Origin: Candidatus Berkelbacteria bacterium RIFCSPLOWO2_01_FULL_50_28 | GTDB lineage: Bacteria; Patescibacteriota; UBA1384; 2-12-FULL-50-11 | Reading direction: 5' to 3' | Length of the DNA: 64,000 nt | Assembly: GCA_001774395.1 (NCBI GenBank) | Contig: MEZX01000002.1 | Coordinates: 302,101 to 366,100, forward strand | Translations under genes and position numbers: made by a program | The notes under the pieces: model-generated | Told to the model about the DNA's origin: nothing | What the model saw: the letters and a program-made list of their open reading frames with translations, nothing else | The model's database searches: none | In this document: positions 1 through 64,000 of the stretch, piece after piece | Position numbering within the stretch: the first letter of the stretch is position 1 | Layout: each line of letters opens with the position of its first letter

Positions 1-18
1 GCAGCGTCATTTTGCTGG

Positions 19-897
19 TTAAGCGTCAACTAGAGCGATATTGGCTTCTTGAAGGGCTTCGATCATCGGCCCGATGGCGCCGTCCATAATAGCGTCGATA
101 TTGTGCCAGGATTTATTGATGCGGTGATCAGTGATACGGCTCTGGGGGAAATTGTAAGTCCGGATTTTGTCGCTGCGGTCGCCGGATTTAATCATCGCGC
201 GGCGGGTATCTCCGATATCTTGGTCCTGTACGGAGCGCGCTGCCTCCCAGAGTTTACTGCGCAAGACCGCCATCGCTTTAGTCTTGTTTTTCAATTGGGA
301 TCGCTCGTCTTGACAGGCAACGACGATATTCGTGGGAATATGGGTTATTCGAACAGCCGAGTCGGTGGTGTTGACGGACTGGCCGCCAGCGCCGCCGGAG
401 TGATAGACATCGATCCTCAGATCGTTTGGATTAATATGAACATCCACATCCTCGGCTTCTGGCATGACTACGACTGACGCGGCCGAGGTATGGATACGGC
501 CGGATTTTTCAGTCTTGGGAACGCGCTGGACTCGATGGACGCCGCCTTCGAACCGCAAGGTGGCATAAGCCCGAGGTGACTTAACTAACATCGTTGCCGA
601 TTTAACCCCGCCAATAGAACTGTTACTTTTGTCGACTAATTCAACATTCCAGCCCTGTTGCTCGCTGTAACGCTGATACATTCGTAGTAATTCACCGGCG
701 AAAAGTTCGGCTTCATCGCCACCGGACCCAGCACGGATCTCTACAATGGCGTTACGTTGGTTCTCCGGGCTCAATAAATCAACCTGCGTGCGCAATCTTA
801 AAATCTCTTCGCGAGCCAATTCCTTAATGTCTTTGTCTTCGGTCTGCTCAAAAAGCGTTTCGGCCTCTTTGAGCTGACGCAAGATTTCCTTATCCAT
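19..897 (-). CDS. prfA: peptide chain release factor 1 (short N-terminal domain)
   Basis: 292-aa ORF with the GGQ motif (SGGAGGQSVN). Has the RF1-type PxT tripeptide region (RVQRVPKTEKSGRIHTSA). TAA stop at 19-21. Confidence 0.9.
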   Translation of the reverse strand: MDKEILRQLKEAETLFEQTEDKDIKELAREEILRLRTQVDLLSPENQRNAIVEIRAGSGGDEAELFAGELLRMYQRYSEQQGWNVELVDKSNSSIGGVKSATMLVKSPRAYATLRFEGGVHRVQRVPKTEKSGRIHTSAASVVVMPEAEDVDVHINPNDLRIDVYHSGGAGGQSVNTTDSAVRITHIPTNIVVACQDERSQLKNKTKAMAVLRSKLWEAARSVQDQDIGDTRRAMIKSGDRSDKIRTYNFPQSRITDHRINKSWHNIDAIMDGAIGPMIEALQEANIALVDA

Positions 898-989
898 GTT
901 TACTCAAGAAGTTTAACAGAAAGAAGCCTTCTATTCTAACTTTGAACTCTTGAAGGGATATCCCAGGTTTGCTACAATAATCATCAGTC

Positions 990-1223
990 ATGAAAAAAGA
1001 AATCCACCCCCAGTACTTTCCCAACTGCAAGGTAACTTGCGCTTGTGGCAATACATTCACGCTCGGCGCAACTGTGTCCGAACTACGGGTTGAAATCTGC
1101 TCCAACTGCCACCCAATCTATACGGGCAAAGTAAAATACATCGATACGGCCGGACGGTTGGATAAGTTCAAGACGAGAATGGAAAAATCGCGCTCAATTA
1201 AGGAAGGAACAGCCAAGAAATGA
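990..1223 (+). CDS. rpmE: 50S ribosomal protein L31
   Basis: 77 aa starting MKKEIHPQY. Contains CxCG...CSNCHP zinc-ribbon motifs typical of L31. Confidence 0.85.
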
Positions 1224-1323
1224 GTTACCAGTTACCAGTTACCAAGTTTGAAAATTGTTTTATTGAAAATTTATTGAAAATTGAAAACTGTGAATTGAAA
1301 ACTGCTCAAGACGGAGGCTTGAG

Positions 1324-2202
1324 ATGATGCCAACGATAGTCGAGCTAGCCGAGGCTGGAGCGCATTTTGGTCACCGCCGATCACTCGTTTCGCCAAGGTC
1401 TAAATCTTTCATATTTGCTATAAAAAATTCTGTCGCCTTAATTAACCTCGAAGAAACGCAGCGCTATCTATCGCAAGCTCAGAAGGTTATAGCCAAGTAC
1501 CGAGCCGAAAATAAAGCGATTCTATTTGTTGGTACGAAGCGCGCCGCTCGCAACATTGTGAAGACATCTGCCGAATCGATCGGTGCGGCCTATATCAACG
1601 AACGTTGGTTCGGCGGATTTTTAACTAACTTTTCTGGAATCTTGGAAAACATTCGTCGCATTGACGAGCGAGAGGAATATTTGGCTAGCGATGAATCCAA
1701 AAATTTGAGCAAAGCGGAGAGATTGCGGGAACAGAACAAGTTGAATAAGTCGTTACGGTTTCTGCAAGGAGTTCGCTCCCTGAAGGCAGCGCCGGACTTG
1801 CTTGTTTTGGCTAGTGCTAGCGAAGACGCTGTAGCGATCAAAGAGGCAAATCAGCTAAACGTGCCAATTATTGCAATCGTCGACACTGACATTGATCCAC
1901 AAAAAATTACCTATCCGATCCCTGCTAATGATGATGCGCCGGCGGCTGTTGAGCTCATTCTGCGATCTTTGGTAAGTAAAACCGAAGAAACCGTTAAACC
2001 GAAGACCCCAGCCGTGAAGCTAGAGCTCGCTGAAGTTGAAGCAAAGCCAGTGAAGAAAACTCCCGTTAAGAAAGCAGCCAAACCGAAGCTGGAAAAGAGC
2101 GCCACTGTCAAACCAAAGGTAGCCGTCAATAAGGTCGCAGCCAAAAAAGCCGTTCCAAAAGCTAAATCAGCTCCCGTAAAGACACTAAACAAGGGGAAAT
2201 AA
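1324..2202 (+). CDS. rpsB: 30S ribosomal protein S2 with Lys/Ala/Pro-rich C-terminal tail
   Basis: Conserved S2 blocks: AGAHFGHRRS, ILFVGTKRAA, WFGGFLTNF, AIVDTDIDP. The C-terminal ~90 aa are a low-complexity KPKxAVKK tail. Confidence 0.9.
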   Translation: MMPTIVELAEAGAHFGHRRSLVSPRSKSFIFAIKNSVALINLEETQRYLSQAQKVIAKYRAENKAILFVGTKRAARNIVKTSAESIGAAYINERWFGGFLTNFSGILENIRRIDEREEYLASDESKNLSKAERLREQNKLNKSLRFLQGVRSLKAAPDLLVLASASEDAVAIKEANQLNVPIIAIVDTDIDPQKITYPIPANDDAPAAVELILRSLVSKTEETVKPKTPAVKLELAEVEAKPVKKTPVKKAAKPKLEKSATVKPKVAVNKVAAKKAVPKAKSAPVKTLNKGK

Positions 2203-2218
2203 TGCTCTCGTGTATCTT

Positions 2219-2241
2219 GAAAATTGTAAATTGTAAATTGA
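2219..2241 (+). repeat. AT-rich motif GAAAATTGTAAATTGTAAATTGA
   Basis: Identical 21-mers on the minus strand at 43467..43488 and 47682..47703, where it encodes KIVNCKL at gene starts. Partial copy at 3515..3535 before rseP. Related TGAAAATTGAAAACTG at 1260..1300. Confidence 0.8.
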
Positions 2242-2293
2242 TAGCGGCCGAGGTAAATGAGGGAGCTATGGAGGCGAAAGCCGACAAAATTGT
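2241..2293. repeat. 53-bp inverted-repeat arm (left), partner at 3371..3423
   Basis: GATAGCGGCCGAGGTAAATGAGGGAGCTATGGAGGCGAAAGCCGACAAAATTG. Its reverse complement recurs with one mismatch after frr, so the pair brackets tsf-frr. Confidence 0.85.
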
Positions 2294-2314
2294 TCAAACC
2301 GGAGGTTTGAAGTA

Positions 2315-2767
2315 ATGGCCAACGTCGAACTTATAAAAAAGCTACGCGCTCAAACTGGTTTGGGCATGCATGATATTAAGAAAGCATTGGATGAGTCCAA
2401 TGATAACGAGGCCAACGCGCTGGTGCTGTTGAAGGAGTGGGGGCTATCAACCGTCGCCAAAAAATCTGACCGTGCCACTTCTCAGGGTTTGGTTGAATCG
2501 TACGTTCACGGCGGACGGCTTGGAGCGATTGTCGAAGTTAACTGCGAGACCGATTTTGTCGCCCGTAACGATGAGTTTAAAGCTTTTGTTAAAGATATCG
2601 CCATGCAAGTGGCTTCGATGAACCCGCAAGATGTTGAAGAACTTTTGAAACAAGATTACTTCCGTGACCCTTCCAAGACTATTGAAGAGCTGTTGACTGA
2701 GGTCATCTCCAAGATTGGCGAGAACGTCCGAATTAGCCGCTTTCAGCGCTTTGAATTGGGCGTATAG
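2315..2767 (+). CDS. tsf: elongation factor Ts (short form, 150 aa)
   Basis: N-terminal UBA-like LRAQTGLGMHDIKKAL. Core block VEVNCETDFVARNDEF. Immediately downstream of rpsB, as in the canonical operon. Confidence 0.85.
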   Translation: MANVELIKKLRAQTGLGMHDIKKALDESNDNEANALVLLKEWGLSTVAKKSDRATSQGLVESYVHGGRLGAIVEVNCETDFVARNDEFKAFVKDIAMQVASMNPQDVEELLKQDYFRDPSKTIEELLTEVISKIGENVRISRFQRFELGV

Positions 2768-2815
2768 CGTCGTGCCGCTGTATTTTTCCGCTTCTTCTGC
2801 TAAATTTATTCTGTA

Positions 2816-3367
2816 ATGTCGGCAATTCTTTCCGTAAAAACAGAGATGAGTAGAGTCCTCCAGGTTCTGGAGGAGGATTTACGAACCCTGCGACCCGGCC
2901 GCGCATCCGCCGAACTTGTTACCAGCCTACCGGTGGACGTTTACGGTCAAAAAATGTCTATCCAACAGCTGGCTTCCATCTCTAACGACGAGCAGGGCAA
3001 CCTCATCTTGCAGCCGTGGGACAAGTCGACAATTGGTGCCGTAGAACAAGCAGTCCGAGTCAGCCAGCTTGGTTTCTCCGTCGTGAATATCGGGGACAGC
3101 CTAAAGCTGACGGTACCGCCGCTCTCGCAGGAACGTCGGCTGGAAATGGTAAAACTGGTTGGTCAAAAAGGAGAAGCGGCTCGAATCCAGTTGCGTCAGA
3201 TTCGGGGTGATGCTCACCAGGCGGCCACCAAAGAAAAAACCAACGGAACGATGCGCGAGGATGAGCTAAGTCGATATACCAAAGAGCTTAACGATAAAAT
3301 TGACGAGAATAATAAGCAGATAAAAGAGCTAGTAGAGCGGAAAGAAAAAGAGCTAATGACAGTATGA
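2816..3367 (+). CDS. frr: ribosome recycling factor
   Basis: 183 aa with the RPGRAS motif, VPPLSQERRLEMVK, and a C-terminal coiled-coil KEKELM. Follows tsf directly; pyrH is absent between them. Confidence 0.85.
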   Translation: MSAILSVKTEMSRVLQVLEEDLRTLRPGRASAELVTSLPVDVYGQKMSIQQLASISNDEQGNLILQPWDKSTIGAVEQAVRVSQLGFSVVNIGDSLKLTVPPLSQERRLEMVKLVGQKGEAARIQLRQIRGDAHQAATKEKTNGTMREDELSRYTKELNDKIDENNKQIKELVERKEKELMTV

Positions 3368-3369
3368 GA

Positions 3370-3475
3370 GGCAATTTTGTCGGCTTTCGCCTCCATAGCT
3401 CCCTCATTTACCTCGGTCGCTATCAGTTTTCAGTTTTGCAATTTTCAATAAATATCCAATGCTTCAATTTTCAAA
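3370..3475. repeat. ~100-bp intergenic repeat element (full copy)
   Basis: Contains the right IR arm plus GCTATCAGTTTTCAGTTTTGCAATTTTCAATAAATATCCAATGCTTCAATTTTCAA. Homologous to 59655..59750. Confidence 0.8.
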
Positions 3476-3553
3476 CATTAAAACACTGGAAACTGTAAAT
3501 TCAATGAAAATTAGAAATTGTAAATTGATAATTCTCAAAACAGCCAAAATAAA

Positions 3554-4645
3554 ATGGCTGTAACCTTGTTAGTCTTCCTGGCTGTTTTGGGCGTTATGGT
3601 CTTTGTCCACGAGCTGGGGCATTTCCTGGTGGCCAAACGTAGCGGCGTAAGAGTGGAAGAATTTGCTTTTGGCTTTCGACCGCGTCTTTGGAGTAAGACC
3701 GTCGGTGAAACGACCTACGCGATAAATCTGATCCCGCTTGGGGGTTACGTTAAAATGTTCGGCGAAGCTGATGGCCAGACTGGGCCGCGATCATTCAAAG
3801 CTAAAAAACCATCCACCCGGCTAGCAATTCTAGTGGCCGGTGCAACGATGAACTTGCTGATGGCCTGGGTGATCCTGACGATGCTATTTATTACCGGGTT
3901 CCAGCCTTTCACTCCTAACGCTTCCAAGAACCCCTTTATCGTCGAAAAACCATCAGTAGCGGTTGCTAGTGTTATAGCTAAAAGTCCAGCCGAGAAGAGC
4001 GGCTTTAAGGTAGAAGATATAATTTTAGCCGTCAACGGACAGTCGCTAGACGGCGGATTAGACTTCATCAATCAGATTCGGGCGCTCAACGGCCAAACAG
4101 CTATCGTTACGGTTACGCGCTCTGGGCAGGAGCTGAAGTTATTAGTTACCCCTCGAGTCAACCCACCGCCCGGGCAAGGAGCAATTGGGGTAGCCATCGG
4201 TCAAATTGGCCAAGTCAGGTCTACTTGGTTCAAAGCACCAGTCGCCGCCGTTTATGAAACTGGCCGAGTTATCGGTATCTCGGCAGTGGGCTTTGCCGAC
4301 TTCGTAAAAAATCTCGTTGTACGGCAGGAAGTCTCCGACGACGTTACGGGTATTGTTGGAGTTGGGCAGCTGACGGGTATCGCCAGACGAATGGGCTTCG
4401 AGTACCTGGCACAATTAGTGGCTCTGATTTCCATTGGCTTAGGGGTGATCAATCTGATGCCGATCCTGCCGCTCGATGGTGGTCATATCGCGATTATCGG
4501 CTATGAAAGAATTGCCCGTCGACCGCTAACTGAGCGACAGTTCTCTATATTTGCCAGCTTTGGGCTAGCATTCATTCTACTTATGTTTCTGGTGGTGACG
4601 TTCAAAGACTTTGTTCGCTTTGATGTAATTGGTAGAATCTTCTAA
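3554..4645 (+). CDS. rseP: RIP zinc metalloprotease RseP/RasP (site-2 protease)
   Basis: HELGHF zinc motif in the first TM segment. Central PDZ domain. C-terminal NLMPILPLDGGH motif. Confidence 0.85.
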   Translation: MAVTLLVFLAVLGVMVFVHELGHFLVAKRSGVRVEEFAFGFRPRLWSKTVGETTYAINLIPLGGYVKMFGEADGQTGPRSFKAKKPSTRLAILVAGATMNLLMAWVILTMLFITGFQPFTPNASKNPFIVEKPSVAVASVIAKSPAEKSGFKVEDIILAVNGQSLDGGLDFINQIRALNGQTAIVTVTRSGQELKLLVTPRVNPPPGQGAIGVAIGQIGQVRSTWFKAPVAAVYETGRVIGISAVGFADFVKNLVVRQEVSDDVTGIVGVGQLTGIARRMGFEYLAQLVALISIGLGVINLMPILPLDGGHIAIIGYERIARRPLTERQFSIFASFGLAFILLMFLVVTFKDFVRFDVIGRIF

Positions 4646-5868
4646 TGAAGCTTAGTCAGTTTTATATCAAAACCCGTCGGTCGATGGCCGCGCAAGAATC
4701 GATTAATTCTTATTTGCTCGAAAAAGCGGGTTTTATTAGCCAAGTGGCCGCTGGAGTTTACGCTTACTTGCCATTGGCGACGCGATCGCTGCGTAAAATT
4801 GAGCAGATTATCCGCGAAGAAATGAACAGTATCGGCGCTTCGGAAGTGGTATTTTCAACTCTGCAGCCCAAGAGTATCTGGGAGGCTTCTGGACGGTGGG
4901 ATGACAAGAACTTCCGAGAGATCGTTTATATCGACAAAGAATCTGATATGACCCTTGGGCCGACTCACGAGGAACCTATGGTAATTGCGACGCGGCAATT
5001 CATCCGTTCTTATCGCGATCTGCCGGTCAACCTGTATCAGTTCCAAACGAAATTCCGTAAGGAACTGAGGGCGAAATCTGGACTGCTGCGTGGGAGGGAG
5101 TTTAGAATGAAAGATCTCTACAGTTTTCATCCCGACGAGAAAGCGCACGATGAATTCTATGAACAGTGCGCTGAAGCCTACACCAAAGTTTTTGGTCGGC
5201 TTGGGCTAACCAGTTATCGTGTTAAAGCAACTGGTGGGGTCTTTAGCAACGAGTACTCGGATGAGTATCAGGTGATCTGCCCGACCGGCGAAGATGAGAT
5301 ATTAGTCGATCATAAGAGTCGAACTGGTTTTAATAAAGAAGTTGAAGACCAACTCAAGGAGTCTGAAAAAAAGAAACTGGAACGGGTCCGAGCGATCGAA
5401 GTGGGCAATATTTTTCACCTAGGTACCAAATATACTGATGCCTTTGACGTTAAATACGCGGATCCCAGTGGTAAATTGCGGTCAATCTATATGGGTTGTT
5501 ACGGCATCGGTATCAGCCGGTTGCTTGGAACTCTAGCCGAGCTTTACAACGATGGAAATGGGTTAAAGCTCCCCAAACAGGTGGCGCCGTTTGAAGTGGT
5601 AGTCATCGACCTAACCAGCACTAAAACCGGTTTAAAACTTCACAACGAGCTCGAAGAATTAGGGGTTGAGGTGCTATTCGATGATCGCGACGAGCCAGCG
5701 GGGACTAAGTTGGTTGACGCCGATCTAGTTGGTTACCCAATTCGCTTAGTTTACAGCACGAAAACCGCCCAAGACGGCAAGATCGAAATCAAAGAGCGCG
5801 CTAATGGCAAGGTAACGCTGGTTAATCTAGAGGACACCGTAAAAAGCGTTCAGAAATTGCTTGGTTAA
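4645..5868 (+). CDS. proS: proline--tRNA ligase (short type, no INS editing domain)
   Basis: Class II aaRS motifs (REFRMKDLYSFH, GCYGIGISRL) and an anticodon-binding C-terminus. Start ATG overlaps the rseP stop (TAATG). Order rseP-proS matches Bacillus. Confidence 0.9.
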   Translation: MKLSQFYIKTRRSMAAQESINSYLLEKAGFISQVAAGVYAYLPLATRSLRKIEQIIREEMNSIGASEVVFSTLQPKSIWEASGRWDDKNFREIVYIDKESDMTLGPTHEEPMVIATRQFIRSYRDLPVNLYQFQTKFRKELRAKSGLLRGREFRMKDLYSFHPDEKAHDEFYEQCAEAYTKVFGRLGLTSYRVKATGGVFSNEYSDEYQVICPTGEDEILVDHKSRTGFNKEVEDQLKESEKKKLERVRAIEVGNIFHLGTKYTDAFDVKYADPSGKLRSIYMGCYGIGISRLLGTLAELYNDGNGLKLPKQVAPFEVVVIDLTSTKTGLKLHNELEELGVEVLFDDRDEPAGTKLVDADLVGYPIRLVYSTKTAQDGKIEIKERANGKVTLVNLEDTVKSVQKLLG

Positions 5869-5956
5869 AGTTTGAAATAGTTTTTTGGGGCTTGCCCCGC
5901 ACCTCGAAACCTGATTGCAAATTTCTGACATCAGAATATTGCAAGAGGTTGAGCTG

Positions 5957-5970
5957 GTGCGGGGTTGACA
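5957..5970 (+). promoter_or_regulatory. GTGCGGGGTTGACA motif copy upstream of the small acidic ORF, with an inverted partner CCCCGCAC at 5895..5902
   Basis: The two sites are the arms of a ~75-nt imperfect hairpin (5895..5970). TTGACA-N17-TTACTC follows. Confidence 0.4.
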
Positions 5971-6056
5971 GGCTTGCTACCCTGTTGTTACTCTGAAGTA
6001 AGTAAGTGCCCTTTGCGGGCGGCAGATTTTTTCTGCTTAAACACAAGGAGGTTCAG

Positions 6057-6182
6057 ATGAATGATTTGAACACCGCTGTACCGGCGGCCGAGGGTGAAGA
6101 AAAACCCGAGGAAGAAACCGATACAGACAAACCCGTAGAAGGCGCTCCAGTCGAAGAGACAACACCAGAGCAGCCGCTGTAA
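6057..6182 (+). CDS. small acidic protein (41 aa, Glu/Pro/Thr-rich), possible leader or small protein
   Basis: Perfect SD AAGGAGG at 6044-6050, 6 nt before the ATG. The ORF MNDLNTAVPAAEGEEKPEEETDTDKPVEGAPVEETTPEQPL is followed by an intrinsic terminator. Not in the ORF track because it is under 60 aa. Confidence 0.4.
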   Translation: MNDLNTAVPAAEGEEKPEEETDTDKPVEGAPVEETTPEQPL

Positions 6183-6205
6183 ACTTCCCTTCTTGGGAAT
6201 ACAGA

Positions 6206-6233
6206 GAACCCGCTAAGCGCGGGTTTTTTGTTT
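6206..6233 (+). terminator. rho-independent terminator
   Basis: GC stem AACCCGC/GCGGGTT with a 5-nt loop, followed by TTTTTTGTTT. Confidence 0.6.
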
Positions 6234-6260
6234 AAGGTGAAACTTTGGTAGGCTGGTAGT

Positions 6261-7040
6261 ATGAGTAGACGATTGATCGTCGGTAACTGGAAGATGTATC
6301 CCACTCTTAGTGATGCGCTGGTACTGACCAGCTCGCTTAAGACGGCCCTAGAAGGTGTTAAGGGGGTTGAGATAGCGCTGGCCCCGCCGACGCCCTGGTT
6401 GGTCCCGGTAGTTGAGTCTTGGCATCACAAACTAGAGAACGTCCACTTTGCCGCGCAAGATATCTGGCCTCACGATCAAGGGGCTTACACCGGACAAGCC
6501 TCAGCATTTCTACTAAAGAACCTGGTCAGTTACGCTATCGTCGGCCATTCGGAGCGCCGAAGTTACGTTGGCGAAGACAATGATCTGATAAACGACAAAG
6601 TGCACGCCTGTTTACGTTGGGGTATCAAACCGATTCTCTGTGTCGGGGAAACCAAGCGCCTACTCGACGCAGACGGCAATACTGATTCTTACCAGTGGAG
6701 CCGTCTATCTATCCAGCTAATGGAAGGGTTATCTGGCATAAAAGAAGAGGACCTGGCAAAAGTCTCAGTTGCTTATGAACCTGTTTGGGCGGTTGGTACT
6801 AAGCGTCCGGCGACTCCCGAATACGCCTTGGAAGTTATCGGGAGACTGCGTGAGAAGCTAAGTGAAAAGTACCCGCGTAGAGCACTTGGCGAGCTGCGGA
6901 TCCTCTACGGGGGGGACGTCGACGTACAGAATGCAGCCGGCTTTATGAAATACCCGGAGATCGACGGCTTTTTGCTTGGTAGGGAAGCGGTTCACGCAAG
7001 AAACTTTGCCAAAGTCTGCTCGACCGCGGCCAGCTTGTAA
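6261..7040 (+). CDS. tpiA: triosephosphate isomerase
   Basis: Motifs GNWKM, GHSERR, YEPVWAVGT and CVGE. Confidence 0.9.
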   Translation: MSRRLIVGNWKMYPTLSDALVLTSSLKTALEGVKGVEIALAPPTPWLVPVVESWHHKLENVHFAAQDIWPHDQGAYTGQASAFLLKNLVSYAIVGHSERRSYVGEDNDLINDKVHACLRWGIKPILCVGETKRLLDADGNTDSYQWSRLSIQLMEGLSGIKEEDLAKVSVAYEPVWAVGTKRPATPEYALEVIGRLREKLSEKYPRRALGELRILYGGDVDVQNAAGFMKYPEIDGFLLGREAVHARNFAKVCSTAASL

Positions 7041-7043
7041 CAA

Positions 7044-8000
7044 ATGTCTCAACGAATACTAATTGTTGGTGACTCGCCGCTGTCGTACTTCATCGCTCGC
7101 TTAATCGACGCCGAGCTGTCGCGCTTGGCCCACATGCAAGTGACCCACATTACAACAGACACGGATTTGGTTTATTTTCCGACAATCTCAACTGTTCTAG
7201 GCCCAGCGGTTTTTAGGCGCAAAAAGCTGGAGAATGTCGTTCTCAAGAAGGAGACAGTGATGTCAATTAACCTTAAGGCCAAGAGAGTTGTTACAAATCG
7301 AGAAGTTTATTCGTACGATTATCTGATTCTCGACCTAATGCCGGTGATTACCGTTCAGGAGTTCTTGGCGATTCAGCGTAGCGCCAAGGAAGTTGTGGTT
7401 CATCTCCAGGCCGCCCTGAAACAGAACGAAAAGCTTAACGCTACTGTCAATTTCGCCGGCGACATTTTTGGTTGCCAGTTAGCGCTTGCCCTGGCTAGGG
7501 ACAGGACAAAATTAAGTTCCCGAACTATGCGAAAGTTAGCTATCAACGTCACAAAAACTAACAGCACATTTTTGGATAGTTTCCTAGCTTCGAACGATAT
7601 CTCTCTAGGGTGCAGCAAATCCCCGGGTTTTAATGTTGGCCAAGCCAGGGCTCAACTGTCCTGGAAGAAAATAAAGGGCTTAACTGTTGATGGAGCCGGA
7701 CATGCCCTGACCTTACCGTCTTTGAACCTGGAGAAATTTCAAGAGGTTTTTGTGCTTGACGCAGTGAATTTGCTTTCTTCTCTCTGGCGCTCGCAGTGGG
7801 TAGTGGCAAAACAGGTAGAGAAAAATATTGTAAGTACATTGGAACGCAAACCGCTCCGGGTGATCGATGGTATGCCGGCGCCAAAATATCTTACTGGGGA
7901 TAACGGGCAGATCTTACTTTGGGGCGGTATTGAAAGTCGGCGTTTGCGTGCTAGCGCAGTCGGGGCGCTCGATCGGGCGTTTGTTCGCCGGATTAGCTAA
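7044..8000 (+). CDS. hypothetical protein with degenerate Rossmann-like N-terminus
   Basis: 318-aa ORF 4 nt after tpiA. N-terminus RILIVGDSPLSYFIARLI and a later YDYLILDL resemble FAD/NAD(P) oxidoreductase folds but lack GxGxxG. No recognisable catalytic motifs. Confidence 0.45.
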   Translation: MSQRILIVGDSPLSYFIARLIDAELSRLAHMQVTHITTDTDLVYFPTISTVLGPAVFRRKKLENVVLKKETVMSINLKAKRVVTNREVYSYDYLILDLMPVITVQEFLAIQRSAKEVVVHLQAALKQNEKLNATVNFAGDIFGCQLALALARDRTKLSSRTMRKLAINVTKTNSTFLDSFLASNDISLGCSKSPGFNVGQARAQLSWKKIKGLTVDGAGHALTLPSLNLEKFQEVFVLDAVNLLSSLWRSQWVVAKQVEKNIVSTLERKPLRVIDGMPAPKYLTGDNGQILLWGGIESRRLRASAVGALDRAFVRRIS

Positions 8001-8964
8001 GTTTTACTGAAGCGGCAGCTTCGGGTTTCGATTTGTGTCGGTAGATAATTGCTAGTAACAGAGACGTCACTCCAACAATCAGCATTATCACGCTAATGTT
8101 GCCGAGGGTCGACTTAAATATTTCCAAAATCCCCGCGGAAAGGTCGATTGCTACTGGTGCAAGTTGGGATTCGCTGCCGTTAGTAAAGTTCTCGCTTATC
8201 AGTCTCCCAAGCCAGTCCCAAGCGATGAGACCAAAGCCAACCTCGAAGATCCCAACCAGGATAAACGACCAAGCTAGCGTTACGAATGCTCGCGAGCGGC
8301 TGATGAGCAGGAAAAGCCCAACTACGAGTAAGGTCACAAGCCATACGCCCTTGATAATCGATAAAGCCAACACGACTGACGGCTGCCACTGTCGGACTGA
8401 CCTGGGGGCTTCCACGACCTTCAGCTGGTTTGGAACCATCTGCGAAATCTGTTGCGATAAGTTGGCCAGGTTGCGGTTGGTATCTGTTTGACTTTCGTTT
8501 GACAGGCGACAGTTGGGTAGAGTACTTGATATCTCCCAGGTGCTTAGTTGGTTGGCCTGGCAGATCGGAAGGGCGTTATACTTCTTCTGGAGTCTTACCG
8601 TTAGCTCGTCGGCAAGTTTACTCCTGACCGGACGCAAATCGTAGGAATAGGTGAGTTTATCGGTTCGTCCGGTTAAGTAATCAAGGTAAGCGTTCGTTAC
8701 AAGCTCGGAGAAATCATAGAAGCGTTTGCCGTCCACTGTCTTTTTCACGACTTCTACAAGCTCTTTATTTGTTAACGGCAGTTCTGAGCCTACGTTCATC
8801 TCTTTCAGCACCGGTTCCAGGTTCTTGATTAGACGTTCGTACATTTTCTCCTCCCGCGCTTGCGTGACGATAAAGGACGGTGTCTGCAATTGGAAGAACA
8901 CATAGCCAAGACTGCTTAGGAAAAGCAGTAAAGTTAGAATCAGCCCAACAAAACCTCGCCACAT
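7993..8964 (-). CDS. polytopic membrane protein, unknown function
   Basis: Start chosen at the internal ATG (MWRGFVGLILTLLLF...). The longer ORF to 9189 would overlap the pgk start by 150 bp on the opposite strand. Several predicted TM helices at both ends. Confidence 0.45.
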   Translation of the reverse strand: MWRGFVGLILTLLLFLSSLGYVFFQLQTPSFIVTQAREEKMYERLIKNLEPVLKEMNVGSELPLTNKELVEVVKKTVDGKRFYDFSELVTNAYLDYLTGRTDKLTYSYDLRPVRSKLADELTVRLQKKYNALPICQANQLSTWEISSTLPNCRLSNESQTDTNRNLANLSQQISQMVPNQLKVVEAPRSVRQWQPSVVLALSIIKGVWLVTLLVVGLFLLISRSRAFVTLAWSFILVGIFEVGFGLIAWDWLGRLISENFTNGSESQLAPVAIDLSAGILEIFKSTLGNISVIMLIVGVTSLLLAIIYRHKSKPEAAASVKLS

Positions 8965-9037
8965 AAGACCACAGTATCTTGAATAAGCAGTTTCGAAAAG
9001 ATGCGCTAATCCGTCGTTTGTTTTATGATTAACCTCT

Positions 9038-10162
9038 ATGAAGTTTCTAGAAGACGGTAATTTTGTTGGTAAGAAGATTCTTGTACGGATCGATGCCGAC
9101 GTGCCGTTGAAAGCGGTGGATGGCGAGATCGTGGTGGCCGACGATTTTCGATTGCGTAAACTCTTGCCCACGCTGAACTTCTTACTCAACCGTCAGGCAT
9201 CAATTGTCTTAATCGGGCATTTGGCACGTCCGGCCGGCACCCCAGACCCCGAGCTAAGCCTACGACCGGTCTACCTGCATCTTTCGGCACTTCTAAAAAA
9301 ACCGATCCTGTTCGCCCCGAACCTCTTCTCTGTTGCTACCAAGAAAACCGTTGCTGAGTTGAAGGAAAAACAGATAGTTGGTCTGGAGAACTTACGCTTC
9401 GACCCAGGTGAAGACAACAACTCCCGAACTTATGCCAGACGACTGGCCGAGTACGGCGAGGTTTACGTCAATGAAGCTTTCGGTTCACATCACGTGGCTG
9501 CTTCGACAGTGGCAATAACTGAGTTCCTACCGTCCTATGCGGGACTTCATCTGGAGCAAGAGCTAAAAACCCTGGGTTCATTGATGAAAGCGCCAGCTCA
9601 TCCGTTTGTGGCAGTGATCGGCGGTGCAAAGATCGAAGATAAATTACCGGTAATTAAGGGGTTACTAGAGAATGTCGATCGAGTGTTAGTCGGTGGTCGG
9701 GTCGCTAACAACTTTATGGTTGCTTCGGGGATAGACGTCCAGGGCTCAACAATCCAGGCTGATATGGTCGAAGAGGCAAGAAAGCTGTTGAAGCGATCCC
9801 ACGGTAAAATAATCCTACCGGTTGATTTCATCTGGGAGGATGGACATATTCTTGATCTTGGGCCGAAGACAATCGAGCTGTTTTGCCATCACATCTGCCA
9901 TGCTAGAACCGTGCTTTGGAGCGGACCGCTTGGCAAGGTTGAAGAACCTCGTTTCTGTCGCGCTTCAACAGAAGTTGCTAAGTGCATTATTGCGTCTGGT
10001 GCTACGAGTATCATCGGTGGCGGTGACACAACTGGGTTCCTGGATAGTACGGGCATGGCACAGAAATTCAGCTTCATCTCTTCTGGTGGTGGGGCAACGC
10101 TACAACTACTATCTGGCGCTCCGCTCCCGACAATTAAGGCGCTGGATAACGCGTCGGAGTAG
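9038..10162 (+). CDS. pgk: phosphoglycerate kinase
   Basis: 374 aa with conserved PGK blocks: RxDxNVP-like N-terminus, GGGAKIEDKL, SGGGATL. Confidence 0.9.
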   Translation: MKFLEDGNFVGKKILVRIDADVPLKAVDGEIVVADDFRLRKLLPTLNFLLNRQASIVLIGHLARPAGTPDPELSLRPVYLHLSALLKKPILFAPNLFSVATKKTVAELKEKQIVGLENLRFDPGEDNNSRTYARRLAEYGEVYVNEAFGSHHVAASTVAITEFLPSYAGLHLEQELKTLGSLMKAPAHPFVAVIGGAKIEDKLPVIKGLLENVDRVLVGGRVANNFMVASGIDVQGSTIQADMVEEARKLLKRSHGKIILPVDFIWEDGHILDLGPKTIELFCHHICHARTVLWSGPLGKVEEPRFCRASTEVAKCIIASGATSIIGGGDTTGFLDSTGMAQKFSFISSGGGATLQLLSGAPLPTIKALDNASE

Positions 10163-10167
10163 GGTCT

Positions 10168-11001
10168 CTAACTTACTGGCGGTGGTTGGGTTGCGGCGTC
10201 TATTTTGTTCTCTATGGTCTTCTCTTCGACGGCAATTGCGGTTTCTTTCGTGTCAATTTGTTTCTCGAGCTGGAGAATACGTTCGAGGAGCTGTTTTTCT
10301 TTCTCCTGATCTTTTTCCCCAGCCTCAAGGATAACTCTTAATCGGCGGCTTTGTGACAGAAACACCGCCAAAAGAATTGGCCAAGCGATTATGAAGATAA
10401 AGACTATAAGAAAAAGCCAGAAAGGTATGCTTACTGATACTTTTGTGTTGACGAGCTTATCGCCGGGCTGTCCCTGTCCGGGGGGTTCAGCGGTGAAGAG
10501 AGGAACATTCAGAGGGTCTCTTCCCGGGAGAAGTGGCGGGACGGTAATAGTAATGCTAACAACATTAGAGATCGGCAACGGTGTAAAAGTTACTACTGGC
10601 TTGTCGTTGATTGTCACGGTATCAACCACTGCGGTGAAAGTTGCCTCTCCCGGGGCAGTGGAGGACGCTACGCAGCGCGCAACCCCGTCAGTATCAGTTG
10701 TAGCGGTATTGTCATTCGTTAGGCTGCTACCGTCGTAGCATCTAATCTTCTCGATTTCACCACGATTCGAGCTAACTTCAGCCGATTTGTTCGGGAGTGG
10801 CGTGCCAAATTTGTTTTTAGTCGTTAGTGTGAGAACCACCAGCGACGTCCCGTCGGCGGGCAGAGACGATAAGTCGCTCACAAATGTCGAAATACTCGGG
10901 CTAACTGACGAGACGACAGTGGCGCTGATCGTTGAGCTTTGAGCCAAGGCGATTGTTGGGGCGAATATAAAAAAGGAGAGGAGCGCTAGTTTGAGCTTCA
11001 T
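10168..11001 (-). CDS. secreted Ig-like-domain surface protein with C-terminal TM anchor and coiled-coil tail
   Basis: Signal peptide (MKLKLALLSFFIFAPTIALA). Thr/Ser-rich Big-like beta domain. TM segment FWLFLIVFIFIIAWPILLAVFL followed by a basic/coiled-coil tail. ATG at 11001, 1 nt after the upstream stop. Confidence 0.55.
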   Translation of the reverse strand: MKLKLALLSFFIFAPTIALAQSSTISATVVSSVSPSISTFVSDLSSLPADGTSLVVLTLTTKNKFGTPLPNKSAEVSSNRGEIEKIRCYDGSSLTNDNTATTDTDGVARCVASSTAPGEATFTAVVDTVTINDKPVVTFTPLPISNVVSITITVPPLLPGRDPLNVPLFTAEPPGQGQPGDKLVNTKVSVSIPFWLFLIVFIFIIAWPILLAVFLSQSRRLRVILEAGEKDQEKEKQLLERILQLEKQIDTKETAIAVEEKTIENKIDAATQPPPVS

Positions 11002-11003
11002 CA

Positions 11004-11972
11004 CTAGCGCATAACAATTTTTGGTGGCATCGGTTTTGGAGTAGCAGGCGGTATAACAGCTTGCCTCTTCCGTCGTTTCTTGAAAATCCCAAAAGCAATT
11101 CGCAAGACTACCAGCCCAAAGGCGACGATAAACCAGATTGGAATGATAATAAAGCTACGGGTGACAATCATTTGCTTCTCCTCGGTACCGTAGTAGAGAG
11201 CGGTAGTAGCGGTGTATTTCCCGAATGCTTTCCAGTCGAAGCCCCAGCTGGTTTCAAAACGTCGCTTGCTGTCGGGCAGAACATTGCCTTCACCTTCGTT
11301 AATCTTAATGGCGGCGGAAGTATCACCAAACCAGTTTCTAATCTTCAGTTCACCTGCAGGCCGAAGATGAATATTGCCGGTATTAGAAAATAGAACCGAA
11401 AAATTAGCTGGAGGTGAAATTAATATTCTAGGAGCAATGAATTCGTCCATTGTTAGTCTTTCTAAAATCTCTCCCGGGACTTTCGCTAGTAATAACGTTC
11501 CTACCAGGCCTACTACTCCAACCTGGCTAACGTTCTCGTCTAATTTTGGCGCTTCCGTGGAAAACAGCACGGCGGCGTAATGGCCGCCTGGATCGGCATT
11601 CTCAGGGACGGTTATGGTGACATCGAATTTCTCGTCCTCGCCGGGAGTTACGCGTATAAATGGCTTGGAAAAAGTAATCCACTGGGACATCGTCCAGCGA
11701 GACGTTTTGTCTTTGGGGGTAAAAAAGTTTGGTTGACCCTTGTCGTTGTCGGTATGAAAGTCTAACACTCTCGGGTAGAGGGTAATCACTTTGGCCACGG
11801 GGTTAATCACCCTAAGCGTCCGGGTTGTTATCTTGCCGGGTATAACATTAAAGATGTCAGTTACTGGGGTGACAGTAATTCCGGCGGCGTCTTGCGCCCT
11901 AAGACTTGATTGGGGCAAAATCAAAACAGCCGCTAAGACTCCTAAGAGTAACAACCGACTAAAAACCATCAT
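11004..11972 (-). CDS. DUF916/DUF3324-like cell-surface protein (CscA-like architecture), copy A1
   Basis: Signal peptide, beta-rich domain with TITVPENADPGGHYAAVLF, C-terminal TM (IIIPIWFIVAFGLVVL) and a basic tail KKRRKRQ. Paralogous to 42517..43491 and 46771..47721. Confidence 0.55.
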   Translation of the reverse strand: MMVFSRLLLLGVLAAVLILPQSSLRAQDAAGITVTPVTDIFNVIPGKITTRTLRVINPVAKVITLYPRVLDFHTDNDKGQPNFFTPKDKTSRWTMSQWITFSKPFIRVTPGEDEKFDVTITVPENADPGGHYAAVLFSTEAPKLDENVSQVGVVGLVGTLLLAKVPGEILERLTMDEFIAPRILISPPANFSVLFSNTGNIHLRPAGELKIRNWFGDTSAAIKINEGEGNVLPDSKRRFETSWGFDWKAFGKYTATTALYYGTEEKQMIVTRSFIIIPIWFIVAFGLVVLRIAFGIFKKRRKRQAVIPPATPKPMPPKIVMR

Positions 11973-11973
11973 G

Positions 11974-13146
11974 CTAATAGGTCGCTGTGCAGACGTAAGT
12001 AATCGTGTCGGTATACGATCCGGCTGGTGCCAAACCAGAAACAGCCGCTTTATGGACGATGGTCAGAATTCTGCTGGCTAAGGCACCGCTAGCGGCAGCG
12101 ATGGATATTGCCGCACCAGCGCCGACCTCTAAACCTCCCATTTCGTTAGCACCACCGGAAGCATCGAACCGCCCGTCGACCGTTAAGGCCGCACCCGAAC
12201 CACCGCCACTGGAAGCGGATACTCCAAAACCGTCAGTCGCCGCTGCTAGGGTGACGATGTTACCATAAGCTCCATCGGCTGAACCAATTAAGTATGTTGT
12301 GCCAGCTGACTTATACAGTCCTGGGTTGACCGCATTACCAGCATCGTAAACAATAATATTTAAACCACCCTGGCCGTTGGAGCTGGCAGTGATGGTAGTG
12401 CTGGTATCAGATGTTGAGATTGCACCAGTTGTCAAAGAAGAAAAAGTTGTTGTCATGCCAGTAAAAGTACAGGTAATAGAAGGGTCAACGGTGGCGTTAA
12501 CCGTCACATCGTTGTCGGCGATGACTTCTAGAGCCAGTGTGCCAGTGTCAGTGAAACCACCGCCACCGGCCAGGGTAACTTTCGCGTCAGTCACATTTTC
12601 GGCCGCCGTTTGGTTGGTGATTTGGTCGTTACCAGCGGCGCCGCTAGTAGCGTTGGTGCCGATTTCAATCGTGACGATCGATCCAGCCGCGATGGTCGCA
12701 TCAGTTGCACAACGAGTGAAGGTGAAACCGATCGGATCAACAATATCAGCCGTAGTAATTTCGATTTCAATGGCCGCTCCCGAGCAGCCACCGCTAGCGA
12801 CCATGGTTTGATCAACACCGTCGTCAGTGACATCGAAATCTTCCGGTTCACTATTCAGAAAACCCGCTCCCGTAAATCCGGCCGGAAAAGCCAGCGCCAA
12901 GGTCTCACCGGCCGCCCAGCCATCAGTAATGGTAAAGGTAAAAGTATGGTTTGCCACGACAGACTCCTTCATCGTCGACAGAACGTCAGAAAACGATGTA
13001 ACTGGAGCGGCAAAAGCCGAAGGCGTATAAGGTAGAAGTAGACTAAGTATCGCGACCGAGACTATCAGTCGTGCTAATCTAACCCGCAAACCCTCTTTTC
13101 CCTCTCGTCGCATTCTTAGTTTAGCTTCTCTCGCTTTGTAATACAT
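11974..13146 (-). CDS. secreted ~390-aa protein sharing the C-terminal domain of the giant proteins (WxL-like?), copy B1
   Basis: Starts MYYKAREAKLR..., like 43995..45182. Has a TM/signal anchor and a Thr/Gly/Ala-rich beta body. C-terminus ...YTDTITYVCTATY. Start is 10 nt after the giant-gene stop. Confidence 0.55.
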   Translation of the reverse strand: MYYKAREAKLRMRREGKEGLRVRLARLIVSVAILSLLLPYTPSAFAAPVTSFSDVLSTMKESVVANHTFTFTITDGWAAGETLALAFPAGFTGAGFLNSEPEDFDVTDDGVDQTMVASGGCSGAAIEIEITTADIVDPIGFTFTRCATDATIAAGSIVTIEIGTNATSGAAGNDQITNQTAAENVTDAKVTLAGGGGFTDTGTLALEVIADNDVTVNATVDPSITCTFTGMTTTFSSLTTGAISTSDTSTTITASSNGQGGLNIIVYDAGNAVNPGLYKSAGTTYLIGSADGAYGNIVTLAAATDGFGVSASSGGGSGAALTVDGRFDASGGANEMGGLEVGAGAAISIAAASGALASRILTIVHKAAVSGLAPAGSYTDTITYVCTATY

Positions 13147-13156
13147 GTCAAGCCAA

Positions 13157-16100
13157 TCAAAAGGTTCCCGTCAATATATACAGCACCTCGGTTGTGTAAG
13201 GGTTGGCTTCTTGAAGCTCGCTAACGGAGACTTTGTGCGTAATGGTAAACGCTTCGTTGGTAACTGGGCCGCTCGTGCCGTCAACGGCCGTCGTGTGATC
13301 GGCGACAATATCCCCGAATTCAGTCAATCTCAAAGGCGCATAAAGCGTGCCGCCGCTAAAAATGTTGACGCCTTGAATTGTCGTGTCGTCGGAGGTGTAG
13401 CCGTAACCGCAATTGGTGCTCGGGGTACAAGTGCCACCTGGCCAAGCCCCGGGGGAAGCGTACGAGCCGCCCTCAAACATCGGGATGGTTTTAATGCCCT
13501 TGGTTAGGAGTGAGCTGGCGTACTGGCGGATAACATAACCGCCATAAGCATTAGTGCTGGAGGTCAGAGTAAGAGTCTTGGAGTCGGTTCGGTTATTACC
13601 GTTGTTAAGATTTGCAAAAGTTATCGTGACAGCGCCGAGCGACAAGCTAATCGTTGGTAGAACCGATTGGCCGTTGGAGGAAGTGACGCCCGAAGTGTTA
13701 GTAGCGTTATCAACCGCTCGGACATTGAAGAAGTAATTCTGGTTGGTTCGCAATATTAAACTAGTTGAGGTGACCGATTCGGTTGTTGAATTATCGGTCC
13801 AGGTTTTAATATCGGTCCCACCGGCTGTGGTACCAATTGAATATTGATACTTATTTAGTCCCGAGGCATCGCAGGTGTAAGCATCCCAGTTAGCCGAGAC
13901 GGAAGTGAGGGAGCCGTCATTATACGATGCGTCAACATCCTCAACCGTGCCGTCGTAAATGCTAGAACCGTAAGTGCAAGCGGTGGTGTCGACACCAAAA
14001 TCCCGATCAGCCGGGTTGGTTGGTGGGTTTTCAGTGTTACCGCCGTAACCGGTCCAGCTGGAGTAGGCCGTGGCGGCGTCTTTCACCTGGGCTTGCCAGT
14101 GATATTGGGTACCATCAACCAAACCGCTAATAGTTACGGTTACCGTGACTGGCGTACCAGTGTAGGCAACTCCCGAACCGCATAAGTCCCCGCCGTCAAC
14201 TGAAGATAGGGCAGTAGCGACGGGATCTTTTTCAACACAAAGATAGAGTGTGTCAGCGGCGTCAGGGTCGGAAGCCAGAGCGGTAAATTTGACTGAAGCT
14301 TCGTTGGTCCAATCGCCAGTAGCTAAGACTGTATCGTCGGTTTTCATTTGAACTAAACTTGATGGGGCAATTGGTGCGCTTGTCCAGTGCAGGAAACCGA
14401 GAGTATCGCTGCCACCGTCACCAGTGTCGGAATCGGACGCCTCGCAGGATGCCCAGCCGGTACAAGTGGCCGGATAGAGAACCCAGTAGTTACCAGCGGC
14501 CGGAGCCCCAGTGGCGATTTGAGTGACGGAGTATTCTGGCACATTGTCTGAAGCTTCGAGGAAGATCATGTTGTCCCAGGTCTTGGCTGGAGCACCGGTC
14601 CCGATTAACGATCCGTGAACCTTCATATATGTATCGGTGGCTCCAACATTCTGGAAGTTGTCGAACTGACCGTCATCAAGATTAGTGAGGGTTGCTCCAC
14701 TTTGAAGATCCAGGCCGGTACCGCCGCTGGTGCCACCGAGGTAACTGAATTTGTAGTACTGGGCGTCGATGGTTCCCGCCACATCGAAGTGATATCCACC
14801 ACTAGCGCCACGAGTAACAGTAGAGAGATTTGTCGAAGTAGTTTGACCCTTCATCTCCAGGGTTTTGCCACTGCCAACCGTGAAGATGTCACCGTCTTGC
14901 ATCATCGTCATCGGTTTGATGACTGAAGTAGAGTTGTCAGCATCAAAGGCGGTAAAGGTGTAAGTGGCATTCAAGGCATACGGAGTGGCGCCGCAATCAA
15001 CAGTGAATTTGGTGTTAACAGCCCCGGTACTGTCGGTAAACAGAGTGCCCGTTGTTAGGTCACCAACATCGGTACCGTTGCGGTAAACATCCATTACCGC
15101 TTGGCTTGTTACACAACTAGCGCCGACGCCAGCGGTTTTGGTGACGAGTTTGTAAGCGTACGGGCCTCCAGACAGATCGGCCGGAGCGGACAGGTCGTAA
15201 GCGAGGTTAGTGTCTTCGGTGCCGGTCCCAGAATACCCGTGAGCGGTAACAGATTTCTCCCAAAGATTATTGGCGTAGTTAAACTTGTCAGTCGATTCCA
15301 CTTGCGGACTCTCGGCCGTATCGGCCGGAATGGCATATTCGCCCCAAATCTTCGTTGCGCCAGCCGAGGTGTCGTGCTTACGGGAGACGATGTACGCCCC
15401 AGCGACAGTCACCCCAGTCACTTCGGTGGAGGAAGAGAGGGTAGTGTTGTAGAGCGAGAGGGTGTGAGCGCCAGCACCAGCGAAAAGAACATCTGCCGAG
15501 GTGTTAGGAGCAGTGCCGTAAACATCACTAATCACCACATTGCCGGTGGCGGTGGTATTATCAACAGCTAAGCCATACGACTGCCCACCACTCTGATTGC
15601 CGGTAAAAGTGTTGTTGGAGACGCCGTAAATAAGGATGCCGTAGGTACCGTTGTCATTGGTGGTGTTGGAAGTGAAGGTATTTCTGCTAGCGCTGGTAGT
15701 AAGTGCGATACCATATGTCCCGTTACCGGTAACGGTATTAGATGTAAAGGAGTTATTAGTGACATTGTTGACATTGAAACCGTAGCCACTATTACCAAGG
15801 GCGGAGTTAGAAGTGAAGGTGTTGCTGTTGGCGCTGTTTTGCGTTAAAAAGCCACCGCTAGCATTACCAATAGCGGAGTTGGAAGTGAGGGTGTTATTGG
15901 TACTGGAGGAGAGGAGGTAGAAGCCGTAACTAGTATTACCGGTGGAGACATTGGAAGTCAGGGTGTTATTGGCAGAGCTGGCGTTGAAATAGAAACCATA
16001 GCCAGCGTTACCGGTGGTAGTGTTGGAAGTGAAGGTGTTGCTGTTGGCGGTGGAATTGAGGAAGAAGCCACTTGCAAGGTTACTGCTGACTGCGTTAGAG

Positions 16101-19100
16101 GTGAAGGTGTTGCTGTTGGCGCTGTTGAGGAGTTGAAAGCCATAGCTAAGGTTGCTGGTAGACGAGCTATTGGTGATGCCCTTGCTGTTACCCGTGTTGT
16201 TGTTGGTGGCGCCGTTCAAGTAAGTACCGTAGTAGTTACTGCGCAGGCGCGATCGATCAATCGTCACGCCTTCACTGGCGTTAGTGCCGTTAACAGTATC
16301 GAACTGCACTCCATACTTACTGGTGGCATTTCGTCCTAAATTACAGACATCGGCGTAATTCATAGCTGTTTCCGAACCAGCAATGGCGCGGATGTAGCTT
16401 TCGCCGGCTTCATTGGCAGTCGCCGTGCAGGCGACACCATCTTCGGCGGTGACATTGGCGTAGTCATAAATTTCAAACTGATCGCCGGGGCGGACACCAT
16501 CACTGATGTCGACTGTGTCGCCAGCGGTGAAACCAGAGAATGCATCGGGGGAAGCAATAACTTTTAGATAGTCGTTAGTACCACTACACCCTGCATAGTC
16601 GTTGACCGAATCGGTAATTTGGAAGTAACCCTTAGTGCCGGTGAAATCGCGCATATACGAACCGATCTTTTGGTTGTCGGCGGTGATCGAATCAGGAATA
16701 CATACAGTCATAATTGTGTTTCCGACGGAAATAGCTTTGCTAGCGCTAACGACGGAGGCGGTTGAGGTGTCGGCGCGGGTGATGGAGTCGTGGGTAGAGG
16801 TGTCACATTGGGCATCGTCAACAGTCGTGTCGGTAATGGGATAAATCTGCCCGATCGCTAATCCAGAAGTAGCTCGGACATTCAAACTATTGTATTGGTC
16901 GGTTGTAAATGTCGCGTTAGCACAGATCTTTGTTTCGCGGATGTCGTAGTCGGTAATGGCGGTCGAGGTGGTAGCGGCCAGCGACAGCGCTCCGATGACA
17001 TTGAGCTTACCGGTCGAGGCGACTTCGACACCGGTATCTGATGCAGTCGCAGAAGATTTGGGAATCAGCTTGAGAATGCCGTTTTCATTGATGGTTAGTG
17101 TCCCTTGACCGCTTCCTGACGACGCTCCAACATCAACAATACAGTTGGCGCATTGAGTCGAGGTGTCTTTGTTGACTTGCAGAGTAATGGTTGACCCTTC
17201 AGCCAGAGCATCCATTGTTTGGAGAATGCCGGTTTCATTGGCATTAACGGCAATGTCTATCCCACCGTAAACGAGTAAGTTATCAGCACTACCATCGCCA
17301 ATTGTTACTGTCCCGTTGCCGATCACCAAGGCATCGGCCGCCGGTGTGCCGGAAGTAGTATCCACTAGCAGCCTGTTTTGGCTAGTCCAACCGCCTCCAC
17401 CGGAAGCGTTATGGAATTTAAGTTTGTAGAACGCGGGGTCGGATTGGATGGTTTTACCGGAAGCTGTTGAGTTCATGGTGACGGTGCCGGAGTTAGGGGC
17501 GAAGTTAGAAACATTAGTTAAGTTACCACCGACTGTCAGAGCGTAATTGGAAGCCGTGACATCGAGACTACCCGTCCGCACTCCGAGGTTATTAGTAACG
17601 GTGGTGTCGGCTTCTAAGACATATGTTTCGTAAGTAGGATGGTTACCAGCATCCATGTCTGTTCTTTCAGTTGTCCCTAGAACTCGATTATAGACTCGAA
17701 CATCATCAATCTTGCCTTCGAAGTAGTAATTAGGTGATCCTTCTGTAGCGCCTGCTCCAATTCTTAAGTCTCTCACGGTATTTTGAGTCAATGTACTAGC
17801 AGTCGGTCCGTATGAGGTTCCGTCAACAAATAAGTACATATTTACTCCGTCGTATGTTGCAATCAGGTGATACCAAACGTTATCAGTAATAGTCGGGCCA
17901 GTGACAACCTTCCATGTTCCGGCACCTGTCCAAAACTGCCACTTGTTATCTGAACCGGCATAAATTATATATCCCGCCGGAGTGCTGTCTCTGCTCGTAA
18001 TAACAGATCTCCAAGTACCAGCACCACCCTCAACCCTCGCCCAAGCAGATATTGTAAATGCACTAGGATTAAGGGCTGCATTATATGAACCTTGAATGTA
18101 TTGAGACGAGGCTACCGAAAAATCTAAGCCGTACGGATCAGAGCCGCTGCCACCGTAATAGTTATTGTTATTGACTGCAGTTGTCCATGTCGGTGAATTA
18201 TAGAGTGTCCCAGTTGCTCCGGTTCCAGAAATGTCGGCCGTCGTTGATGTCCCTGTTCCCTCGTCCATCTTCCAGTATCCAACTAGGCCGTCGTTAACTT
18301 CCAGATTGTAGTACGACCCTGATGTGGATTGGATCGTTGTGTTGCCACCAGCGTTGTTACCGGTGTATTTGAAAGTTGAGGTGGCGCCGGTCAGTACGCC
18401 TAATGGAGAGGCGAGTATCTGGAACGGATCGCCAGCCGTGCCAGACAGAGTCCAAGTTCGGTTACCAGCGTTCAGAACAGTGATATATGTGTCACCACTT
18501 TTACCAACTCTAAGAACTCCACTAACCGTGATACCGCCCGTAGCACCTGTTTGGGTGGTGACTGTATTCTGGGGATTGCATATTGAAGTACATGAATTAG
18601 AGAAAGTTAAATCACTAAATGTCCAAGCTGTTGAACCGCTTGTGGTCCCGAAATTCTTGTCGGCAATCACCCTTTGTTCGAAAGTCCCCCCAGTCAAAGA
18701 AATGATCCCAGCCGTACCAGCAACACTGCCGTTAACAGTGACATTCTGCGTACCCGAAAGAGTTCCTGCGGTCATTGTCAAGTCGTTGGTAGCAACAAGA
18801 GCATCTTGGGGAGTCCAAGCACCACCAGAACCGTTGAAGGTGAGATTGTAGAAAGAATCACCGGCCGAAGTAATAGTCTTGCCAGTGGTTGTAGAAGTGA
18901 AATTGACTGTCGATGTGTTAGCCGTAAAAACAGCTCCAGCAACATTTGTAAAGTTTCCACCAACATTTAATGTTGCCGCACCCATAGTCAGAATTGCGGT
19001 AGTAGTGTTGAAAGTAACATTACCACTAACCGTGACTGTTTGACCGCTGAGGTCGAATTCAGAAGCGCGACTACAGCAACCGATTGATAGGTTGCCATTT

Positions 19101-22100
19101 ATTATTGTTGTACCCTGGAAAGTAGTTTTTGAGCCGGTGCTTTGATTCGTCTGAACGCTGGAGTTGTAGGTGAACGCTGGCAGATTGTAATTGGTAGTAG
19201 GGTTAGAATCATTAAAAACATAAAGAGTCCCACTACTTGTTCCCCATGTGCCAGCTGGATTGAGAGAGAATGGAGTTGTGATTAATGAGTCAATTTGCAT
19301 TGAAAAAGTATTTAGGTCGAAGGTTCCCGTACCCAATGATATTGTCCCATTCATCCCTGTATTTGAGAGTAGCTGTGTGGTGTTACCGCTCTGGCCTACA
19401 TTCAAATTGTAAAACCGAGCAAGCCAAGTGCTGGTAGCACCGGTTTTAAGAGTTTTTGTACCAGTCCCGTTCATCACCACGGTTGAGGTGCCCTCGACGA
19501 TCGAGGTGCTATCAGTCGCCACGGCCGAGGTATCCCAGTTACCGGAAACTGTAATCGTTGAGGCCCGTTCAGTCAGAGTCCAGGTGCCGGCGTTACCGGT
19601 TAGGTTGCCACCAATGGTCAGGGCGTAGTTGAAGGTTGTGTTGGTGTCGAAGGTGCCGTTGGTGATACTGAAGTTATTGGTGACGCTCATTGCATCTTGT
19701 AGTGTCCAGCCGCCGCCAACACCATTGAAGACTAAATTGTAGAAACTCTGGGCGTTGGAAGTGATGGTTTTACCGGTGGCAACGGCGCTCATCGTAAGAG
19801 TGGATGTACCAGGGGTTACCGCAATGGTGCCGGTACCGTTAACGAATGTTACATTTCCCTTAACATCAACGGTTGAGGTTTGCATATTAAGTGTGTGGGT
19901 GCCGCCGTTGCTGGCGACCTGAAGATCACTAGTAAGGGTAATCACGCTAGATCCGAAACTTGCGGCGAAAGCACCCGTAGCAACATAACCAAAAGTAAAG
20001 TTTGCTGCATTAATGGCGTAGTTTTGGGTACTAAAAGTATTGCCTGTTCCACTGTTTGGTGCTCGCAGTCTGAAGCTTGAAGTAGTTGTCAGATCTCCAC
20101 CAAGGATATATGCCGTATTGTTAGTGTTGGAGTTTGTAGATACTTGCCATGAACCATAATTACCTCCAGCAATAGTCATATTAAAACTTCCAGCGTCAGC
20201 TTCGTAATAAACGGTCATTGTGCCGGTTAGGGAGGTTGGCGATGCAAAGACAAACGGTGTGCAAGTTGCCACACAGTGAATGACGACAAAGTTACCACCT
20301 CCGGCGACCGTACCACCATTAACCGTCATTGTGCCCCCGCTCGTTATTCCGAAAGTAGTATTTGGCAATGTTGTCGTGAACCCTGAATATCCAATCGAAA
20401 GATTGTAAAACAGGAGATACGCAAATGCCATTGTTCCCGTTCCGTTCAAAGCCACTGTTGATGTCCCGGATACAAACTTTGCTCCGCTATCGGTCCAGTG
20501 GCGGCTGACGGTAATAGTCGAACTTCCCGCTGTGTAGCTGACCCCAGAAGTATTGGCCAAGGTAAAGTCGCGGGTGACGGTCAGGGCTAAGTTGTTGGCC
20601 GTGACGGCGCCGTTAGTAACCGTATAGTCGTTAGTTGCCGCAACGGCGTTACTGTATGTCCAACCCCCAGCGACACCATCAAAGACAAGATTGTAAAAAC
20701 TTGATGCTCCCGTCATGGTGCCGGCTAAGGTATTACCCGTAGCCGTGTCGGTGAAGGTGGTGGTGTTACTGCCGGAGGTAAAGGTGCCGGAGTTGGAGTA
20801 ATTACCGCCGATGGAGAGGGCATTACCAGCCATGTCTAAGACGGAGGAAGCGTCAATCCCGACTTGACCTTGGTAGGAAGAGCCACCAGCGGGGGAGGTG
20901 GTGATGGTGCCGCCAGGAGCAAAGGTATTGTTCGTGACTTTCAGCTTCCAGTCACTGTCGACTACTAAGTTACTGGTGGTAACGGTGGCATGGATGTCGG
21001 TGTCGTTACCTTTGTCCCAGTTGTCGATATTGGCATTAGTCAGGGAACAGGTATTGTCACACCTGGTGGTTAAGCGGCTCTGGTAGATATGGATATTTGA
21101 TAGAGCTGAACCAGTCGCTTTAGTAACAGTCAGGCCGCCGATACCACCAGCCGTGTCCAGGTAGATGGAAAGGACATCGTTAGCATTAGCGCCAGTGGTG
21201 AAAGTAAAGACGCCGGAACCGTTGGCAACGGCAGTTTCGGTGGTTGTGCCGTTAATATACATCCGAACGGTTGGGCCAGTGGCCACAGCGGTTGTTTCAT
21301 CAGTCCCGTAAACCGTTCCCGTGACCGTGCCGCTAAAGGTCCAATTAGTGTTGTTTTGAGCGTTGAAGTTAGTGCCGTCCGAAGCAACGATGGCACTACC
21401 AGAGGAAGCGTCCGAACGGGAGACATTAACATACGAGACGGCGGTTTGAATGCCGGAAACATTCAGGAGCCAAGTACCGGTGATGGCACTGTTTCTAAAG
21501 TAAATTCTGGTGCCGATGGCGGCACCGTTCCAGTTGATATTAGCAATGGTGTAAGTTGAACCGGAGTTGTACTCGACCCGGACATTGGCGGTCGTGATGA
21601 CATAGTTATTAGTCACCGTCGCCGAGGCATTGAAGTCTATCCCTGCTACCCAACCAGTCCTCTCATTGTCAGAAGGCGAAGTGCCAGAAGAGTTGGTGAG
21701 GGTGAGATTGTAGAAAGCCGAGGTAGTGGTCATTGTGCCGGAGAGGGTTTGGGTGGCCGAACCGTCCAGAGTGACTGTGCCCGAGTTAGCCGTAAATGTA
21801 CCGGAGTTGGAGTAGTTACCACCGATCGTCAGAGTTGTAGACGGAGCAGTCACGGTGCCGTTGGTGATGGTCAGGTCATTGGCAAATGTGACGGCATTTG
21901 CGCCAAAACTCCAATCTCCGGCCACACCATCGAAAGTTAGATCGTAGAACGCCGAAGCGCCGGTCATGGTGCCGCCGAGGGTATTACCGGTATCAGTGGC
22001 GCTCATTATCACGGAAGCTGAGTTGTGGGTAAAGGTGCCGGAGTTGGAGTAAGAGCCGCCAATCTTTAAGCCGTAGAAGGACGAGGTGACGGTGCCGTTG

Positions 22101-25100
22101 GTAATCGTTAAATCGTTACTGATAAACATTGGACCGTCGTTGCCTAATTCCCAAGCGCCACCAACACCGTTAAAGGTAAGATTGTAGAAAGGTGTGTTAT
22201 AGATTCCCTGACCGCCCAGGGTTTTGCCGGTACTCGTCGAGTCGAAAGTTACCGTCCCGGTACCGGCGGTGAGAGTACCGTCGTTGATATACGAACTACC
22301 GATAGTGAACGAGGCGGTTGATGATGCTTGCAAGACGCCGAAGCCAGTAATCGTCACATCGCCGTCGGCGTCGATGATTCGATCGTTCGTTTCGTTGTCT
22401 AAGGTGGTGCTGAAGGAGTCAGTGGCTTTACCGATCGTTAGAGTCCCACTGGTGATGATTGAGCCAGTATTAGTGCCGTTAGTGGTAACGGTTTTAGTGG
22501 CGCCAGATGCATTTTCAAATTTCAAATCCTGGAGAGTCCAACCATTGGAACCAGCGCCGGAATTGCCGAAAGTCTTAGAAGCGGCAATGACTCGCTGGAT
22601 TAAAATTGAGCCGGTTGTCATGGAATAGGTGCCATTACTGCCGTTAACACTGCCGGTGACGGTTAAGTCGTTGTAACCACCGGAGATCGTGCCGCTGTTA
22701 GTTAGGTCAAAGCTCATCGAAGCCGGGGTCAGCACGGCCAGAGTGGAGCGATTAGAAACTCCGCCGTCAAACTGCATTGTCCCACCAGATGGCACAGTAA
22801 TAATATCGCCGTCTTGCTGAACAGTAACAGTTTTGGTGGCGGTTGAAGTTGAGTTATCGGCGTCAAAGGCGGTAAAGGTGTAGGTAGCGTTCAAGGCATA
22901 CGGAGTAGCACCGCAATCGACAGTGAACTTGGTGTTAACAGCACCAGTGGAATCGGTAAACAAAGTTCCAGTCGTTAAGTCACCGACATCAGTACCATTA
23001 CGGTAGACATCCATCACTGCTTGGGAGGTGACACAGCTGGCGCCGACCCCAGCGGTCTTGGTAACTAAACGATACGCGTACGGGCCGGCCGACAAGTCGG
23101 CCGGAGCCGTCAGGTCATAGCTCAAATTGGTGTCTTCGGTACCGGTCCCAGAATACCTGTGAGCAGTAACAGATTTCTCCCACAAATTGTTGGCGTAATT
23201 GAACTTGTCGGTGTCTTCGTCCTGCGGCGTCTCGGCAGTGTCAGAAGGAATGGCGTACTCGCCCCAAATCTTGGTTGATCCCGCTACACCATCGTGCTTA
23301 CGAGAGACAATATACGATGCGGCAAGAGTCACCCCCGTTACTTCGGTACTGGAGGAGAGGGTGGTGTTGTAAAGCGAAAGGGTATGAGCGCCAACATTAC
23401 CAAAAACAATGTCAGCGACAGTGTTGGGGCTAGTACCATAAACATCGTCAATCACCACATTGCCAGTAGAGACTGTGCCCTCAACAGCTAAACCACGTGA
23501 TTGGCCTCCGCTTTGATTGCTGGTTAGGATGTTGTTGTTTGAGCCGTCGTAAAGACGGAAGCCATAATTAGTGTTATTGGTTGCGGTATTGGATTTAAAA
23601 GTGTTGTTATTGGAACTTAGATAGATAAAGAATCCCTCATCGGTGTTACTGGTGGAAGAATTGGAGCTCAAGTAATTATTAGAGGCGGAGACCAAGATAA
23701 TTCCATCGCTGCTGTTAGCGATGGCGCTGTTACTTGTCAGGGTGTTGTTGTAGGCATTAATGAGCTGAATGCCAACATCAACATTGCCGATGGCGGTATT
23801 GCTTGTCAGGGTGTTGTTGTATGAGCTGGTTTCAATAAGGATTCCTTTGGAAATATTACCGACAGCGCTATTACTCGTTAGGGTATTGTTGGAGCTGGTA
23901 GTGAGATTGATGCCACGCTGAGTATTATTATTAGCCGTATTGCTCGTCAAGATATTGCTGTTGCTGGAGTCGAGACGGATACCATAGAGAGTGTTATTGC
24001 TGGCCGTATTGCTCGTCAAAGTATTGCTGTTGGCACCTGAGATGAGACGAAAACCGTAATCAGCGTTGCCAGTGGCCGAACTGTTGGTGATACCCTTGGA
24101 ATTGCCAGTGTTATTGTTGGTAGTGGCGGACAGGTAAGCACCGTCGTAACCGTTACGCAAGCGCGACCGGTCGATCGTGATTCCTTCATTGGCGTTAGTG
24201 CCGTTGAGAGTGTAAAGCGATACCCCGTTTTTACTGAAAGTATTGCGACCTAAATTACAGATATCAGCATAAGTCATAGCTATTTCCGAGCCGGCGATGG
24301 CGTAGATATAGCTTTCGCCAGCTTCGTTGACTGCTGCTGTGCAGGCGACACCGTCTTCAGCTGTGACATTAGCGTAGTCGTAGATTTCAAACTGATCGCC
24401 GGGTCGGACACCATCAGAGATATCTACTGTGTCGCCGGAGGTAAACCCAGAGAAGACATCGGGTGACTCGATCACTTTGAGTAAATCGTCGGTACCAGTA
24501 CAGCTGGCGGAATCGTTGGCGGAGTCAACAATTTGGAAGTAGCCCTTAGTGCCGGTGAAATCTCGCATATACGAACCGATCTTTTGGTCGTTAGCGGTGA
24601 TGGAGTCGGGAATGCAGACAGCCATAATTGTGTTATTGAGGGAGAGAGTTCTGCTGGCGGAAACAACACTAGCAGTGGATGTATCTGCTCTGGTTATCGA
24701 GTCGTCGGTGGCGGTGTCGCATTGGGCATCGTTAACGGTGGTGGCAGTAATCGGGTAGATCTGGCCGATGGCTAGACCAGTCGTGGCTCGGACATGTTTA
24801 CTGGTATATCCGGCCGAGAAGTCAGCCGTCGCACAGAGCTTTGTTTCCCGGTTGTCGTAGTCGGTAATGGCAGTCGAGGTGGTCGCGGCCAGCGAAAGAG
24901 CGCCGGTGACATTGAGTTTGCCAGTCGAGGCAACTTCCACACCGGTATCTGATGCTGTCGCGGAAGATTTGGGAATCAGCTTAAGAATACCGTTTTCGTT
25001 AATAGTCAGCGTTCCTTGTCCGGAACCGGAAGACGCTCCAACATCAACAATACAGTTAGCACATTGAGTTGAAGTATCTTTGTTGACCTGCAGGGTGATG

Positions 25101-28100
25101 GTACTGCCTTCAGCCAGAGCATCCATTGTTTGGAGAATGCCGGTTTCGTTAGCATTAACGGCGATATCGATTCCGCCGTATACAAGGAGGTTATCCGCAT
25201 TACCATCACCGATTGTTACTGTCCCATTCCCAATTACTAAGGCATCGGCCGCCGGAGTGCCGGAAGTGGTATCTACCAGCAGCCGGTTTTGACTTGTCCA
25301 GCCCCCGCCGCCAGAGGCGTTATGGAATTTAAGTTTGTAAAATGCTGGGTCGGATTGGATGGTTTTACCGGAAGCAGTGGAATTCATAGTGACTGTGCCA
25401 GAATTAGGGGCGAAGTTAGAAACATTAGTTAAGTTACCACCGACAGTCAAGGCGAAATTAGAAGCGGTCACATCTAAAGCCCCCGTTCGAACGCCGAGGT
25501 TATTGGTAACAGTGGTATCTGCTTCCAATACATATGTTTCGTAAGTGGGGTGGTTACCAGCGGCTAGAGCGGAGGCTTCGGTCGAACTTAGTAGTCGGTT
25601 GTAAATACGGACATCATTAAAGGATCCTGCCGTTGCCTGACCAGCATCCAACCCGCCACAGACCGAGTCTTGTTCTTGACCAATCTCCAAGCAACCACCG
25701 CCAAGAATAACTGCACTAGCAGCAAAAGTGTTGGAGTAGCCAGATACACCATCCTTATAAACATCTAGCTGGCCATCGCTTGATCTCCAAGTAACAACGA
25801 CATGATGCCAAGCGTTATCATTAATATCTACCCCTGTTGCTCGCGATGAACCGTTGATGTAGACAGTAATGTTATTACTGTCAAATAGGAGGAAGGCGTT
25901 ATCTGACCCACTTGAAGCGTAAGAAATCATCCCATTACTCGTATCAGAGGTTTTTATCCAGAACGCCGCCGAGATTACAGTAGTTGGAAATCCACTATAA
26001 CTACTTTTTTCCATCTTATCGTCGTTACCGTCAAGGGTTACTCCATATGGGTCTGAGCCACTACCACCGTAATGATTGTTGCTACTTACCGATGTTGTCC
26101 AGGTGGGCAATCCGCCCGTTGCTCCTCCCAAGGTTCCGTCGTTACCGTTTCCAGACACATCAACCGCATTCGTACCCGTTCCTTCGTCCATTTTCCAATA
26201 TCCTTGCAGGCCATCATTGATTTCCAGATTGTAGTATGATCCTGAAGTAGATTGAATTGTGGTATTGCCACCAGCGTTGTTACCGGTGTATTTGAAGGTT
26301 GAAGTGGCGCCGGTCAGAACACCTAACGGCGAAGCTAAGATTTGGAACGGATCGCCACCGGTACCAGAGAGAGTCCAAGTTCTGTTTCCAGCATCGAGCG
26401 TGGTCGTTGCTCCGGCCGAGTCGCCAGACTTGCCGACTTTCAGGATATCCGAAACGGTAATGCCGCCCGTTCCACCAGTTTGGGTGGTAACGGTGAAAGG
26501 TGACGAGCCGTGAGAATTGGAGAATGTCAGGTCGTAAAAGGTCCAAGCCGCACTACCGGAAGTCGTCCCAAAGTTTTTGGCCGCCCCGACTCGTTGTTCG
26601 AAAGTTCCACCCGTCAATGATATTATCCCCGCTGTCCCTGCCACGGCCCCGTTAACAGTCACATTCTGCGTACCATTCAAAGTCCCGGCGGTCATCGTTA
26701 GGTCGTTGGCGACGATCACAGCAGCGTCGGGCGTAACTGTTCCGCCACTGCCGTTAAGAGTGATGTTGTAAAGCAATTGCCCATTCGGAGAATAAGTCTT
26801 AGTTCCGGAGGTGTTAGTCCAAGTGAGAGTGGAAGTACTAGCAGTAACCGCAATTGTGCCCGTGCCGTTAACGAATTTAACATTTCCTTTCACATCTATG
26901 TTCGCACTACCCATATTGAGAGTATGGGCACCGCAGTTACTTTCGACATATAACCCATCGCCAGTACCGCTCAAGGTGATCGTACTCGAACCCCAGTTGG
27001 CGGCTGTGCTTAGACAGCTACTGCCTGTCTGACCGAATTGATAAGTGGGTGAGGTAATATTGTAATTCTGAGTGTTGAAAATCGAATCTCCACCAGATGA
27101 ATTAGCTTGTCGGAAGTAGAAGGAGGTAGTGAGATTGCCTCCAAGCTGGAAAGTAACGCCAGTGTTGGCACCGTACAGGTTGATACCCCACGAACCGTAG
27201 TTACCTCCAGCAACAGTGACAGTATACGGTCCTGCCGAGTTTGAATTGATGCCGATTGAGTTAATACCCGTAATAGTTGTAGGGCTAGCAAAAACTACAG
27301 GAGTATTATTAGTGCCGTTTACCCTGATATGAAACCAAGTTCCACCGCCACCATTAGTAACCGTTCCACCGTTGAAGGTAAGCTGACCCATCATTTGCCA
27401 GCCACCAGACCCAGAAGGAAATGTTGTGGTGAAAGTGGAGTACCCAACAGATAAGTGATTAAAGGATGCTGCGGCAGCAACAGCAATAGTACCAGTGCCA
27501 TTCAACGCCACAGTCGAAGTGCCGTAGACAAACTTCGTGCCGGTATCGTTCCAATGCCTTGATACCGTTATTGTTGAGCTTCCAGCCGTATAACTAACCC
27601 CAGCGGTATTGGCCAGAGTGAAGTCGCGGGTGACGGTCAGGGCGAGGTTGTTAGCAGTGACCGCTCCGTTAGTAACCGTAAAGTCGTTAGTGGCGATAGT
27701 CGCATCCTGGAAAGTCCAACCGCCACCGACACCGTTAAAGACGAGATTGTAAAAACTCTGCCCGTTGGAGGTGATCGTTTTGCCGGTGGTAGTGGCTGTC
27801 ATATTGACCGTCGAGGTGCCGGGTGATAAAATTAATGACCCTGTTCCATTTAAGTTCTGCCAGTTACCGCCAACATTTACGGTAGATGTATTCAGGTTCA
27901 CTGTGTGATTTCCTGCACTTGCATCGGCGTAAAAATTACCGGTCACATTTATAGTGCTTGACCCGAAGTTAGCTGTGGTATTTTGCAGCAACCACCCCGC
28001 AGAGCCAAATGTAAATGCGCCAACATTCAAAGTGTAATTCTGAGTATTAAACACTAAGCCAGTATTGTTACTGTCCAACCTAAAGGTTCCGGTGGTTGTT

Positions 28101-31100
28101 ACGGTGCCCCCTAATTGATAGGTTGCACTATTAGTATAAGAAGTGGTATTGAGATTCCAGTTTCCGTAATCACCGGCGGCAATGGTTTTCGTTGGGGTTG
28201 TTCCACCAGCTTGTTGATAAAAAGTCCCCCCTCCGGTCATTGCAGTCGGAGCGGCAAACACCATCGGTGTACAGCTACCACTACATTGAAGGTTTATCCA
28301 GACCGAGCCCGACTTGGTTAGTGTCCCACCGTTAACGGTAAAAGTATTACTTACCCGGATTTGGCTAGCGACAGTCGAAGTGAAAGTGGTATAAGCTAGC
28401 GAAATGTTATAGAACAACGAGCTATTGTTTAGTGCCGTTAATGTTCCCGTTCCGTTTAGTATCAGCGTCGAGGTTCCGTAGGCATATTTATATCCTGTGT
28501 CAGTGAAATGCCGGCTGACGGTGAGTGTTGATGAGCCGGCGATGTAGCTAACCCCTGAAGTATTGGCCAGCGTAAAGTCGCGGGTGACGGTTAGGGCGAG
28601 GTTGTTGGCCGTTACTGCACCGTTGGTAACGGTAAAGTCGTTGGTGGCGGCGACGGCGCTACTGTATGTCCAGCCGCCAGCCACACCATCAAAGACAAGA
28701 TTGTAGAAACTGGAGGCGCCGGTCATCGTGCCAGCTAAAGTGTTACCCGTCGCGGTGTCGGTGAACGAGGTGGTATTAGAGCCGGAGGTGAAAGTACCGG
28801 AGTTGGAGTAGTTGCCGCCGATGGAGAGGGCGAAGCCAGCCATATCCAAGACAGATGAGGCATCAATCCCCACTTGGCCTTGGTACGATGAGCCACCAGC
28901 GGGGGAGGTGGTGATTGTACCACCAGGCGCGAAGGTATTGTTGGTAACTTTTAGTTTCCAGTCGTTGTCGACAACGAGGTTACTGGTGGTAACGGTGGCG
29001 TGGATGTCGGTGTCGTTACCTTTGTCCCAGGAGTCGATATTAGTGTTAGTCAGTGAGCAGGTATTGTCGCATCTGGTAGTGAGACGATCTTGGTAGATGT
29101 GGATATTAGACAAAGCCGAACCAGTCGCTTTAGTAACAGTTGATCCAGTAATACCGCCAGCCGTGTCAAGGTAGATGGACAGAACATCGTTAGCGTTAGT
29201 GCCAGTGGTGAAAGTAAAGACGCCGGAACCGTTGGCGGTGGTAGTTTCTGTGGTCGTGCCGTTGATATACATGCGAACGGTTGGGCCGCTTACGACAGCA
29301 GTAGATTCGTCAGTCCCGTAAACAGTTCCCGTGACCGTGCCACTAAATGTCCAGTTAGTGTTGTTTTGAGCGTTGAAGTTCGTGCCGTCACTGGCAACGA
29401 TGGCGCTACCAGATGAAGCGTCCGAACGAGAAACATTGACATACGAGACAGCGATTTGAATGCCGGAAACATTCAGGAGCCAAGTACCGGTGATGGCACT
29501 GTTTCTAAAGTAAATTCTGGTGCCGATGGCGGCACCGTTCCAGTTGATATTAGCAACAGTGTAAGTGGCGGCTGATTCGTATTCCACCCGAACATTAGCA
29601 GTGGTGATGACATAGTTATTTGTCACCGTGGCCGCGGCATTGAAGTCTATCCCTGCTACCCAACCCGTTCGTTCGTTGTCAGAAGGAGAGGTACCAGAGC
29701 TGTTGGTGAGGGTGAGATTGTAGAAAGCCGAGGTAGTGGTCATTGTGCCGGAGAGGGTTTGGGTGGCCGAACCGTTCAAAGTGACAGTTCCGGTCCGGGC
29801 CGTAAATGTACCTGAATTACTGTAATTGCCACCGATCGTTAAGGCATACGGGGCGGCACTGACATCAAATGTTCCGGAAGTAATTGTAAAGTTGTTGGTA
29901 AAAATGGCCGCGCCGCCAAGAGTTAAACTGTTAGCTCCGGCCGCGATATTGCCGTTATAGAGCGAGAAGCCAGCTGGGGTGTAAGTCCGGGTCGAGTTGC
30001 TATTGAAATTAACGGTCGATGATCCACCGTCTAGGACCGCAATCTGGGCATGAGCGCTAGCAGTAAAGTCAACATTGGTCGTGAAGTTGAGTGTGGAAGA
30101 TTCTAAATTGAGAGTCCAACTTTCCAGGCCAGCACCCGCCGAGGTGATTAAGAAGCTACCAGAATTAACCGTACTGGCACCAAAGTTGACCGTCGCACTA
30201 CCAGTTGATCCTCTCGCACCCAGTGAAATGCCGGCAGTTGCAGTGACGGTGTTGCCGTTAGTATTGTAAACTCCGCCGGTGTAGGCATATGTTCCAAAGC
30301 TCCACCACTGAGAGGTGATAGTGGCGCCGGTTTGAGTGTAGGTCTGGTTGTTATTAGTGAAAGCAAAGTTCATCGACCAGTTGCCGTAGTCCCCAGCAGG
30401 AATAGTCATAATAGCTGAAGCACCAACGGGCCAGAAGTAAAACACGCCACCACCGTTAATTGTCGTCGCAGAGTTGAAGACGATCGGTGTACAAGTGCCG
30501 GTGCAGCCAGTGTTGACATAGCTTGCTCCGTAAGTCATCGTCCCACCGTTAAGTGCTAGCTGATTGGTAGTGCTGTTGCCGCCATTAATGCCCGAGCTAG
30601 TCGTAACAAATCCGGTGTACGCGACGCCCAAGTTGTAAAAACCGCTAGCACTTGCCAGTGTGCCAGTGCCGGTCATATTGACGGTTGAAGTGCCTTCAAC
30701 AAATTTATCGCCGTTATTAGTGAAGTGCCTCGAAACCGTAATCGTGCTACTTCCCGCCGTATACGAAACGCCGGAAGTATTGGCTAGCGTAAAGTCTCTC
30801 GTTACAGTCAGGGCGAGATTGTTAGCTGTGACAGCACCGTTGATGACCGTAAAGTCGTTGGTAGCGGCGACGGCGTTACTATAAGTCCAGCCACCAGCCA
30901 CCCCATCGAAAACAAGGTTGAAGAAGGCTGAACCGCCGGTCATGGTGCCGGCGAGTGTATTGCCGGTATCAGTGGCGTTGAAAGTAACGGTGCCAGATTG
31001 AGCAGTGAATGTGCCACCAGCGTTCGAGTAGTTATTACCAATTGTCAGGGCGAAGTTACCGGCTGTGACATCAAGCGTTCCGAGAGTGATGGTGAGATTG

Positions 31101-34100
31101 TTAGTAACAACGGTTGCTTCTTCAAGTACAAAGGCGTCGTCGGCGTTAATTTCAAGGTCGTAATACGAACCAGAGGTAGATTGGATGGTGGTATTGCCGG
31201 CGCCGTTAGCACCGGTGTAATAAAACTTCGATGTTCCGCCTGCCAGAACGCCGAGCGGAGAGGCTAGCAGTTGGAACGGATCGCCGGCAGTGCCACTCAA
31301 TGTCCAAATGCGATTACCGGCGTTGAGAGTTGTTGTTGCGCCAGCGGCGTCACCACTTTTACCAACCCTCAAGATACTACTAACGGTTATCCCCCCGCTT
31401 CCGCCAGTTTGGGTGGTGATCACAAATGGGGAGGATCCGTGAGAGTTAGAGAAAGTTAGCTCGTAAAAAGTCCAGGCATTTGAGCCAGACGATGTGCCAA
31501 AGTTTTTATTCGCCGCCACCCTGTTTTCAAAGGTACCACCTGTTAGAGTAATTATCCCTGCGGTACCTGCCGCAGTACCGTTAACGGTAACATTCTGGGT
31601 GCCGAGCAAAGTTCCGGCGGTCATGGTTAGATCGTTAACTACTTCGACGGCGGCGTTCGGCGTCCATTCGCCACTGGAACCGTTGAAGATTAAATTATTG
31701 AATTTACCGGTCGAACCGCTAAGCGTGCCTTGAATCGTGTTGCCGGTATCGGTGGCATTAAAGGTGACGGTGCCTGAATTGTGAGTAAATGTACCGGAAT
31801 TGGAATAGTTACCGCCAACAGTCAGGGCACCGCTAGTACTGGTAAGCTTGGCGCTGGCACTAATGGTTAGATCGCCCTGGGCATTAATAGTCGGGTTGTG
31901 TGTTGAACCGATACCGTGACCATCAACGGTTAGAGTGCCAGTGGCAGTAATGGTTTGGCTACTACCGGTGCCGATCGGGGTTTGAGAGAGACCGAGGCGA
32001 ACTTTTATAACTTTCCCAGGAGTGGTAAGCGTTCCGAAATAAGCCAAACCATTCGGTTGGTCGATTACGGCACTTATTGCACCCAATTCACCGCTATCAA
32101 ACGTGATCGCTCCGACGCGCGTAAAATCACTTAACTGGACTTTTACGACTCTGCCAGCGGTTTGACTTAGATCGTCGTAGGTTCCGAAGTAGGTCAGACC
32201 GTTAGGTTGGTCGATTACAGCGGAGTAAACCCTACTTTCCCCGGCACTGAAGGTTATCGCTCCGACGCGCGTAAAATCACTTAACTGGACTTTTACGACT
32301 ATGCCAGTGGTAGTAGCAGTGCCGAAGTAAGCAAAGCCGTTCGGCTGGTCTATAACTGCGCCAAATTGGAGATTATCTTCCCCGGCACTGAAGGTTATCG
32401 CTCCGACGCGCGTAAAATCACTTAACTGGACTTTTACGACTCTGCCAGCGGTTGTGTAGGTTCCAAAATAAGCGAAGCCGTTCGGCTGATCGATGACGGC
32501 GCTACGAATGCTGTTCTCACCAGTGTCGAGGGTTATGGCTCCAACGCGAGTAAAATTACTCAAGTTTATCTTTACTATTTTCGCGGGACTATCGTTAGTG
32601 CCGAAGTAGATAAAACCATTGGGCTGGTCAATGACACCTGGGGCGTAAATACTGCCCTCACCAGAGTTAAGAATAATTGATCCGACTCGCGTAAAGTCGC
32701 TTAAACGATACTTTATGATTCGTGAGGGGCTGTCGTTGGTGGCGTAGTAGGCGAAGCCATTAGGCTGGTCGATAACGGCGCCGAAATTATTGGTTTCACC
32801 GCTATTATTATTCAGCCCAGCAGCCCGAGCTAGGCCGTTGTTACCGCCGATTTTTAGTTGATTGTAATTAATGGACGGCGCTACAGCCCCTTCACCGGCG
32901 TAAACTACTGTTGATGTATCAGCCTGGAAAGTACCCTTGCTGGTTACATTTAACGGTGTAGTTGAGGGCGATCCAGATAAAGTGAGCGTGGTACTGCTGG
33001 CGGCAAAAGTATCGCTGACACTGGAAGAAGCGTTGCCGATTGTTAATTTCTGTTGAACGGTCGAGTTACCAACGGCCGTAAAGGTGGTAGCGTTACCGTC
33101 AGCGTTATTGCCAACAAGCAAGTTGTAATAAGTGGCGGCGGTAACATTTGTCGCACTGGTGCCGGCGTAGGAAACAGATGAGGTGCTGGGAGTGAAGGTA
33201 CCTGTCACAGTAAGCGGCGTCCCGCTGGCGGTTAAGGTGACGATTGAGCTACCGGCCGTCAGAGTACCGCCAGTAACAATGTTTAAGTTACCAGTGGATA
33301 GGTTGTAATTAGTCCAACCTGGAGCCAAAACCAGATTAGCGGTGTTGCTAGTAGTCCTGGTTATAGTTGTAGTTTTTCCAGATGCGACCGTTAAATTACC
33401 ACTGACATTGGCCGTCAAAACCGACGATCCCGAAGCAATAGTAGGATTGATCGTTAGATCACCGTTAACTGTTAGGCCAGGCGAGGCGGCATGATCAGTC
33501 CAGGTAATTAAATCAGTAGATTCCCAAACAACAGCGTCAGCAACCTGGTTGGTGGCGTCATGTCTTCCCCCAACAACATATTTTGCGCCATCATAGATTA
33601 TTGAATATGCCCATTGTTGTTCTACTCCAGCGGAAACGATCCGTGGCGTCCAGGTAATTAAATCAGTCGATTCCCAAGCAAAAGCATCCAAGGTCCCCAT
33701 AATATTGTCATAGCCTGTGGCAACGTATTTAGAACCTCCATAGATAACTGAATATAAAACCTGACCGCTCGTACCAGAAGCGACAGTTCGTGGTGTCCAG
33801 GTAATCAAGTCACTTGATTCCCAGACCAGACCGTCGCCGCTTCCAACACCTAAATCGTACCCAGCGACAACATATTTTGCGCCGTCGTAGATAATAGACA
33901 GTATATCTTCGGACCCTGCGCTATTTGCGACAGTCCGTCGCGTCCAGGAAATCAAGTCGGTCGATTCCCAAATATAAGCGTCGCAATTACCGAATCCACA
34001 AAAACCAGGAGTGACGGAGCTATCAGTACCGGCGGCAACGTACTTAGATCCGCCATAGGTGAAGGCATTTATTACTTGATGATTCGCGCCATTTGCGACA

Positions 34101-37100
34101 GTTCGTGGCGTCCAGGAAATCAAGTCGGTTGACTCCCAAACGACAGCGTCGTTAGTTCCAGAGGCGTCATCATTTCCTGCGACGATGTATTTTGAACCTG
34201 TGTAGATGATCGAAACTAGATTTTGACCTCCGGCGCCAGAAGCGACAGTTCGTGGTGTCCAGGAAATTAAATCCGTCGATTCCCAAACATAAGCGTCGTA
34301 AGTTCCAGAGGCAGCGTCCCCACCAGCAGCGACATATTTTGTGCCATCGTAGATCAGGGAAGATATAGTCTGGTTACCTGTGCCACCGGCCACGGTTCGC
34401 GGTGTCCACGAAACCAAGTCAGTCGATTCCCAAATAACAGCGTCAAAAGTCCCGGAGGCGTCGTCAAATCCCATGGCAATGTATTTGGAGTTTGCGTACA
34501 CAAATGAATTCACTCTCTGATTAGATGAACCGAGAGTATAGGTTCGGTTGGCAGTCAGAGTAGGCGTAATCTGGAGGTTACCGTAAACTGGTGCCTGAGA
34601 AACGGTTTGGGCAACATCAGAAAGATAACGCGTAGTCGAGGCGGAATTGAAAGCGTAGGTCTGGAAAGTAGGCATATTTCGAGTAGTAGTTTGAGTGGCA
34701 CCGGAATTGCAGGTGGCGTTAGTTGAGCCAGTTGTACCGCCAAGACAAAGCGTTGCGCCCGAAGCGATTGTTAGAGTACCGTTGGTCGCACCCGGACCGG
34801 TGATATTATTAGCATCAACATTGAAAACTCCAGCAGTGATAGTTAGGGCAGCTCCGGAAACATTATTTATCGTAACTGCCCCGCTCATATTAATAACGGT
34901 AGCGGTCGAATTGATTGTTAATTTATGAAAAGTGGTGGCGCCGGAAAGGAAAGTCGGTGTTCCGGAAGCGCTAGTAACTTTTACTTCTGATGTACCAACG
35001 GTGAAAGTACCAGCGCGAGTGAATAATGTACCAGAGATGCTCGTGAGGGTGATAACTGAAGACGCACTGGCGGCGTCAAGTGTTCCACCGGTAGCAATAT
35101 TAAGTCGACCGGTTGTGAGATTATAATCGGTTGAGCTTGGACGTACATCGATCTTAGAAGTGGCGGTGCCGGTTCGGGTGATAGTGGTCGCTTTAGTTGC
35201 GGCGACCGTGATATTGGCGCCCATGTTAACCGTTAGTAACTGGGTCCCGCTGGGCGAGATAGTAAAATTCCCGTTTATAGTTAGGGCGCTAGTACCGAAG
35301 GTGTATGTTCGCCCCGAAGTGGAAATGGCTGGGCTCAAAGTGAGGTTATAAAAAGTAATTGGGTTGTTGGAGGTGATTCCTCCAGAGGCATCTTTGTTCA
35401 TAACGACCGTTGAGGTGCCGGCATTAAAAGTACCAGTTTGAGTCCAGGAGCTTGCTGTTGAAGTGATAGTGGAGTTATTAGCAGTTAGCGTTCCTCCCGA
35501 TCCTGTGTTATCTATGTCCATCGTTCCAACCGATAGTGCGTAACTATTAGAGGCAGTTGTATTAACAACTGAAGCTCCGGTGCCGGTGCCAGTGATAGTT
35601 AAGGTTCTATTGGCCGCAATAGTAGTGGTACCGCCCAAATTGACGGTGAGAGTTTTAGTTGTCGAGCTGGCGGTGGGGTTAACTTGCATGCCACCGTTGA
35701 CGGTCAATGTACCGGTAGTGAGGGTGTAGGTTCGGTCGGCGGTGATAGTTGGAGTAATATAGAGGTCGGTGTAAGTGGTGTGTTGAATATCAGCAGTGCC
35801 ATCGCCGCTAAATACGGTCGTCGCCGGTGAAGTGAAGGTGCCTCCATCAATGTAAAGCGGTCGAGCGGTACCAGTGCCTGACTCATTTAGTGTTAGAGTT
35901 GCCGAGAAATCTCCGGGGATGCCTGTATAGGTACCCTTGATATGGAGCTTGGGCGTAGTTACTGACCCGCCGGGAGCAAAGGCTTTACTAGTTGGGATGT
36001 GCAGTTCGATACCCGACTCAAGAATCAAAGTGTCAGTGGCGGCATTTTCGGCGTCGTAAAGCATATCGGTATTGTTCTGGTCAGAGTCGTAATCAGTGAG
36101 GTTATCTATGACAATCGAGGAGCCAGTGGTGTAAGTAACTGATACTCGGTTTTCATAGAGATCTATACTGTAGGCGCCGTTGCTCTGAGCGACTAAAACA
36201 GTATTGGCTTTCATCGTTGAAGTCAGATATATCGTGACGCGGTCGCCGGAATTGACGGTTAGGCCGGTGAAGCTGAAAACAGCGGTAGTGTTACTGCAAG
36301 AGGCCGTGTTCTCGGCACCACCGTTGACGCGCAGACTAACATTTGTCGCCGCACCATCGCACGGCCCGCCATTACCGGATGTGCCGATAGTGGTTTCGTT
36401 GGCCATGTAAACCGTACCGGTAATAACGGCGGTAAAGCTCCAATTGGTATTGTTATTACCATCGTAGTTAGTTCCATTACCGGCGCTGATCGTACTACCT
36501 GAGGAAGCGTCTGAGCGTGAAACATTGACATAAGCTACATTGGTTTGAGTGCCGGAAACATTTAAAAGCCACGAACCACTAGCGGCCGAGTTTCTAAAGA
36601 AAATCCTCGTACCAACAGCCGCACCGTTCCAGTTAATATTGGTCATGGTGTAGGTCGAGCCGGTGTTGTATTCGACTCGTACCGATGCGACTGCGATAGT
36701 GTAGTTGTTGGTAACAGTGGCTGAAGCAGCAAAATCTATTCCGGCGACAAAATTTGTTCTTTCATCATCAGTTGCATCAGCCCCAGAAGCGTTAGTCAGA
36801 GTTAAATTGTAAAACGCCGAGGTGGTTGTCATCGTACCGGACAGGGTTTGGGCGGCCGCGCCGTTCAAAGTTACGGTACTGGTGCTAGCGGTGAAAGTGC
36901 CGTTGTTAGTGTAATTTCCCCCGACATTATAAGTAGTAGCACCACCCGAAGTGAGTGTGCCGTTAACTGTTAAGTTTAGGGTGGTTAGAGTTTCACTGCC
37001 ACCAACAGTCAAACTATTACTAGATAAAATGTCTAAGGTTTCGTCGGCATAACTACTAGTGGCATCAACCGAAATAGTGTTAGAGATCGCCTTGTACATA

Positions 37101-40100
37101 ACATCTTCATCAGCATCGTTATCGTATAGAGTCAACTCCGAATAAGTTTTGGTTTGGTTATCGGCCGACCCCACCGAAAAAGTATGGGCGGTCAGCACCA
37201 TGCCCGTGATGTTACCGCTCCCATCGTAGTTGGTAATACCGGTAGACTCGTTGGCGTCACTGGCGCCGTCGTGCCAAACTATCACCACTCGCCCCTTACC
37301 GACAAAAACCGAAGAGATCGTCCAAGCTGAGGAGGCAACCGTGGCGTTTTTATTCACTTGCAAAACCCCATCCACCGCTACGGCGACGGTCGCGGCGTCA
37401 ACCGATGACGACCCAGATATATCGATCGTTGAGCCGATCTCAATCCACTGAATGCTGGCCATGGCAAAATCCCAGACGACTGTTACATCACCGGCCGCAC
37501 TTCCTGGTGTGGTGGGACGAAGACGAAGGTTCATCTTGTTATTGGCGGTATCAATTAGGTCTTCGGGGTTGATCTGCTGGCCGTAGACTGATATCGACAG
37601 ATTGCTTATAGAGTCAGCGTAAGCTAGCGTGGCGGAGTTAGAAGTGGGGTTGAGTTGAAGCCAACCACCAGTGGCCTGGTTGAAGCCGCTATAGTCTTTG
37701 AAACCAAATTGAGCGGTCAGCGCCGTTGCACCACAAGGATTCCCGAAAGCCCCGCAACCGGAAAATCTGGTCGCAAAATGTTGGCCGACAATCGAGCTAT
37801 TAGACGGTTGGGTAACGGGGAAGGAGATATTAGAACTTGCTCCTTCTTCAACGGTGGTGTCAGGTGTCGACTCGTTATCAAGGGCGTAGAAAGCGTTAGC
37901 ATCGCCAGTGCCCATGGTAGTGGACTCATCTTCGGTTTCGACGTCAAAGGTGTTTGGTGAGGCAGGGCCGACTAGATTTCTGGTGTTGGCACAGTCTGAA
38001 GCAGTGCCGGAGCCAAACGAAATCTGGCAGTCGCTACTGTCGGTATTCGTTGAACCGACAACCAGATAGGCAAAGTCGAGCCGAAGAGTAGTGGTGCTGT
38101 TTAGATCGCCGTAAAAGCGAATTCTCGTCTCACCCCCATTAATATAATCGGTGGGTGAGATATTATTCTTTGCCCAGGCGTTGGTGGCATCAGCCGTCGC
38201 ACAGGCAATGGCAGCGGAGTTAAGGTTCTCCCATGATGTTGTTGTAAAGTTATAAATCGCAAATTGGTGATCGAGTCCGGCCGTGGCCGCCGAGCAATTG
38301 TAGTCTGCCTTGAAGTAGAAGGTATTCATACCGGCATATGTTTTGATGTTTTTAAAACTTAAATAGTAGTCGGCAATTGAACCAGCGGTGCCAGCTCCAG
38401 CGAGATAAACACCGTCGGCTGTGGTTGTCGATTGTTGGCCACTAGCCGAGTTACCAACCACGTGAGTATTGGCATAGGTGCCGGCTAGAGCACCGCCACT
38501 ACCATTCAGGTTTGTGACTCCAGCAGGATGGTAAACTGTGTCAATGATTGGCTGAATTCTAAGAAAATCAACATCGATGGCAGTGGCTGTTTGAACGGTA
38601 TTATACAAACGGATCTTAACGCCGTTACTGGCGTGAAAGAAATTTGTTAACGGTGTTGAAATGGCTGTTCCACCGGTGGTTCCAGTCGTAAAGTAGCCAT
38701 CGAAAATTTGCCATTGAAGTGAGATTACGCCATTTGTCGTAAAATCAACGTCAACGTTTGAGGCGTTTTGCGAGTTTACCGAGCGCCAGCCGCCCGTGGT
38801 ACAGTCGCCGTCAGCCGCCACATCGACCGAGGTTGACGAAACCCAGTCGCAGATTTGAACCTTTACTGCCAAAGCGGCATCGGTATCGAACTCAGTTTGA
38901 ATGAGTAATTTATTGGCGCCATTTTGTTTGGCGGAAGTGAAATTTAACTGCATATTGTGATTCGTGCCCACAACATTAGCGCCGTTAATCGACCAGTGGT
39001 AGTTATCATCACCGAGCGTTCCTTGCCAACCACCAGTGTTGACGCCGGTGTTAACGGCGGCGGTTTGACCGAGCCTGGCAATTTCGGTTCCGGCGCCCAG
39101 AGTGTCGCCAGTGGGTGCAAATTGGTAGTTACGAGTTGGATGCGAACTATCTACCACCCAAGAGATGCTGACCATGGCGAAATCCCAGTTGGTGACAGCG
39201 TTATTGCTGGTTAAGCCGGAGGCAGTTGTGCGCAGGCGAACATTCATCACATTATTATTGGTATCGATATGGTCGTCAGGGTTTGTTTGGTTGCCGTATG
39301 TACCGATGGCTAATGCGGTAATCGAATCTGTATAGGCTTGGGTAGCAGTAGCCGACGTAGCACCGACTGCCGTCCAGCCCCCGGTTGCCGCCGTGCTGGT
39401 TGGTGTACCGGAATAATCGCGCAAGCCCATTTGTACCGTCAGGGCAGTGGTGGTGCAGACGCTACAGCCGGAGAATCGTCCAGCATAATGGTTGGCGACC
39501 ACTTGGGCGTCAGAGGGGACTGTCACGGGAAAGTTAATGTTGGCGGCTGTCGCTTCCTCGAGAGTGGCGTCACCGTCATTATCAAGAGCATAATAATCGT
39601 TATTAACAGTGTTAGATTCGTCCTCGGCGGTATTGGCGAAGGCGACTGCCGTAGCTGGTCCAATTAAATCTCGAGCGTTGGTGCAGTCAGTCGCCGTACC
39701 CGTGCCCCAAGTAATCTCACACTGAGCACTATCGGAATTGGTTGAGCCGACCATCAAATAGGCGAAATCTTGACGAAGGGTGACGGTGGAGTTTGCGCTA
39801 CCGTACATCCTGATTCTAACTTCATCACCAGAAGCTTCGTCAATATAATCAGCGGGAGTAATGTTGTTTTTGGACCAGGCATTAGTGGCCGCTGATCCAG
39901 AACAGGCGATAGAAGCAGAGGTTAAGTTCTCCCAAGTTCCGGCGGTAAAATTACGAATAGCATAGTCAAAGTTTATCCCCGTGGTACTGCAGTAGTACTC
40001 AGATTTAAAGTAAAAGGCATTCATACCAGTGTAGGTTTTGACATTCTTGAAGGTTAAGTAAGAATCAGAGATTGACCCAGCGGTGCCGGCAACATCGATC

Positions 40101-41050
40101 GAAACTCCGTCAGCACTCGTCACATTCTGCTGACCGGTGGCGGTATTACCGACGATGTGAGTATTGGCATATATACCAGTGACTGTGCCAACTCCAAGGT
40201 TGGTAAAGCTCGAGGCTTGATATACCGGATCAACCAAGGCATTAGCTCGCAAAAAGTCGACAGCGACATCAGCAGAGCCAACAACATCGCTATCCGACCA
40301 GTAACGAACACGAATTGGTTGGGTATCGCTAGAGGTAAAGTTGGTTAAGGGAGTTGATATGGCCGTTCCGCCGCCAGTACCACTTGAGAAGTAGCCATCA
40401 TATATATGCCACTGGAAAGCGGCTGGACTCGTTAGGGCTATATCGACATCGACGTTGGAAGCATTTTGACTCATCAACGATCGCCAACCACCGCCGGTAC
40501 ACTGGCCGTCCGTGGTCGCATCGACCGAAGTCGACGAAACCCAATCGCAAATTTGAATCTTCAAAACTCGACTAGCCGAATCAAGGTCAACTTCTGTTTG
40601 AATGATGAGTTTATTAGCCCCTGCCAGTTTAGCGATTCCTAAATCAAGCTGCATATTGAGGTTCGGCGTCGCGGCATCGGCCGCTGTTACCTGCCAGTGA
40701 AAGTTGTCGTCGGACAGAGTTCCTTTCCAGGAACCGGTGTTAACGCCTTCGGTGGCTCCTGCCAACAGTGAGTTGGCATTTTGCCCTGTCCCGACTACTA
40801 GATTTCCGGAAGTTGGGACAAACTGATAGGTGCTGGCCAATGCCTTTGGGGGATTTTGGTTAATTGAAGATCTGGGGTTAATAAGCCAACTGGCTGAGCT
40901 GGTTACGGTGAGGAGGATCAAGATCATTAAGATCGGGATTCGGAACGGGTTATTTTTCCAGGTATCCCAAACTAGAGTCACGCTCTGGCGGTAGAGATTA
41001 CGATAGATACCGTCCAGGCGTTTTTTGGCTTTTTCAACCCGCGCGGTCAT
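13157..41050 (-). CDS. giant membrane-anchored modular surface protein (~9,297 aa)
   Basis: Single uninterrupted 27.9-kb ORF. ATG at 41050 is preceded by GGGAG; the track's first 'M' at 41068 is a TTG. N-terminal cytoplasmic motif KKRLDGIYR plus a TM helix. Internal domains listed as separate features. TGA stop at 13157-13159. Confidence 0.7.
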   Translation of the reverse strand: MTARVEKAKKRLDGIYRNLYRQSVTLVWDTWKNNPFRIPILMILILLTVTSSASWLINPRSSINQNPPKALASTYQFVPTSGNLVVGTGQNANSLLAGATEGVNTGSWKGTLSDDNFHWQVTAADAATPNLNMQLDLGIAKLAGANKLIIQTEVDLDSASRVLKIQICDWVSSTSVDATTDGQCTGGGWRSLMSQNASNVDVDIALTSPAAFQWHIYDGYFSSGTGGGTAISTPLTNFTSSDTQPIRVRYWSDSDVVGSADVAVDFLRANALVDPVYQASSFTNLGVGTVTGIYANTHIVGNTATGQQNVTSADGVSIDVAGTAGSISDSYLTFKNVKTYTGMNAFYFKSEYYCSTTGINFDYAIRNFTAGTWENLTSASIACSGSAATNAWSKNNITPADYIDEASGDEVRIRMYGSANSTVTLRQDFAYLMVGSTNSDSAQCEITWGTGTATDCTNARDLIGPATAVAFANTAEDESNTVNNDYYALDNDGDATLEEATAANINFPVTVPSDAQVVANHYAGRFSGCSVCTTTALTVQMGLRDYSGTPTSTAATGGWTAVGATSATATQAYTDSITALAIGTYGNQTNPDDHIDTNNNVMNVRLRTTASGLTSNNAVTNWDFAMVSISWVVDSSHPTRNYQFAPTGDTLGAGTEIARLGQTAAVNTGVNTGGWQGTLGDDNYHWSINGANVVGTNHNMQLNFTSAKQNGANKLLIQTEFDTDAALAVKVQICDWVSSTSVDVAADGDCTTGGWRSVNSQNASNVDVDFTTNGVISLQWQIFDGYFTTGTTGGTAISTPLTNFFHASNGVKIRLYNTVQTATAIDVDFLRIQPIIDTVYHPAGVTNLNGSGGALAGTYANTHVVGNSASGQQSTTTADGVYLAGAGTAGSIADYYLSFKNIKTYAGMNTFYFKADYNCSAATAGLDHQFAIYNFTTTSWENLNSAAIACATADATNAWAKNNISPTDYINGGETRIRFYGDLNSTTTLRLDFAYLVVGSTNTDSSDCQISFGSGTASDCANTRNLVGPASPNTFDVETEDESTTMGTGDANAFYALDNESTPDTTVEEGASSNISFPVTQPSNSSIVGQHFATRFSGCGAFGNPCGATALTAQFGFKDYSGFNQATGGWLQLNPTSNSATLAYADSISNLSISVYGQQINPEDLIDTANNKMNLRLRPTTPGSAAGDVTVVWDFAMASIQWIEIGSTIDISGSSSVDAATVAVAVDGVLQVNKNATVASSAWTISSVFVGKGRVVIVWHDGASDANESTGITNYDGSGNITGMVLTAHTFSVGSADNQTKTYSELTLYDNDADEDVMYKAISNTISVDATSSYADETLDILSSNSLTVGGSETLTTLNLTVNGTLTSGGATTYNVGGNYTNNGTFTASTSTVTLNGAAAQTLSGTMTTTSAFYNLTLTNASGADATDDERTNFVAGIDFAASATVTNNYTIAVASVRVEYNTGSTYTMTNINWNGAAVGTRIFFRNSAASGSWLLNVSGTQTNVAYVNVSRSDASSGSTISAGNGTNYDGNNNTNWSFTAVITGTVYMANETTIGTSGNGGPCDGAATNVSLRVNGGAENTASCSNTTAVFSFTGLTVNSGDRVTIYLTSTMKANTVLVAQSNGAYSIDLYENRVSVTYTTGSSIVIDNLTDYDSDQNNTDMLYDAENAATDTLILESGIELHIPTSKAFAPGGSVTTPKLHIKGTYTGIPGDFSATLTLNESGTGTARPLYIDGGTFTSPATTVFSGDGTADIQHTTYTDLYITPTITADRTYTLTTGTLTVNGGMQVNPTASSTTKTLTVNLGGTTTIAANRTLTITGTGTGASVVNTTASNSYALSVGTMDIDNTGSGGTLTANNSTITSTASSWTQTGTFNAGTSTVVMNKDASGGITSNNPITFYNLTLSPAISTSGRTYTFGTSALTINGNFTISPSGTQLLTVNMGANITVAATKATTITRTGTATSKIDVRPSSTDYNLTTGRLNIATGGTLDAASASSVITLTSISGTLFTRAGTFTVGTSEVKVTSASGTPTFLSGATTFHKLTINSTATVINMSGAVTINNVSGAALTITAGVFNVDANNITGPGATNGTLTIASGATLCLGGTTGSTNATCNSGATQTTTRNMPTFQTYAFNSASTTRYLSDVAQTVSQAPVYGNLQITPTLTANRTYTLGSSNQRVNSFVYANSKYIAMGFDDASGTFDAVIWESTDLVSWTPRTVAGGTGNQTISSLIYDGTKYVAAGGDAASGTYDAYVWESTDLISWTPRTVASGAGGQNLVSIIYTGSKYIVAGNDDASGTNDAVVWESTDLISWTPRTVANGANHQVINAFTYGGSKYVAAGTDSSVTPGFCGFGNCDAYIWESTDLISWTRRTVANSAGSEDILSIIYDGAKYVVAGYDLGVGSGDGLVWESSDLITWTPRTVASGTSGQVLYSVIYGGSKYVATGYDNIMGTLDAFAWESTDLITWTPRIVSAGVEQQWAYSIIYDGAKYVVGGRHDATNQVADAVVWESTDLITWTDHAASPGLTVNGDLTINPTIASGSSVLTANVSGNLTVASGKTTTITRTTSNTANLVLAPGWTNYNLSTGNLNIVTGGTLTAGSSIVTLTASGTPLTVTGTFTPSTSSVSYAGTSATNVTAATYYNLLVGNNADGNATTFTAVGNSTVQQKLTIGNASSSVSDTFAASSTTLTLSGSPSTTPLNVTSKGTFQADTSTVVYAGEGAVAPSINYNQLKIGGNNGLARAAGLNNNSGETNNFGAVIDQPNGFAYYATNDSPSRIIKYRLSDFTRVGSIILNSGEGSIYAPGVIDQPNGFIYFGTNDSPAKIVKINLSNFTRVGAITLDTGENSIRSAVIDQPNGFAYFGTYTTAGRVVKVQLSDFTRVGAITFSAGEDNLQFGAVIDQPNGFAYFGTATTTGIVVKVQLSDFTRVGAITFSAGESRVYSAVIDQPNGLTYFGTYDDLSQTAGRVVKVQLSDFTRVGAITFDSGELGAISAVIDQPNGLAYFGTLTTPGKVIKVRLGLSQTPIGTGSSQTITATGTLTVDGHGIGSTHNPTINAQGDLTISASAKLTSTSGALTVGGNYSNSGTFTHNSGTVTFNATDTGNTIQGTLSGSTGKFNNLIFNGSSGEWTPNAAVEVVNDLTMTAGTLLGTQNVTVNGTAAGTAGIITLTGGTFENRVAANKNFGTSSGSNAWTFYELTFSNSHGSSPFVITTQTGGSGGITVSSILRVGKSGDAAGATTTLNAGNRIWTLSGTAGDPFQLLASPLGVLAGGTSKFYYTGANGAGNTTIQSTSGSYYDLEINADDAFVLEEATVVTNNLTITLGTLDVTAGNFALTIGNNYSNAGGTFTAQSGTVTFNATDTGNTLAGTMTGGSAFFNLVFDGVAGGWTYSNAVAATNDFTVINGAVTANNLALTVTRDFTLANTSGVSYTAGSSTITVSRHFTNNGDKFVEGTSTVNMTGTGTLASASGFYNLGVAYTGFVTTSSGINGGNSTTNQLALNGGTMTYGASYVNTGCTGTCTPIVFNSATTINGGGVFYFWPVGASAIMTIPAGDYGNWSMNFAFTNNNQTYTQTGATITSQWWSFGTYAYTGGVYNTNGNTVTATAGISLGARGSTGSATVNFGASTVNSGSFLITSAGAGLESWTLNLESSTLNFTTNVDFTASAHAQIAVLDGGSSTVNFNSNSTRTYTPAGFSLYNGNIAAGANSLTLGGAAIFTNNFTITSGTFDVSAAPYALTIGGNYSNSGTFTARTGTVTLNGSATQTLSGTMTTTSAFYNLTLTNSSGTSPSDNERTGWVAGIDFNAAATVTNNYVITTANVRVEYESAATYTVANINWNGAAIGTRIYFRNSAITGTWLLNVSGIQIAVSYVNVSRSDASSGSAIVASDGTNFNAQNNTNWTFSGTVTGTVYGTDESTAVVSGPTVRMYINGTTTETTTANGSGVFTFTTGTNANDVLSIYLDTAGGITGSTVTKATGSALSNIHIYQDRLTTRCDNTCSLTNTNIDSWDKGNDTDIHATVTTSNLVVDNDWKLKVTNNTFAPGGTITTSPAGGSSYQGQVGIDASSVLDMAGFALSIGGNYSNSGTFTSGSNTTSFTDTATGNTLAGTMTGASSFYNLVFDGVAGGWTYSSAVAATNDFTVTNGAVTANNLALTVTRDFTLANTSGVSYIAGSSTLTVSRHFTDTGYKYAYGTSTLILNGTGTLTALNNSSLFYNISLAYTTFTSTVASQIRVSNTFTVNGGTLTKSGSVWINLQCSGSCTPMVFAAPTAMTGGGTFYQQAGGTTPTKTIAAGDYGNWNLNTTSYTNSATYQLGGTVTTTGTFRLDSNNTGLVFNTQNYTLNVGAFTFGSAGWLLQNTTANFGSSTINVTGNFYADASAGNHTVNLNTSTVNVGGNWQNLNGTGSLILSPGTSTVNMTATTTGKTITSNGQSFYNLVFNGVGGGWTFQDATIATNDFTVTNGAVTANNLALTVTRDFTLANTAGVSYTAGSSTITVSRHWNDTGTKFVYGTSTVALNGTGTIAVAAAASFNHLSVGYSTFTTTFPSGSGGWQMMGQLTFNGGTVTNGGGGTWFHIRVNGTNNTPVVFASPTTITGINSIGINSNSAGPYTVTVAGGNYGSWGINLYGANTGVTFQLGGNLTTSFYFRQANSSGGDSIFNTQNYNITSPTYQFGQTGSSCLSTAANWGSSTITLSGTGDGLYVESNCGAHTLNMGSANIDVKGNVKFVNGTGTIAVTASTSTLTWTNTSGTKTYSPNGQLLYNITLNGSGGTVTPDAAVIVANDLTMTAGTLNGTQNVTVNGAVAGTAGIISLTGGTFEQRVGAAKNFGTTSGSAAWTFYDLTFSNSHGSSPFTVTTQTGGTGGITVSDILKVGKSGDSAGATTTLDAGNRTWTLSGTGGDPFQILASPLGVLTGATSTFKYTGNNAGGNTTIQSTSGSYYNLEINDGLQGYWKMDEGTGTNAVDVSGNGNDGTLGGATGGLPTWTTSVSSNNHYGGSGSDPYGVTLDGNDDKMEKSSYSGFPTTVISAAFWIKTSDTSNGMISYASSGSDNAFLLFDSNNITVYINGSSRATGVDINDNAWHHVVVTWRSSDGQLDVYKDGVSGYSNTFAASAVILGGGCLEIGQEQDSVCGGLDAGQATAGSFNDVRIYNRLLSSTEASALAAGNHPTYETYVLEADTTVTNNLGVRTGALDVTASNFALTVGGNLTNVSNFAPNSGTVTMNSTASGKTIQSDPAFYKLKFHNASGGGGWTSQNRLLVDTTSGTPAADALVIGNGTVTIGDGNADNLLVYGGIDIAVNANETGILQTMDALAEGSTITLQVNKDTSTQCANCIVDVGASSGSGQGTLTINENGILKLIPKSSATASDTGVEVASTGKLNVTGALSLAATTSTAITDYDNRETKLCATADFSAGYTSKHVRATTGLAIGQIYPITATTVNDAQCDTATDDSITRADTSTASVVSASRTLSLNNTIMAVCIPDSITANDQKIGSYMRDFTGTKGYFQIVDSANDSASCTGTDDLLKVIESPDVFSGFTSGDTVDISDGVRPGDQFEIYDYANVTAEDGVACTAAVNEAGESYIYAIAGSEIAMTYADICNLGRNTFSKNGVSLYTLNGTNANEGITIDRSRLRNGYDGAYLSATTNNNTGNSKGITNSSATGNADYGFRLISGANSNTLTSNTASNNTLYGIRLDSSNSNILTSNTANNNTQRGINLTTSSNNTLTSNSAVGNISKGILIETSSYNNTLTSNTAIGNVDVGIQLINAYNNTLTSNSAIANSSDGIILVSASNNYLSSNSSTSNTDEGFFIYLSSNNNTFKSNTATNNTNYGFRLYDGSNNNILTSNQSGGQSRGLAVEGTVSTGNVVIDDVYGTSPNTVADIVFGNVGAHTLSLYNTTLSSSTEVTGVTLAASYIVSRKHDGVAGSTKIWGEYAIPSDTAETPQDEDTDKFNYANNLWEKSVTAHRYSGTGTEDTNLSYDLTAPADLSAGPYAYRLVTKTAGVGASCVTSQAVMDVYRNGTDVGDLTTGTLFTDSTGAVNTKFTVDCGATPYALNATYTFTAFDADNSTSTATKTVTVQQDGDIITVPSGGTMQFDGGVSNRSTLAVLTPASMSFDLTNSGTISGGYNDLTVTGSVNGSNGTYSMTTGSILIQRVIAASKTFGNSGAGSNGWTLQDLKFENASGATKTVTTNGTNTGSIITSGTLTIGKATDSFSTTLDNETNDRIIDADGDVTITGFGVLQASSTASFTIGSSYINDGTLTAGTGTVTFDSTSTGKTLGGQGIYNTPFYNLTFNGVGGAWELGNDGPMFISNDLTITNGTVTSSFYGLKIGGSYSNSGTFTHNSASVIMSATDTGNTLGGTMTGASAFYDLTFDGVAGDWSFGANAVTFANDLTITNGTVTAPSTTLTIGGNYSNSGTFTANSGTVTLDGSATQTLSGTMTTTSAFYNLTLTNSSGTSPSDNERTGWVAGIDFNASATVTNNYVITTANVRVEYNSGSTYTIANINWNGAAIGTRIYFRNSAITGTWLLNVSGIQTAVSYVNVSRSDASSGSAIVASDGTNFNAQNNTNWTFSGTVTGTVYGTDETTAVATGPTVRMYINGTTTETAVANGSGVFTFTTGANANDVLSIYLDTAGGIGGLTVTKATGSALSNIHIYQSRLTTRCDNTCSLTNANIDNWDKGNDTDIHATVTTSNLVVDSDWKLKVTNNTFAPGGTITTSPAGGSSYQGQVGIDASSVLDMAGNALSIGGNYSNSGTFTSGSNTTTFTDTATGNTLAGTMTGASSFYNLVFDGVAGGWTYSNAVAATNDYTVTNGAVTANNLALTVTRDFTLANTSGVSYTAGSSTITVSRHWTDSGAKFVSGTSTVALNGTGTMAFAYLLFYNLSIGYSGFTTTLPNTTFGITSGGTMTVNGGTVAGGGNFVVIHCVATCTPFVFASPTSLTGTMTVYYEADAGSFNMTIAGGNYGSWQVSTNSNTNNTAYILGGDLTTTSSFRLRAPNSGTGNTFSTQNYAINAANFTFGYVATGAFAASFGSSVITLTSDLQVASNGGTHTLNMQTSTVDVKGNVTFVNGTGTIAVTPGTSTLTMSAVATGKTITSNAQSFYNLVFNGVGGGWTLQDAMSVTNNFSITNGTFDTNTTFNYALTIGGNLTGNAGTWTLTERASTITVSGNWDTSAVATDSTSIVEGTSTVVMNGTGTKTLKTGATSTWLARFYNLNVGQSGNTTQLLSNTGMNGTISLGTGTFDLNTFSMQIDSLITTPFSLNPAGTWGTSSGTLYVFNDSNPTTNYNLPAFTYNSSVQTNQSTGSKTTFQGTTIINGNLSIGCCSRASEFDLSGQTVTVSGNVTFNTTTAILTMGAATLNVGGNFTNVAGAVFTANTSTVNFTSTTTGKTITSAGDSFYNLTFNGSGGAWTPQDALVATNDLTMTAGTLSGTQNVTVNGSVAGTAGIISLTGGTFEQRVIADKNFGTTSGSTAWTFSDLTFSNSCTSICNPQNTVTTQTGATGGITVSGVLRVGKSGDTYITVLNAGNRTWTLSGTAGDPFQILASPLGVLTGATSTFKYTGNNAGGNTTIQSTSGSYYNLEVNDGLVGYWKMDEGTGTSTTADISGTGATGTLYNSPTWTTAVNNNNYYGGSGSDPYGLDFSVASSQYIQGSYNAALNPSAFTISAWARVEGGAGTWRSVITSRDSTPAGYIIYAGSDNKWQFWTGAGTWKVVTGPTITDNVWYHLIATYDGVNMYLFVDGTSYGPTASTLTQNTVRDLRIGAGATEGSPNYYFEGKIDDVRVYNRVLGTTERTDMDAGNHPTYETYVLEADTTVTNNLGVRTGSLDVTASNYALTVGGNLTNVSNFAPNSGTVTMNSTASGKTIQSDPAFYKLKFHNASGGGGWTSQNRLLVDTTSGTPAADALVIGNGTVTIGDGSADNLLVYGGIDIAVNANETGILQTMDALAEGSTITLQVNKDTSTQCANCIVDVGASSGSGQGTLTINENGILKLIPKSSATASDTGVEVASTGKLNVIGALSLAATTSTAITDYDIRETKICANATFTTDQYNSLNVRATSGLAIGQIYPITDTTVDDAQCDTSTHDSITRADTSTASVVSASKAISVGNTIMTVCIPDSITADNQKIGSYMRDFTGTKGYFQITDSVNDYAGCSGTNDYLKVIASPDAFSGFTAGDTVDISDGVRPGDQFEIYDYANVTAEDGVACTATANEAGESYIRAIAGSETAMNYADVCNLGRNATSKYGVQFDTVNGTNASEGVTIDRSRLRSNYYGTYLNGATNNNTGNSKGITNSSSTSNLSYGFQLLNSANSNTFTSNAVSSNLASGFFLNSTANSNTFTSNTTTGNAGYGFYFNASSANNTLTSNVSTGNTSYGFYLLSSSTNNTLTSNSAIGNASGGFLTQNSANSNTFTSNSALGNSGYGFNVNNVTNNSFTSNTVTGNGTYGIALTTSASRNTFTSNTTNDNGTYGILIYGVSNNTFTGNQSGGQSYGLAVDNTTATGNVVISDVYGTAPNTSADVLFAGAGAHTLSLYNTTLSSSTEVTGVTVAGAYIVSRKHDTSAGATKIWGEYAIPADTAESPQVESTDKFNYANNLWEKSVTAHGYSGTGTEDTNLAYDLSAPADLSGGPYAYKLVTKTAGVGASCVTSQAVMDVYRNGTDVGDLTTGTLFTDSTGAVNTKFTVDCGATPYALNATYTFTAFDADNSTSVIKPMTMMQDGDIFTVGSGKTLEMKGQTTSTNLSTVTRGASGGYHFDVAGTIDAQYYKFSYLGGTSGGTGLDLQSGATLTNLDDGQFDNFQNVGATDTYMKVHGSLIGTGAPAKTWDNMIFLEASDNVPEYSVTQIATGAPAAGNYWVLYPATCTGWASCEASDSDTGDGGSDTLGFLHWTSAPIAPSSLVQMKTDDTVLATGDWTNEASVKFTALASDPDAADTLYLCVEKDPVATALSSVDGGDLCGSGVAYTGTPVTVTVTISGLVDGTQYHWQAQVKDAATAYSSWTGYGGNTENPPTNPADRDFGVDTTACTYGSSIYDGTVEDVDASYNDGSLTSVSANWDAYTCDASGLNKYQYSIGTTAGGTDIKTWTDNSTTESVTSTSLILRTNQNYFFNVRAVDNATNTSGVTSSNGQSVLPTISLSLGAVTITFANLNNGNNRTDSKTLTLTSSTNAYGGYVIRQYASSLLTKGIKTIPMFEGGSYASPGAWPGGTCTPSTNCGYGYTSDDTTIQGVNIFSGGTLYAPLRLTEFGDIVADHTTAVDGTSGPVTNEAFTITHKVSVSELQEANPYTTEVLYILTGTF
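13160..13700 (-). other. C-terminal ~180-aa domain shared by both giant proteins and the three ~400-aa secreted proteins; ends YILTGTF
   Basis: Shared pattern W..G.C....GYGY..DDTT ... RL ... Y....Y(I/V).T(G/A)TF at the extreme C-terminus of 5 proteins. Confidence 0.5.
15580..16275 (-). other. parallel beta-helix (PbH1/NosD-like) repeat array, copy 2
   Basis: GVTIDRSRLRSNYYG followed by ~10 TSNxxxGN(A/T)xYGFxL repeats. Confidence 0.6.
17660..18290 (-). other. LamG-like jelly-roll domain, copy 2
   Basis: GLVGYWKMDEGTGT...ISAWARV...WYHLIATYDGVNMYLFVDG...DDVRVYNRVL. Confidence 0.65.
23490..24190 (-). other. right-handed parallel beta-helix (PbH1/NosD-like) repeat array, copy 1
   Basis: About 10 consecutive 22-aa repeats of the form TSNTAxxNTxYGIxL, beginning GITIDRSRLRNGYDG. 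Confidence 0.6.
25600..26215 (-). other. LamG-like (concanavalin A-like lectin/glucanase) jelly-roll domain, copy 1
   Basis: Signature GLQGYWKMDEGTGTNAVDVSGNGNDGTL ... FWIK ... WHHVVVTW ... LDVYKDG ... NDVRIYNRLL. Matches the Laminin_G_3 pattern. Confidence 0.65.
31990..32810 (-). other. second propeller-like array: 7 repeats of ~41-47 aa (AVIDQPNGFAYFGT...VVKVQLSDFTRVGAITF)
   Basis: Highly regular protein repeats. DNA copies include 45-bp perfectly identical cores. Confidence 0.5.
32105..32440. repeat. tandem DNA repeat, 3 perfect 45-bp cores (ATCGCTCCGACGCGCGTAAAATCACTTAACTGGACTTTTACGACT) at 140-150 bp period
   Basis: Cores start at 32105, 32255 and 32395. Coding, inside the giant gene. 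Confidence 0.85.
33460..34520 (-). other. propeller-like array of ~9 repeats of ~47 aa (consensus WESTDLISWTPRTV...KYVAAG.D.ASG)
   Basis: Read directly from the translated repeats. Reminiscent of BNR/Ycf48-type beta-propeller blades. Confidence 0.45.
37400..40835 (-). other. two tandem ~570-aa N-terminal modules of the giant protein (internal duplication)
   Basis: Protein blocks YQFVPTSGN...ICDWVSSTSVD...GGWRS... recur as YQFAPTGDT...ICDWVSSTSVD...GGWRS. Corresponding DNA is ~75% identical. Confidence 0.6.
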
Positions 41051-41061
41051 CGTCTTACAAT

Positions 41062-41121
41062 CTCCCAATTACCCAATATCAAATGACTCAATTGTGGAAT
41101 TGGATATTGGGATATTGAGTA
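41062..41121. promoter_or_regulatory. ~60-bp imperfect palindrome overlapping the giant-gene RBS/start (CCCAATT-ACCCAATATC...CAATTG...GATATTGGGATATTG)
   Basis: Nested inverted repeats centred on CAATTG at ~41091. The SD GGGAG (complement of 41062-41066) lies in the left arm. Confidence 0.35.
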
Positions 41122-41174
41122 ATTCACCGTGGTTTTCTCCCATTCGGAGCTTGACAAGTTAAAGCTATTTGTTA

Positions 41175-41837
41175 TCATTTCTTTACACGCCCGGTACCTT
41201 TTGTACCGGGCATTGTTATATTCTTAATCTCAATAGCTAGGCGTCTGACGATTACTTTATTGGAGAGAAAAGAGAATTTTGATAAGACCTTTTGCTTGAA
41301 ATGGTCATCGAGATCGAAAAGCAAACTACTTTGAGATTTTAGAGCGATTGTTAAGGGTAAGCGCGAGCTAAGCGAAACTAGATGAACCTTCTTGTTGAAT
41401 CTCTGAGCGGTCTCGATAGCGTAGAGTAAGTCAGCGTCACCGGTGATAATTAATGCTTCGTCGTAACTATCAGTAGCCGCACCTACTGCCATATCAATCG
41501 CGAGGTGCACATCAACGCCCTTCTCTTTGCCTGTGGTCTTGGAGAAGTGTCCTTGGTAAAAAATGGTTTTGTGGTTTTTCTTGACGCTGTCGAAAAACTT
41601 CCTTTGGGTTAGCGCTAAGGTTCGCTTGGCCTTGGAATCAGTTGAGAGGTGACGCATATAGGTTCCGTAAAAGTAAATTTTCTCTAGTGAAAAATCTTGC
41701 TCCAATTGCCCGACAAAGTCAGAAAAGTTAAAGTATTGACCAGAATTCAACATCTCGGCCATCCCACCGAAAAGATTGGAGCCGTCAACGAAGGCGACGA
41801 CTCGCCCGCTATCTGATTTAGCTTTGGCACCAGCCAT
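41175..41837 (-). CDS. NYN/LabA-like (PIN-like) domain protein
   Basis: VAFVDGSNLFGG, GVDVHLAIDM and ITGDADL motifs typical of the NYN (DUF88) domain. Confidence 0.7.
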   Translation of the reverse strand: MAGAKAKSDSGRVVAFVDGSNLFGGMAEMLNSGQYFNFSDFVGQLEQDFSLEKIYFYGTYMRHLSTDSKAKRTLALTQRKFFDSVKKNHKTIFYQGHFSKTTGKEKGVDVHLAIDMAVGAATDSYDEALIITGDADLLYAIETAQRFNKKVHLVSLSSRLPLTIALKSQSSLLFDLDDHFKQKVLSKFSFLSNKVIVRRLAIEIKNITMPGTKGTGRVKK

Positions 41838-41844
41838 ACTCTAA

Positions 41845-41889
41845 AACTCCCCCTCTCCCCTGTAAGTGGATAAAAAGTAACCCTCCATG
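41845..41889 (-). promoter_or_regulatory. conserved 45-nt leader/promoter-proximal element, copy upstream of the NYN gene
   Basis: ACTCCCCCTCTCCCCTGTAAGTGGATA...AACCCTCCATGT (plus strand). Near-identical to 60990..61034. On the coding strand it gives a purine-rich GGGGAGAGGGGGAG tract just 5' of the ATG. Confidence 0.5.
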
Positions 41890-42038
41890 TGATTTCAATA
41901 TGAAATATTAACAGTTAAATGTCAAAGAGTACCGAACCTGGGGAAAATGGCAAAAATTAAGACTAAGAGTCAGAGATAATTTAATCTTATGTAAATAAAG
42001 TAACTTTTAGTTGAGGCACAGTAGATCAGCTCAAAGAG

Positions 42039-42410
42039 TCAACGACGGTTTTTGAGAGTAAGAACGCTTGCACCAAGGATATTTGCAATTTCTTTGAGTT
42101 CAATTGCTAAAGATGCGATTTGTTCCTTGTATTCCACGGTAGTTTGATCGATGATAATTAACCAGTAGTCTGTCTCGTTGGCTGACTTGAGGGCGATTTG
42201 AAAAAAGCGAAGATAATCCCGCCTTGAGCTTGAAGACTTTGCTTCGTGAACGTTGGCTCCTATCGAAGTAGCGCTCCGTAGTAGTTGGTCGGCAATCGAT
42301 CGAAGATATGGCTTCCGGTTAATCAACTCACATAACTTTACAGTTCTAACGGAAAAAGCAATCAATCTCTTATAAAACTGCTCTTTAAATTTTTGTTTAT
42401 CATTTTCCAT
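42039..42410 (-). CDS. four-helix-bundle protein (TIGR02436 / 23S rRNA intervening-sequence protein family, Avd-like)
   Basis: 123 aa with LLRSATSIGANVHEA...RRDYLRFFQIALKSANETDYWL, the hallmark motif of this family. Confidence 0.75.
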   Translation of the reverse strand: MENDKQKFKEQFYKRLIAFSVRTVKLCELINRKPYLRSIADQLLRSATSIGANVHEAKSSSSRRDYLRFFQIALKSANETDYWLIIIDQTTVEYKEQIASLAIELKEIANILGASVLTLKNRR

Positions 42411-42441
42411 TTTCGTATTTACATTTTAATTTTACCACTAG

Positions 42442-42468
42442 GTCGTCAAGAAAATTAACAGGTTCAAA
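42442..42468 (-). promoter_or_regulatory. shared upstream box TTTGAACCTGTTAA-N6-TTGACGAC (coding-strand view), copy before the four-helix-bundle gene
   Basis: Same box at 61062..61089 upstream of the 13-kb giant gene. Contains a -35-like TTGACG. Confidence 0.4.
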
Positions 42469-42516
42469 TCGCTTTGAGGTTTTACGAGATCCTACCGGAA
42501 GAAAACGATCAAGTGT

Positions 42517-43491
42517 CTAACCCATTCTCCGGATAGATCGGGGGGCTTTGGCGGCTCGGAGGAGTTTGGCGAATTTGCGTTTCTGACGCTTGCGGTAGAT
42601 GAATAAGAGGACAAACAGGATTAGTAGTGCGATGCAAAGAATAATTAGCCACATCGGGAAGACATAGAAAACTAACTCCGAGCTCAGCTGGTCGCCTTTT
42701 TCGCCGTAGAGGATATTTAGGGTGGCGACATAACGACCGATCTTCAACGGCTGATCGTAGGATTGAGTAATTAAACGATCGGCCTTCGGAAAAATGTTTT
42801 TCTGATCGAAATCGATGCTGGCGGTCTTACGGCCGAAGATGTTAGTCAGGGTGATAAAGCCTTTTGGTTTGATATGGACAGAACCGTTGTTGTGGATTCG
42901 GGAATTGAACGTGATAGGTGAGTGTTCAAAACGTATTTTATCGACTTTAAATTCTTTAACATAAGCCGAGTAGCTGATATCACCAGCCACAGCTACCAGA
43001 ATTAAGCTACCAACCTTTGTTCTCGTAACGGCACCCGTGCCGCTAACTTTGTCGTTGTTTGCTAAATAGGCCAGAATTGAGCCGTATTGACCGCCTGGTT
43101 CAGCGTTGACGGGGATAGTGATAACGAACTTAACGACTTGTGTCTGTAAGGGGGTTAGGGTGAACTTCGACGGCGTAATCTTCGTCCAGTTTTTTAGGAA
43201 ATAAATTGAGTCATCTTCCGCGACGATTTTAGCTTGTCCGAGTTCGTTGCCAACGAACGGCTGGATTCCCATCTGATATTTTTGGACAATCCCGCTGGTG
43301 TTAACAACTTTCATTGAGCTCTTTATGGTATCGCCGGGCTTGGCAGAGAGCTCAAAGAGCGGTGGAGAAATGGAAACTTTTGCTTGGTCTACAGTCGCTT
43401 CCTGAGCCCGGATATTGGCTGGCAAGACAGAAAAAACTAATACCAAGACCACCAGCGCTAAAATTCTCAATTTACAATTTACAATTTTCAT
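42517..43491 (-). CDS. DUF916/DUF3324-like cell-surface protein, copy A'
   Basis: Signal peptide MKIVNCKLRILALVVLVLVF. Block ITIPVNAEPGGQYGSILAYL. C-terminal TM plus tail RKRQKRK. The first 7 codons are the intergenic-type AAAATTGTAAATTGTAAATTG motif. Confidence 0.55.
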   Translation of the reverse strand: MKIVNCKLRILALVVLVLVFSVLPANIRAQEATVDQAKVSISPPLFELSAKPGDTIKSSMKVVNTSGIVQKYQMGIQPFVGNELGQAKIVAEDDSIYFLKNWTKITPSKFTLTPLQTQVVKFVITIPVNAEPGGQYGSILAYLANNDKVSGTGAVTRTKVGSLILVAVAGDISYSAYVKEFKVDKIRFEHSPITFNSRIHNNGSVHIKPKGFITLTNIFGRKTASIDFDQKNIFPKADRLITQSYDQPLKIGRYVATLNILYGEKGDQLSSELVFYVFPMWLIILCIALLILFVLLFIYRKRQKRKFAKLLRAAKAPRSIRRMG

Positions 43492-43886
43492 TAAATTTTC
43501 AATTTATCAATTTTCAGTGTACCCGTATTTTGGCGTAAGCTCGATGTTATTTTCTGAAAGATTAGGGTTAACTCCTGACATTCGCTGACGATGGGCTCAG
43601 GTGGTTCAGCCAATGATGGCAGTGCTGTCCTAAGCATTCGGAGCCAATGTCTAGTTTCTTGAGCCTCTTTTTTACAGATGAAGATCTTATTACTAAAGTC
43701 TTTGCGCGAGCTAGCAGCGTTGGCTTCAGAGTAGTTTGCCCCGATGCTGGTTGCAGAGCGAATCAGCTGATTAATAATAGGGCTACAAATAGAGTCCTGC
43801 TTAATCGTTCGGCACAAAATAATCACCGATTCGCCAAACTGCGCCGTTCTTTCCTCTAAATCATATTTGCTTGATGGTTGTGTCAT
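43491..43886 (-). CDS. four-helix-bundle protein (TIGR02436 family, Avd-like), second copy
   Basis: LIRSATSIGANYSEANAASSRKDF...AQETRHWL. Confidence 0.7.
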   Translation of the reverse strand: MTQPSSKYDLEERTAQFGESVIILCRTIKQDSICSPIINQLIRSATSIGANYSEANAASSRKDFSNKIFICKKEAQETRHWLRMLRTALPSLAEPPEPIVSECQELTLIFQKITSSLRQNTGTLKIDKLKI

Positions 43887-43994
43887 CCAATTGATAATTA
43901 GCTCATTGTAAATTTATTGTAAATTGCAAAATTGAGAACTGAAAATTATTACCCATTTTCAAACTATACACCCCAGTTGTCTCAACTCAACACG

Positions 43995-45182
43995 CTAAAA
44001 CGTTCCGGTCGTAATATAGTCGGCGGTACCAGTATAGGCACCAGCGGCCTGAGTAGCGTCAGCCGAAAGCCGCCAACCGGCATAGGCGACATCACTTGAG
44101 ACACCAACGATGCTCGACATAATAGTTGACGGAGCTTCAGATGCGCCTATATCGGCAACAAGCTCAAATTTTTGAGTGCCACCGCCGCATTGCTCGGCCG
44201 CCGTATCCCAGCCAGCGTTAGCTGTGGCTGCGGCATCCCCGGTGGTGTCGTCCATACAGACAGCATAACCGTTGTTAGTAGCTGTAGCCCAGGCATTTGG
44301 GGTTGTTAGGTTACATGCTCCGTCACAGGTACCAACCGCAAAAGCATTGGCGCCACTGTCTAAGCCCGCTACTGTGTAGACTGTTACTGTGTAACCGGTG
44401 CCAGCGTTGGTTACCACGGTCAGTTGTTGGCAGATATCGTAAAAAGCTTCTGTCGAGATTACTGCGTAGGGAATTGTTGTGGAGGTTGAAGTAATTTTTG
44501 TTCCGCCGGTAGTTGTACAAGAACCGGACGTAACAGCGGCAACAGCAAGAGTTAAAACCTCGTCAAGAGCGGCCGAAACGGCTATGGCCGCGGTTACGAC
44601 AATGATTGTGTCTTGGGAATCTTCGTCGGTGGAATCTACCGCTAGATTGTAAGTGGCGGCTGTTGAGTTAACAATTTGCGTATTACCGGTGCCACCGCTG
44701 GTGGCGTGCGTTCCGATTTCGATGACGATTACAACACCCGCCGCCTCACCTGCATAAGTCCCACAAGCAGTAAAAGTGAAAACATCTGCGGCCACAGTGG
44801 TAATCTCGATCGTGTCGCCAGCGCAAGCGTCGGACGAATCTACAATCGTCTCTTCAACAGCGTTAACGGTGATGTCGTAATCAAGCGCATCAGTACTGGC
44901 AAAGCCAGATGTGTCAAAGCCTGAAGCAAAGGTGAGAACGAGCGTATCGCCGGCGCTAAAATCACCGCCGGTGGCTTGGTCTAAGGTGATGGTGTGGTTT
45001 GCGGCAGTCGAAGGGCGAGAATCGGTAATGACATCCTTTAGGCTGTCTGGTCGGGCGGCAAAGGCTTTTGGCACAGAGAAGCCAGACAACACGATGGCGA
45101 CGATGGCCAAAAATATTAACCCCCGCTCAAGCTTTACCCTCTGCGAGGTGAACACCTGAACTGATTTTGCTAAATAATACAT
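43995..45182 (-). CDS. secreted ~395-aa protein with shared C-terminal domain (WxL-like?), copy B'
   Basis: Start set at the internal MYYLAKSVQ..., parallel to the MYYKA start of 11974..13146. Signal peptide ...KAFA/ARP. C-terminus AGWRLSADATQAAGAYTGTADYITTGTF. ATG is 4 nt after the upstream gene's stop. Confidence 0.55.
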   Translation of the reverse strand: MYYLAKSVQVFTSQRVKLERGLIFLAIVAIVLSGFSVPKAFAARPDSLKDVITDSRPSTAANHTITLDQATGGDFSAGDTLVLTFASGFDTSGFASTDALDYDITVNAVEETIVDSSDACAGDTIEITTVAADVFTFTACGTYAGEAAGVVIVIEIGTHATSGGTGNTQIVNSTAATYNLAVDSTDEDSQDTIIVVTAAIAVSAALDEVLTLAVAAVTSGSCTTTGGTKITSTSTTIPYAVISTEAFYDICQQLTVVTNAGTGYTVTVYTVAGLDSGANAFAVGTCDGACNLTTPNAWATATNNGYAVCMDDTTGDAAATANAGWDTAAEQCGGGTQKFELVADIGASEAPSTIMSSIVGVSSDVAYAGWRLSADATQAAGAYTGTADYITTGTF

Positions 45183-45186
45183 GTCT

Positions 45187-46350
45187 TTAGAATGTCCCCG
45201 TTGTAATATAGTCGGCAGTACCGGTGTAGGCACCAGCTGCCTGGGCACCGTCAGCCGATAATCTCCAGCCTATCTTGGAGATATCCGTTACCCCAACGGC
45301 ACTCTGCATAATCGTTGAGGGCGTTTGAGGACCAGATAGATCGGCAACTAGTTCGAACTGCTGAGTACCTCCGCCGCACTGCCCAGCCGCTGCCCAGTCG
45401 GCGTTAGCAGTTTCAGCAGCGTTTCCGGTCGTGTCGTCCATACAGATAGCGTACCCATTAAAGGTGGCAGTTCCCCACGGAGCAGGATCGGTTAAAGTAC
45501 AAGCGCCATCGCAGGAACCAACTGCAAATGGATTAGCACCAGCATCCAAACCAGTGACAGTGTAAACGGTGACTGTATAACCCGTACCGGCATTGGTAGC
45601 TACGGTCAGTTGTTGGCAGATATCGTAAAATGTTTCTGTGGATATTGTCCCGTAAGGAATTGTTGTTGCCGTACTCGCAGCGGGTTTCGTGCCACCGGTG
45701 GTTGTGCAGTTTGCATCCGCGGCCAGACCGGCCACTGTTAGGGTCAAAACTTCATCGATTGTGGCCGAAATTGCTACACCTGCTGTTAGAACCAAGACAG
45801 TATCCTGAGAGTCATCGCCGTAACTGCCGGCCACATTCAATTGAGAGGTGCCCGCTGTGGTGTTGACAATCCGGGTGGTCCCGCCAGCGGCGTTGGAACC
45901 GAACTTCATGGTGATGGCCGTACTGGCCGCCTCAGCGGTGTAGCCACTACAGGCCGTGAAAGTCACCACCTGGGAAGCAAGCACATACTCGACACTATCC
46001 GTTGCGGTACAAGAAGCTATTAGTGTTTCGCTAGTGGCGCCGTTCACAAAGTCAACATCAGTCAATGTTAAGGTCGTCAAGTTGTACCCAGCCGGGAAGG
46101 TAACAATTACAGTTTCACCAGCAATGAAAGTAGTGCTTCCAGAGAGATCGAGAACTATCTCGTGGTTAGACGCAGTCGAAGGGCGAGAGTCACTCAATGT
46201 ATCCTTCAAACTGGTTGGGCGAACGGCAAAAGCGGATTGAATCCCGAAGGGCTGGGCAATTATAGCAATTAAGCTTAACACCGCTAAAACAACGCGGTAG
46301 CGATTAGCTAATTGCTTAGTTTTAGGGGCTACAAGGTAACCACGAACCAT
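45187..46350 (-). CDS. secreted ~387-aa protein with shared C-terminal domain, copy B2
   Basis: Paralogous to B'; N-terminal SLKDTLSDSRPSTASNHEI, C-terminal IGWRLSADGAQAAGAYTGTADYITTGTF. Start ambiguous between GTG at 46395 and ATG at 46350; ATG preferred. Confidence 0.5.
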   Translation of the reverse strand: MVRGYLVAPKTKQLANRYRVVLAVLSLIAIIAQPFGIQSAFAVRPTSLKDTLSDSRPSTASNHEIVLDLSGSTTFIAGETVIVTFPAGYNLTTLTLTDVDFVNGATSETLIASCTATDSVEYVLASQVVTFTACSGYTAEAASTAITMKFGSNAAGGTTRIVNTTAGTSQLNVAGSYGDDSQDTVLVLTAGVAISATIDEVLTLTVAGLAADANCTTTGGTKPAASTATTIPYGTISTETFYDICQQLTVATNAGTGYTVTVYTVTGLDAGANPFAVGSCDGACTLTDPAPWGTATFNGYAICMDDTTGNAAETANADWAAAGQCGGGTQQFELVADLSGPQTPSTIMQSAVGVTDISKIGWRLSADGAQAAGAYTGTADYITTGTF

Positions 46351-46431
46351 TAGAGCGACCTGATTTAACAATGATTTTATTTTTCCCCCTCGCACATACT
46401 ATATATACATTGAAGCGTATCCAACAGATGT

Positions 46432-46444
46432 GTCAACCCCGCAC
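46432..46444 (-). promoter_or_regulatory. GTGCGGGGTTGAC motif copy (minus orientation), just downstream of the GIY-YIG gene and upstream of the B2 gene
   Basis: Plus strand reads GTCAACCCCGCAC. Contains a -35-like TTGACA. A TATATA lies 23 nt downstream on the coding strand. Confidence 0.4.
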
Positions 46445-46447
46445 TTT

Positions 46448-46705
46448 TCAACCGTCTTGAAGGCAATGCCCAATACGCTTTTTCAACCTTGCGTAAGACT
46501 GACCAAATTGTTTGAGCTTCTTCTCTCGATCGAGCGCATCTAGTCTCGAGGCATAACCTTCAAGGTAGACAATCTTCCACGGTCGGTAAGGTTTTGTCGC
46601 AACTGACTTACCTTCGTTGTGATCGAGTAGTCTTTTCCGCAAGTTGTTCGTCTGCCCGAAGTAAAGTCGCTGTTCTTTTCCGAGTAGTACATACACCCAA
46701 TGCAT
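46448..46705 (-). CDS. GIY-YIG nuclease-family small protein (YhbQ/UPF0213-like, ~85 aa)
   Basis: MHWVYVLLGKEQRLYFGQTNNLRKRLLDHNEG...RPWKIVYLEGYASRLDALDREKKLK. Start trimmed to the family-typical M-x-W-V-Y-V-L. Confidence 0.7.
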   Translation of the reverse strand: MHWVYVLLGKEQRLYFGQTNNLRKRLLDHNEGKSVATKPYRPWKIVYLEGYASRLDALDREKKLKQFGQSYARLKKRIGHCLQDG

Positions 46706-46738
46706 AAGTTGATTGTAGCAACTTGCGACGGTTGAATA

Positions 46739-46758
46739 GTGCGGGGTCAACCCCACAC
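46739..46758 (-). promoter_or_regulatory. GTGYGGGGTTGACCCCGCAC palindromic copy of the motif, upstream of the GIY-YIG gene
   Basis: Near-perfect inverted repeat GTGTGGGG-TTGA-CCCCGCAC in the coding-strand view. Confidence 0.4.
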
Positions 46759-46770
46759 TAATTTTTCCGA

Positions 46771-47721
46771 TCATCTGCTCATAGCTCGCAAAAGTTTAGC
46801 TCGACGCCGGCGGAAGTACACGGTTGAACCAACCGCCAGAATTGCCAATAGCAGGACTATAATAATGAAGGGCCAGGGGATGGAGACAAATCGAGAACTG
46901 GCCACTAAGATTTTTCCGTCTTGCTTAAGAGTGAATTTGGCGTCGTAGACCCCGGGCCAGATTGTGCCGGTATAGGCGCTGATATATTGCCTCGAAGACT
47001 CGGGCATTAGGACCGAGCTCGCTAACTGGGTGACCATCTTTTGCTCACCCCAGGTTGGCGTTAAAGTCAGATCGCCATCAGCGAAAAAGAAAAATCCGGT
47101 CGGGTTACTAATTTCGGCCAGGAACGGTACCGGTGTGCTAACAACTATTTTCGGTGTCTGGAACGAGCTGATGCTCAAGCTTTCAATGGTTGGCTTCGTG
47201 GTCGAATCGACCGAAAGCAAAAACGAGGTGCTTAATGCTGGAATAATTCGGGTATTGGCGTTTTCGTCAAAATAATTTGCTGGTAGGCGAGCCTGGAAAA
47301 TCAGGGCGGCGCTGTAACCACCCGGGACAGTACCCTTGGGCGCTAGGATGGTTACCTGAACTTCTTTACTGCCTTGGGCGTCCAAAATGAGGTCTGGACT
47401 GTCGAGCGTTAGCCATTCAACACCTGAGTGTGGCCTTGGCTCGGCCGTAAATTCGGGTGATCCGAGGTTGTTAATGCCACTAATACTAAATTTAGAAGCG
47501 GACAATGGGATTGGTTCCTTCCCAAGATTGGTAACTTTAATCTTCACGATCGTTTTCTCGCCTGGTTTAACGGTCTGCTGAACTAAGCCAGGGCTAATTG
47601 ACAGTGTCGGGCTAATGGCGCCTTGGCCTGACGCTGACAAGGTGAATGCAAATACCGACATTAAGATTGCCAGCGTTAGAATTTTCAATTTACAATTTAC
47701 AATTTTATCGCGTTCGCTCAT
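46771..47721 (-). CDS. DUF916/DUF3324-like cell-surface protein, copy A2
   Basis: Start set at MSERDKIVNCKLKILTLAILMSVFAFTLSASG (signal peptide). Upstream ORF extension is AT-rich repeat sequence. Block VTILAPKGTVPGGYSAALIF. C-terminal TM plus tail RRRRAK. Confidence 0.5.
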   Translation of the reverse strand: MSERDKIVNCKLKILTLAILMSVFAFTLSASGQGAISPTLSISPGLVQQTVKPGEKTIVKIKVTNLGKEPIPLSASKFSISGINNLGSPEFTAEPRPHSGVEWLTLDSPDLILDAQGSKEVQVTILAPKGTVPGGYSAALIFQARLPANYFDENANTRIIPALSTSFLLSVDSTTKPTIESLSISSFQTPKIVVSTPVPFLAEISNPTGFFFFADGDLTLTPTWGEQKMVTQLASSVLMPESSRQYISAYTGTIWPGVYDAKFTLKQDGKILVASSRFVSIPWPFIIIVLLLAILAVGSTVYFRRRRAKLLRAMSR

Positions 47722-47892
47722 TTTTCGTTCTGGCGAACTCAAAATCATTGAATTTTCAATCATCAAATTTTAATTTATCGGTTTTACCACATTCTGTCAT
47801 TTGAAATTCAATCGAAATTTGAAATTCGCCTCTCGACTCCGCTCGAGGCGACCTGAGCACCGTCGAATGGTCGAAATTTGAAATTACTTTTC

Positions 47893-50800
47893 TCATGGAA
47901 AAGTTGCTGTTATCACATAAACGACGTCAGCTGTGTAATCGCCGTTAGCTTGGGTGTTCGATGGGTAGAGGCGGTAAGTAATATCGTTGGTGGCGCCTGT
48001 GGCCGGTGCGGTTCGGTCGGCAACTGGGTCGCCCGGGCCGGTGTGAGAAAAGCCAGCAAATTTAGCCCCGCCGTTGGTAAAACGATCAGCCGTGCCGCCG
48101 GTTAACGATGAGTCGTCGGTTGAATAGCCAAAGCCGTAAGACCCAGCACTGAAGGTTGTCGGAGTCGCGTTCGTACCCGTCCAATCGGCTAGTGTCACCC
48201 CACCGAAGCGGACATTAGTCATCGCTTGGGTTGACCAAGCGTAAACGACATAGCCGTTCAAGGCATTACTAGAAGCGGTCAGCGTCGATGTTTGATCACT
48301 GGGGTTGGAGCCGGGGTTAATGGTACCGAAGTCTTTCGAAGTGGAGTCCAGGCCTAGGGTTAGTGTCTGACCAAAAATCCAGTTAACGGTGTTACCGCAG
48401 TCGGTGTTGGTGCCGTCGCTAGCGATAATTGTTGATCCGCCAGAGGCATCAGATCGAGAGACATTAACATACGAGGTTTTTATTTGGTCGTTACCAACGG
48501 CAGCGACATTTAGGAGCCAACTACCGGTAATGGCGGAGTTTCTGAAGTATAGTCTCGTTCCAACCGCTTGCCCGTTCCAGTTCATATTGTTAATCGTATA
48601 GGTGGCGCCGGATTCGTATTCTACTTTCACACTAGCTGTGGTGATGGTGTAGTTGTTGGTGACGGTTGCGGCGGCGTTAAAGTCGACTCCTGCCACCCAG
48701 CCCGTTCGTTCACAGTCGGATGCAATCGTGCCGGAGCTGTTAGTAATGGTCAGGTCGTAAAACGCGTTGGTTGTCAGCATCCCACCAGACAAGGTTTGGG
48801 TACTGGTGCCACTCAAAGTGGTCGTGCCGGTATTAGCGGTAAAGGTACCCGAGTTAGCGTAGTTGCCTTTAATTGCAAATGTTGCGGCTGAGGAAGCTTG
48901 GTAAGTTTGATTAGCTCCGATAGTAAGGTTGCCGGTAACGGTGATGGCAGGATCACTCGTTTCAGCATTAACAACGGCTGATCCAGCGCCAGTCAGGGTG
49001 AAATTGCCTAAAACTTCAGTTCCAGCACATGCGTTATGTACTAAGTAGCTATTAGCATAGAAAAGGTTGTAGGTGTCAACTTCGATATCGTATACAGTTA
49101 CGGTCTCACTCACTTTTTGGATACTTGTAATAGGTTCCGTTCCAGAATAGGTGGCAAGCAGATCGCCAACCCGCAGTTCCTCAACAGCTTTTGAGCTGTG
49201 GTCAGCCATAATAAAGACGTGATTTGCTGTGGCCTGCACCTGGTTGTTAATGATGTAGTACGCATCTTTAGTCCCAATAACTGTTCCAACAACTGGAGAT
49301 ATGACTACTTGGTTACTACTGAGGTCGTAGGATTTGACAAGGTCACCTTCTTTAAGCTCTTCAATTGGCGTACTTCCCGTGGGGGTAAGTACTTGGGTCC
49401 CAGCAAGGAAGGACGTGGCCGAAGTGGTCATTGTGTAGGTCGGTGTACCAGAGGCCGGGCTGGTTTGGAGGTTGTAATAAGCTCTCGTGCCACAACCACT
49501 AGTGATGTTGGCGCTAGTGGTATTCTCGTAGCTAATCGTGGAAGCGTTGGCTGTAAATAACCCGGTCTTTGAGAAAGGAGTACCGCTACCAGTTAAGTGG
49601 TAAGTGCGATTGCCACCATCAAAGGTGGTGGCGGCCGAAGAAATACTCATGACGCTACTAACCGTAATATCTCCGGTTCCACCAGTTTGAGTGGTAATGG
49701 TAGCGGCGGGAGAAGCGGTAAACGTAAGGCTACTAAACGTCCAAGCGGTTGAGCCAGAAGTGGTGCCAAAGTTTTTAGCGCCTGCCACACTTTGGGTGAA
49801 TGTGCCGCCGGTGAGGTTGATGATACCTGCAGTTCCGGCGACGTTACCATTGACAGTAATATTCTGAGTACCGAGCAGCGATCCGGCAGTCATCGTCAGG
49901 TCGTTGGTAACAACCAAGGCGTCCTGAGGTGCCCAGCCACCGCCCGAACCGCTGAAAGTTAGGTTGTAGAATGAGTCACCAGCAGATTGGATAGTCTTAC
50001 TAGTGGCGGTTGCGTTAAAGATAAAAGTAGATGTCCCAGCGTTAAACACCGCATTACTTTCATTCGTAAAATTTGTTCCGACATAGACTGTTGAGGATCC
50101 GGCGGTAAAAATCGGTGCCCCGGTATTACCAGCTACTATAAAAGTCCCGACAGTAAGAGTTTGGTTGGCGGTGTCAAACTCACTATTTCGAGAGTTTCCC
50201 CAGCCAAACCGTAACGATCCGGTGATGGTAGTTGTTCCTGCCAAGGAGATTTTATAGCCGGTGCTGATATTGTCTGTAATGGTGGTATTGTAGGTAAACG
50301 CCGGGAGGGTGAAGTTGGCAGATCCGCTGAAGTCGATGCTTCCATTACCGAGTCCAAAAGTTCCAGCAGGGTCAAGACTGAAACTCCCCCCAGTTTTGTT
50401 CATACCTTTTGAATTAAAGTCAAAGGTTCCTGTCCCGAGAGTGAATGTGCCGTTATGGGCAGCACCGTTGTTTGTTATCAGTTGTGTGGTGTTGCCACTT
50501 TGGCCAACGGTCAAGTTGTAAAATCTGGGCTCCCAAGCATTTGTCGAGCCATTTTTGATAGTTTTTGTACCCGTCCCATTCATCACAACCGTTGAGGTAC
50601 CTTCGACGATACTGACACTGTCTTGAGCAACTGCACTAGTATCCCAATTACCGGAAACCGTAATAATTGAAGCCCGTTCTGTGAGAGACCAGGTGCCGGC
50701 GTTACCTGTCAGGTTGCCGCCAATAGTTAGAGCGTAGTTAAAGGTAGTATTGGTATCAAAAGTGCCGTTAGTAATATCGAAATTGTTAGTGACGCTCATC

Positions 50801-53800
50801 GCGTCTTGGAGCGTCCAGCCCCCACCCGAACCGTTGAAAATAATATTATATAATGCTGAGCCGCCAGTCATGGTTCCAGTGAGGGTTCGGCCGGTACTCG
50901 TTGAGCTGAAGGTCACTGTCCCTGTGCGAGCGGTAAAGGTACCGGAATTTGACCAGTTACCCCCAACTGTTAAGGCATAAGGAGTGGCCGTCACATCAAA
51001 CTCACCCGCGGTGATAGTGAGATTACCACCATTATCTGTAAGGGTTGCTTCCTCTAGCACATAAACCTCGGAACCGTTATTAACGGTTAGGTGGTGGTAG
51101 GTAGCGGACTGAACGGTTGAGTTGCCACCAGCGTTGTTGCCGGTGTAGGCGAAAGTGGAGGTAGCGGCAGTTAAGGCTCCAGCCGGGGAGGCGAGCAGTT
51201 GGAATGAGTCACCGGTTGTGCCACTTAAAGTCCAGGTGCGGTTACCAGCATCTAACGTTGTGGTGGCTCCAGAAGAATCACCGGATTTTCCAACCCTCAA
51301 AATGTCACTGACGGTTATTCCACCACTTCCACCTGTTTGGGTGGTAATAGTTCTTCCTGCTGCTGGGGCACCGAGCGAGTTAGAAAAAGTTAGATCATAA
51401 AATGTCCAAGCAGTACTGCCACTTGTTGTGCCAAAGTTTTTATTAACCCCTACCCGCTGTTCAAACGTCCCCCCAGTTAAGCTGATAACCCCTGAGGTTC
51501 CAGCGACATTGCCGTTGACGGTGATGTTTTGGGTACCGTTCAAGGTGCCAGCGGTCATCGTGAGGTCGTTAGCAATTGCCACGGCTGCATCAGGTTGGAC
51601 GGTTGCGGCTCCGTTCACGATCACGTTGTAAAGGGTCTGGCTGTTAGGAGAGTATGTCGAGGTACCAGTCGACGGGGCAAAGGTGAATGTTGAAGTGCCG
51701 TCATCGACCGCTAATGTTCCGGTGCCGTTGACGAACTTAACATGGCCGGTTGCTGAGATGAAAGCGGTTTGGAAATTGGCAGTATGAGTTCCGCCATTGG
51801 AGTTGACGTAAAAAGTGTCGGTAGCACTCGCGCGATTGAAGGTGGCGGTGCTTGATCCCCAATTCGAACTCGTGGCGCCATTGTCGGTTGAGTCGCCCTG
51901 GACCCATTTATCTGCGTTAATGGTGTAGTTTTGGGTATTAAAGGTTGCCGTTCCCGTAGCGTCTGCTTTTACCTGCGTGTATCCGCTGGTAGTAATATTA
52001 CCCCCGACATTAAAAGTCACCAGTCCCGCGACATCGCTGTGCATCAGGATACTCCAGGTGCCGTAGTTGGTGGCACCAGTGACGGTAACAGTCGCGGCGC
52101 TTAGTTTACGCAACTGGAAGGTGGCATTAGAACCAGATAGGGTTGCTCCTGTTCCTAATACTAAGTCGGCTCCAGCTGTTCTAAACAGTTCAAATTCACA
52201 GGTGACCGAACACGTCATCGTGCCGCCACTGGCATCACCGATGGTTAAAATGCCAAAGACATCGGTTCGGGCTCTGGTCATCGTGGTTGTTTTGGTGTTG
52301 TAGGCAACGGTCAGGTTTTCAAACTGGGTCGTACCCGTACCTGCGATATTGCCGTCACCATTAAGCTGAACGGTTGAGCTGTCGCGGGTGAAGACACCGT
52401 TTAGGTCCACCGTCCAGTGGCGACTGACGGTGATTGTTGAAGTCCGGGCTCGGAAAACAGCACTAGCACTACCAGCGATTGCGACATCACGGGTAACGTT
52501 AACGGCGTGGTTACTAGTAGTGGTGTCAAATGTTCCGAGAGTAATAGTAAGATCGTTAGTGATGATGACCGCGCCACTAGGTGTTACTGTTCCCCCAGAG
52601 CCGTTCAAGATCACGTTATATAGAGATTGACCATTCGGAGCGTAAGTCTTAGAACCGGAAGTATGGACCCAGGTAATTGTCGAAGTTCCAGGGGTTACCG
52701 TTATAGCGGGAGTGCCGTTAATAAACAGAACGGCGCCGGAAACCGTCACTGACGAGCTACCAAGATTAAGGGTACTGCTTGTTCCGCCGTAGGTAGCGTG
52801 AGGAAGGATGGAGTTGGTTGTACTACTCAAAGTAACGGTGCTAGAGCCGAAGCCAACAGCAACCGGGCCATCACGCCCAGCATTGCCATCACCGAACTGC
52901 AAAGTAGCCGCGGTTAGAGCGAAGTTTTGGGTGTTGACAGTTGTTCCAGTTACAGCCGTATTGGCCGCAACATAGACACTTCCGGTAGTTGTAATATCAC
53001 CAGCGAAATTATAAATGCTGTTATTAGCAGTTGCGTACGGTTCAATGGCCCAGTTCCCGTAATTGCCACCGGCCATTGTGAAAGTGGAGCCAGCCCCTCC
53101 GTTAATAAGGAAGCTCATTACAGAGCCACCAGTGAGCGTGGTAGCGGCGCCAAAGACGAGAGGAGTTTTGCTAATACTACCAGCGAGGTTAATGTACGAG
53201 GCGGCCTGACTGACCGTTCCCCCATTCAGGGTCATCACTCCATTAACTTGGTTCATACTGGTGCCGACGGTAATCGTTTTACCCGAGCCGGCCAACTGAA
53301 GGTTGTACATCTGGCTAGCAGAGTTGAGGGTACCGGTGTTGTCAGCCGTACCAGTCATATTAACCGTTGAGGCAGTGCCTTCGGTGAATTTGTTGCCAGT
53401 ATCGTTAAAATCGTTACCAACAGTAATTGTTGAACCGTTACCAATCAGAACAACGCCGGCAGTGTTAGCTAGCGTCAGGTCTCGAGCGACGTTAACGGCG
53501 TAGTTTGAGCCGGTCGTATCAAGCGATCCGTTGGTAACTGTCAGGTCTCGGCCGGTGCCGGTTGTACCTTCAAGGACGAAGGTTTCGGAGGAGTTGTTGG
53601 GGATTAGGTCGTAGTAAGTTGCCGACTGAATAGTTGTACTGCCAGCACCGTTATTGCCGGTGTAGGTGAAGGTTGAGCTGGCGGCGGTTAGTGATCCGGC
53701 GGGGGAAGCAAGTATTTGGAAAGAGTCACCAGTAGTACCAGACAGAGTCCAAGTGCGATTGCCGGCATCGAAGTAAGTGCCACAACCGTCAGCGGCCTTA

Positions 53801-56800
53801 CCTATTCTCATAACATCGCTAACTGTTATTCCCCCTGATCCGCCGGTTTGAGTCGTGATGAAAAATGCGGCACAGATTGGGGAGTTAGGATTCGAAAATG
53901 TCAGATCGTAGAATGTCCAAGCGGTTGAGCCGCTCGTTGTCCCGAAGTTCTTGGCCGCCCCAACTCTTTGCTCAAAAGTCCCACCCGTCATAGTAATCGT
54001 TCCTGCGGTGCCAGCAACGTTACCACTAACAGTTACATTTTGTGTTCCATTCAAGTCACCAGCCGTAATAGTAAGATCATTAGTAACGGTTAGAGCGTCA
54101 ACAATAGTGATATCGTCGCCAGTATCGTCAATAATAAGGTTGTAAAAACTCTGGCCGGCAGAGGTCATGTCGCCATCGGCAGTTGCGTTACCCATTGTTA
54201 CAGTTGATGTCCCAGGGGTGATCACGGCGGTATCGAGATTTTCCCAGTTACTACCTATGGCGTAGCTCGCCGAGCCCAAACTCATTGCAACTGTGCCGGC
54301 AGTGGATGTAAAACGGAAAAGTGCTGTCACGATCCAGGCAGTATTGTTGACGGTATTATCAATTGTTAGTGCACCGGTAATATTATTAGTAGTTACAAAT
54401 GTATAAACATTCATTGTTCCGGCTCCGATTGTGTAGGTTTGAGTTCCAGACGCTGGGCGGAAGTAGAGGTTACCAGCATAAGTATAGGCAGGGATGGTGG
54501 TGCTGCCAGTCATGGAATAATAGAAGTTGGGGACACTAATTGTGCCAGTGTATGAATAGGTAGGAGTTGCATTAGTAACATGGAAGCAACCTCCACTGCC
54601 GCCAATAGTACCCGCAATTGTTAATGTGGTGCCGGTACCGCCGTCGTAATAAATCGCTTGGGCGCAGCCGGCAACGCTGTTGAGCGTTCCTTGGATGTTG
54701 AGATCACTGATGACATGGATATCTGTTGCTGTCTGTGTGTAAATAGCTCCACCAGAAATAGTTAATTTGTTAAAGTGAGTGCCCGAACCGCCGTTGGTGG
54801 TAATCGTCTTAGTTGTTCCCGAAAGGACGACTATTGAAGTCCCATAGCCAGTGGCCTGAGTTGTCCAAGTTGAGTTGCTTTGCGTCCAGTTGCCGCTAAC
54901 AGTAATAGTTGAGGCCTGGGCTTTATAGGTAGTGCCGGAGGAAAATGTTAGATCGCCTGCAACCGTTAGGGCGTAGTTACCAGTTGAATCGGCATCTACC
55001 GTGCCATTAGTTAAGTTGAAATTACTGGCAGTCTCAACTGCTGCGCCGTACGTCCAGCCACCACCGACGCCGTTGAAAGTGAGAACATAAAACTTGCCTG
55101 TTGCACCAGTCATTGTCCCAGTGAGAGTTTTACCGGTAGTAGTGGCGTTGAAAGTGACGGTTCCAGAATTAGCTAAGAATGTTCCAGAGTTAGAGTAACT
55201 ACCGCCGATGGTTAAGGCGAAGTTGCCGGCAGTCACGTCTAATGTACCGGCCGTAATAGTTAGGTTGTTCGAAGTGATTGTTGCGGCTTCTAGGACGTAG
55301 ATCTCAGAGCCGTTGTTCGGAGTTAGATTGTAGTAAGTGGTTGATTGAATGATTGTGTTGCCAGCGCCGTTATTGCCAGTGAAGGTAAAAGTGGATGTAG
55401 TGGCCGTAAACGTTGGACTGGCGGTGAACACAAAAGGATTACCGTTGGTTCCCGAAAGAGTGTATGTTTTTGCGTCAGCGTCAAATGAAAGCGTATCGGC
55501 GGTGGCGTCAAGCGTAAAAATACCTGAAACGGTAATCCCGCCACTTCCGGTCGCTGCGATTGCTGTTCCTGCTGAGTACGAAGCAGTTAGGGAAAGGTTG
55601 TTGAAAGTCCAAGCAGTGTTGCCCCCAAATAAAACGGCTCCTGATCCACCAAGAGTAAGAGTTCCGCCGGTTAAATTGATCGTCCCGTTACCTGTTAGGT
55701 CGGGATCGGCACCACCGTCGCCGACGCTAAGGTCTTGGGTCCCCAGTAACGATCCCGCCGTCATGGTTAAATCGTTGGTAGCCGTAACCGCCGCGCTTGG
55801 TGTCCACTCGCCGCCCGAACCGTTAAATGTAAGGTTGTAGAAAGCCGAAGCACTGGTCATGGTCCCCGCTAGAGTATTGCCAGTATCGGTCGCGTTGAAT
55901 GTTATGGTACCGGATTGAGCGGTAAAAGTGCCGGAGTTAGAATAATTGTTGCCGATCGTCAGGGCGTAGTTAGAAACTGTCACATCAAGAATGGCACTAG
56001 CGTGAGTGATGGTGAGATTATTTGTTACAACAGTGTCTCCTTCCAAAACGAAGGTATCAGCGGCGTTTAGCTCCAGGTCATAATACGAGCTGGTCATTGA
56101 TTGGATGGTCGTATTCCCTCCAGCATTAGCTCCGGTGTAATAGAGTTTAGAAGTACCACCTGTTAAAGCTCCGGCGGGGGAAGCCAAAAGTTGGAACGGA
56201 TCACCGCCAGTACCAGATAGGGTCCAAATTCTATTGCCGGCGTCCAAGGTTGCCGTACCTGCGTCACCGCTCACACCAACTTTCAAAATCCCACTAACTG
56301 TAATCCCGCCAGAGCCGCCTGTTTGAGTAGTAAAGGTAATTCCTGACACACCGGTGTTGGAAAAAGACAGACTACTAAACGTCCAGGCCGTAGAGCCCGA
56401 CGTGGTACCAAAGTTTTTAGAGGCAGCCGCAGTTTGAAGAAATGTTCCACCAGTTAAGCTAAAAGCTCCGGCTGTGCCAGCGACGTTACTATTAGCCGTG
56501 ACGTTTTGAGTTCCAAGGAGCGTTCCGGCCGTCATCGTTATATCGCCATTTATGTTAACGGCCGCGCTTGGTGTCCACTCACCGGCAGCGCCGTTAAAGA
56601 TGAGGTTGTAGAAAGACGACGAACCGCTCAGAGTTCCTCCGAGCGTATTGCCCGTATCTGTGGCGTTGAAGGTGACGGTGCCACTACGAGCCGTGAAGGT
56701 GCCGGAGTTAAGGTAATTGCCGCCGATTGTGAGGCCCCAGTTGGAGCCACTAACCGCATCCAAAATAGCAGATGCCTGAATGGTTAAGTTTCCAGTTGCT

Positions 56801-59800
56801 GTAGTAGCTTCCTCTAAAACATAGGTGTCGAAGGAACAGATCGCGGAGCAGCCTATATCAAGATTGAAATATGAGCCAGCCCCGCCTCTTTCTATAGTTG
56901 TATTTCCCGCCCCGTTCTCACCCCGATAAGCAAAGGTTGATGTCGAACCAGTTAACGACCCTGCTGGAGAAGCCAGGACTTGGAAGGGATCACCAGCAGC
57001 GCCGCTTAATGTCCAAGTACGGTTACCGGCATTGAGAGTTGTTGTCGCTCCGGCGGCGTCGCCGGACGCACCGACTCGAAGAATTGAAGAGACGGTGATA
57101 CCGCCAGAACCACCGGTCTGGGTGGTTACAGTAAACGGACTGGAAGCGTGAGAATTAGAGAAGGTCAGACTAACAAAAGTCCAGGCACTGGAACCGGAAG
57201 TCGTACCAAAATTCTCCGCTGCCGCTACCCTTTGCGTAAAGGTACTTGAGCCGCTCATGGTAATTGCTCCAACTCCAGTGGCGCTACCGTTTACTGTCAC
57301 ATCAACCGAACCGCTCATCGTCCCGCCAGTATTGGAAAGATCATTGGCAACCTGAACAGCATTAGTGCTTAGCGAGAGCGTACTGGCGCCAGAATGAGTG
57401 AGGTTATAGAATTGCTTCGTACTGCCGGTACCGCCGGAAATGATCGTTTGGGTACCGCTGGTGGCGGCAAAATCAACTGTGCCGGTGTCAGCGTTAAAGG
57501 TGCCACCGATACTATTTGTCCAGCTACCTTTGACGGTTAAATTGGCGGCGCCCATCGTCAGTATCCCCTGGGATTGTGAAAACGTGACACTGCCGTTGAA
57601 CGTGACAGTTTGGCCGTTAAGATTGGTAATATTGGCTCGACTACAGCAGTCGCTTACCGTCAGATTGCCGGTAAAGGTTGTAGTCCCTTGGAAAATAAGA
57701 CTATAGGTATTTGGGAGGGAGTTAACCAGGCCGGAGTTATAGGTATAGGCGAGTAGGTTAACGTTGGCAGAGCCGCCGTGGAAGTAGAGCGAGCCGTTAC
57801 CAGTTCCCCAAGTTCCCGCAAGAGAAAGTGGATTTGTCGGCGGAGAAGCCATAAAGAAGGTTTTTGAATTCAGGTCAAAGGTACCGGCCCCTAAGGTCAG
57901 CACGTTTTCAACAGCGAACGATTGTTGCATCTGGGTTGTTTTACCGACGGCCTGACCGACGTTCAAGTTCCAAAAACGGCCTTCCCACGTATTAGTTGCC
58001 CCTGTCGTTATCGTCTTCGTTCCGGTTCCGTCCATGATAACCGTCGAGCCACCCTCAACAATATTGACGCTATCTTGGGCAATCGCTGATGTATTCCAGT
58101 TCCCTGAAACAGTGATAGTCGAGTTACGCTCATTGAGTGTCCATGTTCCTGAGTTACCGGTAAAATTGCCGCCGACAGTTAGGGCATAGTTAAAAGTACT
58201 GTTAGTGTCGAGGGTCCCATTAGTAATATCGAAGTTGTTAGTGACACTCATCGCATCTTGGAGGGTCCAACCACCACCAGAGCCGTTGAAGATGATGTTG
58301 TAAAAAGATTGGGCGTTGGAGGTAATGGTTTTGCCGGTGGCGACGGCATTGAATGTGACAGTGGAAGTTCCAGGCGTAACGGTTATTACCCCGGTGCCGT
58401 CTTTGTATTTTAGGTTGCCTGCTATCGAGACCGATGAAGATCCCAAGTTCAAGGTATGTGTGCCACAGTTCGGACCAACATAAAGTGCGTCGGTAGTGCT
58501 TGTTAGCGATACTACAGATGCATTGAAACTAACTGCCCACGAGCCGGTTCTCGTTGGTGCACAGTCAGCGATAGAAAAAAGGAGAGCAGTAATAGAGTAG
58601 TTACTAGCAGTTGTTGTAAAAGCACTTCCCGTTACACCGTTAGCCGCTTGGAGTTTCATTACCCCCGTCGTGGTAACGTTTCCGCCAAGTTGCCAAGTAT
58701 TGCTGTTGGATGCCGTGTAAGTGTCAACACCCCAGGATCCGTAGTTTCCTCCGGGGATCGTTATCGTCAAGCTAGCAGCATCCGGTCGGAAATACAGATC
58801 TCGATTACCTGTAAGTGTCGTTGCTGAGGCAAAGACTACCGGCGTGCAAGAAATAGTGCAATGAAGATTCAACCAAGACGAGCCTCCTTCGGCGACTGTT
58901 CCGCCATTGAAAGTTAAAACATTATAAACATCGAAGCTGTTGGTTGAGATAGTTGTTGTGAAACCCGATGACCCCCACTGGAGATTATAATACTGACTAC
59001 CACTTGCAGATGTGAACGTCCCGGTACCGGACATAATTACTGTTGAAGTATCGTGGGCAAACTTGTCGCCCGTATCATTGTAATGTCGGGCGATATTGAG
59101 TGTCGAGCTACCAGCGGTGTAAGAAACTCCAGCCGTGTTAGCGAGTGTAAAGTCACGAGTAACAGTTAGATTTTGGTTGCCGGCCGTGATAGCGCCGTTG
59201 GTGCCATTAAAATCATTGGCCACCTCGACAGCGTTACTGAATGTCCAGCCACCAGCGGCGCCATTAAATGTTAGGTTGTAGAATTTGCCAGTCGCGCCGG
59301 TCATCGTGCCGCCGAGGGTTTTGCCGGTGGCAGTGGAGGAGAAAGTTACCGTGCCGCTGGCGGCGGTGAAAGTGCCGGAATTGCTCCAGTTGCCGGAAAC
59401 GGTGATGGCGTTGGTGGTGGAGACGGTCAAAGTGCCGCCGTTATCAATGGTGACCCCAGCGACCGTGACCGAAGCGGTGTCCTCGGTGATATTGTGGGTG
59501 TTAAGAATTTGAACCGTATCGCCCGCTTGAGGCGTAGTGAACCCACAGTTCGTCCAGGAAAGGGCGTCGCTCCAGTTACCGGTGGCGGCTGATTGACAGG
59601 CGTTGTCGGAGGCGATTAACCACGACCTGGGTTCCACCCACTTCGTGGAATTTTCAATTTTCGAATTTTGTCGGACTTCGCCTCCATAGCTTCTTCGCTG
59701 CGCTTCGTCGCTATCAGTTTTCAATGAATTTTCAATGCTTGAATTTTCAATTTCCGCGGGCTTGCCCGCCGTAGTTGCCTCCTTCGCCGAAGTGGCTACG

Positions 59801-60981
59801 GAAGCCGAGTCAACGGAGGCGGGGCCGAGTTCAAATAAAAACGGTGAGATGTTAGGGGTTTTGAAGGAATAAGTGAGGGAGTAAGTTTGACCGGCCTTGG
59901 CATCGATTGTCCAGTGTAGTTTAGTTGGGCTATCTGCGGTCTTTGTTACCTTCGCTTCTGTATCTTTAATCTCAAAATTATTTGGTACAAATTCATCCAA
60001 ACCGTAACTGCCGTCTTTGGTGGCTTCGAAATTGAGGGTGTAGTCGTAATCGACGGGTGGATAGGTTCGGGTGGCGCCGACGCGTTGGAGATAGAAATCT
60101 TGATTGGCTTTGACGCTAAACTGGTCGTGGAGGGTGCGAGTGCCTTCTCCGGCCTTAGCAATGATTTTAACTTTGTAGTTGCCCTCAGCTTTTGGTTGAT
60201 AGTTGGCCTCGTAGTCGGGGCGATCAGTTTTACCGTAAACTTCACAGTCTTTATTGACTCGAACGGTGCCGTTGGCAGTGTCGAGGGTGGTGATTTTGCC
60301 GTTTGGGTCAGTGACCTCAACGGTCATTGCGGCCGTACAAACCATTTTGCCCCTATCGTCGAGCACGGCCAGGCTAAAGAAAGCCTCTTTGCCAACTGGA
60401 TAGACGGCGTAGTCAGGGTTGAAAGCTAACACGCCCCAGAGAACTTTTTGGTCGTTGACCACTTGATCGGTATTTTTCTTGAGGGTTTTGATATCGTAGG
60501 CGCCGGGTGAAAGCTGCTGATTGTTGTCGCTAATCTTTATTTCATCTGGGCTAGCAGTGTCAATCTTGACTTGGTCAGTGATTGTCTCGCCACCAACAGC
60601 TTTAGTTAGAGAGATTTCGGTTTCGCCGACGGCTGTCTTCGGTTGCTCTAATTTAACAGTGTCTTCGGCCGAAACAACTTCGTAATTACCCTTGAAATAC
60701 TCGTTGGGTTGGCTACTACGAGCGGCGACCTCCGCAACGGGAATAAACTGCGGATCAAGTTGGATAGTCTCGGCAACCGTGGTCTGGCTGACGTTGTTAG
60801 AATTAACAACTTCGTTAAGTTGGGCGCGAATTGGTCCAAAGAAGGCCAGCACCCCCAAACCGATGACGAGGGCGAACAGAAAAGAGAAAAACCTGACCGG
60901 TCGAAGGGCATATTCAGACAACACAGTTGCCCGCGTCTGTCGGAATATTCCGTCAAGTCGAGTTTTTCCTGGTATTGGCAT
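47893..60981 (-). CDS. giant membrane-anchored modular surface protein (4,362 aa), paralog of the 27.9-kb gene
   Basis: ATG at 60981, preceded by GGGGAGAGGGGGAG. N-terminal KTRLDGIFR motif plus TM. Same beta-helix-like repeat vocabulary as the larger giant (GGNYSNSGTFTA..., LTGGTFEQRVGAAKNFGTTSGS...). Shared C-terminal domain ending YVITATFP. Confidence 0.7.
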   Translation of the reverse strand: MPIPGKTRLDGIFRQTRATVLSEYALRPVRFFSFLFALVIGLGVLAFFGPIRAQLNEVVNSNNVSQTTVAETIQLDPQFIPVAEVAARSSQPNEYFKGNYEVVSAEDTVKLEQPKTAVGETEISLTKAVGGETITDQVKIDTASPDEIKISDNNQQLSPGAYDIKTLKKNTDQVVNDQKVLWGVLAFNPDYAVYPVGKEAFFSLAVLDDRGKMVCTAAMTVEVTDPNGKITTLDTANGTVRVNKDCEVYGKTDRPDYEANYQPKAEGNYKVKIIAKAGEGTRTLHDQFSVKANQDFYLQRVGATRTYPPVDYDYTLNFEATKDGSYGLDEFVPNNFEIKDTEAKVTKTADSPTKLHWTIDAKAGQTYSLTYSFKTPNISPFLFELGPASVDSASVATSAKEATTAGKPAEIENSSIENSLKTDSDEAQRRSYGGEVRQNSKIENSTKWVEPRSWLIASDNACQSAATGNWSDALSWTNCGFTTPQAGDTVQILNTHNITEDTASVTVAGVTIDNGGTLTVSTTNAITVSGNWSNSGTFTAASGTVTFSSTATGKTLGGTMTGATGKFYNLTFNGAAGGWTFSNAVEVANDFNGTNGAITAGNQNLTVTRDFTLANTAGVSYTAGSSTLNIARHYNDTGDKFAHDTSTVIMSGTGTFTSASGSQYYNLQWGSSGFTTTISTNSFDVYNVLTFNGGTVAEGGSSWLNLHCTISCTPVVFASATTLTGNRDLYFRPDAASLTITIPGGNYGSWGVDTYTASNSNTWQLGGNVTTTGVMKLQAANGVTGSAFTTTASNYSITALLFSIADCAPTRTGSWAVSFNASVVSLTSTTDALYVGPNCGTHTLNLGSSSVSIAGNLKYKDGTGVITVTPGTSTVTFNAVATGKTITSNAQSFYNIIFNGSGGGWTLQDAMSVTNNFDITNGTLDTNSTFNYALTVGGNFTGNSGTWTLNERNSTITVSGNWNTSAIAQDSVNIVEGGSTVIMDGTGTKTITTGATNTWEGRFWNLNVGQAVGKTTQMQQSFAVENVLTLGAGTFDLNSKTFFMASPPTNPLSLAGTWGTGNGSLYFHGGSANVNLLAYTYNSGLVNSLPNTYSLIFQGTTTFTGNLTVSDCCSRANITNLNGQTVTFNGSVTFSQSQGILTMGAANLTVKGSWTNSIGGTFNADTGTVDFAATSGTQTIISGGTGSTKQFYNLTHSGASTLSLSTNAVQVANDLSNTGGTMSGSVDVTVNGSATGVGAITMSGSSTFTQRVAAAENFGTTSGSSAWTFVSLTFSNSHASSPFTVTTQTGGSGGITVSSILRVGASGDAAGATTTLNAGNRTWTLSGAAGDPFQVLASPAGSLTGSTSTFAYRGENGAGNTTIERGGAGSYFNLDIGCSAICSFDTYVLEEATTATGNLTIQASAILDAVSGSNWGLTIGGNYLNSGTFTARSGTVTFNATDTGNTLGGTLSGSSSFYNLIFNGAAGEWTPSAAVNINGDITMTAGTLLGTQNVTANSNVAGTAGAFSLTGGTFLQTAAASKNFGTTSGSTAWTFSSLSFSNTGVSGITFTTQTGGSGGITVSGILKVGVSGDAGTATLDAGNRIWTLSGTGGDPFQLLASPAGALTGGTSKLYYTGANAGGNTTIQSMTSSYYDLELNAADTFVLEGDTVVTNNLTITHASAILDVTVSNYALTIGNNYSNSGTFTAQSGTITFNATDTGNTLAGTMTSASAFYNLTFNGSGGEWTPSAAVTATNDLTMTAGSLLGTQDLSVGDGGADPDLTGNGTINLTGGTLTLGGSGAVLFGGNTAWTFNNLSLTASYSAGTAIAATGSGGITVSGIFTLDATADTLSFDADAKTYTLSGTNGNPFVFTASPTFTATTSTFTFTGNNGAGNTIIQSTTYYNLTPNNGSEIYVLEAATITSNNLTITAGTLDVTAGNFALTIGGSYSNSGTFLANSGTVTFNATTTGKTLTGTMTGATGKFYVLTFNGVGGGWTYGAAVETASNFNLTNGTVDADSTGNYALTVAGDLTFSSGTTYKAQASTITVSGNWTQSNSTWTTQATGYGTSIVVLSGTTKTITTNGGSGTHFNKLTISGGAIYTQTATDIHVISDLNIQGTLNSVAGCAQAIYYDGGTGTTLTIAGTIGGSGGCFHVTNATPTYSYTGTISVPNFYYSMTGSTTIPAYTYAGNLYFRPASGTQTYTIGAGTMNVYTFVTTNNITGALTIDNTVNNTAWIVTALFRFTSTAGTVAMSLGSASYAIGSNWENLDTAVITPGTSTVTMGNATADGDMTSAGQSFYNLIIDDTGDDITIVDALTVTNDLTITAGDLNGTQNVTVSGNVAGTAGTITMTGGTFEQRVGAAKNFGTTSGSTAWTFYDLTFSNPNSPICAAFFITTQTGGSGGITVSDVMRIGKAADGCGTYFDAGNRTWTLSGTTGDSFQILASPAGSLTAASSTFTYTGNNGAGSTTIQSATYYDLIPNNSSETFVLEGTTGTGRDLTVTNGSLDTTGSNYAVNVARDLTLANTAGVVLIGNGSTITVGNDFNDTGNKFTEGTASTVNMTGTADNTGTLNSASQMYNLQLAGSGKTITVGTSMNQVNGVMTLNGGTVSQAASYINLAGSISKTPLVFGAATTLTGGSVMSFLINGGAGSTFTMAGGNYGNWAIEPYATANNSIYNFAGDITTTGSVYVAANTAVTGTTVNTQNFALTAATLQFGDGNAGRDGPVAVGFGSSTVTLSSTTNSILPHATYGGTSSTLNLGSSSVTVSGAVLFINGTPAITVTPGTSTITWVHTSGSKTYAPNGQSLYNVILNGSGGTVTPSGAVIITNDLTITLGTFDTTTSNHAVNVTRDVAIAGSASAVFRARTSTITVSRHWTVDLNGVFTRDSSTVQLNGDGNIAGTGTTQFENLTVAYNTKTTTMTRARTDVFGILTIGDASGGTMTCSVTCEFELFRTAGADLVLGTGATLSGSNATFQLRKLSAATVTVTGATNYGTWSILMHSDVAGLVTFNVGGNITTSGYTQVKADATGTATFNTQNYTINADKWVQGDSTDNGATSSNWGSSTATFNRASATDTFYVNSNGGTHTANFQTAFISATGHVKFVNGTGTLAVDDGTSTFTFAPSTGTSTYSPNSQTLYNVIVNGAATVQPDAAVAIANDLTMTAGTLNGTQNITVNGNVAGTSGVISLTGGTFEQRVGVNKNFGTTSGSTAWTFYDLTFSNSLGAPAAGRTITTQTGGSGGITVSDILRVGKSGDSSGATTTLDAGNRTWTLSGTTGDSFQLLASPAGALTAATSTFAYTGNNAGGNSTVQSATYHHLTVNNGSEVYVLEEATLTDNGGNLTITAGEFDVTATPYALTVGGNWSNSGTFTARTGTVTFSSTSTGRTLTGTMTGGSALYNIIFNGSGGGWTLQDAMSVTNNFDITNGTFDTNTTFNYALTIGGNLTGNAGTWSLTERASIITVSGNWDTSAVAQDSVSIVEGTSTVVMNGTGTKTIKNGSTNAWEPRFYNLTVGQSGNTTQLITNNGAAHNGTFTLGTGTFDFNSKGMNKTGGSFSLDPAGTFGLGNGSIDFSGSANFTLPAFTYNTTITDNISTGYKISLAGTTTITGSLRFGWGNSRNSEFDTANQTLTVGTFIVAGNTGAPIFTAGSSTVYVGTNFTNESNAVFNAGTSTFIFNATATSKTIQSAGDSFYNLTFSGSGGGWAPQDALVVTNDLTMTAGSLLGTQNITVNGNVAGTAGIINLTGGTFTQSVAGAKNFGTTSGSTAWTFSSLTFTASPAATITTQTGGTGDITVSSVMSISSAATTFDGGNRTYHLTGSGTPFSKTGLFTANASTISYENTTSANITSGCGTRAYYNLQTSPASGTPTYTMTTSATSFLAGTQVLTPTGSTPIEELKEGDLVKSYDLSSNQVVISPVVGTVIGTKDAYYIINNQVQATANHVFIMADHSSKAVEELRVGDLLATYSGTEPITSIQKVSETVTVYDIEVDTYNLFYANSYLVHNACAGTEVLGNFTLTGAGSAVVNAETSDPAITVTGNLTIGANQTYQASSAATFAIKGNYANSGTFTANTGTTTLSGTSTQTLSGGMLTTNAFYDLTITNSSGTIASDCERTGWVAGVDFNAAATVTNNYTITTASVKVEYESGATYTINNMNWNGQAVGTRLYFRNSAITGSWLLNVAAVGNDQIKTSYVNVSRSDASGGSTIIASDGTNTDCGNTVNWIFGQTLTLGLDSTSKDFGTINPGSNPSDQTSTLTASSNALNGYVVYAWSTQAMTNVRFGGVTLADWTGTNATPTTFSAGSYGFGYSTDDSSLTGGTADRFTNGGAKFAGFSHTGPGDPVADRTAPATGATNDITYRLYPSNTQANGDYTADVVYVITATFP
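49034..49413 (-). other. Hint (hedgehog/intein) domain embedded in the giant protein; bacterial intein-like (BIL) domain or mini-intein
   Basis: S-FLAGTQVLTPTG...IEELKEGDLV...VYDIEVDTYNLFYANSYLVHN, followed by A-C. About 128 aa. Interrupts the YYNL...TYT...LT(V/G) repeat unit. Local GC is visibly lower than the flanks. Confidence 0.6.
59655..59750. repeat. copy of the ~100-bp intergenic repeat element, lying in-frame inside the giant CDS
   Basis: AATTTTGTCGGACTTCGCCTCCATAGCTTCTTCGC...GCTATCAGTTTTCAATGAATTTTCAATGCTTGAATTTTCAAT aligns with 3370..3475. Encodes a low-complexity linker with three IENS units. Confidence 0.7.
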
Positions 60982-60989
60982 ACCCTAAT

Positions 60990-61034
60990 ACTCCCCCTCT
61001 CCCCTGTAAGTGGATATAAACAAACCCTCCATGT
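60990..61034 (-). promoter_or_regulatory. conserved 45-nt leader/promoter-proximal element, copy upstream of the 13-kb giant gene
   Basis: Near-identical to 41845..41889. Followed upstream by the TTTGAACCTGTTAA...TTGACGAC box at 61062..61089. Confidence 0.5.
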
Positions 61035-61061
61035 AGATTAACAATGCCTAATTTCTGTGGG

Positions 61062-61089
61062 GTCGTCAACCTGATTTAACAGGTTCAAA
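61062..61089 (-). promoter_or_regulatory. shared upstream box TTTGAACCTGTTAA-N6-TTGACGAC, copy before the giant gene
   Basis: Matches 42442..42468. A -35-like TTGACG lies 17 nt before CATTGT. Confidence 0.4.
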
Positions 61090-61146
61090 ATTAGTTGACG
61101 ATTGATCAAAAAAAAGCTGTCTGGTTGGGTCTTGAGAGTTGGCTAT

Positions 61147-61695
61147 TTACTTCTTTTCCACCCGGGTGTAGCTGGCGGTGAGTTTGGTTTTGGCAATCGA
61201 GTTGTCTTCGATTTCTTTCTTCGCTTCGGCCAGGCCGGCATCGGAAGTAATTGAGAGAGAATTATTTTCGATGGCGTAGAGGGTGAAGGTGTAATCGTGG
61301 GCTTCGCCTTCTGGCGGGCAAGGTCCGCCGTAAGCAAAGTTGCCAAAAATGTTACGACCGATCGTGCCAGGTGGACGAATACCTTGGGTAAATTTCGTGG
61401 TTCCGATCGGAATATTCCAAACCGTCATATGGGCTAGAAAAGGGGAGTCCTTGTACTGGTTCTTATCCAAGTCTTGGTCTTCGACGATAAAGGCTAAAGA
61501 CTTGGCTTTTTTGGGGATATTGCCGATAGTGAACTCCGGGCTAAGATTGTCACCGTCACAGGTAAACTGGGTGGGCAGTTGATCACCAGTTTTGAAAGAA
61601 GGGCTCCGGAGCTTGAAACTAGTCTCGGATCTGGCGACGCGCTGACTATTCCAAGCTAAGCCGGAGATTCCAATTATCACTAGCAAAATCAGCAT
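61147..61695 (-). CDS. YbhB/YbcL (PEBP/Raf-kinase-inhibitor-like) family protein with N-terminal TM anchor
   Basis: FTCDGDNLSPEF, AKSLAFIVEDQD, GRNIFGNFAYGGPCPPEG..HDYTFTLYAI. Start trimmed to MLILLVIIGISG; the longer ORF to 61851 is possible. Confidence 0.6.
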   Translation of the reverse strand: MLILLVIIGISGLAWNSQRVARSETSFKLRSPSFKTGDQLPTQFTCDGDNLSPEFTIGNIPKKAKSLAFIVEDQDLDKNQYKDSPFLAHMTVWNIPIGTTKFTQGIRPPGTIGRNIFGNFAYGGPCPPEGEAHDYTFTLYAIENNSLSITSDAGLAEAKKEIEDNSIAKTKLTASYTRVEKK

Positions 61696-61904
61696 GGCGA
61701 TGTTGTAAGGGTTCCGTAGAAAGTGCCCAATCCATCTCTGTGGTCGTCTGGGTCGCCAGGTCAAAAAAACGGTTAGGCGTGTAAGTCTCGGTAGCGTTAG
61801 TTTTGGAAGCCTTATTCTTGGCAACTGCATAACTTCAAGTAACCCGAACACGCAAAGAAGTTCAAGCTTTATGGTTGGAACATTTTCGGGTAAAATTAGG
61901 CGCG

Positions 61905-63095
61905 ATGAAACTTATGAGCCAAAGGTTGGCGAAAAGTCGCCTGAAGTTTGACGTAGAACTAACCGCCGAGGAAGTGGCGGTGCATTTTAAACACGCCCTT
62001 GAGCACTTAGCCACAACGGTCAAGGTCTCTGGTTTTCGTCCAGGCAAAGCGCCGGCCAATTTAGTTAAAGAACAGATTGACCCCTCTAAGTTACGTGAGG
62101 AAGCCTATAGCTTAGCGGTGCAGTCCGCCTGGCGCAAAATACTCGAAGATCTCAAAGAGCTTCCGATCCAGGACCCTGAAGTTGACTTGGTTGAGTTTGT
62201 GGAAGGGAAGAGCGCCAAACTTGCTTTGGAATTCGACATCCGCCCAGAGGTGAAAGTCGGAAATTACTCTAAAATAAAACTACCGAAAATTAAGGGTGAA
62301 GAGGCGAGTGACAAAGAGGTAGAGGTGCTGATGAACTCGTTGCGACGAGCGCACGCTAAAACTGTTGCCAAAATGGCGCCGGCAAGTTTGGGTGATAAGG
62401 TTCATGTGGACTTTGGGGGCTCTATAAAAGGGGTGCGCAAAGACAAGCTGACCAGTAAAAATTTCCCACTGGTTTTGGGCCACGCTAACACCATTCCCGG
62501 GTTTGACCAGCAGCTAGTGGGATTGAAAAAGGGTGACAAAAAAACTTTTACGCTCCACTTTCCAAAAGACCACTTCGATAAAGAGCTTGCTGGCCAAGCG
62601 GTAGATTTCAATGCGGAAATCCAGGAGGTATTTGACGTTATTCTACCAGAGATAGACACGGAGTTTGCCAAGAGCTTCGGCCATACAAAACCCGAACAGC
62701 TAACAAAAGCAATGCGTGAAGATATCACCCGAAGAAAGACCGAAGAAAACTTCACTCTCCAGAAGGCGAAGTGGCTCTCCGAATTTGAAAAGTTAGTGAA
62801 ATGCGAGCTACCAAAGACGTTAGTTGAGGCAGAAGTGGATCGTTCACGTGAGGCTTGGCAGAAGTTTCTAACAGATCGGCTTCTCAAACAGGATCAATGG
62901 CTTAAAGACAGGGGAATGACGCTGGAACAGCTGGAAACCGACTGGACCAAGGCAGCTCAAGCTTCAGTAAGAATTGGTTTGGGTCTGGCCGAAGCGGCGA
63001 AAGCGATGAAAAGAGAGCTCAAATCGAACGAAGAGTTCCAGGGCTTGCTCGATGAGTTAGTGAAGAAAGCAATTGACCCCGCACTAAACAGCTAA
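61905..63095 (+). CDS. tig: trigger factor
   Basis: GFRPGKAP motif ~43 aa from the chosen start MKLMSQ. PPIase-like middle and C-terminal domains. Followed by clpP. Confidence 0.8.
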   Translation: MKLMSQRLAKSRLKFDVELTAEEVAVHFKHALEHLATTVKVSGFRPGKAPANLVKEQIDPSKLREEAYSLAVQSAWRKILEDLKELPIQDPEVDLVEFVEGKSAKLALEFDIRPEVKVGNYSKIKLPKIKGEEASDKEVEVLMNSLRRAHAKTVAKMAPASLGDKVHVDFGGSIKGVRKDKLTSKNFPLVLGHANTIPGFDQQLVGLKKGDKKTFTLHFPKDHFDKELAGQAVDFNAEIQEVFDVILPEIDTEFAKSFGHTKPEQLTKAMREDITRRKTEENFTLQKAKWLSEFEKLVKCELPKTLVEAEVDRSREAWQKFLTDRLLKQDQWLKDRGMTLEQLETDWTKAAQASVRIGLGLAEAAKAMKRELKSNEEFQGLLDELVKKAIDPALNS

Positions 63096-63204
63096 ACTTT
63101 TGCCCCCAACTCTTAGCTAGCTCAGCGGACTTGGCTCCATTTCTGGAGATTCCATAGGAGTATCGTCTAAACAAAAGTAAGGGTGAAGAGTTGTTAGTTG
63201 TTAA

Positions 63205-63217
63205 GTGCGGGGTTGAC
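63205..63217 (+). promoter_or_regulatory. GTGCGGGGTTGAC motif copy ~30 nt upstream of clpP
   Basis: Exact 13-mer shared with 5957..5970. Contains a -35-like TTGACT. Confidence 0.4.
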
Positions 63218-63248
63218 TTCTGTAAAGGGAACTTTACAATTTCTGTAA

Positions 63249-63854
63249 ATGTCTAGAGAAATCCAGAACCAAATACTCGTACCCATGGTTATCGAGAAAA
63301 CGCCGTTTGGTGAACGGGCGTATGACATCTATTCGCGGTTGCTTAAAGACCGAATTATTTTTGTTGGCGGTGGTATCGATGATCACGTTGCGAACCTTAT
63401 TATGGCGCAGCTTCTCTTTTTGGAGAGCGAGAACGACAAGAAGGATATTCAGATTTACGTTAACAGTCACGGCGGCTCGGTGCCGGCAGGTTTGGCAATT
63501 TACGACACGATGCAGCATATCAAGCCAGATGTATCGACGATTTGTATCGGCATGGCCGCTTCGATGGGAGCGTTTCTGCTTGCCGGCGGCGCTAAGGGCA
63601 AGCGCTTTGCTTTGCCGAACGCTCGGATAATGACGCATCAGCTTATGGTTTCCGGCCTTGAGGGCCAGGCGAGTGATATAGAGATTGAAGCCCGCGAAGT
63701 GCTGCGAATGAAAAAACTCATGAACGAAATCCTGGCCAAAAACACCGGTCAAAAACTCGAGAAAATCGAAAAAGACACCGACCGAAACAACTGGATGAGC
63801 CCTGACGAAGCCAAATCCTACGGTTTGATCGACAAAGTTCTCCAGAGCCCTTGA
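63249..63854 (+). CDS. clpP: ATP-dependent Clp protease proteolytic subunit
   Basis: Ser-His-Asp triad context: [24 protein letters not shown]. Arranged as tig-clpP. Confidence 0.9.
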
Positions 63855-64000
63855 CGCCCGCCGTCGCGATCTATAGAATTAATATTACAATTTGTCTCTT
63901 TAACAACTGACACAACCGTCAGGTGAATATTTGGCGGTTGCAAGAATGCTACGGCGCGAGAGCGTCGTAGAGAGTTGACTCCACTGGGGTCAACTCAAGC

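Follow-up and report, generated by a model that had tools for sequence, protein, structure and literature searches.

Why does one short AT-rich sequence lie in the non-coding gap behind rpsB and again, letter for letter, at the start of two paralogous genes? The question is raised by the window analysed here, a stretch of 64,000 nucleotides from an uncultured groundwater bacterium of the Patescibacteria (CPR). The 22-mer AAAATTGTAAATTGTAAATTGA occurs in it three times exactly, at 2220-2241 (+), 43467-43488 (-) and 47685-47706 (-), and twice in degenerate form, at 3507-3528 with two mismatches and at 1277-1298 with three, where 100 dinucleotide shuffles give an expectation of 0 copies by chance. 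An earlier note on this DNA had correctly described the copy behind rpsB, which is exact and non-coding (17 nt past the rpsB stop, 73 nt ahead of the tsf ATG), and the first of two minus-strand copies at 43467-43488; the second, which it placed at 47682-47703, is at 47685-47706. The partial copy that it saw 20 nt before rseP exists as the two-mismatch copy at 3507-3528, which ends 25 nt ahead of the ATG at 3554. In length the 22-mer equals roughly three TGWAAAT units from a heptamer array, and the arrays that hold it include the following.

2217-2241 (+): heptamer array TTGAAAATTGTAAATTGTAAATTGA with exact copy 1 (2220-2241), non-coding, in the rpsB/tsf gap
1221-1310 (+): arrays ahead of rpsB, with AGTTACC three times, then TGAAAAT-type units including the three-mismatch copy 1277-1298, then a GGAGG Shine-Dalgarno
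47676-47706 (-): array with exact copy 3 (47685-47706), whose 3' end has a conserved TTG AAA ATT (47688-47680), an alternative start of paralog 2

The 22-mer can be read through in a single frame, the other two being shut by TAA, TAA and TGA, and this open frame is the one used by both paralogs. Stops in all three forward frames are not a feature of the 22-mer, whereas pure (TGTAAAT)3 or (TGAAAAT)3 would shut every frame. TRF reports period 7 with 3.4-6.9 copies at 2217-2240, 43468-43513 and 47676-47705, which is at least about three head-to-tail units at each site, and 8 of the window's 11 period-7 arrays fall in or at its non-coding DNA, ~5% of the total (binomial p 2e-8), an intergenic enrichment. 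All four gaps for which the earlier note had named related units are indeed made of TGAAAAT/CAATTTT-type units; that such units fill most spacers is too strong, as they occupy ~6-7 of ~16 gaps, and the spacers at 898-989, 2768-2815, 5869-6260, 41838-42038, 46396-46447, 60982-61146 and 63096-63248 are without them.

One account of these arrays is a plain heptanucleotide microsatellite, in which independent slippage in AT-rich spacers yields convergent copies that have neither element identity nor function. Consistent with this, period 7 is by far the commonest among the tandem repeats of the 953 kb examined (274 arrays, no other period having more than 41), and 109 different heptamers serve as units; slippage alone is therefore able to make such arrays. 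Unrelated heptamers (AGTTACC, AGTTGTT, TAGTTAT, AAGTCTG) also sit in spacers of the window and of the orthologous locus L121, and heptamer repeats are over-represented in many bacteria (Mrazek et al. 2007, as related in PMC4679880 and PMC4692102). Two further loci, L138 and L139, match the window without mismatch over its first 10.9 kb and therefore belong to the same genome; unit number does not differ between them in the aligned stretch, and the sole indel seen is a 55-nt duplication of a GC-rich module. The sequence that surrounds the arrays bears further on this account.

Hairpin elements in spacers and 16S rRNA

Complete copies of the repeat are AU-rich hairpins of ~110-160 nt, with CAATTTW units in the left arm and TGWAAATTG units in the right arm. 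The space between or beside the arms may be taken up by hairpin modules rich in GC or by a small ORF (PF05635 IVP or GIY-YIG).

2217-2296 (+): left arm, of array plus GC-rich module GATAGCGGCCGAGG...GGCGAAAGCCGACAAAATTG, in the long inverted repeat that forms the tsf-frr bracket
3368-3447 (+): right arm of the same bracket, reverse-complementary to 2217-2296
3421-3539 (+): complete hairpin element in the frr-rseP spacer, homologous to an insertion in 16S helix 10 (nhmmer 9e-32)
59640-59750 (-): third copy of array plus GC-rich module, stop-free and in frame in a 4362-aa ORF (..IENSSIENSLKTDSDEAQRRSYGGEVRQNSKIENS..)

The arms of the tsf-frr bracket pair over 65 nt (2228-2292 with 3372-3436) at 94% complementarity, and the duplex has a predicted dG of -133 kcal/mol and z of -24.6. 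In the frr-rseP spacer, CAGTTTT/CAATTTT units make up the left arm and TGTAAAT/TGAAAAT units, including the two-mismatch copy of the 22-mer, make up the right, with z of -2 to -3.2 for the fold of the spacer. GC-rich modules travel with the arrays, and the likeness between copies extends past the heptamer unit: the 65-nt element of array plus GC-rich module has three copies, and matches of 53 nt and 44 nt at 85-86% link the spacers of unrelated sites. A homologue search for an empty site of the in-frame copy at 59640-59750 gave short partial matches only and no orthologue across the site. Folded singly, 10 of 14 copies form a single hairpin and 11 of 14 reach z <= -2.8, the poor folders including L138 16607-16714 and L003 (z -0.8) and also the frr-rseP spacer. 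These figures come from single-sequence folds; on a MAFFT alignment of the 14 copies, whose loop gaps put the arms out of register, RNAalifold predicted zero consensus pairs.

The same element lies within ribosomal RNA. The clpP product of the window is encoded exactly by loci L136 and L137, the second of which also has the 4362-aa ORF, and from these encoded products the two are taken as the rightward continuation of the window genome. The 16S gene in L137 (Rfam SSU, 1418.7 bits) carries a 141-nt insertion (SSU model positions ~188-192) that extends the tip of helix 10. Relative to the bacterial consensus it is an insertion at a conserved rRNA helix tip, as is typical of an intervening sequence (IVS); the window copies sit in mRNA spacers. 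Together with the base of the helix (163 nt), the insertion folds into one hairpin with dG of -59.2 kcal/mol and z of -9.5. Window 3400-3545 matches the insertion at 75% identity (103/137), and the non-periodic sequence TTTGCAATTTTCAATAAAT.T.CAATG..T.AATTTTCAAACATT is common to it and the frr-rseP spacer. With the 16S gene as BLASTN query, three spacers of the window (1238-1297, 3427-3534 and 43462-43514) are matched, together with eight from other loci, in every case via the insertion only. Full-length copies are found by nhmmer in Saccharibacteria, Magasanikbacteria, Curtissbacteria, Daviesbacteria and other loci, and the irregular context CATTGAAAATTCATTGAAAATTG recurs across CPR classes. 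A second 16S insertion, in helix 6, carries a GIY-YIG ORF with a relative in the window, where small ORFs of both cargo types occur.

46448-46774 (-): small GIY-YIG ORF in the gap between paralog 2 and a 402-aa gene, 47% identical to the ORF of 16S helix 6
42039-42435 (-): IVP1 (PF05635); a degenerate array of period 7 (42396-42435) covers its start and the DNA ahead of it

IVP and GIY-YIG are the known cargo of the non-intron rRNA insertions of CPR bacteria, which include short ORF-less, IVP-carrying and GIY-YIG-carrying kinds (bioRxiv 10.1101/2024.02.27.582315). Like those rRNA IVSs, the helix-10 copy sits at a 16S helix tip as an extended stem-loop, the helix-6 insertion has its GIY-YIG ORF, and the window copies hold PF05635 or GIY-YIG ORFs between complementary arms in the classical IVS layout. 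Unlike them, the window copies all lie in protein-coding operons, their arms consist of heptamer units and one arm is now coding; moreover, rRNA IVSs are excised by RNase III without ligation, whereas the present repeat is known from sequence and predicted folds.

Slippage accounts poorly for these relationships. Copies have complex non-periodic sequence in common over 50-140 nt, as do the 16S insertion and the frr-rseP spacer, GC-rich modules accompany the arrays, the CATTGAAAATTCATTGAAAATTG context recurs between classes, and array length at the start of paralog 1 is constant in four diverged orthologues. The common non-periodic sequence and the inverted arms therefore indicate element copying and not only local slippage, and we consider a plain microsatellite unlikely. 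Our preference, held by a small measure over doubt, is that the motif is the gene-proximal (3') arm of a dispersed AU-rich hairpin repeat of the IVS type and not a stand-alone regulatory site. Searches of the whole window against Rfam at gathering thresholds returned no known RNA family, and no rnc gene lies within the ~77 kb of genome examined. Two other readings were rejected: cumulative GC skew climbs monotonically along the window, which disfavours an origin of replication with iterons, and a 24-mer of the motif matched once among 2.9 million viral contigs, which disfavours carriage by phage.

Probable coding use at one of two paralogous genes

The two exact minus-strand copies lie at the starts of paralogous genes, and the first of them closes a cassette around a second PF05635 ORF.

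42517-43491 (-): paralog 1, a WxLIP/DUF916-like secreted protein, with the motif as codons 2-8
43491-43886 (-): IVP2, a 23S-rRNA-IVP gene (PF05635, E 5.6e-13)
43887-43965 (-): left (5') arm of the IVP2 cassette, with antisense units TTTTCAGTTCTCAATTTTGCAATTTACAATAAATTTACAATG
43462-43516 (-): right (3') arm of the IVP2 cassette, with exact copy 2 (43467-43488) and the paralog 1 start (43491-43489)
46771-47721 (-): paralog 2, start uncertain (ATG 47721, TTG 47688 or TTG 47766)
47708-47741 (-): GC-rich hairpin module TGAGTTCGCCAGAACGAAAAATGAGCGAACGCGA, which includes the in-frame ATG 47721-47719
47742-47892 (-): rest of the spacer between the giant gene and paralog 2, with AATTTCA-type units round a second GC-rich hairpin

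The ATG of paralog 1 shares its A with the TAA stop of IVP2, and the flanks of IVP2 form a predicted duplex with dG of -43.6 and z of -2.7. IVP flanks pair at z of -2.7 in L121 and -3.8 in L053 as well, consistent with the IVS arrangement of complementary flanks in an extended stem with an optional PF05635 ORF. The copy at paralog 2 has a weak left arm only (z -2.0), and the spacer at 47742-47892 also holds sense units homologous to the 3' end of an IVP cassette.

BLASTP aligns the two proteins at 25% identity over 294 aa (E 2e-11). The earlier note had called them DUF916-like paralogs; paralogy stands, but the label is weak, with a sub-cut-off match to PF06030 (E 0.0012) in paralog 1 only. 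PF06030 is precomputed on many orthologues. The motif had further been placed directly after both start codons, which is the case in paralog 1 (ATG 43491-43489, MKIVNCKLRIL). In paralog 2, however, the codon before it is GAT, the nearest in-frame ATG (47721) is five codons upstream and gives MSERD-KIVNCKL, and the longest ORF runs from TTG 47766. The dual coding use proposed in that note thus divides between the two genes. In the paralog 1 lineage the motif is probably translated, as start-adjacent codons, because ATG and frame are kept in four array-bearing orthologues (window, L121, L126 and L127/128) and the alternative TTG is missing in one of them: TTG at the motif end was rejected as the paralog 1 start since L121 has TTT there and no other good start. 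Translation of the motif in paralog 2 is unproven; its in-frame ATG falls within a dispersed GC-rich module that is non-coding elsewhere in the genome, the combination of GC-rich module and array at L138 15740-15805 being non-coding and 82/110 identical.

Comparison of the orthologous loci reveals sites with and without the repeat. The cassette is intact in the window and in L121 and decayed in L127, in L128 and at L121 1996-2168, and four orthologous starts (L125a, L125b, L129 and L130) are empty sites that have no array. The array-bearing orthologues of paralog 1 have the N-terminal variants KIENCKF, KTVNCKL and KIENCKLE. The differences include the degenerate base of the heptamer, where GTA/GAA in the DNA yields V/E; A and G variants are deduced from the protein sequences P0007 and P0017. 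The L128 hairpin has a dG of -27.8 kcal/mol, and initiation at a start codon inside so stable a helix would need melting or cleavage.

Had KIVNCKL been kept as a functional peptide, for example a sorting signal, the identity of the DNA could be a by-product. Both paralogs have an ATG in the frame of the motif, and the copy in L037 (Magasanikbacteria) shares its frame with a signal-peptide-like ORF further downstream. Yet proteins as diverged as these two have 22 of 22 nucleotides in common, which therefore marks repeat DNA and not a conserved peptide; orthologues carry the replacements V/E/A/G, I/T, L/F and R/K/E or have lost the segment, and the same DNA is non-coding at 2220-2241. The earlier note had raised the case of orthologues that keep KIVNCKL through different codons; no orthologue does so, and some are without the segment altogether. 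A conserved peptide is largely refuted, and we give it hardly any weight.

Placement at gene starts

A survey of 120 public loci with the 20-mer core, from many phyla, reveals an orientation bias towards start codons. A sense-oriented array has its end within 80 nt of an ATG-ORF in 47/111 loci and an antisense one in 23/109 (Fisher p 8e-4), and within 20 nt in 33/111 vs 8/109 (p 2e-5), a ~4x excess; the position of the motif relative to start codons, on which the earlier note had laid weight, is hence non-random. Only 3 of the 120 loci have a PF05635 homologue nearby, even with an iterated HMM, and the idea that the motif is everywhere the terminus of a mobile IVP cassette was rejected, although it holds locally for the two paralogs. 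Outside the CPR, hairpin context is found in a minority, with at least two antisense units upstream in 11/110 loci.

Within the window, sense units lie directly ahead of rpsB, tsf, rseP, IVP1, paralog 1 and paralog 2. A Shine-Dalgarno is missing at rseP, IVP1 and both paralogs, and GGAGG is kept by rpsB and tsf, so that forward-oriented units just before starts that have no Shine-Dalgarno, as in repeats of the TAACTGA type, are present here too. Such placement is what one would expect of a translation-initiation element, an unstructured AU-rich leader selected because it promotes the next start where there is no Shine-Dalgarno, perhaps bound by S1 or another protein, and stops upstream frames with its TAA/TGA. 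The sense bias within 20 nt of ATG-ORFs, the lack of a Shine-Dalgarno at most genes in the window and the units immediately before all six genes agree with it, and the same role has been proposed for the TAACTGA repeats (PMC4679880) and for the TTTTGAA/TTCAAAA repeats of Nostoc (bioRxiv 10.1101/2022.06.06.494920). But the element also lies within 16S rRNA, within an ORF, and in antisense after stop codons and before IVP2; rpsB and tsf have their own GGAGG downstream of the array; and a sense array usually has an antisense partner arm, pairing with which would sequester it. A role in initiation may be secondary and exapted, and as the reason for the repeat we find it improbable.

The earlier note had also suggested a promoter UP-like element or a nucleoid-protein site, either of which would act on DNA. 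The arrays are AT-rich and upstream of genes, and TTTTGAT heptads are regulator sites in the Vibrio cholerae ctx promoter (abstract of bioRxiv 10.1101/2021.05.14.444153). The sole sense-strand promoter-like match at any copy is a weak sigma-70-like one of 9/12, ATGAAA-17-GATAAT at 3504-3532, in the rseP-proximal array. The promoter reading fares badly at the three exact copies, which are devoid of a sense-strand sigma-70-like match >=9/12 (a -35/-10 pair 16-18 nt apart), though the test is a weak one, as CPR promoter rules may differ. Two copies lie within operons whose genes overlap or follow closely on one another, stronger promoter candidates are found at other places (AGTGCGGGGTTGAC...TACAAT), and copies are present in rRNA and in an ORF. 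A site that acts on DNA is very unlikely.

Known repeat families and a proposed origin

Several families of small repeats resemble the present one in part. Cyanobacterial STRR heptamers were reportedly described by Mazel et al. in 1990. Long simple-sequence repeats (Mrazek et al. 2007) and these STRRs have a like intergenic excess of tandem heptamers with many units per genome; unlike them, the copies here have non-periodic sequence in common and inverted arms. Start-proximal heptamer repeats are known as TAACTGA in Beggiatoaceae, Cyanobacteria and Bacteroidetes (MacGregor 2015, PMC4679880) and as TTTTGAA/TTCAAAA in Nostoc PCC 7120 (bioRxiv 10.1101/2022.06.06.494920). They resemble the window repeats in their 7-nt units, their short arrays of 2-6 copies and their mainly intergenic, forward placement just before start codons that have no Shine-Dalgarno. 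Stops within the unit, occasional overlap with first or last codons, presence in ribosomal-protein operons and a scattered phylogeny are further likenesses. The unit is a different one, however, and the arrays here are arms of a larger palindrome with GC-rich modules and cargo ORFs; a copy within rRNA, as found here, is not among the features given for the TAACTGA or Nostoc repeats in the parts of those papers that were consulted.

With MITEs, including those of Coxiella (PMC5896051), and Rickettsia palindromic elements (RPE), the repeat has in common that it is small, multi-copy, palindromic and intergenic, with an occasional in-frame copy in an ORF (here the putative insertion 59640-59750) and presence or absence at orthologous sites. 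Terminal inverted repeats and multiple dispersed copies of <500 bp are in keeping with a MITE. Its arms, by contrast, consist of low-complexity arrays instead of unique terminal inverted repeats. No target-site duplication is recognisable between filled and empty sites, where AT-rich quasi-repeats blur the boundaries, and no transposase partner was found, the cargo ORFs being IVP and GIY-YIG only. REP/BIME mosaics are likewise modular short palindromes in spacers of co-directional genes, with GC-rich hairpin modules in variable order, but here the AT-rich heptamer array dominates instead of a GC-rich REP, and no RAYT (REP-associated tyrosine transposase) was seen.

Taken as a whole, the explanation that we advance, and to which we would give slightly better than an even chance, is that the (TGWAAAT)n array is the right arm of a dispersed IVS-type palindromic repeat, one arm of which has been co-opted as codons. 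The exact 22-mers at both paralogs would be right arms, following an IVP cassette that is intact ahead of paralog 1 and decayed ahead of paralog 2. Such an arm contains an ATG (A + TGAAAAT) and exactly one open frame, with many codons for Lys, Ile, Asn and Leu, and in the paralog 1 lineage its ATG would have turned into the start codon, with the repeat read as the positively charged n-region of a signal peptide. Arrays would grow and vary through slippage, and the repeats would spread as selfish DNA, via recombination or insertion at AT-rich heptamer-like sites. In RNA, by analogy with classical rRNA IVSs, paired arms would give long AU-rich helices, possible targets of RNase III cleavage. In operons, such cleavage would punctuate the polycistronic transcript and would leave an AU-rich leader, devoid of a Shine-Dalgarno, directly before the next start codon.

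A broader reading, which we put forward tentatively as a possibility and no more firmly, is that in CPR/Patescibacteria one family of AU-rich heptamer hairpins, with or without an IVP or GIY-YIG ORF as cargo, travels from rRNA genes to protein operons and back and acts as the same RNase III-type processing signal in both. rRNA IVSs and operon punctuation might then be one mobile system, able to donate start codons and n-regions.

For annotation, the arrays matter in that gene callers disagree on starts at them and call spurious ORFs inside (37 aa and 41 aa; L139 and L138). Start-proximal heptamer repeats, known from Beggiatoaceae, Cyanobacteria and Bacteroidetes, are extended to the Patescibacteria. 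On the explanation favoured here, the start of paralog 1 would be a clean example of selfish repeat DNA turned coding, in which an arm brings an ATG and Lys-rich codons usable as an n-region. The repeat would also tie the unexplained short rRNA insertions of CPR bacteria to the spacer-filling repeat DNA of their small genomes, and gives the testable idea that both may be processed by RNase III, as well as a possible source of rRNA IVSs.

Motif copies and the genes they adjoin

The 22-base AT-rich motif AAAATTGTAAATTGTAAATTGA occurs in the window as three exact copies, at 2220-2241 (+), 43467-43488 (-) and 47685-47706 (-), and as two degenerate copies with two mismatches at 3507-3528 and three at 1277-1298, with a chance expectation of 0 in 100 dinucleotide shuffles. 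The recurrence described in the earlier note is borne out, with its third copy, given there as 47682-47703, corrected by 3 nt. Every copy is a period-7 array by Tandem Repeats Finder, built of about three TGTAAAT/TGAAAAT units. Such heptamer units make up ~6–7 of the roughly 16 window spacers, fewer than the "most" first claimed.

Gene map of the window.
+, rpmE
1324-2202, +, rpsB
2315-2767, +, tsf
2816-3367, +, frr
3554-4645, +, rseP
13157-41068, -, 9303-aa giant gene
-, NYN gene
-, IVP1 (PF05635)
42517-43491, -, paralog 1
43491-43886, -, IVP2 (PF05635)
-, two paralogs of ~400 aa
-, small GIY-YIG gene
46771-47721/47766, -, paralog 2
47893-60981, -, 4362-aa giant gene

The giant ORFs of 9303 and 4362 aa, which flank the WxLIP/DUF916-like cluster and have many internal repeat families in common, probably encode cell-surface proteins. 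A near-identical leader of ~55 nt at 41838-41900 and 60982-61045 (-), CATGGAGGGTT..TATCCACTTACAGGGGAGAGGGGGAGT.TTAG.GT, lies immediately upstream of the start codon in each of two genes, NYN and the 4362-aa gene, and may represent a common regulatory element or 5′ UTR.

Paralogs 1 and 2, two genes of the WxLIP/DUF916-like cluster, are true but old paralogs (25% protein identity, E 2e-11) that are identical in 22/22 nt of the motif, so what they share here is recent DNA identity. The 22-mer has a single stop-free frame, which both genes use. Among orthologues, the V/E(/A/G) replacements match the single degenerate base of TGNAAAT, the V and E codons being GTA and GAA in the fetched DNA.

N-termini of paralog 1 and its orthologues, with the array or without any array.
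Array: window paralog 1, MKIVNCKLRI
Array: L121/L124, MKIENCKFKI
Array: L126, MKTVNCKLRI
Array: L127/L128, MKIENCKLEI
Array: protein P0007, KIANCKL
Array: protein P0017, RIGNWKL
No array: L125b, MGKNFKF
No array: L125a, MRVNYKF
No array: L129, MMKSNFN
No array: L130, MTIRIVA

None of the paralog-1 orthologues examined keeps KIVNCKL through other codons, so the refutation through orthologues that the earlier note named does not apply. Judged from these sequences, the motif is a DNA repeat rather than a conserved peptide.

Hairpin repeats in 16S rRNA and operon spacers

The contigs compared were those that encode the first and the last protein of the window. L138 and L139 show 0 mismatches to the window over the first 10.9 kb and are therefore from the same genome. 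L136 and L137 encode its clpP product exactly; these two were placed by that product and by a 4362-aa ORF, also found on L137. A 16S rRNA gene at L137 10930-12832 (Rfam SSU, 1418.7 bits), taken to lie just beyond the window's right end and followed by a tRNA gene (13172-13243), contains two insertions. The helix 6 insertion (283 nt) encodes a GIY-YIG protein with 47% identity to that of the window. With the helix base, the helix 10 insertion (141 nt) is predicted to fold as a single 163-nt hairpin (dG -59.2 kcal/mol); it matches the frr–rseP spacer at 3400-3545 with 75% identity (103/137). With the 16S gene as query, BLASTN matches the window at spacers 1238-1297, 3427-3534 and 43462-43514 and also matches spacers of another eight loci, in each case through the helix 10 insertion only. 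Full-length copies are recovered by nhmmer from Saccharibacteria, Magasanikbacteria, Curtissbacteria, Daviesbacteria and other loci. In CPR bacteria, rRNA insertions that are not introns are known to carry IVP and GIY-YIG ORFs, and many short uncharacterised ones (<200 bp) are assumed to be IVSs that RNase III cleaves (bioRxiv 10.1101/2024.02.27.582315). From the 16S homology, the copies and their arms, we read the motif as one arm of a hairpin repeat of IVS type, present in rRNA and operon spacers.

Spacers at unrelated sites have 44–53 nt in common at 85–86% (pairs I3 and I4). An array and its GC module, the GC-rich hairpin stretch beside it, constitute a 65-nt element with three copies in the window. 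Two inverted copies, 2217-2296 and 3368-3447, bracket tsf–frr with a near-perfect 65–78-nt repeat (94% complementarity; dG of the predicted RNA duplex -133 kcal/mol, z -24.6) and, if co-transcribed, would form a very long dsRNA stem around two translation-factor genes; L121, a related genome, is without it. The third copy, 59640-59750 (-), containing ..IENSSIENSLKTDSDEAQRRSYGGEVRQNSKIENS.., lies in frame and without stop codons ~410 codons into the 4362-aa ORF, similar to Rickettsia palindromic elements; a search for comparison yielded no orthologue that spans this site. In CPR loci the sense array forms the 3′ arm, opposite a 5′ arm of complementary CAATTTW units. Single-hairpin folds are predicted for 10/14 copies, with z <= -2.8 in 11/14 (best -9.5) and only modest z-scores in some; the left arm is poor in the copy upstream of paralog 2. 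No alifold consensus structure was obtained, no Rfam family matched the repeat, and neither a target-site duplication nor a transposase was found.

The L121 spacer 12841-13227 contains three tandem ~90-nt composite modules of heptamer units and GTCATGGTCGGGCTATTTTAAAAACCTCCGG, so tandem amplification of modules is possible as well. L138 16190-16361 and L139 differ by 55 nt, one tandem copy of the GC-rich module AATTTCCCCCTCGACTTCCCTCGGCTCCGCTCGGGACAGGTCGCTCGGGGTAAAC; by comparison of the two contigs this is a population-level indel affecting spacer modules. Gene calls of 37 aa (L139 8583-8696) and 41 aa (L138 16580-16705) within heptamer spacers or hairpins are likely annotation artefacts from the arrays' open frame.

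The IVP cassette and possible translation of the motif at two gene starts

IVP2, an ORF of the 23S-rRNA intervening-sequence type upstream of paralog 1, is enclosed by an antisense left arm (43887-43965) and a motif-bearing sense right arm, with predicted flank pairing of dG -43.6 kcal/mol (z -2.7). Orthologous loci exist in three states.

States of the paralog-1 locus.
Empty: L125a/b, L129, L130; stop of upstream gene, 7–50 nt, ATG
Filled: window, L121; IVP cassette intact
Decayed: L127, L128; ORF gone, both arms kept

At filled sites the left boundary retains homology to the start region of empty sites, GTATA..TTTGA(A/G)(A/G)ATGG, which is suggestive, though not proof, of cassette insertion into the first, AT-rich codons of paralog 1; the right-arm ATG would then have taken over as start.

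The earlier note placed the motif directly after the start codons of both genes, where it was said to double as coding sequence. This holds for paralog 1, where the motif lies immediately 3′ of an ATG whose A also belongs to the IVP2 TAA stop. TTAATGAAAAYTG, array length and open frame are kept in four diverged paralog-1 sequences (70–83% protein identity) that differ by five non-synonymous changes and one synonymous change, and the array-encoded N-terminus persists in L126, which has no IVP gene upstream. Translation of the motif at paralog 1 is therefore probable on sequence grounds. The TTG at the motif end was considered as the paralog-1 start and rejected, this codon being TTT in L121.

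At paralog 2, where translation of the motif is only possible, it is preceded by a GAT codon, and the nearest in-frame ATG lies five codons upstream within a 34-nt GC-rich hairpin module. This module and array are 75% identical (82/110) to a non-coding copy in opposite orientation in the same genome (L138 15740-15805), and in the L121 orthologue a different 33-nt GC module interrupts the array. The array end TTG AAA ATT (C/T)TA is conserved between the two, and a start there would yield a canonical MKIL(T/A)LAIL signal peptide. A 3′ cassette end, ..ACCGATAAATTGAAAATT..AATGA.., lies upstream of paralog 2 in both the window and L121, and L121 also keeps an IVP 5′-end remnant, ..KYDLEER...

Distribution, orientation and proposed mechanism

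Among species-representative genomes, at least 120 loci contain the 20-mer core of the motif, in Patescibacteria, Bacteroidota/Prevotella, Cyanobacteria, Planctomycetota, Nitrospirota and others. These loci contain 274 arrays of period 7, no other period exceeding 41, and 109 different heptamer units, which fits the over-representation of heptamer repeats described by Mrazek et al. 2007, as relayed in PMC4679880 and PMC4692102. Sense arrays end near an ATG-ORF more often than antisense ones: 47/111 against 23/109 loci at a distance of up to 80 nt (p 8e-4), and 33/111 against 8/109 at up to 20 nt (p 2e-5). Placement is thus non-random relative to gene starts, a bias paralleled by TAACTGA repeats of Beggiatoaceae (PMC4679880) and Nostoc heptamers (bioRxiv 10.1101/2022.06.06.494920). 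Outside CPR bacteria a hairpin context is the minority (11/110 loci), and an IVP gene is nearby in only 3/120 loci. Unrelated heptamers in window spacers 1223-1244 and 63189-63203 (AGTTACC x3, AGTTGTT x2) and AAGTCTG and ATTAGTT arrays in L121 spacers 14364-14571 and 16899-17000 show a general 7-nt repeat tendency in the lineage.

The earlier interpretation was correct on non-random placement and probably on coding at one paralog, and missed what the motif is. Its promoter reading finds no support in a promoter-match scan at motif copies. The motif's class is known, from start-codon heptamer repeats, rRNA IVSs and MITE/RPE-type repeats. Our literature search did not find a hairpin family shared between a 16S helix and the operon spacers of a CPR genome, such a family with IVP and GIY-YIG ORFs at both kinds of site, or a repeat arm supplying start codon and signal-peptide n-region.

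AGTG(C/T)GGGGTTGAC recurs in the window at 5959 (+), 63207 (+), 46756 (-) and 46442 (-), and in L121 and L138. At clpP it reads TTGACT-16-TACAAT with the ATG 8 nt past the -10 box, and the GIY-YIG gene likewise carries TACAAT, with its ATG 7 nt further on. This spacing, with Shine-Dalgarno sequences rare in the window, suggests that leaderless mRNAs are frequent.

We propose that slippage generates the arrays and lets them drift, and that the composite element spreads as selfish DNA, entering AT-rich heptamer-like sites. By analogy with classical IVSs, its arms would pair in RNA as long AU-rich helices for RNase III cutting. Such cutting is predicted to separate rpsB, tsf–frr and rseP, and IVP from paralog 1, and would leave an AU-rich leader, which fits an organism in which most genes are without a Shine-Dalgarno sequence.

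Follow-up and report, generated by a model that had tools for sequence, protein, structure and literature searches.

A giant gene of Candidatus Berkelbacteria with a pilin-type C-terminal domain: a putative tip adhesin of a Pam-type pilus

A 9,297-aa protein of Candidatus Berkelbacteria bacterium RIFCSPLOWO2_01_FULL_50_28, a groundwater bacterium with a reduced genome, may well be the giant surface adhesin subunit, located at the tip, of a Pam-type pilus system; this is the reading that we favour, with moderate confidence. Pam pili are confined to CPR bacteria (Patescibacteria); they are donor-strand-exchange pili that rely on chaperones and are built without an usher (Troman et al., 10.64898/2026.03.03.709456). 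Their parts are the pilins PamA/B/E, the proposed tip PamT, the chaperones PamC/D and the anchor PamR (10.64898/2026.03.03.709456; NF058581, NF058579). Judged by its sequence, the C-terminal pilin-type domain (CTD) is the feature that classifies the giant protein, and it had been overlooked in the preliminary description of the window, i.e. the whole stretch of 64,000 nt analysed here. The giant gene is called g1 and its paralogue in the same window g2.

Gene call and assembly

The gene and its parts are the following:

13157..41050, minus strand: g1, giant CDS, 9,297 aa from ATG 41050, stop codon at 13157-13159
40886..41026, minus strand: N-region motif KKRLDGIYR (aa 9-17) and hydrophobic segment (aa ~36-55)
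37442..40828, minus strand: two tandem ~565-aa modules (aa 75-632 and 642-1203), 52-55% identical
33491..34546, minus strand: blade-like array, 49 aa x ~7 (aa 2169-2520)
32051..32812, minus strand: blade-like array, 47 aa x ~6 (aa 2747-3000), with possible one-unit length variation between assemblies
22673..29953, minus strand: super-module copy 1 (~2,400 aa; aa 3700-6126)
25529-26032, minus strand: LamG/pentraxin of copy 1 (aa ~5007-5175)
23711-24283, minus strand: NosD/beta-helix of copy 1 (aa ~5590-5780)
14756..21919, minus strand: super-module copy 2 (aa 6378-8765)
17669-18106, minus strand: LamG of copy 2 (aa 7649-7794)
15548-16402, minus strand: beta-helix of copy 2 (aa ~8217-8501)
13160..13669, minus strand: CTD of g1 (aa ~9128-9297, ~170 aa), a divergent Pam-pilin-type Ig-like domain and putative strand acceptor

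The reading frame is uninterrupted over 13157..41068 of the minus strand, where it opens at TTG 41068 (9,303 codons), and a Shine-Dalgarno sequence (GGGAG) lies ~11 nt upstream of ATG 41050. A single ORF free of internal stops had been reported before with its strand unstated, and we can confirm it on the minus strand; with a stop-codon frequency of ~3/64, it is impossible that 27.9 kb without stops arose by chance. The protein is already present in databases as a hypothetical protein. Its internal duplicates show Ka/Ks values of 0.08-0.19 at dS 0.7-1.7, and its orthologue at locus L007, in a MAG of a different species, keeps the same duplicated layout. g1 is a real gene. To count it among the largest bacterial genes was an overstatement, as the predicted proteins reported include many above 10,000 aa and extend to 85,804 aa (10.1101/2023.11.21.568195).

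The opposite reading, an assembly chimera whose repeats were collapsed or expanded, or else a non-functional ORF, would draw on the short-read metagenome assembly with its internal repeats, and on one ENA contig on which g1 is called at 9,250 aa, i.e. exactly one 47-aa repeat unit shorter. Separate assemblies match the window with 100% identity over 1974-23146 (NCBI MEZU01000012.1) and over 37893-64000 (three ENA contigs), which covers both gene ends and leaves the middle 14.7 kb (23147-37892) outside; for this middle part, two exact-pattern scans of metagenome contigs gave no match. The DNA identity of the duplicated arms is no more than 75-84%, however, and the frame stays open over its entire length. 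Because the longest exact DNA repeat inside g1 measures 102 bp, the ends are identical in separate assemblies, and the Ka/Ks values and the orthologue layout are as given above, the chimera worry is largely answered, and we regard an artefact or a dead gene as hardly credible.

Module architecture and N-terminus

The two tandem modules (put at ~570 aa beforehand), the two distinct propeller-like arrays, the two LamG domains and two NosD-type beta-helix arrays (by domain matches) and the C-terminus ...YILTGTF were all found as previously described. No match to the tandem modules was obtained in Pfam, NCBIfam or PDB sequences, nor to the first 4,650 aa of g1 in the PDB sequence search. Internal duplicates were detected by BLASTP of the protein against itself with masked chunks: the two super-module copies measure ~7.2 kb each, recur with a period of ~7.9-8.0 kb and share 55-90% of their amino acids, depending on the segment. 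The duplication of ~8 kb claimed before is indeed large, but it extends beyond the intervals first assigned to it, and its DNA identity is lower than the 85-90% reported, namely 75.0% for 14924-17650 versus 22844-25561 and 84.0% for the best duplicated arm (20432-21829 versus 28442-29839). The claim of hundreds of GNYSNSGTF/FYNL repeats did not hold, as these motifs were counted 5 and 13 times and most of the protein is without a short-period repeat.

The N-terminal segment is probably a Sec signal peptide of extended length; if it stays uncleaved, it would be a signal anchor. A cytoplasmic motif followed by one TM helix had been proposed here; KKRLDGIYR and a single hydrophobic segment are present, but a signal peptide seems the likelier interpretation, because the motif (K-R-x-D-G-x-[YF]-[RQ] ahead of the hydrophobic segment) occurs in only ~10 of 49 related big proteins as well as in both giants, and the remaining big proteins carry ordinary signal peptides, most of them with cleavable-looking A-x-A-type ends. 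An uncleaved segment would tether g1 at its N-terminus, which fits poorly with a pilus tip; the protein would then be a free-standing fibre, an anchored stalk with the CTD as its distal cap or as a homotypic interaction domain. The strong hydrophobicity of the segment and the conserved basic motif before it would suit such a stalk, yet the cleavable-looking ends in most relatives do not, pilins have the same CTD on the side of each subunit that is nearer the base, and a stalk would offer no reason why g1 shares an operon with a pilin and a chaperone. We consider the stalk quite improbable.

The C-terminal domain and its neighbours

The genes around g1 are these:

11974..13146, minus strand: 390-aa Pam-pilin-like gene with signal peptide, N-terminal domain, linker motif GTLALEVIADNDVTVNATVDPS and CTD
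11004..11972, minus strand: 322-aa membrane-anchored chaperone-like protein (PamC/D-like, WxLIP/DUF916-like)
10168..11004, minus strand: 278-aa secreted Ig-like (Big_1/Invasin_D3) protein with signal peptide, C-terminal TM helix and charged tail
47893..60981, minus strand: g2, 4,362-aa paralogue that shares N-region motif and CTD type with g1
49033-49413, minus strand: Hint-like domain of g2
46771..47766, minus strand: 331-aa chaperone-like gene directly after g2
43995..46395, minus strand: two pilin-like genes (402-aa ORF, 45187-46395; 417-aa ORF, 43995-45248)
42517..43491, minus strand: 324-aa chaperone-like gene

Five window proteins have the CTD in common: g1, g2 and three ~400-aa secreted proteins. 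In g1 and g2 it appears to be a weak, detectable homologue of the Pam pilin C-domain, as the NCBIfam model NF058581 (CPR_Pam_pilin_C) matches both over nearly the whole profile: g1 with 20.7-20.9 bits (E 3e-4), far under the curated cutoff (~21 vs 55 bits), and g2 with 29.6 bits (E 6e-7), likewise below it. Two small window ORFs are also matched over nearly the full profile. The predicted model of the CTD folds like donor-strand-exchange pilins and matches the pilin domains of FimH, PapG, CsuE and CfaE; for PamA/B, no counterpart by sequence was found in the PDB. With a CTD profile, 5,396 representative clusters were retrieved (E<=1e-3); in nearly all of the matches listed, the protein has no residues beyond the domain. 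All proteins returned by a protein-database search with the big-type CTD profile were <=389 aa long.

What sets g1 apart from the pilins lies just ahead of this domain. In a polymerising Pam pilin (PamA/B/E) there is a nine-strand N-terminal domain, and a linker (donor) strand directly precedes the CTD. In 72 pilin-type proteins the linker reads G-x-[IL]-A-[VL]-x-[IV]-[IV]-x-D-[DN]-[QD]-V (GTLALEVIADNDVTVNA in the 390-aa pilin), whereas 56 big proteins including g1 have YYFNVRAxDNAGN..SSNGQxVxP in its place, which in g1 is an Fn3-like end motif (YFFNVRAVDNATN...SSNGQSV). The sequence ahead of the g2 CTD differs, and the presence of a linker is ambiguous there. Since g1 has neither the linker strand nor a pilin N-terminal domain, it is not a polymerising pilin, and with a putative acceptor domain but no donor strand it would only be able to cap the distal end. 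It may accept a strand from a pilin, which would place it at the tip, or from the membrane-anchored chaperone.

Two other assignments were tried. Membership of the WxL-domain family was dropped, as the WxL model (PF13731) matched none of the five window CTDs at E<=10; the positions of the Trp-x-Leu motifs are occupied by GY.V and Y..T.TF. The PamT model (NF058579) matched none of 57 big-protein CTDs, g1 and g2 included. PamT-like mature N-termini of the big proteins (STTYELQSGEF...; ASTYQFVPTSG in g1) were likewise rejected, as this model had no match at E<=10 in the N-termini of eight big proteins, g1 and g2 among them.

The gene order around g1 is compact: the 390-aa pilin gene begins 10 nt past the g1 stop, and the spacings from g1 through pilin and chaperone to the 278-aa ORF are 10, 1 and -1 nt. 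In the 322-aa chaperone-like protein, a signal peptide is followed by two beta-sandwich domains and a C-terminal TM helix, and the chaperone-like proteins in general show two-domain PapD/WxLIP-like folds with such a helix. PamR is a TM-anchored two-domain FnIII/RbmA-like terminator with an N-terminal donor strand, and the 278-aa ORF is a candidate for a PamR-like membrane anchor and terminator. In the g2 cluster, the 402-aa and 417-aa pilin-like proteins both end in DYITTGTF, and the passenger modules that g2 has in common with g1 are 45-71% identical. No usher family matched the scanned neighbouring window ORFs of at least 150 aa.

Related loci

Using an alignment of the giant-type CTD subfamily, a genome scan yielded 66 related loci from named genomes, mostly of Patescibacteria (predominantly Saccharibacteria, Berkelbacteria, Woesebacteria, WWE3 and Levyibacteriota; a few bear other labels). 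Their genes were typed by hmmsearch on the last 260 aa of each six-frame ORF, as searches with whole six-frame ORFs missed giants, probably owing to the bias correction of HMMER. Roughly 40 of the 66 loci contain the cassette big protein, chaperone-like, pilin, chaperone-like, often followed by a signal-peptide/TM-anchored protein. In L007-L011, L017 and L037 the 278-aa ORF is conserved directly behind the chaperone gene, and many loci have an analogous signal-peptide/TM protein. NF058581 matches 44 of 57 neighbouring pilins (best E 5e-42) and, weakly, the C-termini of 43 of 57 big proteins (best E 2e-8). Small proteins in the slot of the big protein combine a PamT-like N-terminus (matching PamT positions 5-82) with a big-type CTD. 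Scans for promoters and terminators around the cassettes gave results close to shuffle expectation.

A model of export and display

According to our favoured reading of g1 as a tip adhesin, the protein would be exported by Sec via its extended N-terminal signal peptide. The passenger of ~9,100 aa, with its beta-rich modules, two propeller-like arrays, two LamG/pentraxin lectin-type domains and two NosD-type beta-helices, would be the binding and reach module, and the last ~170 aa, whose homology and fold class are reported here, would act as pilin-type Ig-like acceptor domain. The adjacent membrane-anchored PapD/WxLIP-like chaperone would first fill the CTD by strand complementation; its fold and TM anchor were found in this work, and we infer its interaction with the CTD from the Pam and WxL models. 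The pilus would then grow beneath g1 and finally be fixed to the membrane through a terminator with a TM anchor, possibly the 278-aa ORF. The Pam assembly order itself derives from AlphaFold models in an unreviewed preprint (10.64898/2026.03.03.709456). At the tip of the resulting fibre, a very long multi-lectin adhesin would be exposed to a host cell, towards its surface glycans or its envelope; the Pam pilus is thought to serve host-cell contact in such bacteria. A surface-binding adhesin or fibre had been suggested before, which fits the lectin-type domains, beta-helices, propeller-like arrays, export signal and adjoining appendage genes, but missed the CTD and the Pam-like operon.

Comparison with known systems

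Firmicute WxL clusters consist of a small WxL protein, a large WxL protein and a WxLIP with the layout DUF916-DUF3324-TM (Hassan, Chaudhuri & Williamson 2023, PMC10599100; PDB 9i1y), and a WxLIP-like protein of this layout also adjoins g1. By analogy, g1 could be displayed without any pilus: as a "large WxL protein", it would have its CTD completed by a strand of the WxLIP-like protein and would itself be held non-covalently on the cell surface, its CTD possibly binding the cell wall, and the small CTD proteins would be "small WxL" partners instead of polymerising pilins. We find this rather unlikely. The organism belongs to the CPR and not to the Firmicutes, the CTD has neither the Trp-x-Leu motifs nor a PF13731 match, and the small neighbouring proteins possess the conserved donor linker strand and are recognised by the curated Pam pilin model; polymerisation has been shown for this family, whose prototypes were seen as filaments by cryo-EM. 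The pilus-tip and WxL-type readings differ solely in the final occupant of the CTD groove.

Tentatively, we propose that Pam pili and the Firmicute WxL/WxLIP proteins could be two branches of one ancient usher-free strand-complementation display system of single-membrane bacteria with a membrane-anchored chaperone, in which the CPR enlarged the first-slot (tip) subunit to giant adhesins of modular build, up to 9,297 aa long; we see this as possible, with some reservation. If it is true, the giants would be the actual host-recognition devices of CPR episymbionts, evolving fast by module duplication. In dozens of Patescibacteria genomes the cassette opens with a large to giant protein, rich in lectin domains and beta-helices, that has a putative pilin acceptor end, and these proteins are candidates for the tip that binds the host. 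In the Berkelbacteria genome studied here, g1 and g2 occupy 41 kb next to a longest contig of 629 kb, a very large investment for a reduced genome. The Pam preprint is silent on WxLIP and the WxLIP paper predates Pam, so that the result joins two literatures, and a single C-terminal domain would allow the annotation of the thousands of unannotated CPR proteins in the clusters retrieved above.

Compared with Pam itself, the system described here has in common the CPR lineage, the C-terminal Ig-like pilin domain detectable with NF058581, the missing usher, the neighbouring two-domain pilins with linker strand, the PapD-like chaperones with C-terminal TM helix and, as a candidate counterpart of PamR, the TM-anchored Ig-like protein at the operon end. 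In contrast, g1 exceeds PamT and the pilins in length by a factor of ~25-40, is without the pilin N-terminal domain and linker, scores far below curated cutoffs and is unmatched by the PamT model; with PamT it has only the functional trait in common, a CTD without linker. A giant or large CTD-bearing subunit or adhesin is absent from the Pam preprint (10.64898/2026.03.03.709456).

The giant genes of Omnitrophota and other bacteria likewise encode very large, repetitive, secreted multi-domain proteins, in uncultivated organisms for which interaction with other cells is presumed (10.1101/2023.11.21.568195). Unlike g1, their products measure 30,000-85,804 aa, have been implicated in the degradation of cell walls and have no pilin-domain link (West-Roberts et al., 10.1101/2023.11.21.568195); at its length g1 is large for a CPR genome and no record. 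Chaperone-usher pili differ in that no usher was found among the scanned ORFs near g1 and in that the chaperone-like proteins here are TM-anchored and not soluble in the periplasm. Their tip adhesins (FimH, PapG, CsuE, CfaE) would be alike in plan, an N-terminal adhesin module joined to a pilin domain that accepts a strand and donates none, which puts them at the tip.

Reading frame, architecture and authenticity of the giant gene

The giant gene g1 occupies one open frame on the minus strand, running from a TTG at 41068 to the stop at 13157-13159; the ATG at 41050, with GGGAG upstream, is the likely start and yields a protein of 9,297 aa in which Thr, Gly, Ser, Ala and Asn are abundant. Its N-terminus carries the motif KKRLDGIYR followed by a single hydrophobic segment (aa ~36-55). 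By chunked self-comparison we found two N-terminal modules of ~565 aa (aa 75-632 versus 642-1203; 52-55% identity) and a tandemly duplicated super-module of ~2,400 aa (aa 3700-6126 versus 6378-8765; 55-90% identity by segment). Pfam coverage is only ~7%. Pfam detects two LamG/pentraxin domains, the first also matching neuronal pentraxin-1 in the PDB (E 1e-17), and two NosD/right-handed beta-helix arrays, one of which also matches the AlgG epimerase beta-helix. The two propeller-like repeat arrays of the preliminary description were recovered as blade-like arrays of 49 aa x ~7 and 47 aa x ~6. The 'hundreds' of GNYSNSGTF/FYNL repeats it listed shrank to 5 and 13 counted occurrences, and for the duplicated arms, put at 85-90% DNA identity, we calculated 75.0% and 84.0%.

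The longest exact repeat within g1 measures 102 bp. Window positions 1974-23146 are identical to NCBI contig MEZU01000012.1 (164 kb) and positions 37893-64000 to three ENA MEGAHIT contigs; these are independent assemblies, possibly all from related Rifle groundwater samples, so that the samples are not necessarily independent. On one ENA contig the gene is called at 9,250 aa, exactly 47 aa short. As this difference equals one unit of the 47-aa array (32051-32812, minus strand), which also contains exact DNA repeats of 57-64 bp, it may reflect copy-number variation of the array or assembler ambiguity. The duplicated arms show Ka/Ks of 0.08-0.19 at dS 0.7-1.7, values that mark the duplication as old and both copies as subject to purifying selection. 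A partial orthologue in the MAG of a different species (L007) is 95% identical in the C-terminal domain (CTD) and 70-79% in the passenger, and shares the duplicated LamG and beta-helix layout. Taken together, we consider g1 a real, selected gene whose repeat count is provisional. Locus-tag numbers (the pilin is A3A71_01470 and the paralogue g2 A3A71_01520, with nine genes between) imply that g1 has already been deposited, as a single hypothetical gene.

A C-terminal domain of the Pam pilin type

The following features of g1 and g2 are referred to below:
47893-60981, minus strand: g2, second giant ORF of 4,362 aa
49033-49413, minus strand: Hint/intein-like mini domain of g2, aa ~3858-3984 (Pfam Hint_2, E 1e-6, plus a weak Intein_splicing match)
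41000-41026 (g1) and 60940-60963 (g2), minus strand: conserved basic N-region motif

Common to both giants are the N-terminal motif (RLDGIFR in g2), several passenger modules (45-71% identity) and the C-terminal ~165 aa. This CTD, with the terminal motif Y-[IV]-x-T-[GA]-T-[FY], also ends three small secreted proteins of the window (390, 402 and 417 aa). Its profile retrieved 5,396 representative clusters at E<=1e-3 among 1.84 billion proteins; among the matches listed, the domain nearly always extends to the very C-terminus, the proteins ranging from ~170 to 3,641 aa, and Pfam annotates neither the CTD nor its matches. The NCBIfam (release 20) model NF058581 'CPR_Pam_pilin_C' aligns over nearly its whole length to g1, g2 and two small ORFs, with scores far under the cutoff.

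The Pam system was described in 2026, when Troman et al. determined the structure of thin filaments from Ca. Mycosynbacter amalyticus, a parasitic CPR bacterium (10.64898/2026.03.03.709456). Its components include PamT, a C-terminal domain without linker proposed as the tip, PapD/FimC-like chaperones bearing a C-terminal TM helix (PamC, PamD) and a TM-anchored terminator (PamR), without an usher; the assembly model is AlphaFold-based, in an unreviewed preprint, and the description is silent on adhesins and on large CTD-bearing proteins (10.64898/2026.03.03.709456).

By homology the CTD of g1 belongs with the Pam pilin C-domain family, and its fold resembles that of pilins, the fold scores being modest. 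Pam pilins consist of an N-terminal domain and a linker ahead of it, whereas g1 has neither; since it also falls below the curated thresholds of NF058581 and of the PamT model NF058579, its assignment as a Pam pilin or PamT was dropped. Instead, g1 is a divergent giant in the wider Pam-type C-domain family, encoded within a pam-like operon. The protein was public as a hypothetical protein; new are its link to the Pam system and a class of big-to-giant first-slot subunits.

The Hint-like domain of g2 starts with S-FLAGTQVLTPTG and ends with YLVHN then Ala. As the +1 nucleophile is missing, this suggests cleavage-only autoprocessing, which could separate the passenger from the C-terminal ~378 aa, made up of a module and the CTD. 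We found no such domain in g1.

The cassette and its surroundings

Scanning species-representative genomes with the giant-type CTD gave 66 loci, mostly from Patescibacteria. Profile searches of the six-frame ORFs at these loci revealed the order big CTD protein, chaperone-like, pilin-like (~355-400 aa) and chaperone-like protein in roughly 40 of them, usually followed by a signal-peptide/TM protein. In the window, g1, a 390-aa pilin, a 322-aa chaperone and a 278-aa Ig-like/TM ORF are spaced by 10, 1 and -1 nt. The conserved cassette to which g1 belongs also encodes Pam-type pilins and PapD/WxLIP-like proteins with a membrane anchor. Complete big proteins of related loci measure 742-3,128 aa, and four more, each of at least 3,500 aa, reach the flank end. 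Among the matches listed and the related loci, g1 is the longest first-slot CTD protein by a factor >2, a ranking in which some proteins run past the examined flanks and the searches are biased against very long repetitive proteins.

Other genes of the window are:
46448-46774, minus strand: GIY-YIG nuclease, 108 aa
43491-43886 and 42039-42410, minus strand: two 23S_rRNA_IVP four-helix-bundle proteins, 131 and 123 aa
41175-41837, minus strand: NYN-domain protein, 220 aa
2315-2767, plus strand: EF-Ts, 150 aa, compact, typical of reduced CPR genomes
4645-5868, plus strand: prolyl-tRNA synthetase, 407 aa, likewise compact and typical of reduced CPR genomes

The nuclease, IVP and NYN genes, of kinds that mobile or selfish elements typically carry, split the pilus cluster between g1 and g2; related cassettes elsewhere are compact and free of them. 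The cluster is surrounded by core genes (RF, rpsB, tsf, frr, rseP, proS, tpiA, pgk, tig), with no obvious island. CPR-type cassettes also occur on contigs with non-CPR labels (L014, L018, L019, L021, L025, L028, L040, L068 and L070; Pseudomonadales, Acidimicrobiales, Clostridia, Bathyarchaeia, Bdellovibrionales, Gammaproteobacteria, Methylomirabilota), probably through mis-binning or mislabelling of MAG contigs, the alternative being real transfer.

Possible origin of the first-slot giants

NF058581 matches 44 of 57 pilin-type neighbours (best 5e-42) and, weakly, 43 of 57 big-protein C-termini (best 2e-8); the PamT model matches 7 of the same neighbours and none of the 57 big-protein C-termini. 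Directly before the CTD, pilin-type proteins conserve the strand G-x-[IL]-A-[VL]-x-[IV]-[IV]-x-D-[DN]-[QD]-V, which in the big proteins, including g1, is replaced by an Fn3-like end motif YYFNVRAxDNAGN and then SSNGQxVxP; g1 thus lacks the pilin linker. Small first-slot proteins (~350-375 aa; L065, L068, L070, L071) combine a PamT-like N-terminus (NF058579 positions 5-82, E 1e-8 to 1e-12), one Fn3-like domain and a big-type CTD, scoring 158-172 bits with the big-type CTD profile versus 32-42 bits for second-slot pilins. This suggests that a tip subunit resembling PamT was expanded into the giants, whose own N-termini give no match to the PamT model.

About 10 of 49 big CTD proteins carry the basic motif K-R-[LFI]-D-[GT]-[ILV]-[YF]-[RQ] ~20-30 residues ahead of the hydrophobic segment; besides the two giants, it is found at big-ORF N-termini of L008, L009, L012, L015, L017, L037, L051, L067 and L069. 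The motif has the look of an extended N-region of the signal peptide dedicated to very large substrates, an idea similar to that of the YSIRK and ESPR signals.

Comparison with chaperone-usher pili and WxL proteins

We propose that the CTD of g1 would take a strand first from the chaperone and later from the pilin, which would put the protein at the distal tip, like FimH and PapG on chaperone-usher pili, where its lectin-type, beta-helix and propeller-like parts would attach to structures on the host surface. Classification as a WxL protein was ruled out because both a PF13731 match and WxL motifs are absent. The main rival takes its model from the WxL system: g1 would remain on the cell surface, bound to a membrane-anchored partner. 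WxL clusters have the same three-part composition as the cassette, and a gap in the WxL sandwich is predicted to be closed by a strand from WxLIP (PMC10599100). The tip and WxL readings diverge solely in the final strand donor.

Follow-up and report, generated by a model that had tools for sequence, protein, structure and literature searches.

The pilins of chaperone-usher pili, whose chaperones are PapD and FimC, have a C-terminal F strand with a conserved penultimate aromatic residue, and the two-domain tip adhesins of these pili (FimH and PapG) carry only a C-terminal pilin domain. A second system, the "Pam" pilus of CPR (Patescibacteria) bacteria, consists of the pilins PamA and PamB, the anchored chaperones PamC and PamD, the tip PamT and the anchor PamR (Troman et al., bioRxiv 10.64898/2026.03.03.709456; NF058581, NF058579). 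PamC and PamD are FimC/PapD-like proteins with a C-terminal transmembrane (TM) helix, and the C-terminal domain (CTD) of the pilin is the NCBIfam family NF058581, CPR_Pam_pilin_C (bioRxiv 10.64898/2026.03.03.709456). The words 'giant' and 'adhesin' do not occur in that preprint, which mentions only a co-localised 'tail fibre-like protein'. In Firmicutes, WxL clusters encode a small WxL protein, a large WxL protein with a C-terminal WxL domain, and WxLIP, which is composed of DUF916, DUF3324 and a TM segment (Hassan & Williamson, PMC9772566, PMC10599100; PDB 9i1y, 9i25). No publication was found for the PDB entries 9i1y and 9i25, and the 'signal-strapping' paper merely cites WxLIP.

The window analysed here, a stretch of 64,000 nucleotides from a Berkelbacteria genome, encodes two giant proteins (G1 and G2), three small pilin-like proteins (B), three membrane-anchored proteins (A) and a further membrane protein (x278), as follows.

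10168-11004, minus strand: x278, with a signal peptide, a Big_1/invasin-D3 domain, a TM helix and a charged coiled tail.
11004-11972, minus strand: A_322, in which two beta-sandwich domains lie between a signal peptide and a C-terminal TM helix; a WxLIP/PapD-like chaperone or anchor.
11974-13146, minus strand: B_390, pilin-like, with a signal peptide, an N-terminal beta-sandwich, a linker strand (NATVDPSITCTF) and, at 11977-12513, a C-terminal domain; B-family profile E 2.5e-28.
13157-41068, minus strand: G1, an open reading frame of 9303 codons without interruption; likely start Met at 41050.
13160-13696, minus strand: C-terminal Pam-pilin-like domain of G1 (residues 9125-9303), with the terminal motif at 13160-13198.
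42517-43491, minus strand: A_324, with the architecture of A_322 and two beta domains in its AF2 model.
43995-45182, minus strand: B_417, pilin-like, with a C-terminal domain at 43998-44588; B-family profile E 1.7e-76.
45187-46332, minus strand: B_402, pilin-like, with a C-terminal domain at 45190-45780; AF2 mean pLDDT 86.7.
46771-47766, minus strand: A_331, a divergent second type of the A chaperone-like family.
47893-60981, minus strand: G2, 4362 aa, with the motif K.RLDGIFR at the N-terminus and a hydrophobic segment.
47896-48345, minus strand: C-terminal Pam-pilin-like domain of G2 (residues 4213-4362), with the terminal motif at 47896-47937.
49033-49413, minus strand: Hint/BIL domain of G2 (residues 3857-3983); weak Hint_2 match.

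Exactly five proteins of the window, all on the minus strand, have Y-x5-Y-[IV]-x-T-[GA]-T-[FY] as their C-terminus, namely G1 (9303 aa; YTTEVLYILTGTF), G2 (YTADVVYVITATFP), B_390 (YTDTITYVCTATY) and the pair B_417 and B_402, which have the same end (YTGTADYITTGTF). The initial annotation had quoted these five ends, all of which are present, but gave the spacing as Y-x4-Y, a form that taken literally matches none of them; the region that it named, 13160-13700, is the final 180 codons of G1. The blocks that it described upstream of the motif take the form W, G[YFH][GW]..[ST][DE]D and [GV][YWH].[IVL] in the family as a whole, but the five proteins do not share them letter for letter: W..G.C...GYGY..DDTT is exact in G1 only, 'WRL' is limited to B_402 and B_417, and the corresponding letters are YRL in G2 and HK[VA] in G1 and B_390. 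In a six-frame translation of the window the corrected regular expression occurs 5 times against 3e-4 expected, each time 0-1 residue before a stop codon. A profile made from the B-type proteins only, with the giants left out, recovered the C-termini of both giants (E 1.3e-18 for G1 and 1.3e-13 for G2) and gave no further matches in the six frames of the window. The motif is not a chance resemblance, because of this excess over expectation and because the giants are recovered by the B-only profile. It is the last beta-strand of a domain of ~150-180 aa that always lies at the extreme C-terminus, and the terminal strand suggested from the initial reading is confidently predicted in the AF2 model of B_402 (residues 389-400; mean pLDDT 86.7).

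The domain belongs to a large family, with 3628 clusters matched at E<=1e-3, and in all of the best 150 the match stops at the final or penultimate residue of the protein. The consensus end of the family is AGDYTNTLTY[IV]ATPT[FY]-COOH; at position -3 the window proteins have G or A, whereas the family has Pro. As the alignment bears out, the motif is conserved in orthologs: it is kept in 37 of 38 aligned relatives, the sole exception (P0040) being C-terminally truncated, and among 148 representatives of at most 50% mutual identity the key residues are Y(-13) in 97%, Y(-7) in 94%, T(-4) in 97% and F/Y(-1) in 97%. Within the pilins, conservation is highest in the linker, in TNA..G[YF].VTV and in the C-terminal strand. 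This distribution of conserved blocks also agrees with a statement in Troman et al.

Outer-membrane proteins have a C-terminal beta-signal, an alternating pattern that ends in F/Y, and the alternating pattern of the present motif with its F/Y end resembles it. That the motif is a sorting or targeting signal, either of the sortase/exosortase type or an outer-membrane beta-signal ending in Phe, is nevertheless extremely improbable, and the sorting or anchoring role raised as one candidate in the initial annotation was probably mistaken. After the motif come just 0-1 residues, a hydrophobic or basic tail being absent, and sortase, exosortase and BamA families had no Pfam match among the window ORFs of at least 150 aa. 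The motif moreover lies within a folded Ig-like domain and not in a membrane barrel, and the host is a Patescibacterium, a group that is regarded as monoderm.

The domain is related to the Pam pilin CTD. Four of the five window proteins align to positions 3-12 through 148 of the 148 positions of NF058581, at the protein end, with scores of 30.1 bits for G2 (E 4.3e-7, profile positions 3-148), 20.0 for G1 (E 5.5e-4), 16.9 for B_402 and 16.3 for B_390 (E 8e-3); B_417 has no match to this model, and none of the five reaches its curated cut-off of 55 bits. Among the relatives of B_402, 24 of 38 match NF058581, and one of them (P0086) scores 135.6 bits, over the cut-off, and matches the PamT model too. 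By this transitive and profile evidence the whole domain is homologous to the NF058581 family. In the PDB copies searched, neither of the solved Pam structures (25PZ and 25QA) was matched, and a sequence search of the PDB with the B-family profile returned nothing relevant, the sole matches being those of the DTLSDS block to Mediator Med20 (E~1). Used in fold searches, the full-length B model found generic Ig-like proteins only (YweA/BslA, Gram-positive sortase pilins and MSCRAMMs), with chaperone-usher pilins matching weakly (SafDAA, E 1.7e-3).

The locus resembles the Pam system in its CPR host, in the position of the domain at the extreme C-terminus, in PapD-like partners with a C-terminal TM helix, and in a module whose closing gene encodes a membrane protein with an Ig domain and an N-terminal extension. 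It differs in that the window proteins fall under the curated cut-off and are members of a much larger sister clade, marked by the mature N-terminus motif DTLSDSRPS and a C-terminus of the form Y[IV]xT[PGA]T[FY]; in that ATP-synthase neighbours are absent; and in that the domain is here also carried by proteins of 4362 and 9303 aa. The giants bearing the domain go beyond the description of Pam and suggest pilus-borne or chaperone-docked giant adhesins.

The three B proteins all have the two-domain plan of a pilin, with an N-terminal beta-sandwich, a single strand as linker and a C-terminal acceptor domain; in B_402 the AF2 model has the two-domain strand pattern with the conserved linker at residues 217-223. 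From a GTG start B_402 has 381 aa, like P0001, and the probable start of B_417 is the Met at 45182, for a length of 395 aa, which is also that of a gene in L021. The giants depart from this plan, with the C-terminal domain alone plus an uncertain linker-like strand (PTISLSLG or QTLTLGLD); this strand had no significant match to the B profile, the alignments beginning after the linker. G1 has an N-terminal K.RLDGIYR motif and one hydrophobic segment and is rich in T, G, S and N; no Pfam family matched its N-terminal half, and its C-terminal half was scanned over the last 499 aa only. A Pfam scan of G2 gave no family except the Hint domain. The 5' end of G1 was also found in an independent assembly (L021, from Rifle), in which a gene with the same weak Hint_2 match as G2 is called at the identical length of 4362 aa. 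When the CTDs of the giants were used as a search profile, most of the sequences recovered were fragments broken off at the ends of contigs.

The A proteins are full-length profile homologs of WxLIP and have the same fold. PF06030 (WxLIP_PGBD) is matched by 26 of 31 A-family members at E<=0.01 (best 4.9e-12), although the window A proteins themselves score 13-19 bits, under the gathering score of 27.3 bits. Alignment of the A and WxLIP families by hhalign gave 99.4% (E 1e-21, 288 columns), and a profile search of the PDB with the A family found EfmWxLIP1 (9i25/9i1y) at E 5e-6. The comparison with WxL proteins made in the initial annotation was therefore apt, the anchored proteins being homologs of WxLIP. 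In the AF2 model of A_324 (mean pLDDT 87.8), which aligns with PapD-like chaperones, a low-confidence loop at ~141-160 precedes a strand of alternating hydrophobic residues (VGSLILVAV), and a TM helix spans 280-315. Genes for FimC/PapD-like proteins with a TM helix at the C-terminus thus adjoin the pilin genes, as in Pam. No A-family member matched the NCBIfam Pam models, so the equation of A with PamC/PamD rests on fold, architecture and synteny.

The likeness to WxL clusters extends to the locus as a whole. Both have three parts: a small protein made up largely of the domain, a large protein of several domains that ends in it, and a TM-anchored partner of ~320-380 aa with two Ig domains, the partners of the two systems being homologous. 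By gene order the small and large domain-bearing proteins occur together with the WxLIP homolog in the window and in the related loci. The two C-terminal consensus sequences resemble each other (YTTTLTWxLxxxP in WxL, YTNTLTY[IV]ATPT[FY] here), but W-x-L is absent at either position, the W being replaced by Y or F; furthermore an LPXTG gene is absent here, and WxL proteins are described as peptidoglycan binders and not as pilins. None of 38 relatives matched Pfam WxL (PF13731), even at E<=1. In hhalign the WxL domain and the Pam CTD gave P 0.05-0.15, which is not significant, with local matches exactly on the two WxL motifs, and homology is therefore not claimed. A WxL HMM scored at least 8 bits on 22 of 149 CTDs, against 0-2 in reversed, shuffled, N-terminal-domain and giant-tile controls; block-shuffled controls averaged 3.8 and reached 8 at most. 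On a reading of homology, the blocks FG..IS, TN..G[WY].[LV]TV, PVM and Y..TL.[WY].[LIV]..[TP] would be colinear and common to both domains. For the domains themselves these data are suggestive only; the parallel with the Firmicute WxL clusters is a link that the Pam preprint does not mention.

The WxLIP relationship brings in another reading of the locus, static docking as proposed for WxL, in which the C-terminal domain would serve for permanent docking and A, rather than a transient chaperone, would be the membrane anchor that keeps giant and small proteins at the cell surface by inserting a hairpin strand, and in which there would be no fibre, or only B would polymerise. In its favour, A is homologous over its full length to WxLIP, for which binding and stabilisation of WxL proteins at the surface have been proposed; entry 9i25 pairs WxLIP with a WxL protein (chains C and A); the A proteins retain the TM helix; and there are three A genes for five proteins with the CTD. 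We nevertheless consider static docking unlikely. All elements of the two-domain pilin are present in the B proteins, and their linker strand is highly conserved, as expected if that strand is donated; relatives are akin to pilins shown by cryo-EM to form filaments, and in about four related loci a separate candidate anchor, x278, closes the module.

This module has a recurrent gene order in Patescibacteria: large CTD protein, A, one or two B, A and an x278-like gene. In every fetched locus the pilin gene is flanked by one or two A genes; about five of the loci contain the large CTD protein, and four (L001, L004, L012 and L023) have the x278-like gene, located at the module's 3' end. In relatives the A_331-type gene invariably has the large CTD-bearing protein on one side and the pilins on the other. 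The synteny covers the locus of P0086, the pilin that passes the NF058581 cut-off. Eight of the nine genome loci come from Patescibacteria (Saccharibacteria, Berkelbacteria and Paceibacterota), in line with the restriction of Pam to CPR, and the ninth from a bin labelled Elusimicrobia. The N-terminal extension of x278 (STISATVVSS) is similar to the pilin linker, and the protein is a candidate for a PamR-like terminator or anchor.

Strand complementation involving the ~325 aa anchored proteins, as foreseen in the initial annotation, is very probable, but the direction proposed there was probably wrong. That the C-terminal strand is itself the donor into an incomplete A beta-sandwich is a highly improbable reading, even though the strand is amphipathic and terminal and WxLIP domain 1 is reported to be unstable alone. 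In the monomer models the strand is integral to its own domain and confidently predicted, and A_324 is confidently modelled as two beta domains with a PapD-like alignment. In every characterised relative, that is Pam, chaperone-usher pili and AF2 models of WxL-WxLIP, a chaperone-like protein or the next subunit donates the strand into the pilin or WxL domain. Since the strand belongs to a self-contained C-terminal domain it is likelier to be part of the acceptor than the donor, and by analogy it probably belongs to an acceptor domain into which first the anchored chaperone and then the next pilin insert a completing strand.

Taken with these models, our data make it likely that the motif forms the last strand of a C-terminal domain of the Pam-pilin type (an Ig-like 'open barrel' in truncated form) within an usher-less chaperone/donor-strand system of monoderm CPR. 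All components would be exported by Sec. The C-terminal domain of each B pilin and giant would be incomplete and would first be completed by a strand of the membrane-anchored PapD/WxLIP-like A protein, the donor element being perhaps the hairpin that precedes the VGSLILxxV strand. The terminal strand would line the acceptor site, and its invariant position, the free carboxylate after F/Y and the alternation of aromatic residues and Thr may create a surface that is read by the A protein and by the incoming donor strand. Exchange of the A strand for the linker strand of the next B pilin (VSATVDExLTxTV) would then build a fibre by polymerisation, held finally by the N-terminal strand of x278. The giants, with an acceptor domain at their very end and the first place in the conserved gene module, may for these reasons be the distal cargo or adhesin at the tip of the fibre, like FimH and PapG but up to 9303 aa long.

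Such a system would share with chaperone-usher pili the PapD-like two-domain fold of the A partner and a conserved amphipathic C-terminal strand with an aromatic end. It differs in that an usher and an outer membrane are absent (no usher or any outer-membrane family matched the window ORFs of at least 150 aa) and the chaperone is membrane-anchored, in that the proposed donor is an internal linker and not an N-terminal extension, and in that the pilins have an additional N-terminal domain; nor were usher-type pilins singled out in the fold search. It is tempting to speculate further, with slightly less than even confidence, that the Firmicute WxL clusters and the CPR Pam-type loci are two branches of one ancient usher-less monoderm strand-complementation system. 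The WxL domain and the Pam CTD would then be homologous, WxLIP/PamC-type proteins would read the terminal strand as a docking element common to both, and the 'large WxL' adhesins would have their counterpart in the CPR giants (up to 9303 aa), displayed on a fibre or an anchor by that element.

CPR bacteria are obligate epibionts, and how they attach to their hosts is a central open question. If giants of 4,000-9,000 residues are indeed mounted by means of this domain on Pam-type fibres or anchored chaperones, the motif would be a simple sequence handle for host-contact proteins, and with a family of 3628 clusters this handle would reach thousands of uncultivated lineages. Because the partner proteins are clearly homologous to WxLIP, our data also suggest that the WxL surface system of enterococci, listeriae and lactobacilli uses the same chaperone-like strand complementation.

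The initial annotation had quoted one terminal motif for five proteins, the giants G1 (9303 aa) and G2 (4362 aa) and the small pilin-like proteins B_390, B_402 and B_417, and all five C-termini are found in the sequence as quoted, with 13160-13700 being the final 180 codons of G1. The gap between the tyrosines is five residues and not four, giving the corrected pattern Y-x5-Y-[IV]-x-T-[GA]-T-[FY], and the upstream blocks described for all five are literal in some of them but not in the rest. In a six-frame translation of the window the corrected pattern occurs 5 times versus 3e-4 expected, each time followed by a stop after 0-1 residue, and a profile from the B-type proteins alone detects G1 (E 1.3e-18) and G2 (E 1.3e-13) at their C-terminal ends, with no further match elsewhere in the window. 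Because of this excess, the profile matches and the conservation expected of orthologs, found in 37 of the 38 relatives aligned (only the truncated P0040 lacks it), the likeness of the five C-termini is, on sequence grounds, homology and not chance.

An exhaustive profile search with the C-terminal domain (CTD, ~150-180 aa), whose last strand is the motif, gave 3628 clusters at E<=1e-3, 1838 of them at E<=1e-10, the match extending to the last or second-to-last residue in 150 of the 150 best hits. The family consensus ends in A-G-D-Y-T-N-T-L-T-Y-[IV]-A-T-P-T-[FY]-COOH, a strand with aromatic and hydrophobic residues (Y, L, Y, A, P, F) on one face and nearly all Thr, plus I/V, on the opposite one; at position -3 the five window proteins have G/A versus Pro in the family. 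Conservation within the family falls on the linker (VSATVDExLTxTV), on TNA..G[YF].VTV and on the terminal strand, and the final element of the B_402 AF2 model (mean pLDDT 86.7) is a strand, 389-400. A block immediately downstream of the point of signal-peptide cleavage, A-[AV]-R-P-D-S-L-K-D-T-L-S-D-S-R-P-S..A-N-H-T-I, is also very strongly conserved, equally to the linker and the C-terminal strand:

B_390, B_417 and B_402 (e.g. window ~46180-46230) and all relatives: conserved mature N-terminus block

Pfam has no family for the C-terminal domain. The NCBIfam model NF058581 ('CPR_Pam_pilin_C'), from Troman et al. (bioRxiv 10.64898/2026.03.03.709456), aligned along its full length with 4 of the 5 window proteins, each time reaching the protein end, with scores all under the curated cut-off (16-30 versus 55 bits). 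It was matched by 24 of 38 relatives, and the B-family relative P0086 is over the cut-off (135.6 bits) and matches the PamT model too. In that study, on cryo-EM of Ca. Mycosynbacter amalyticus filaments, the pilin barrel takes in the linker of the neighbouring subunit, PamC/PamD are predicted chaperones, FimC/PapD-like yet with a C-terminal TM helix, the tip subunit PamT lacks a linker and PamR is a membrane anchor whose N-terminal strand is donated; WxL, adhesins and giant proteins are not mentioned (Troman et al.). The Pam pilin layout is also present in the B_402 model. In fold searches the full-length model returned generic Ig-like matches only and therefore no independent support, and the searched PDB copies yielded no match to the Pam coordinates. 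Since a domain family published in 2026 has this motif as its hallmark terminus, the motif is not categorically new.

The ~325 aa partners A_322, A_324 and A_331 all run from a signal peptide through two beta domains to a C-terminal TM helix, which has a basic tail. Pfam PF06030 (WxLIP_PGBD, formerly DUF916) was matched by 26 of 31 A-family members, the family aligned with Firmicute WxLIPs over 288 columns (99.4%, E 1e-21), and its profile reached EfmWxLIP1 (PDB 9i25/9i1y, E 5e-6); entry 9i25 contains a WxL protein alongside the WxLIP. In the A protein a loop of low model confidence (residues ~141-160) leads into an alternating-hydrophobic strand, VGSLILVAV; this is the position of the WxLIP hairpin that AF2 models of WxL systems insert into the WxL domain, and also that of the G1 donor strand in the chaperone PapD.

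The proposed analogy with WxL has held up in two respects: the partner is homologous to WxLIP, and both kinds of cluster follow one small/large/partner logic. The WxL proteins compared, from plasmid-borne clusters, end in Y-T-T-T-L-T-W-x-L-x-x-x-P, with a Y-x5-aromatic spacing identical to that of the window motif. Profile-profile comparison of WxL and CTD was not significant (P 0.05-0.15), its local matches nevertheless falling on the two WxL motifs, and relaxed alignments were colinear over four blocks. With a WxL HMM, 22 of 149 CTDs score >=8 bits; block-shuffled controls average 3.8 (at most 8), and the other controls (reversed, shuffled, N-terminal-domain, giant-tile) give 0-2. Homology of the WxL domain and the Pam-type CTD is a lead and not a result, and we would rate it a little short of even.

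The window contains housekeeping genes (RF, S2, EF-Ts, RRF, ProRS-type aaRS, TIM, PGK, trigger factor, ClpP), with such genes on either side of a 51 kb minus-strand block:

Minus strand, in order: G2 (4362 aa), A_331, B_402, B_417, A_324, NYN protein, G1 (9303 aa), B_390, A_322, x278 (a Big_1 membrane protein)

Close relatives of B and A are found in Patescibacteria/CPR assemblies (8 of 9 genome loci, the ninth being a bin labelled Elusimicrobia), and an independent Rifle-aquifer assembly reproduces a giant gene of 4362 aa, its weak Hint_2 match included, and the gene order. Compared with the related loci L012 and L001, the window has A_324-NYN-G1-B_390 as an additional segment, which suggests module duplication or insertion. 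Genes for NYN nuclease, GIY-YIG, 23S rRNA intervening-sequence proteins, PemK and HicB are scattered among the pilus genes here and in related genomes, and two further ORFs have no family in Pfam or NCBIfam; the 398 aa one, overlapping the pgk start, may be spurious.

Window 41175-41837 and 46395-46771, also loci L012 and L021: small mobile or selfish-looking genes
Window 7044-8000, plus strand, and 7993-9189, minus strand: ORFs of 318 aa and 398 aa

Across 15 related loci, scanned locally with profiles, a module recurs that consists of a large CTD-ending protein, an A_331-type A protein, 1-2 B pilins, an A_324/322-type A protein and an x278-like protein. In all 15, one or two A genes flank the pilin gene; about five show a large CTD-bearing protein (usually cut by the contig end), and an x278-like gene closes the module in 4 (L001, L004, L012, L023); the module is also present around P0086, the pilin passing the cut-off.

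Window 10168-11004, minus strand: x278, with signal peptide, N-terminal extension, Big_1/invasin-D3 domain, TM helix and charged coiled-coil tail
Window 49033-49413, minus strand: Hint/intein-like domain, G2 residues 3857-3983
Window 40900-41050 (G1) and 60830-60981 (G2), minus strand: N-termini of the giants, with the common motif K-x-R-L-D-G-I-[YF]-R

The N-terminal extension of x278, STISATVVSS (mature N-terminus STISATVVSSVS), is similar to the linker strand of the pilins, and since x278 homologs close the module in those four loci, x278 is a candidate for a terminator or anchor of the PamR kind. The Hint domain of G2, ~380 aa upstream of the C-terminal pilin-type domain and called in the independent assembly L021 too, starts with S-FLAGTQVLT and ends in YLVHN then Ala, a bacterial-intein-like pattern; its sequence suggests autoprocessing rather than splicing. 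In both giants the shared N-terminal motif, absent from the B proteins, precedes a single hydrophobic segment, and the two may form a dedicated export/anchoring leader of giant proteins. At L010 (GCA_964613075.1, 10001-10900) a called 299 aa gene lies within a 372-codon stop-to-stop frame. Its protein has an FN3-like domain and a giant-type C-terminal domain (NF058581 E 1.5e-9), and the gene stands ahead of A-B-A, the position of the giants elsewhere. Because so short a protein occupies this position, the cargo part of the giant-type component ranges from ~150 to >9000 residues.

In the best-supported reading the terminal strand, for which donor and sorting-signal roles had been proposed, would be part of an acceptor domain, and neither a donor nor a cleaved sorting signal. 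The anchored A protein would complete the CTD first, to be succeeded by the next B pilin's linker, the fibre would end at x278, and G1 and G2 would be distal cargo, because their domain is at the very end and they have first place in the module. The universal terminal position of the motif suggests a role for the free carboxylate, as in PapD-pilin recognition. The giants carry a linker-like strand (PTISLSLG / QTLTLGLD) that might itself be donated. An alternative to be taken seriously is a WxL-type arrangement, where the A proteins, homologous to WxLIP, would remain bound and serve as anchors; one strand-complementation principle underlies both this and the fibre reading. Beyond the Pam description, the window clade is divergent and very large, its domain is fused to proteins of 4362 and 9303 aa, and its partners are homologous to WxLIP.
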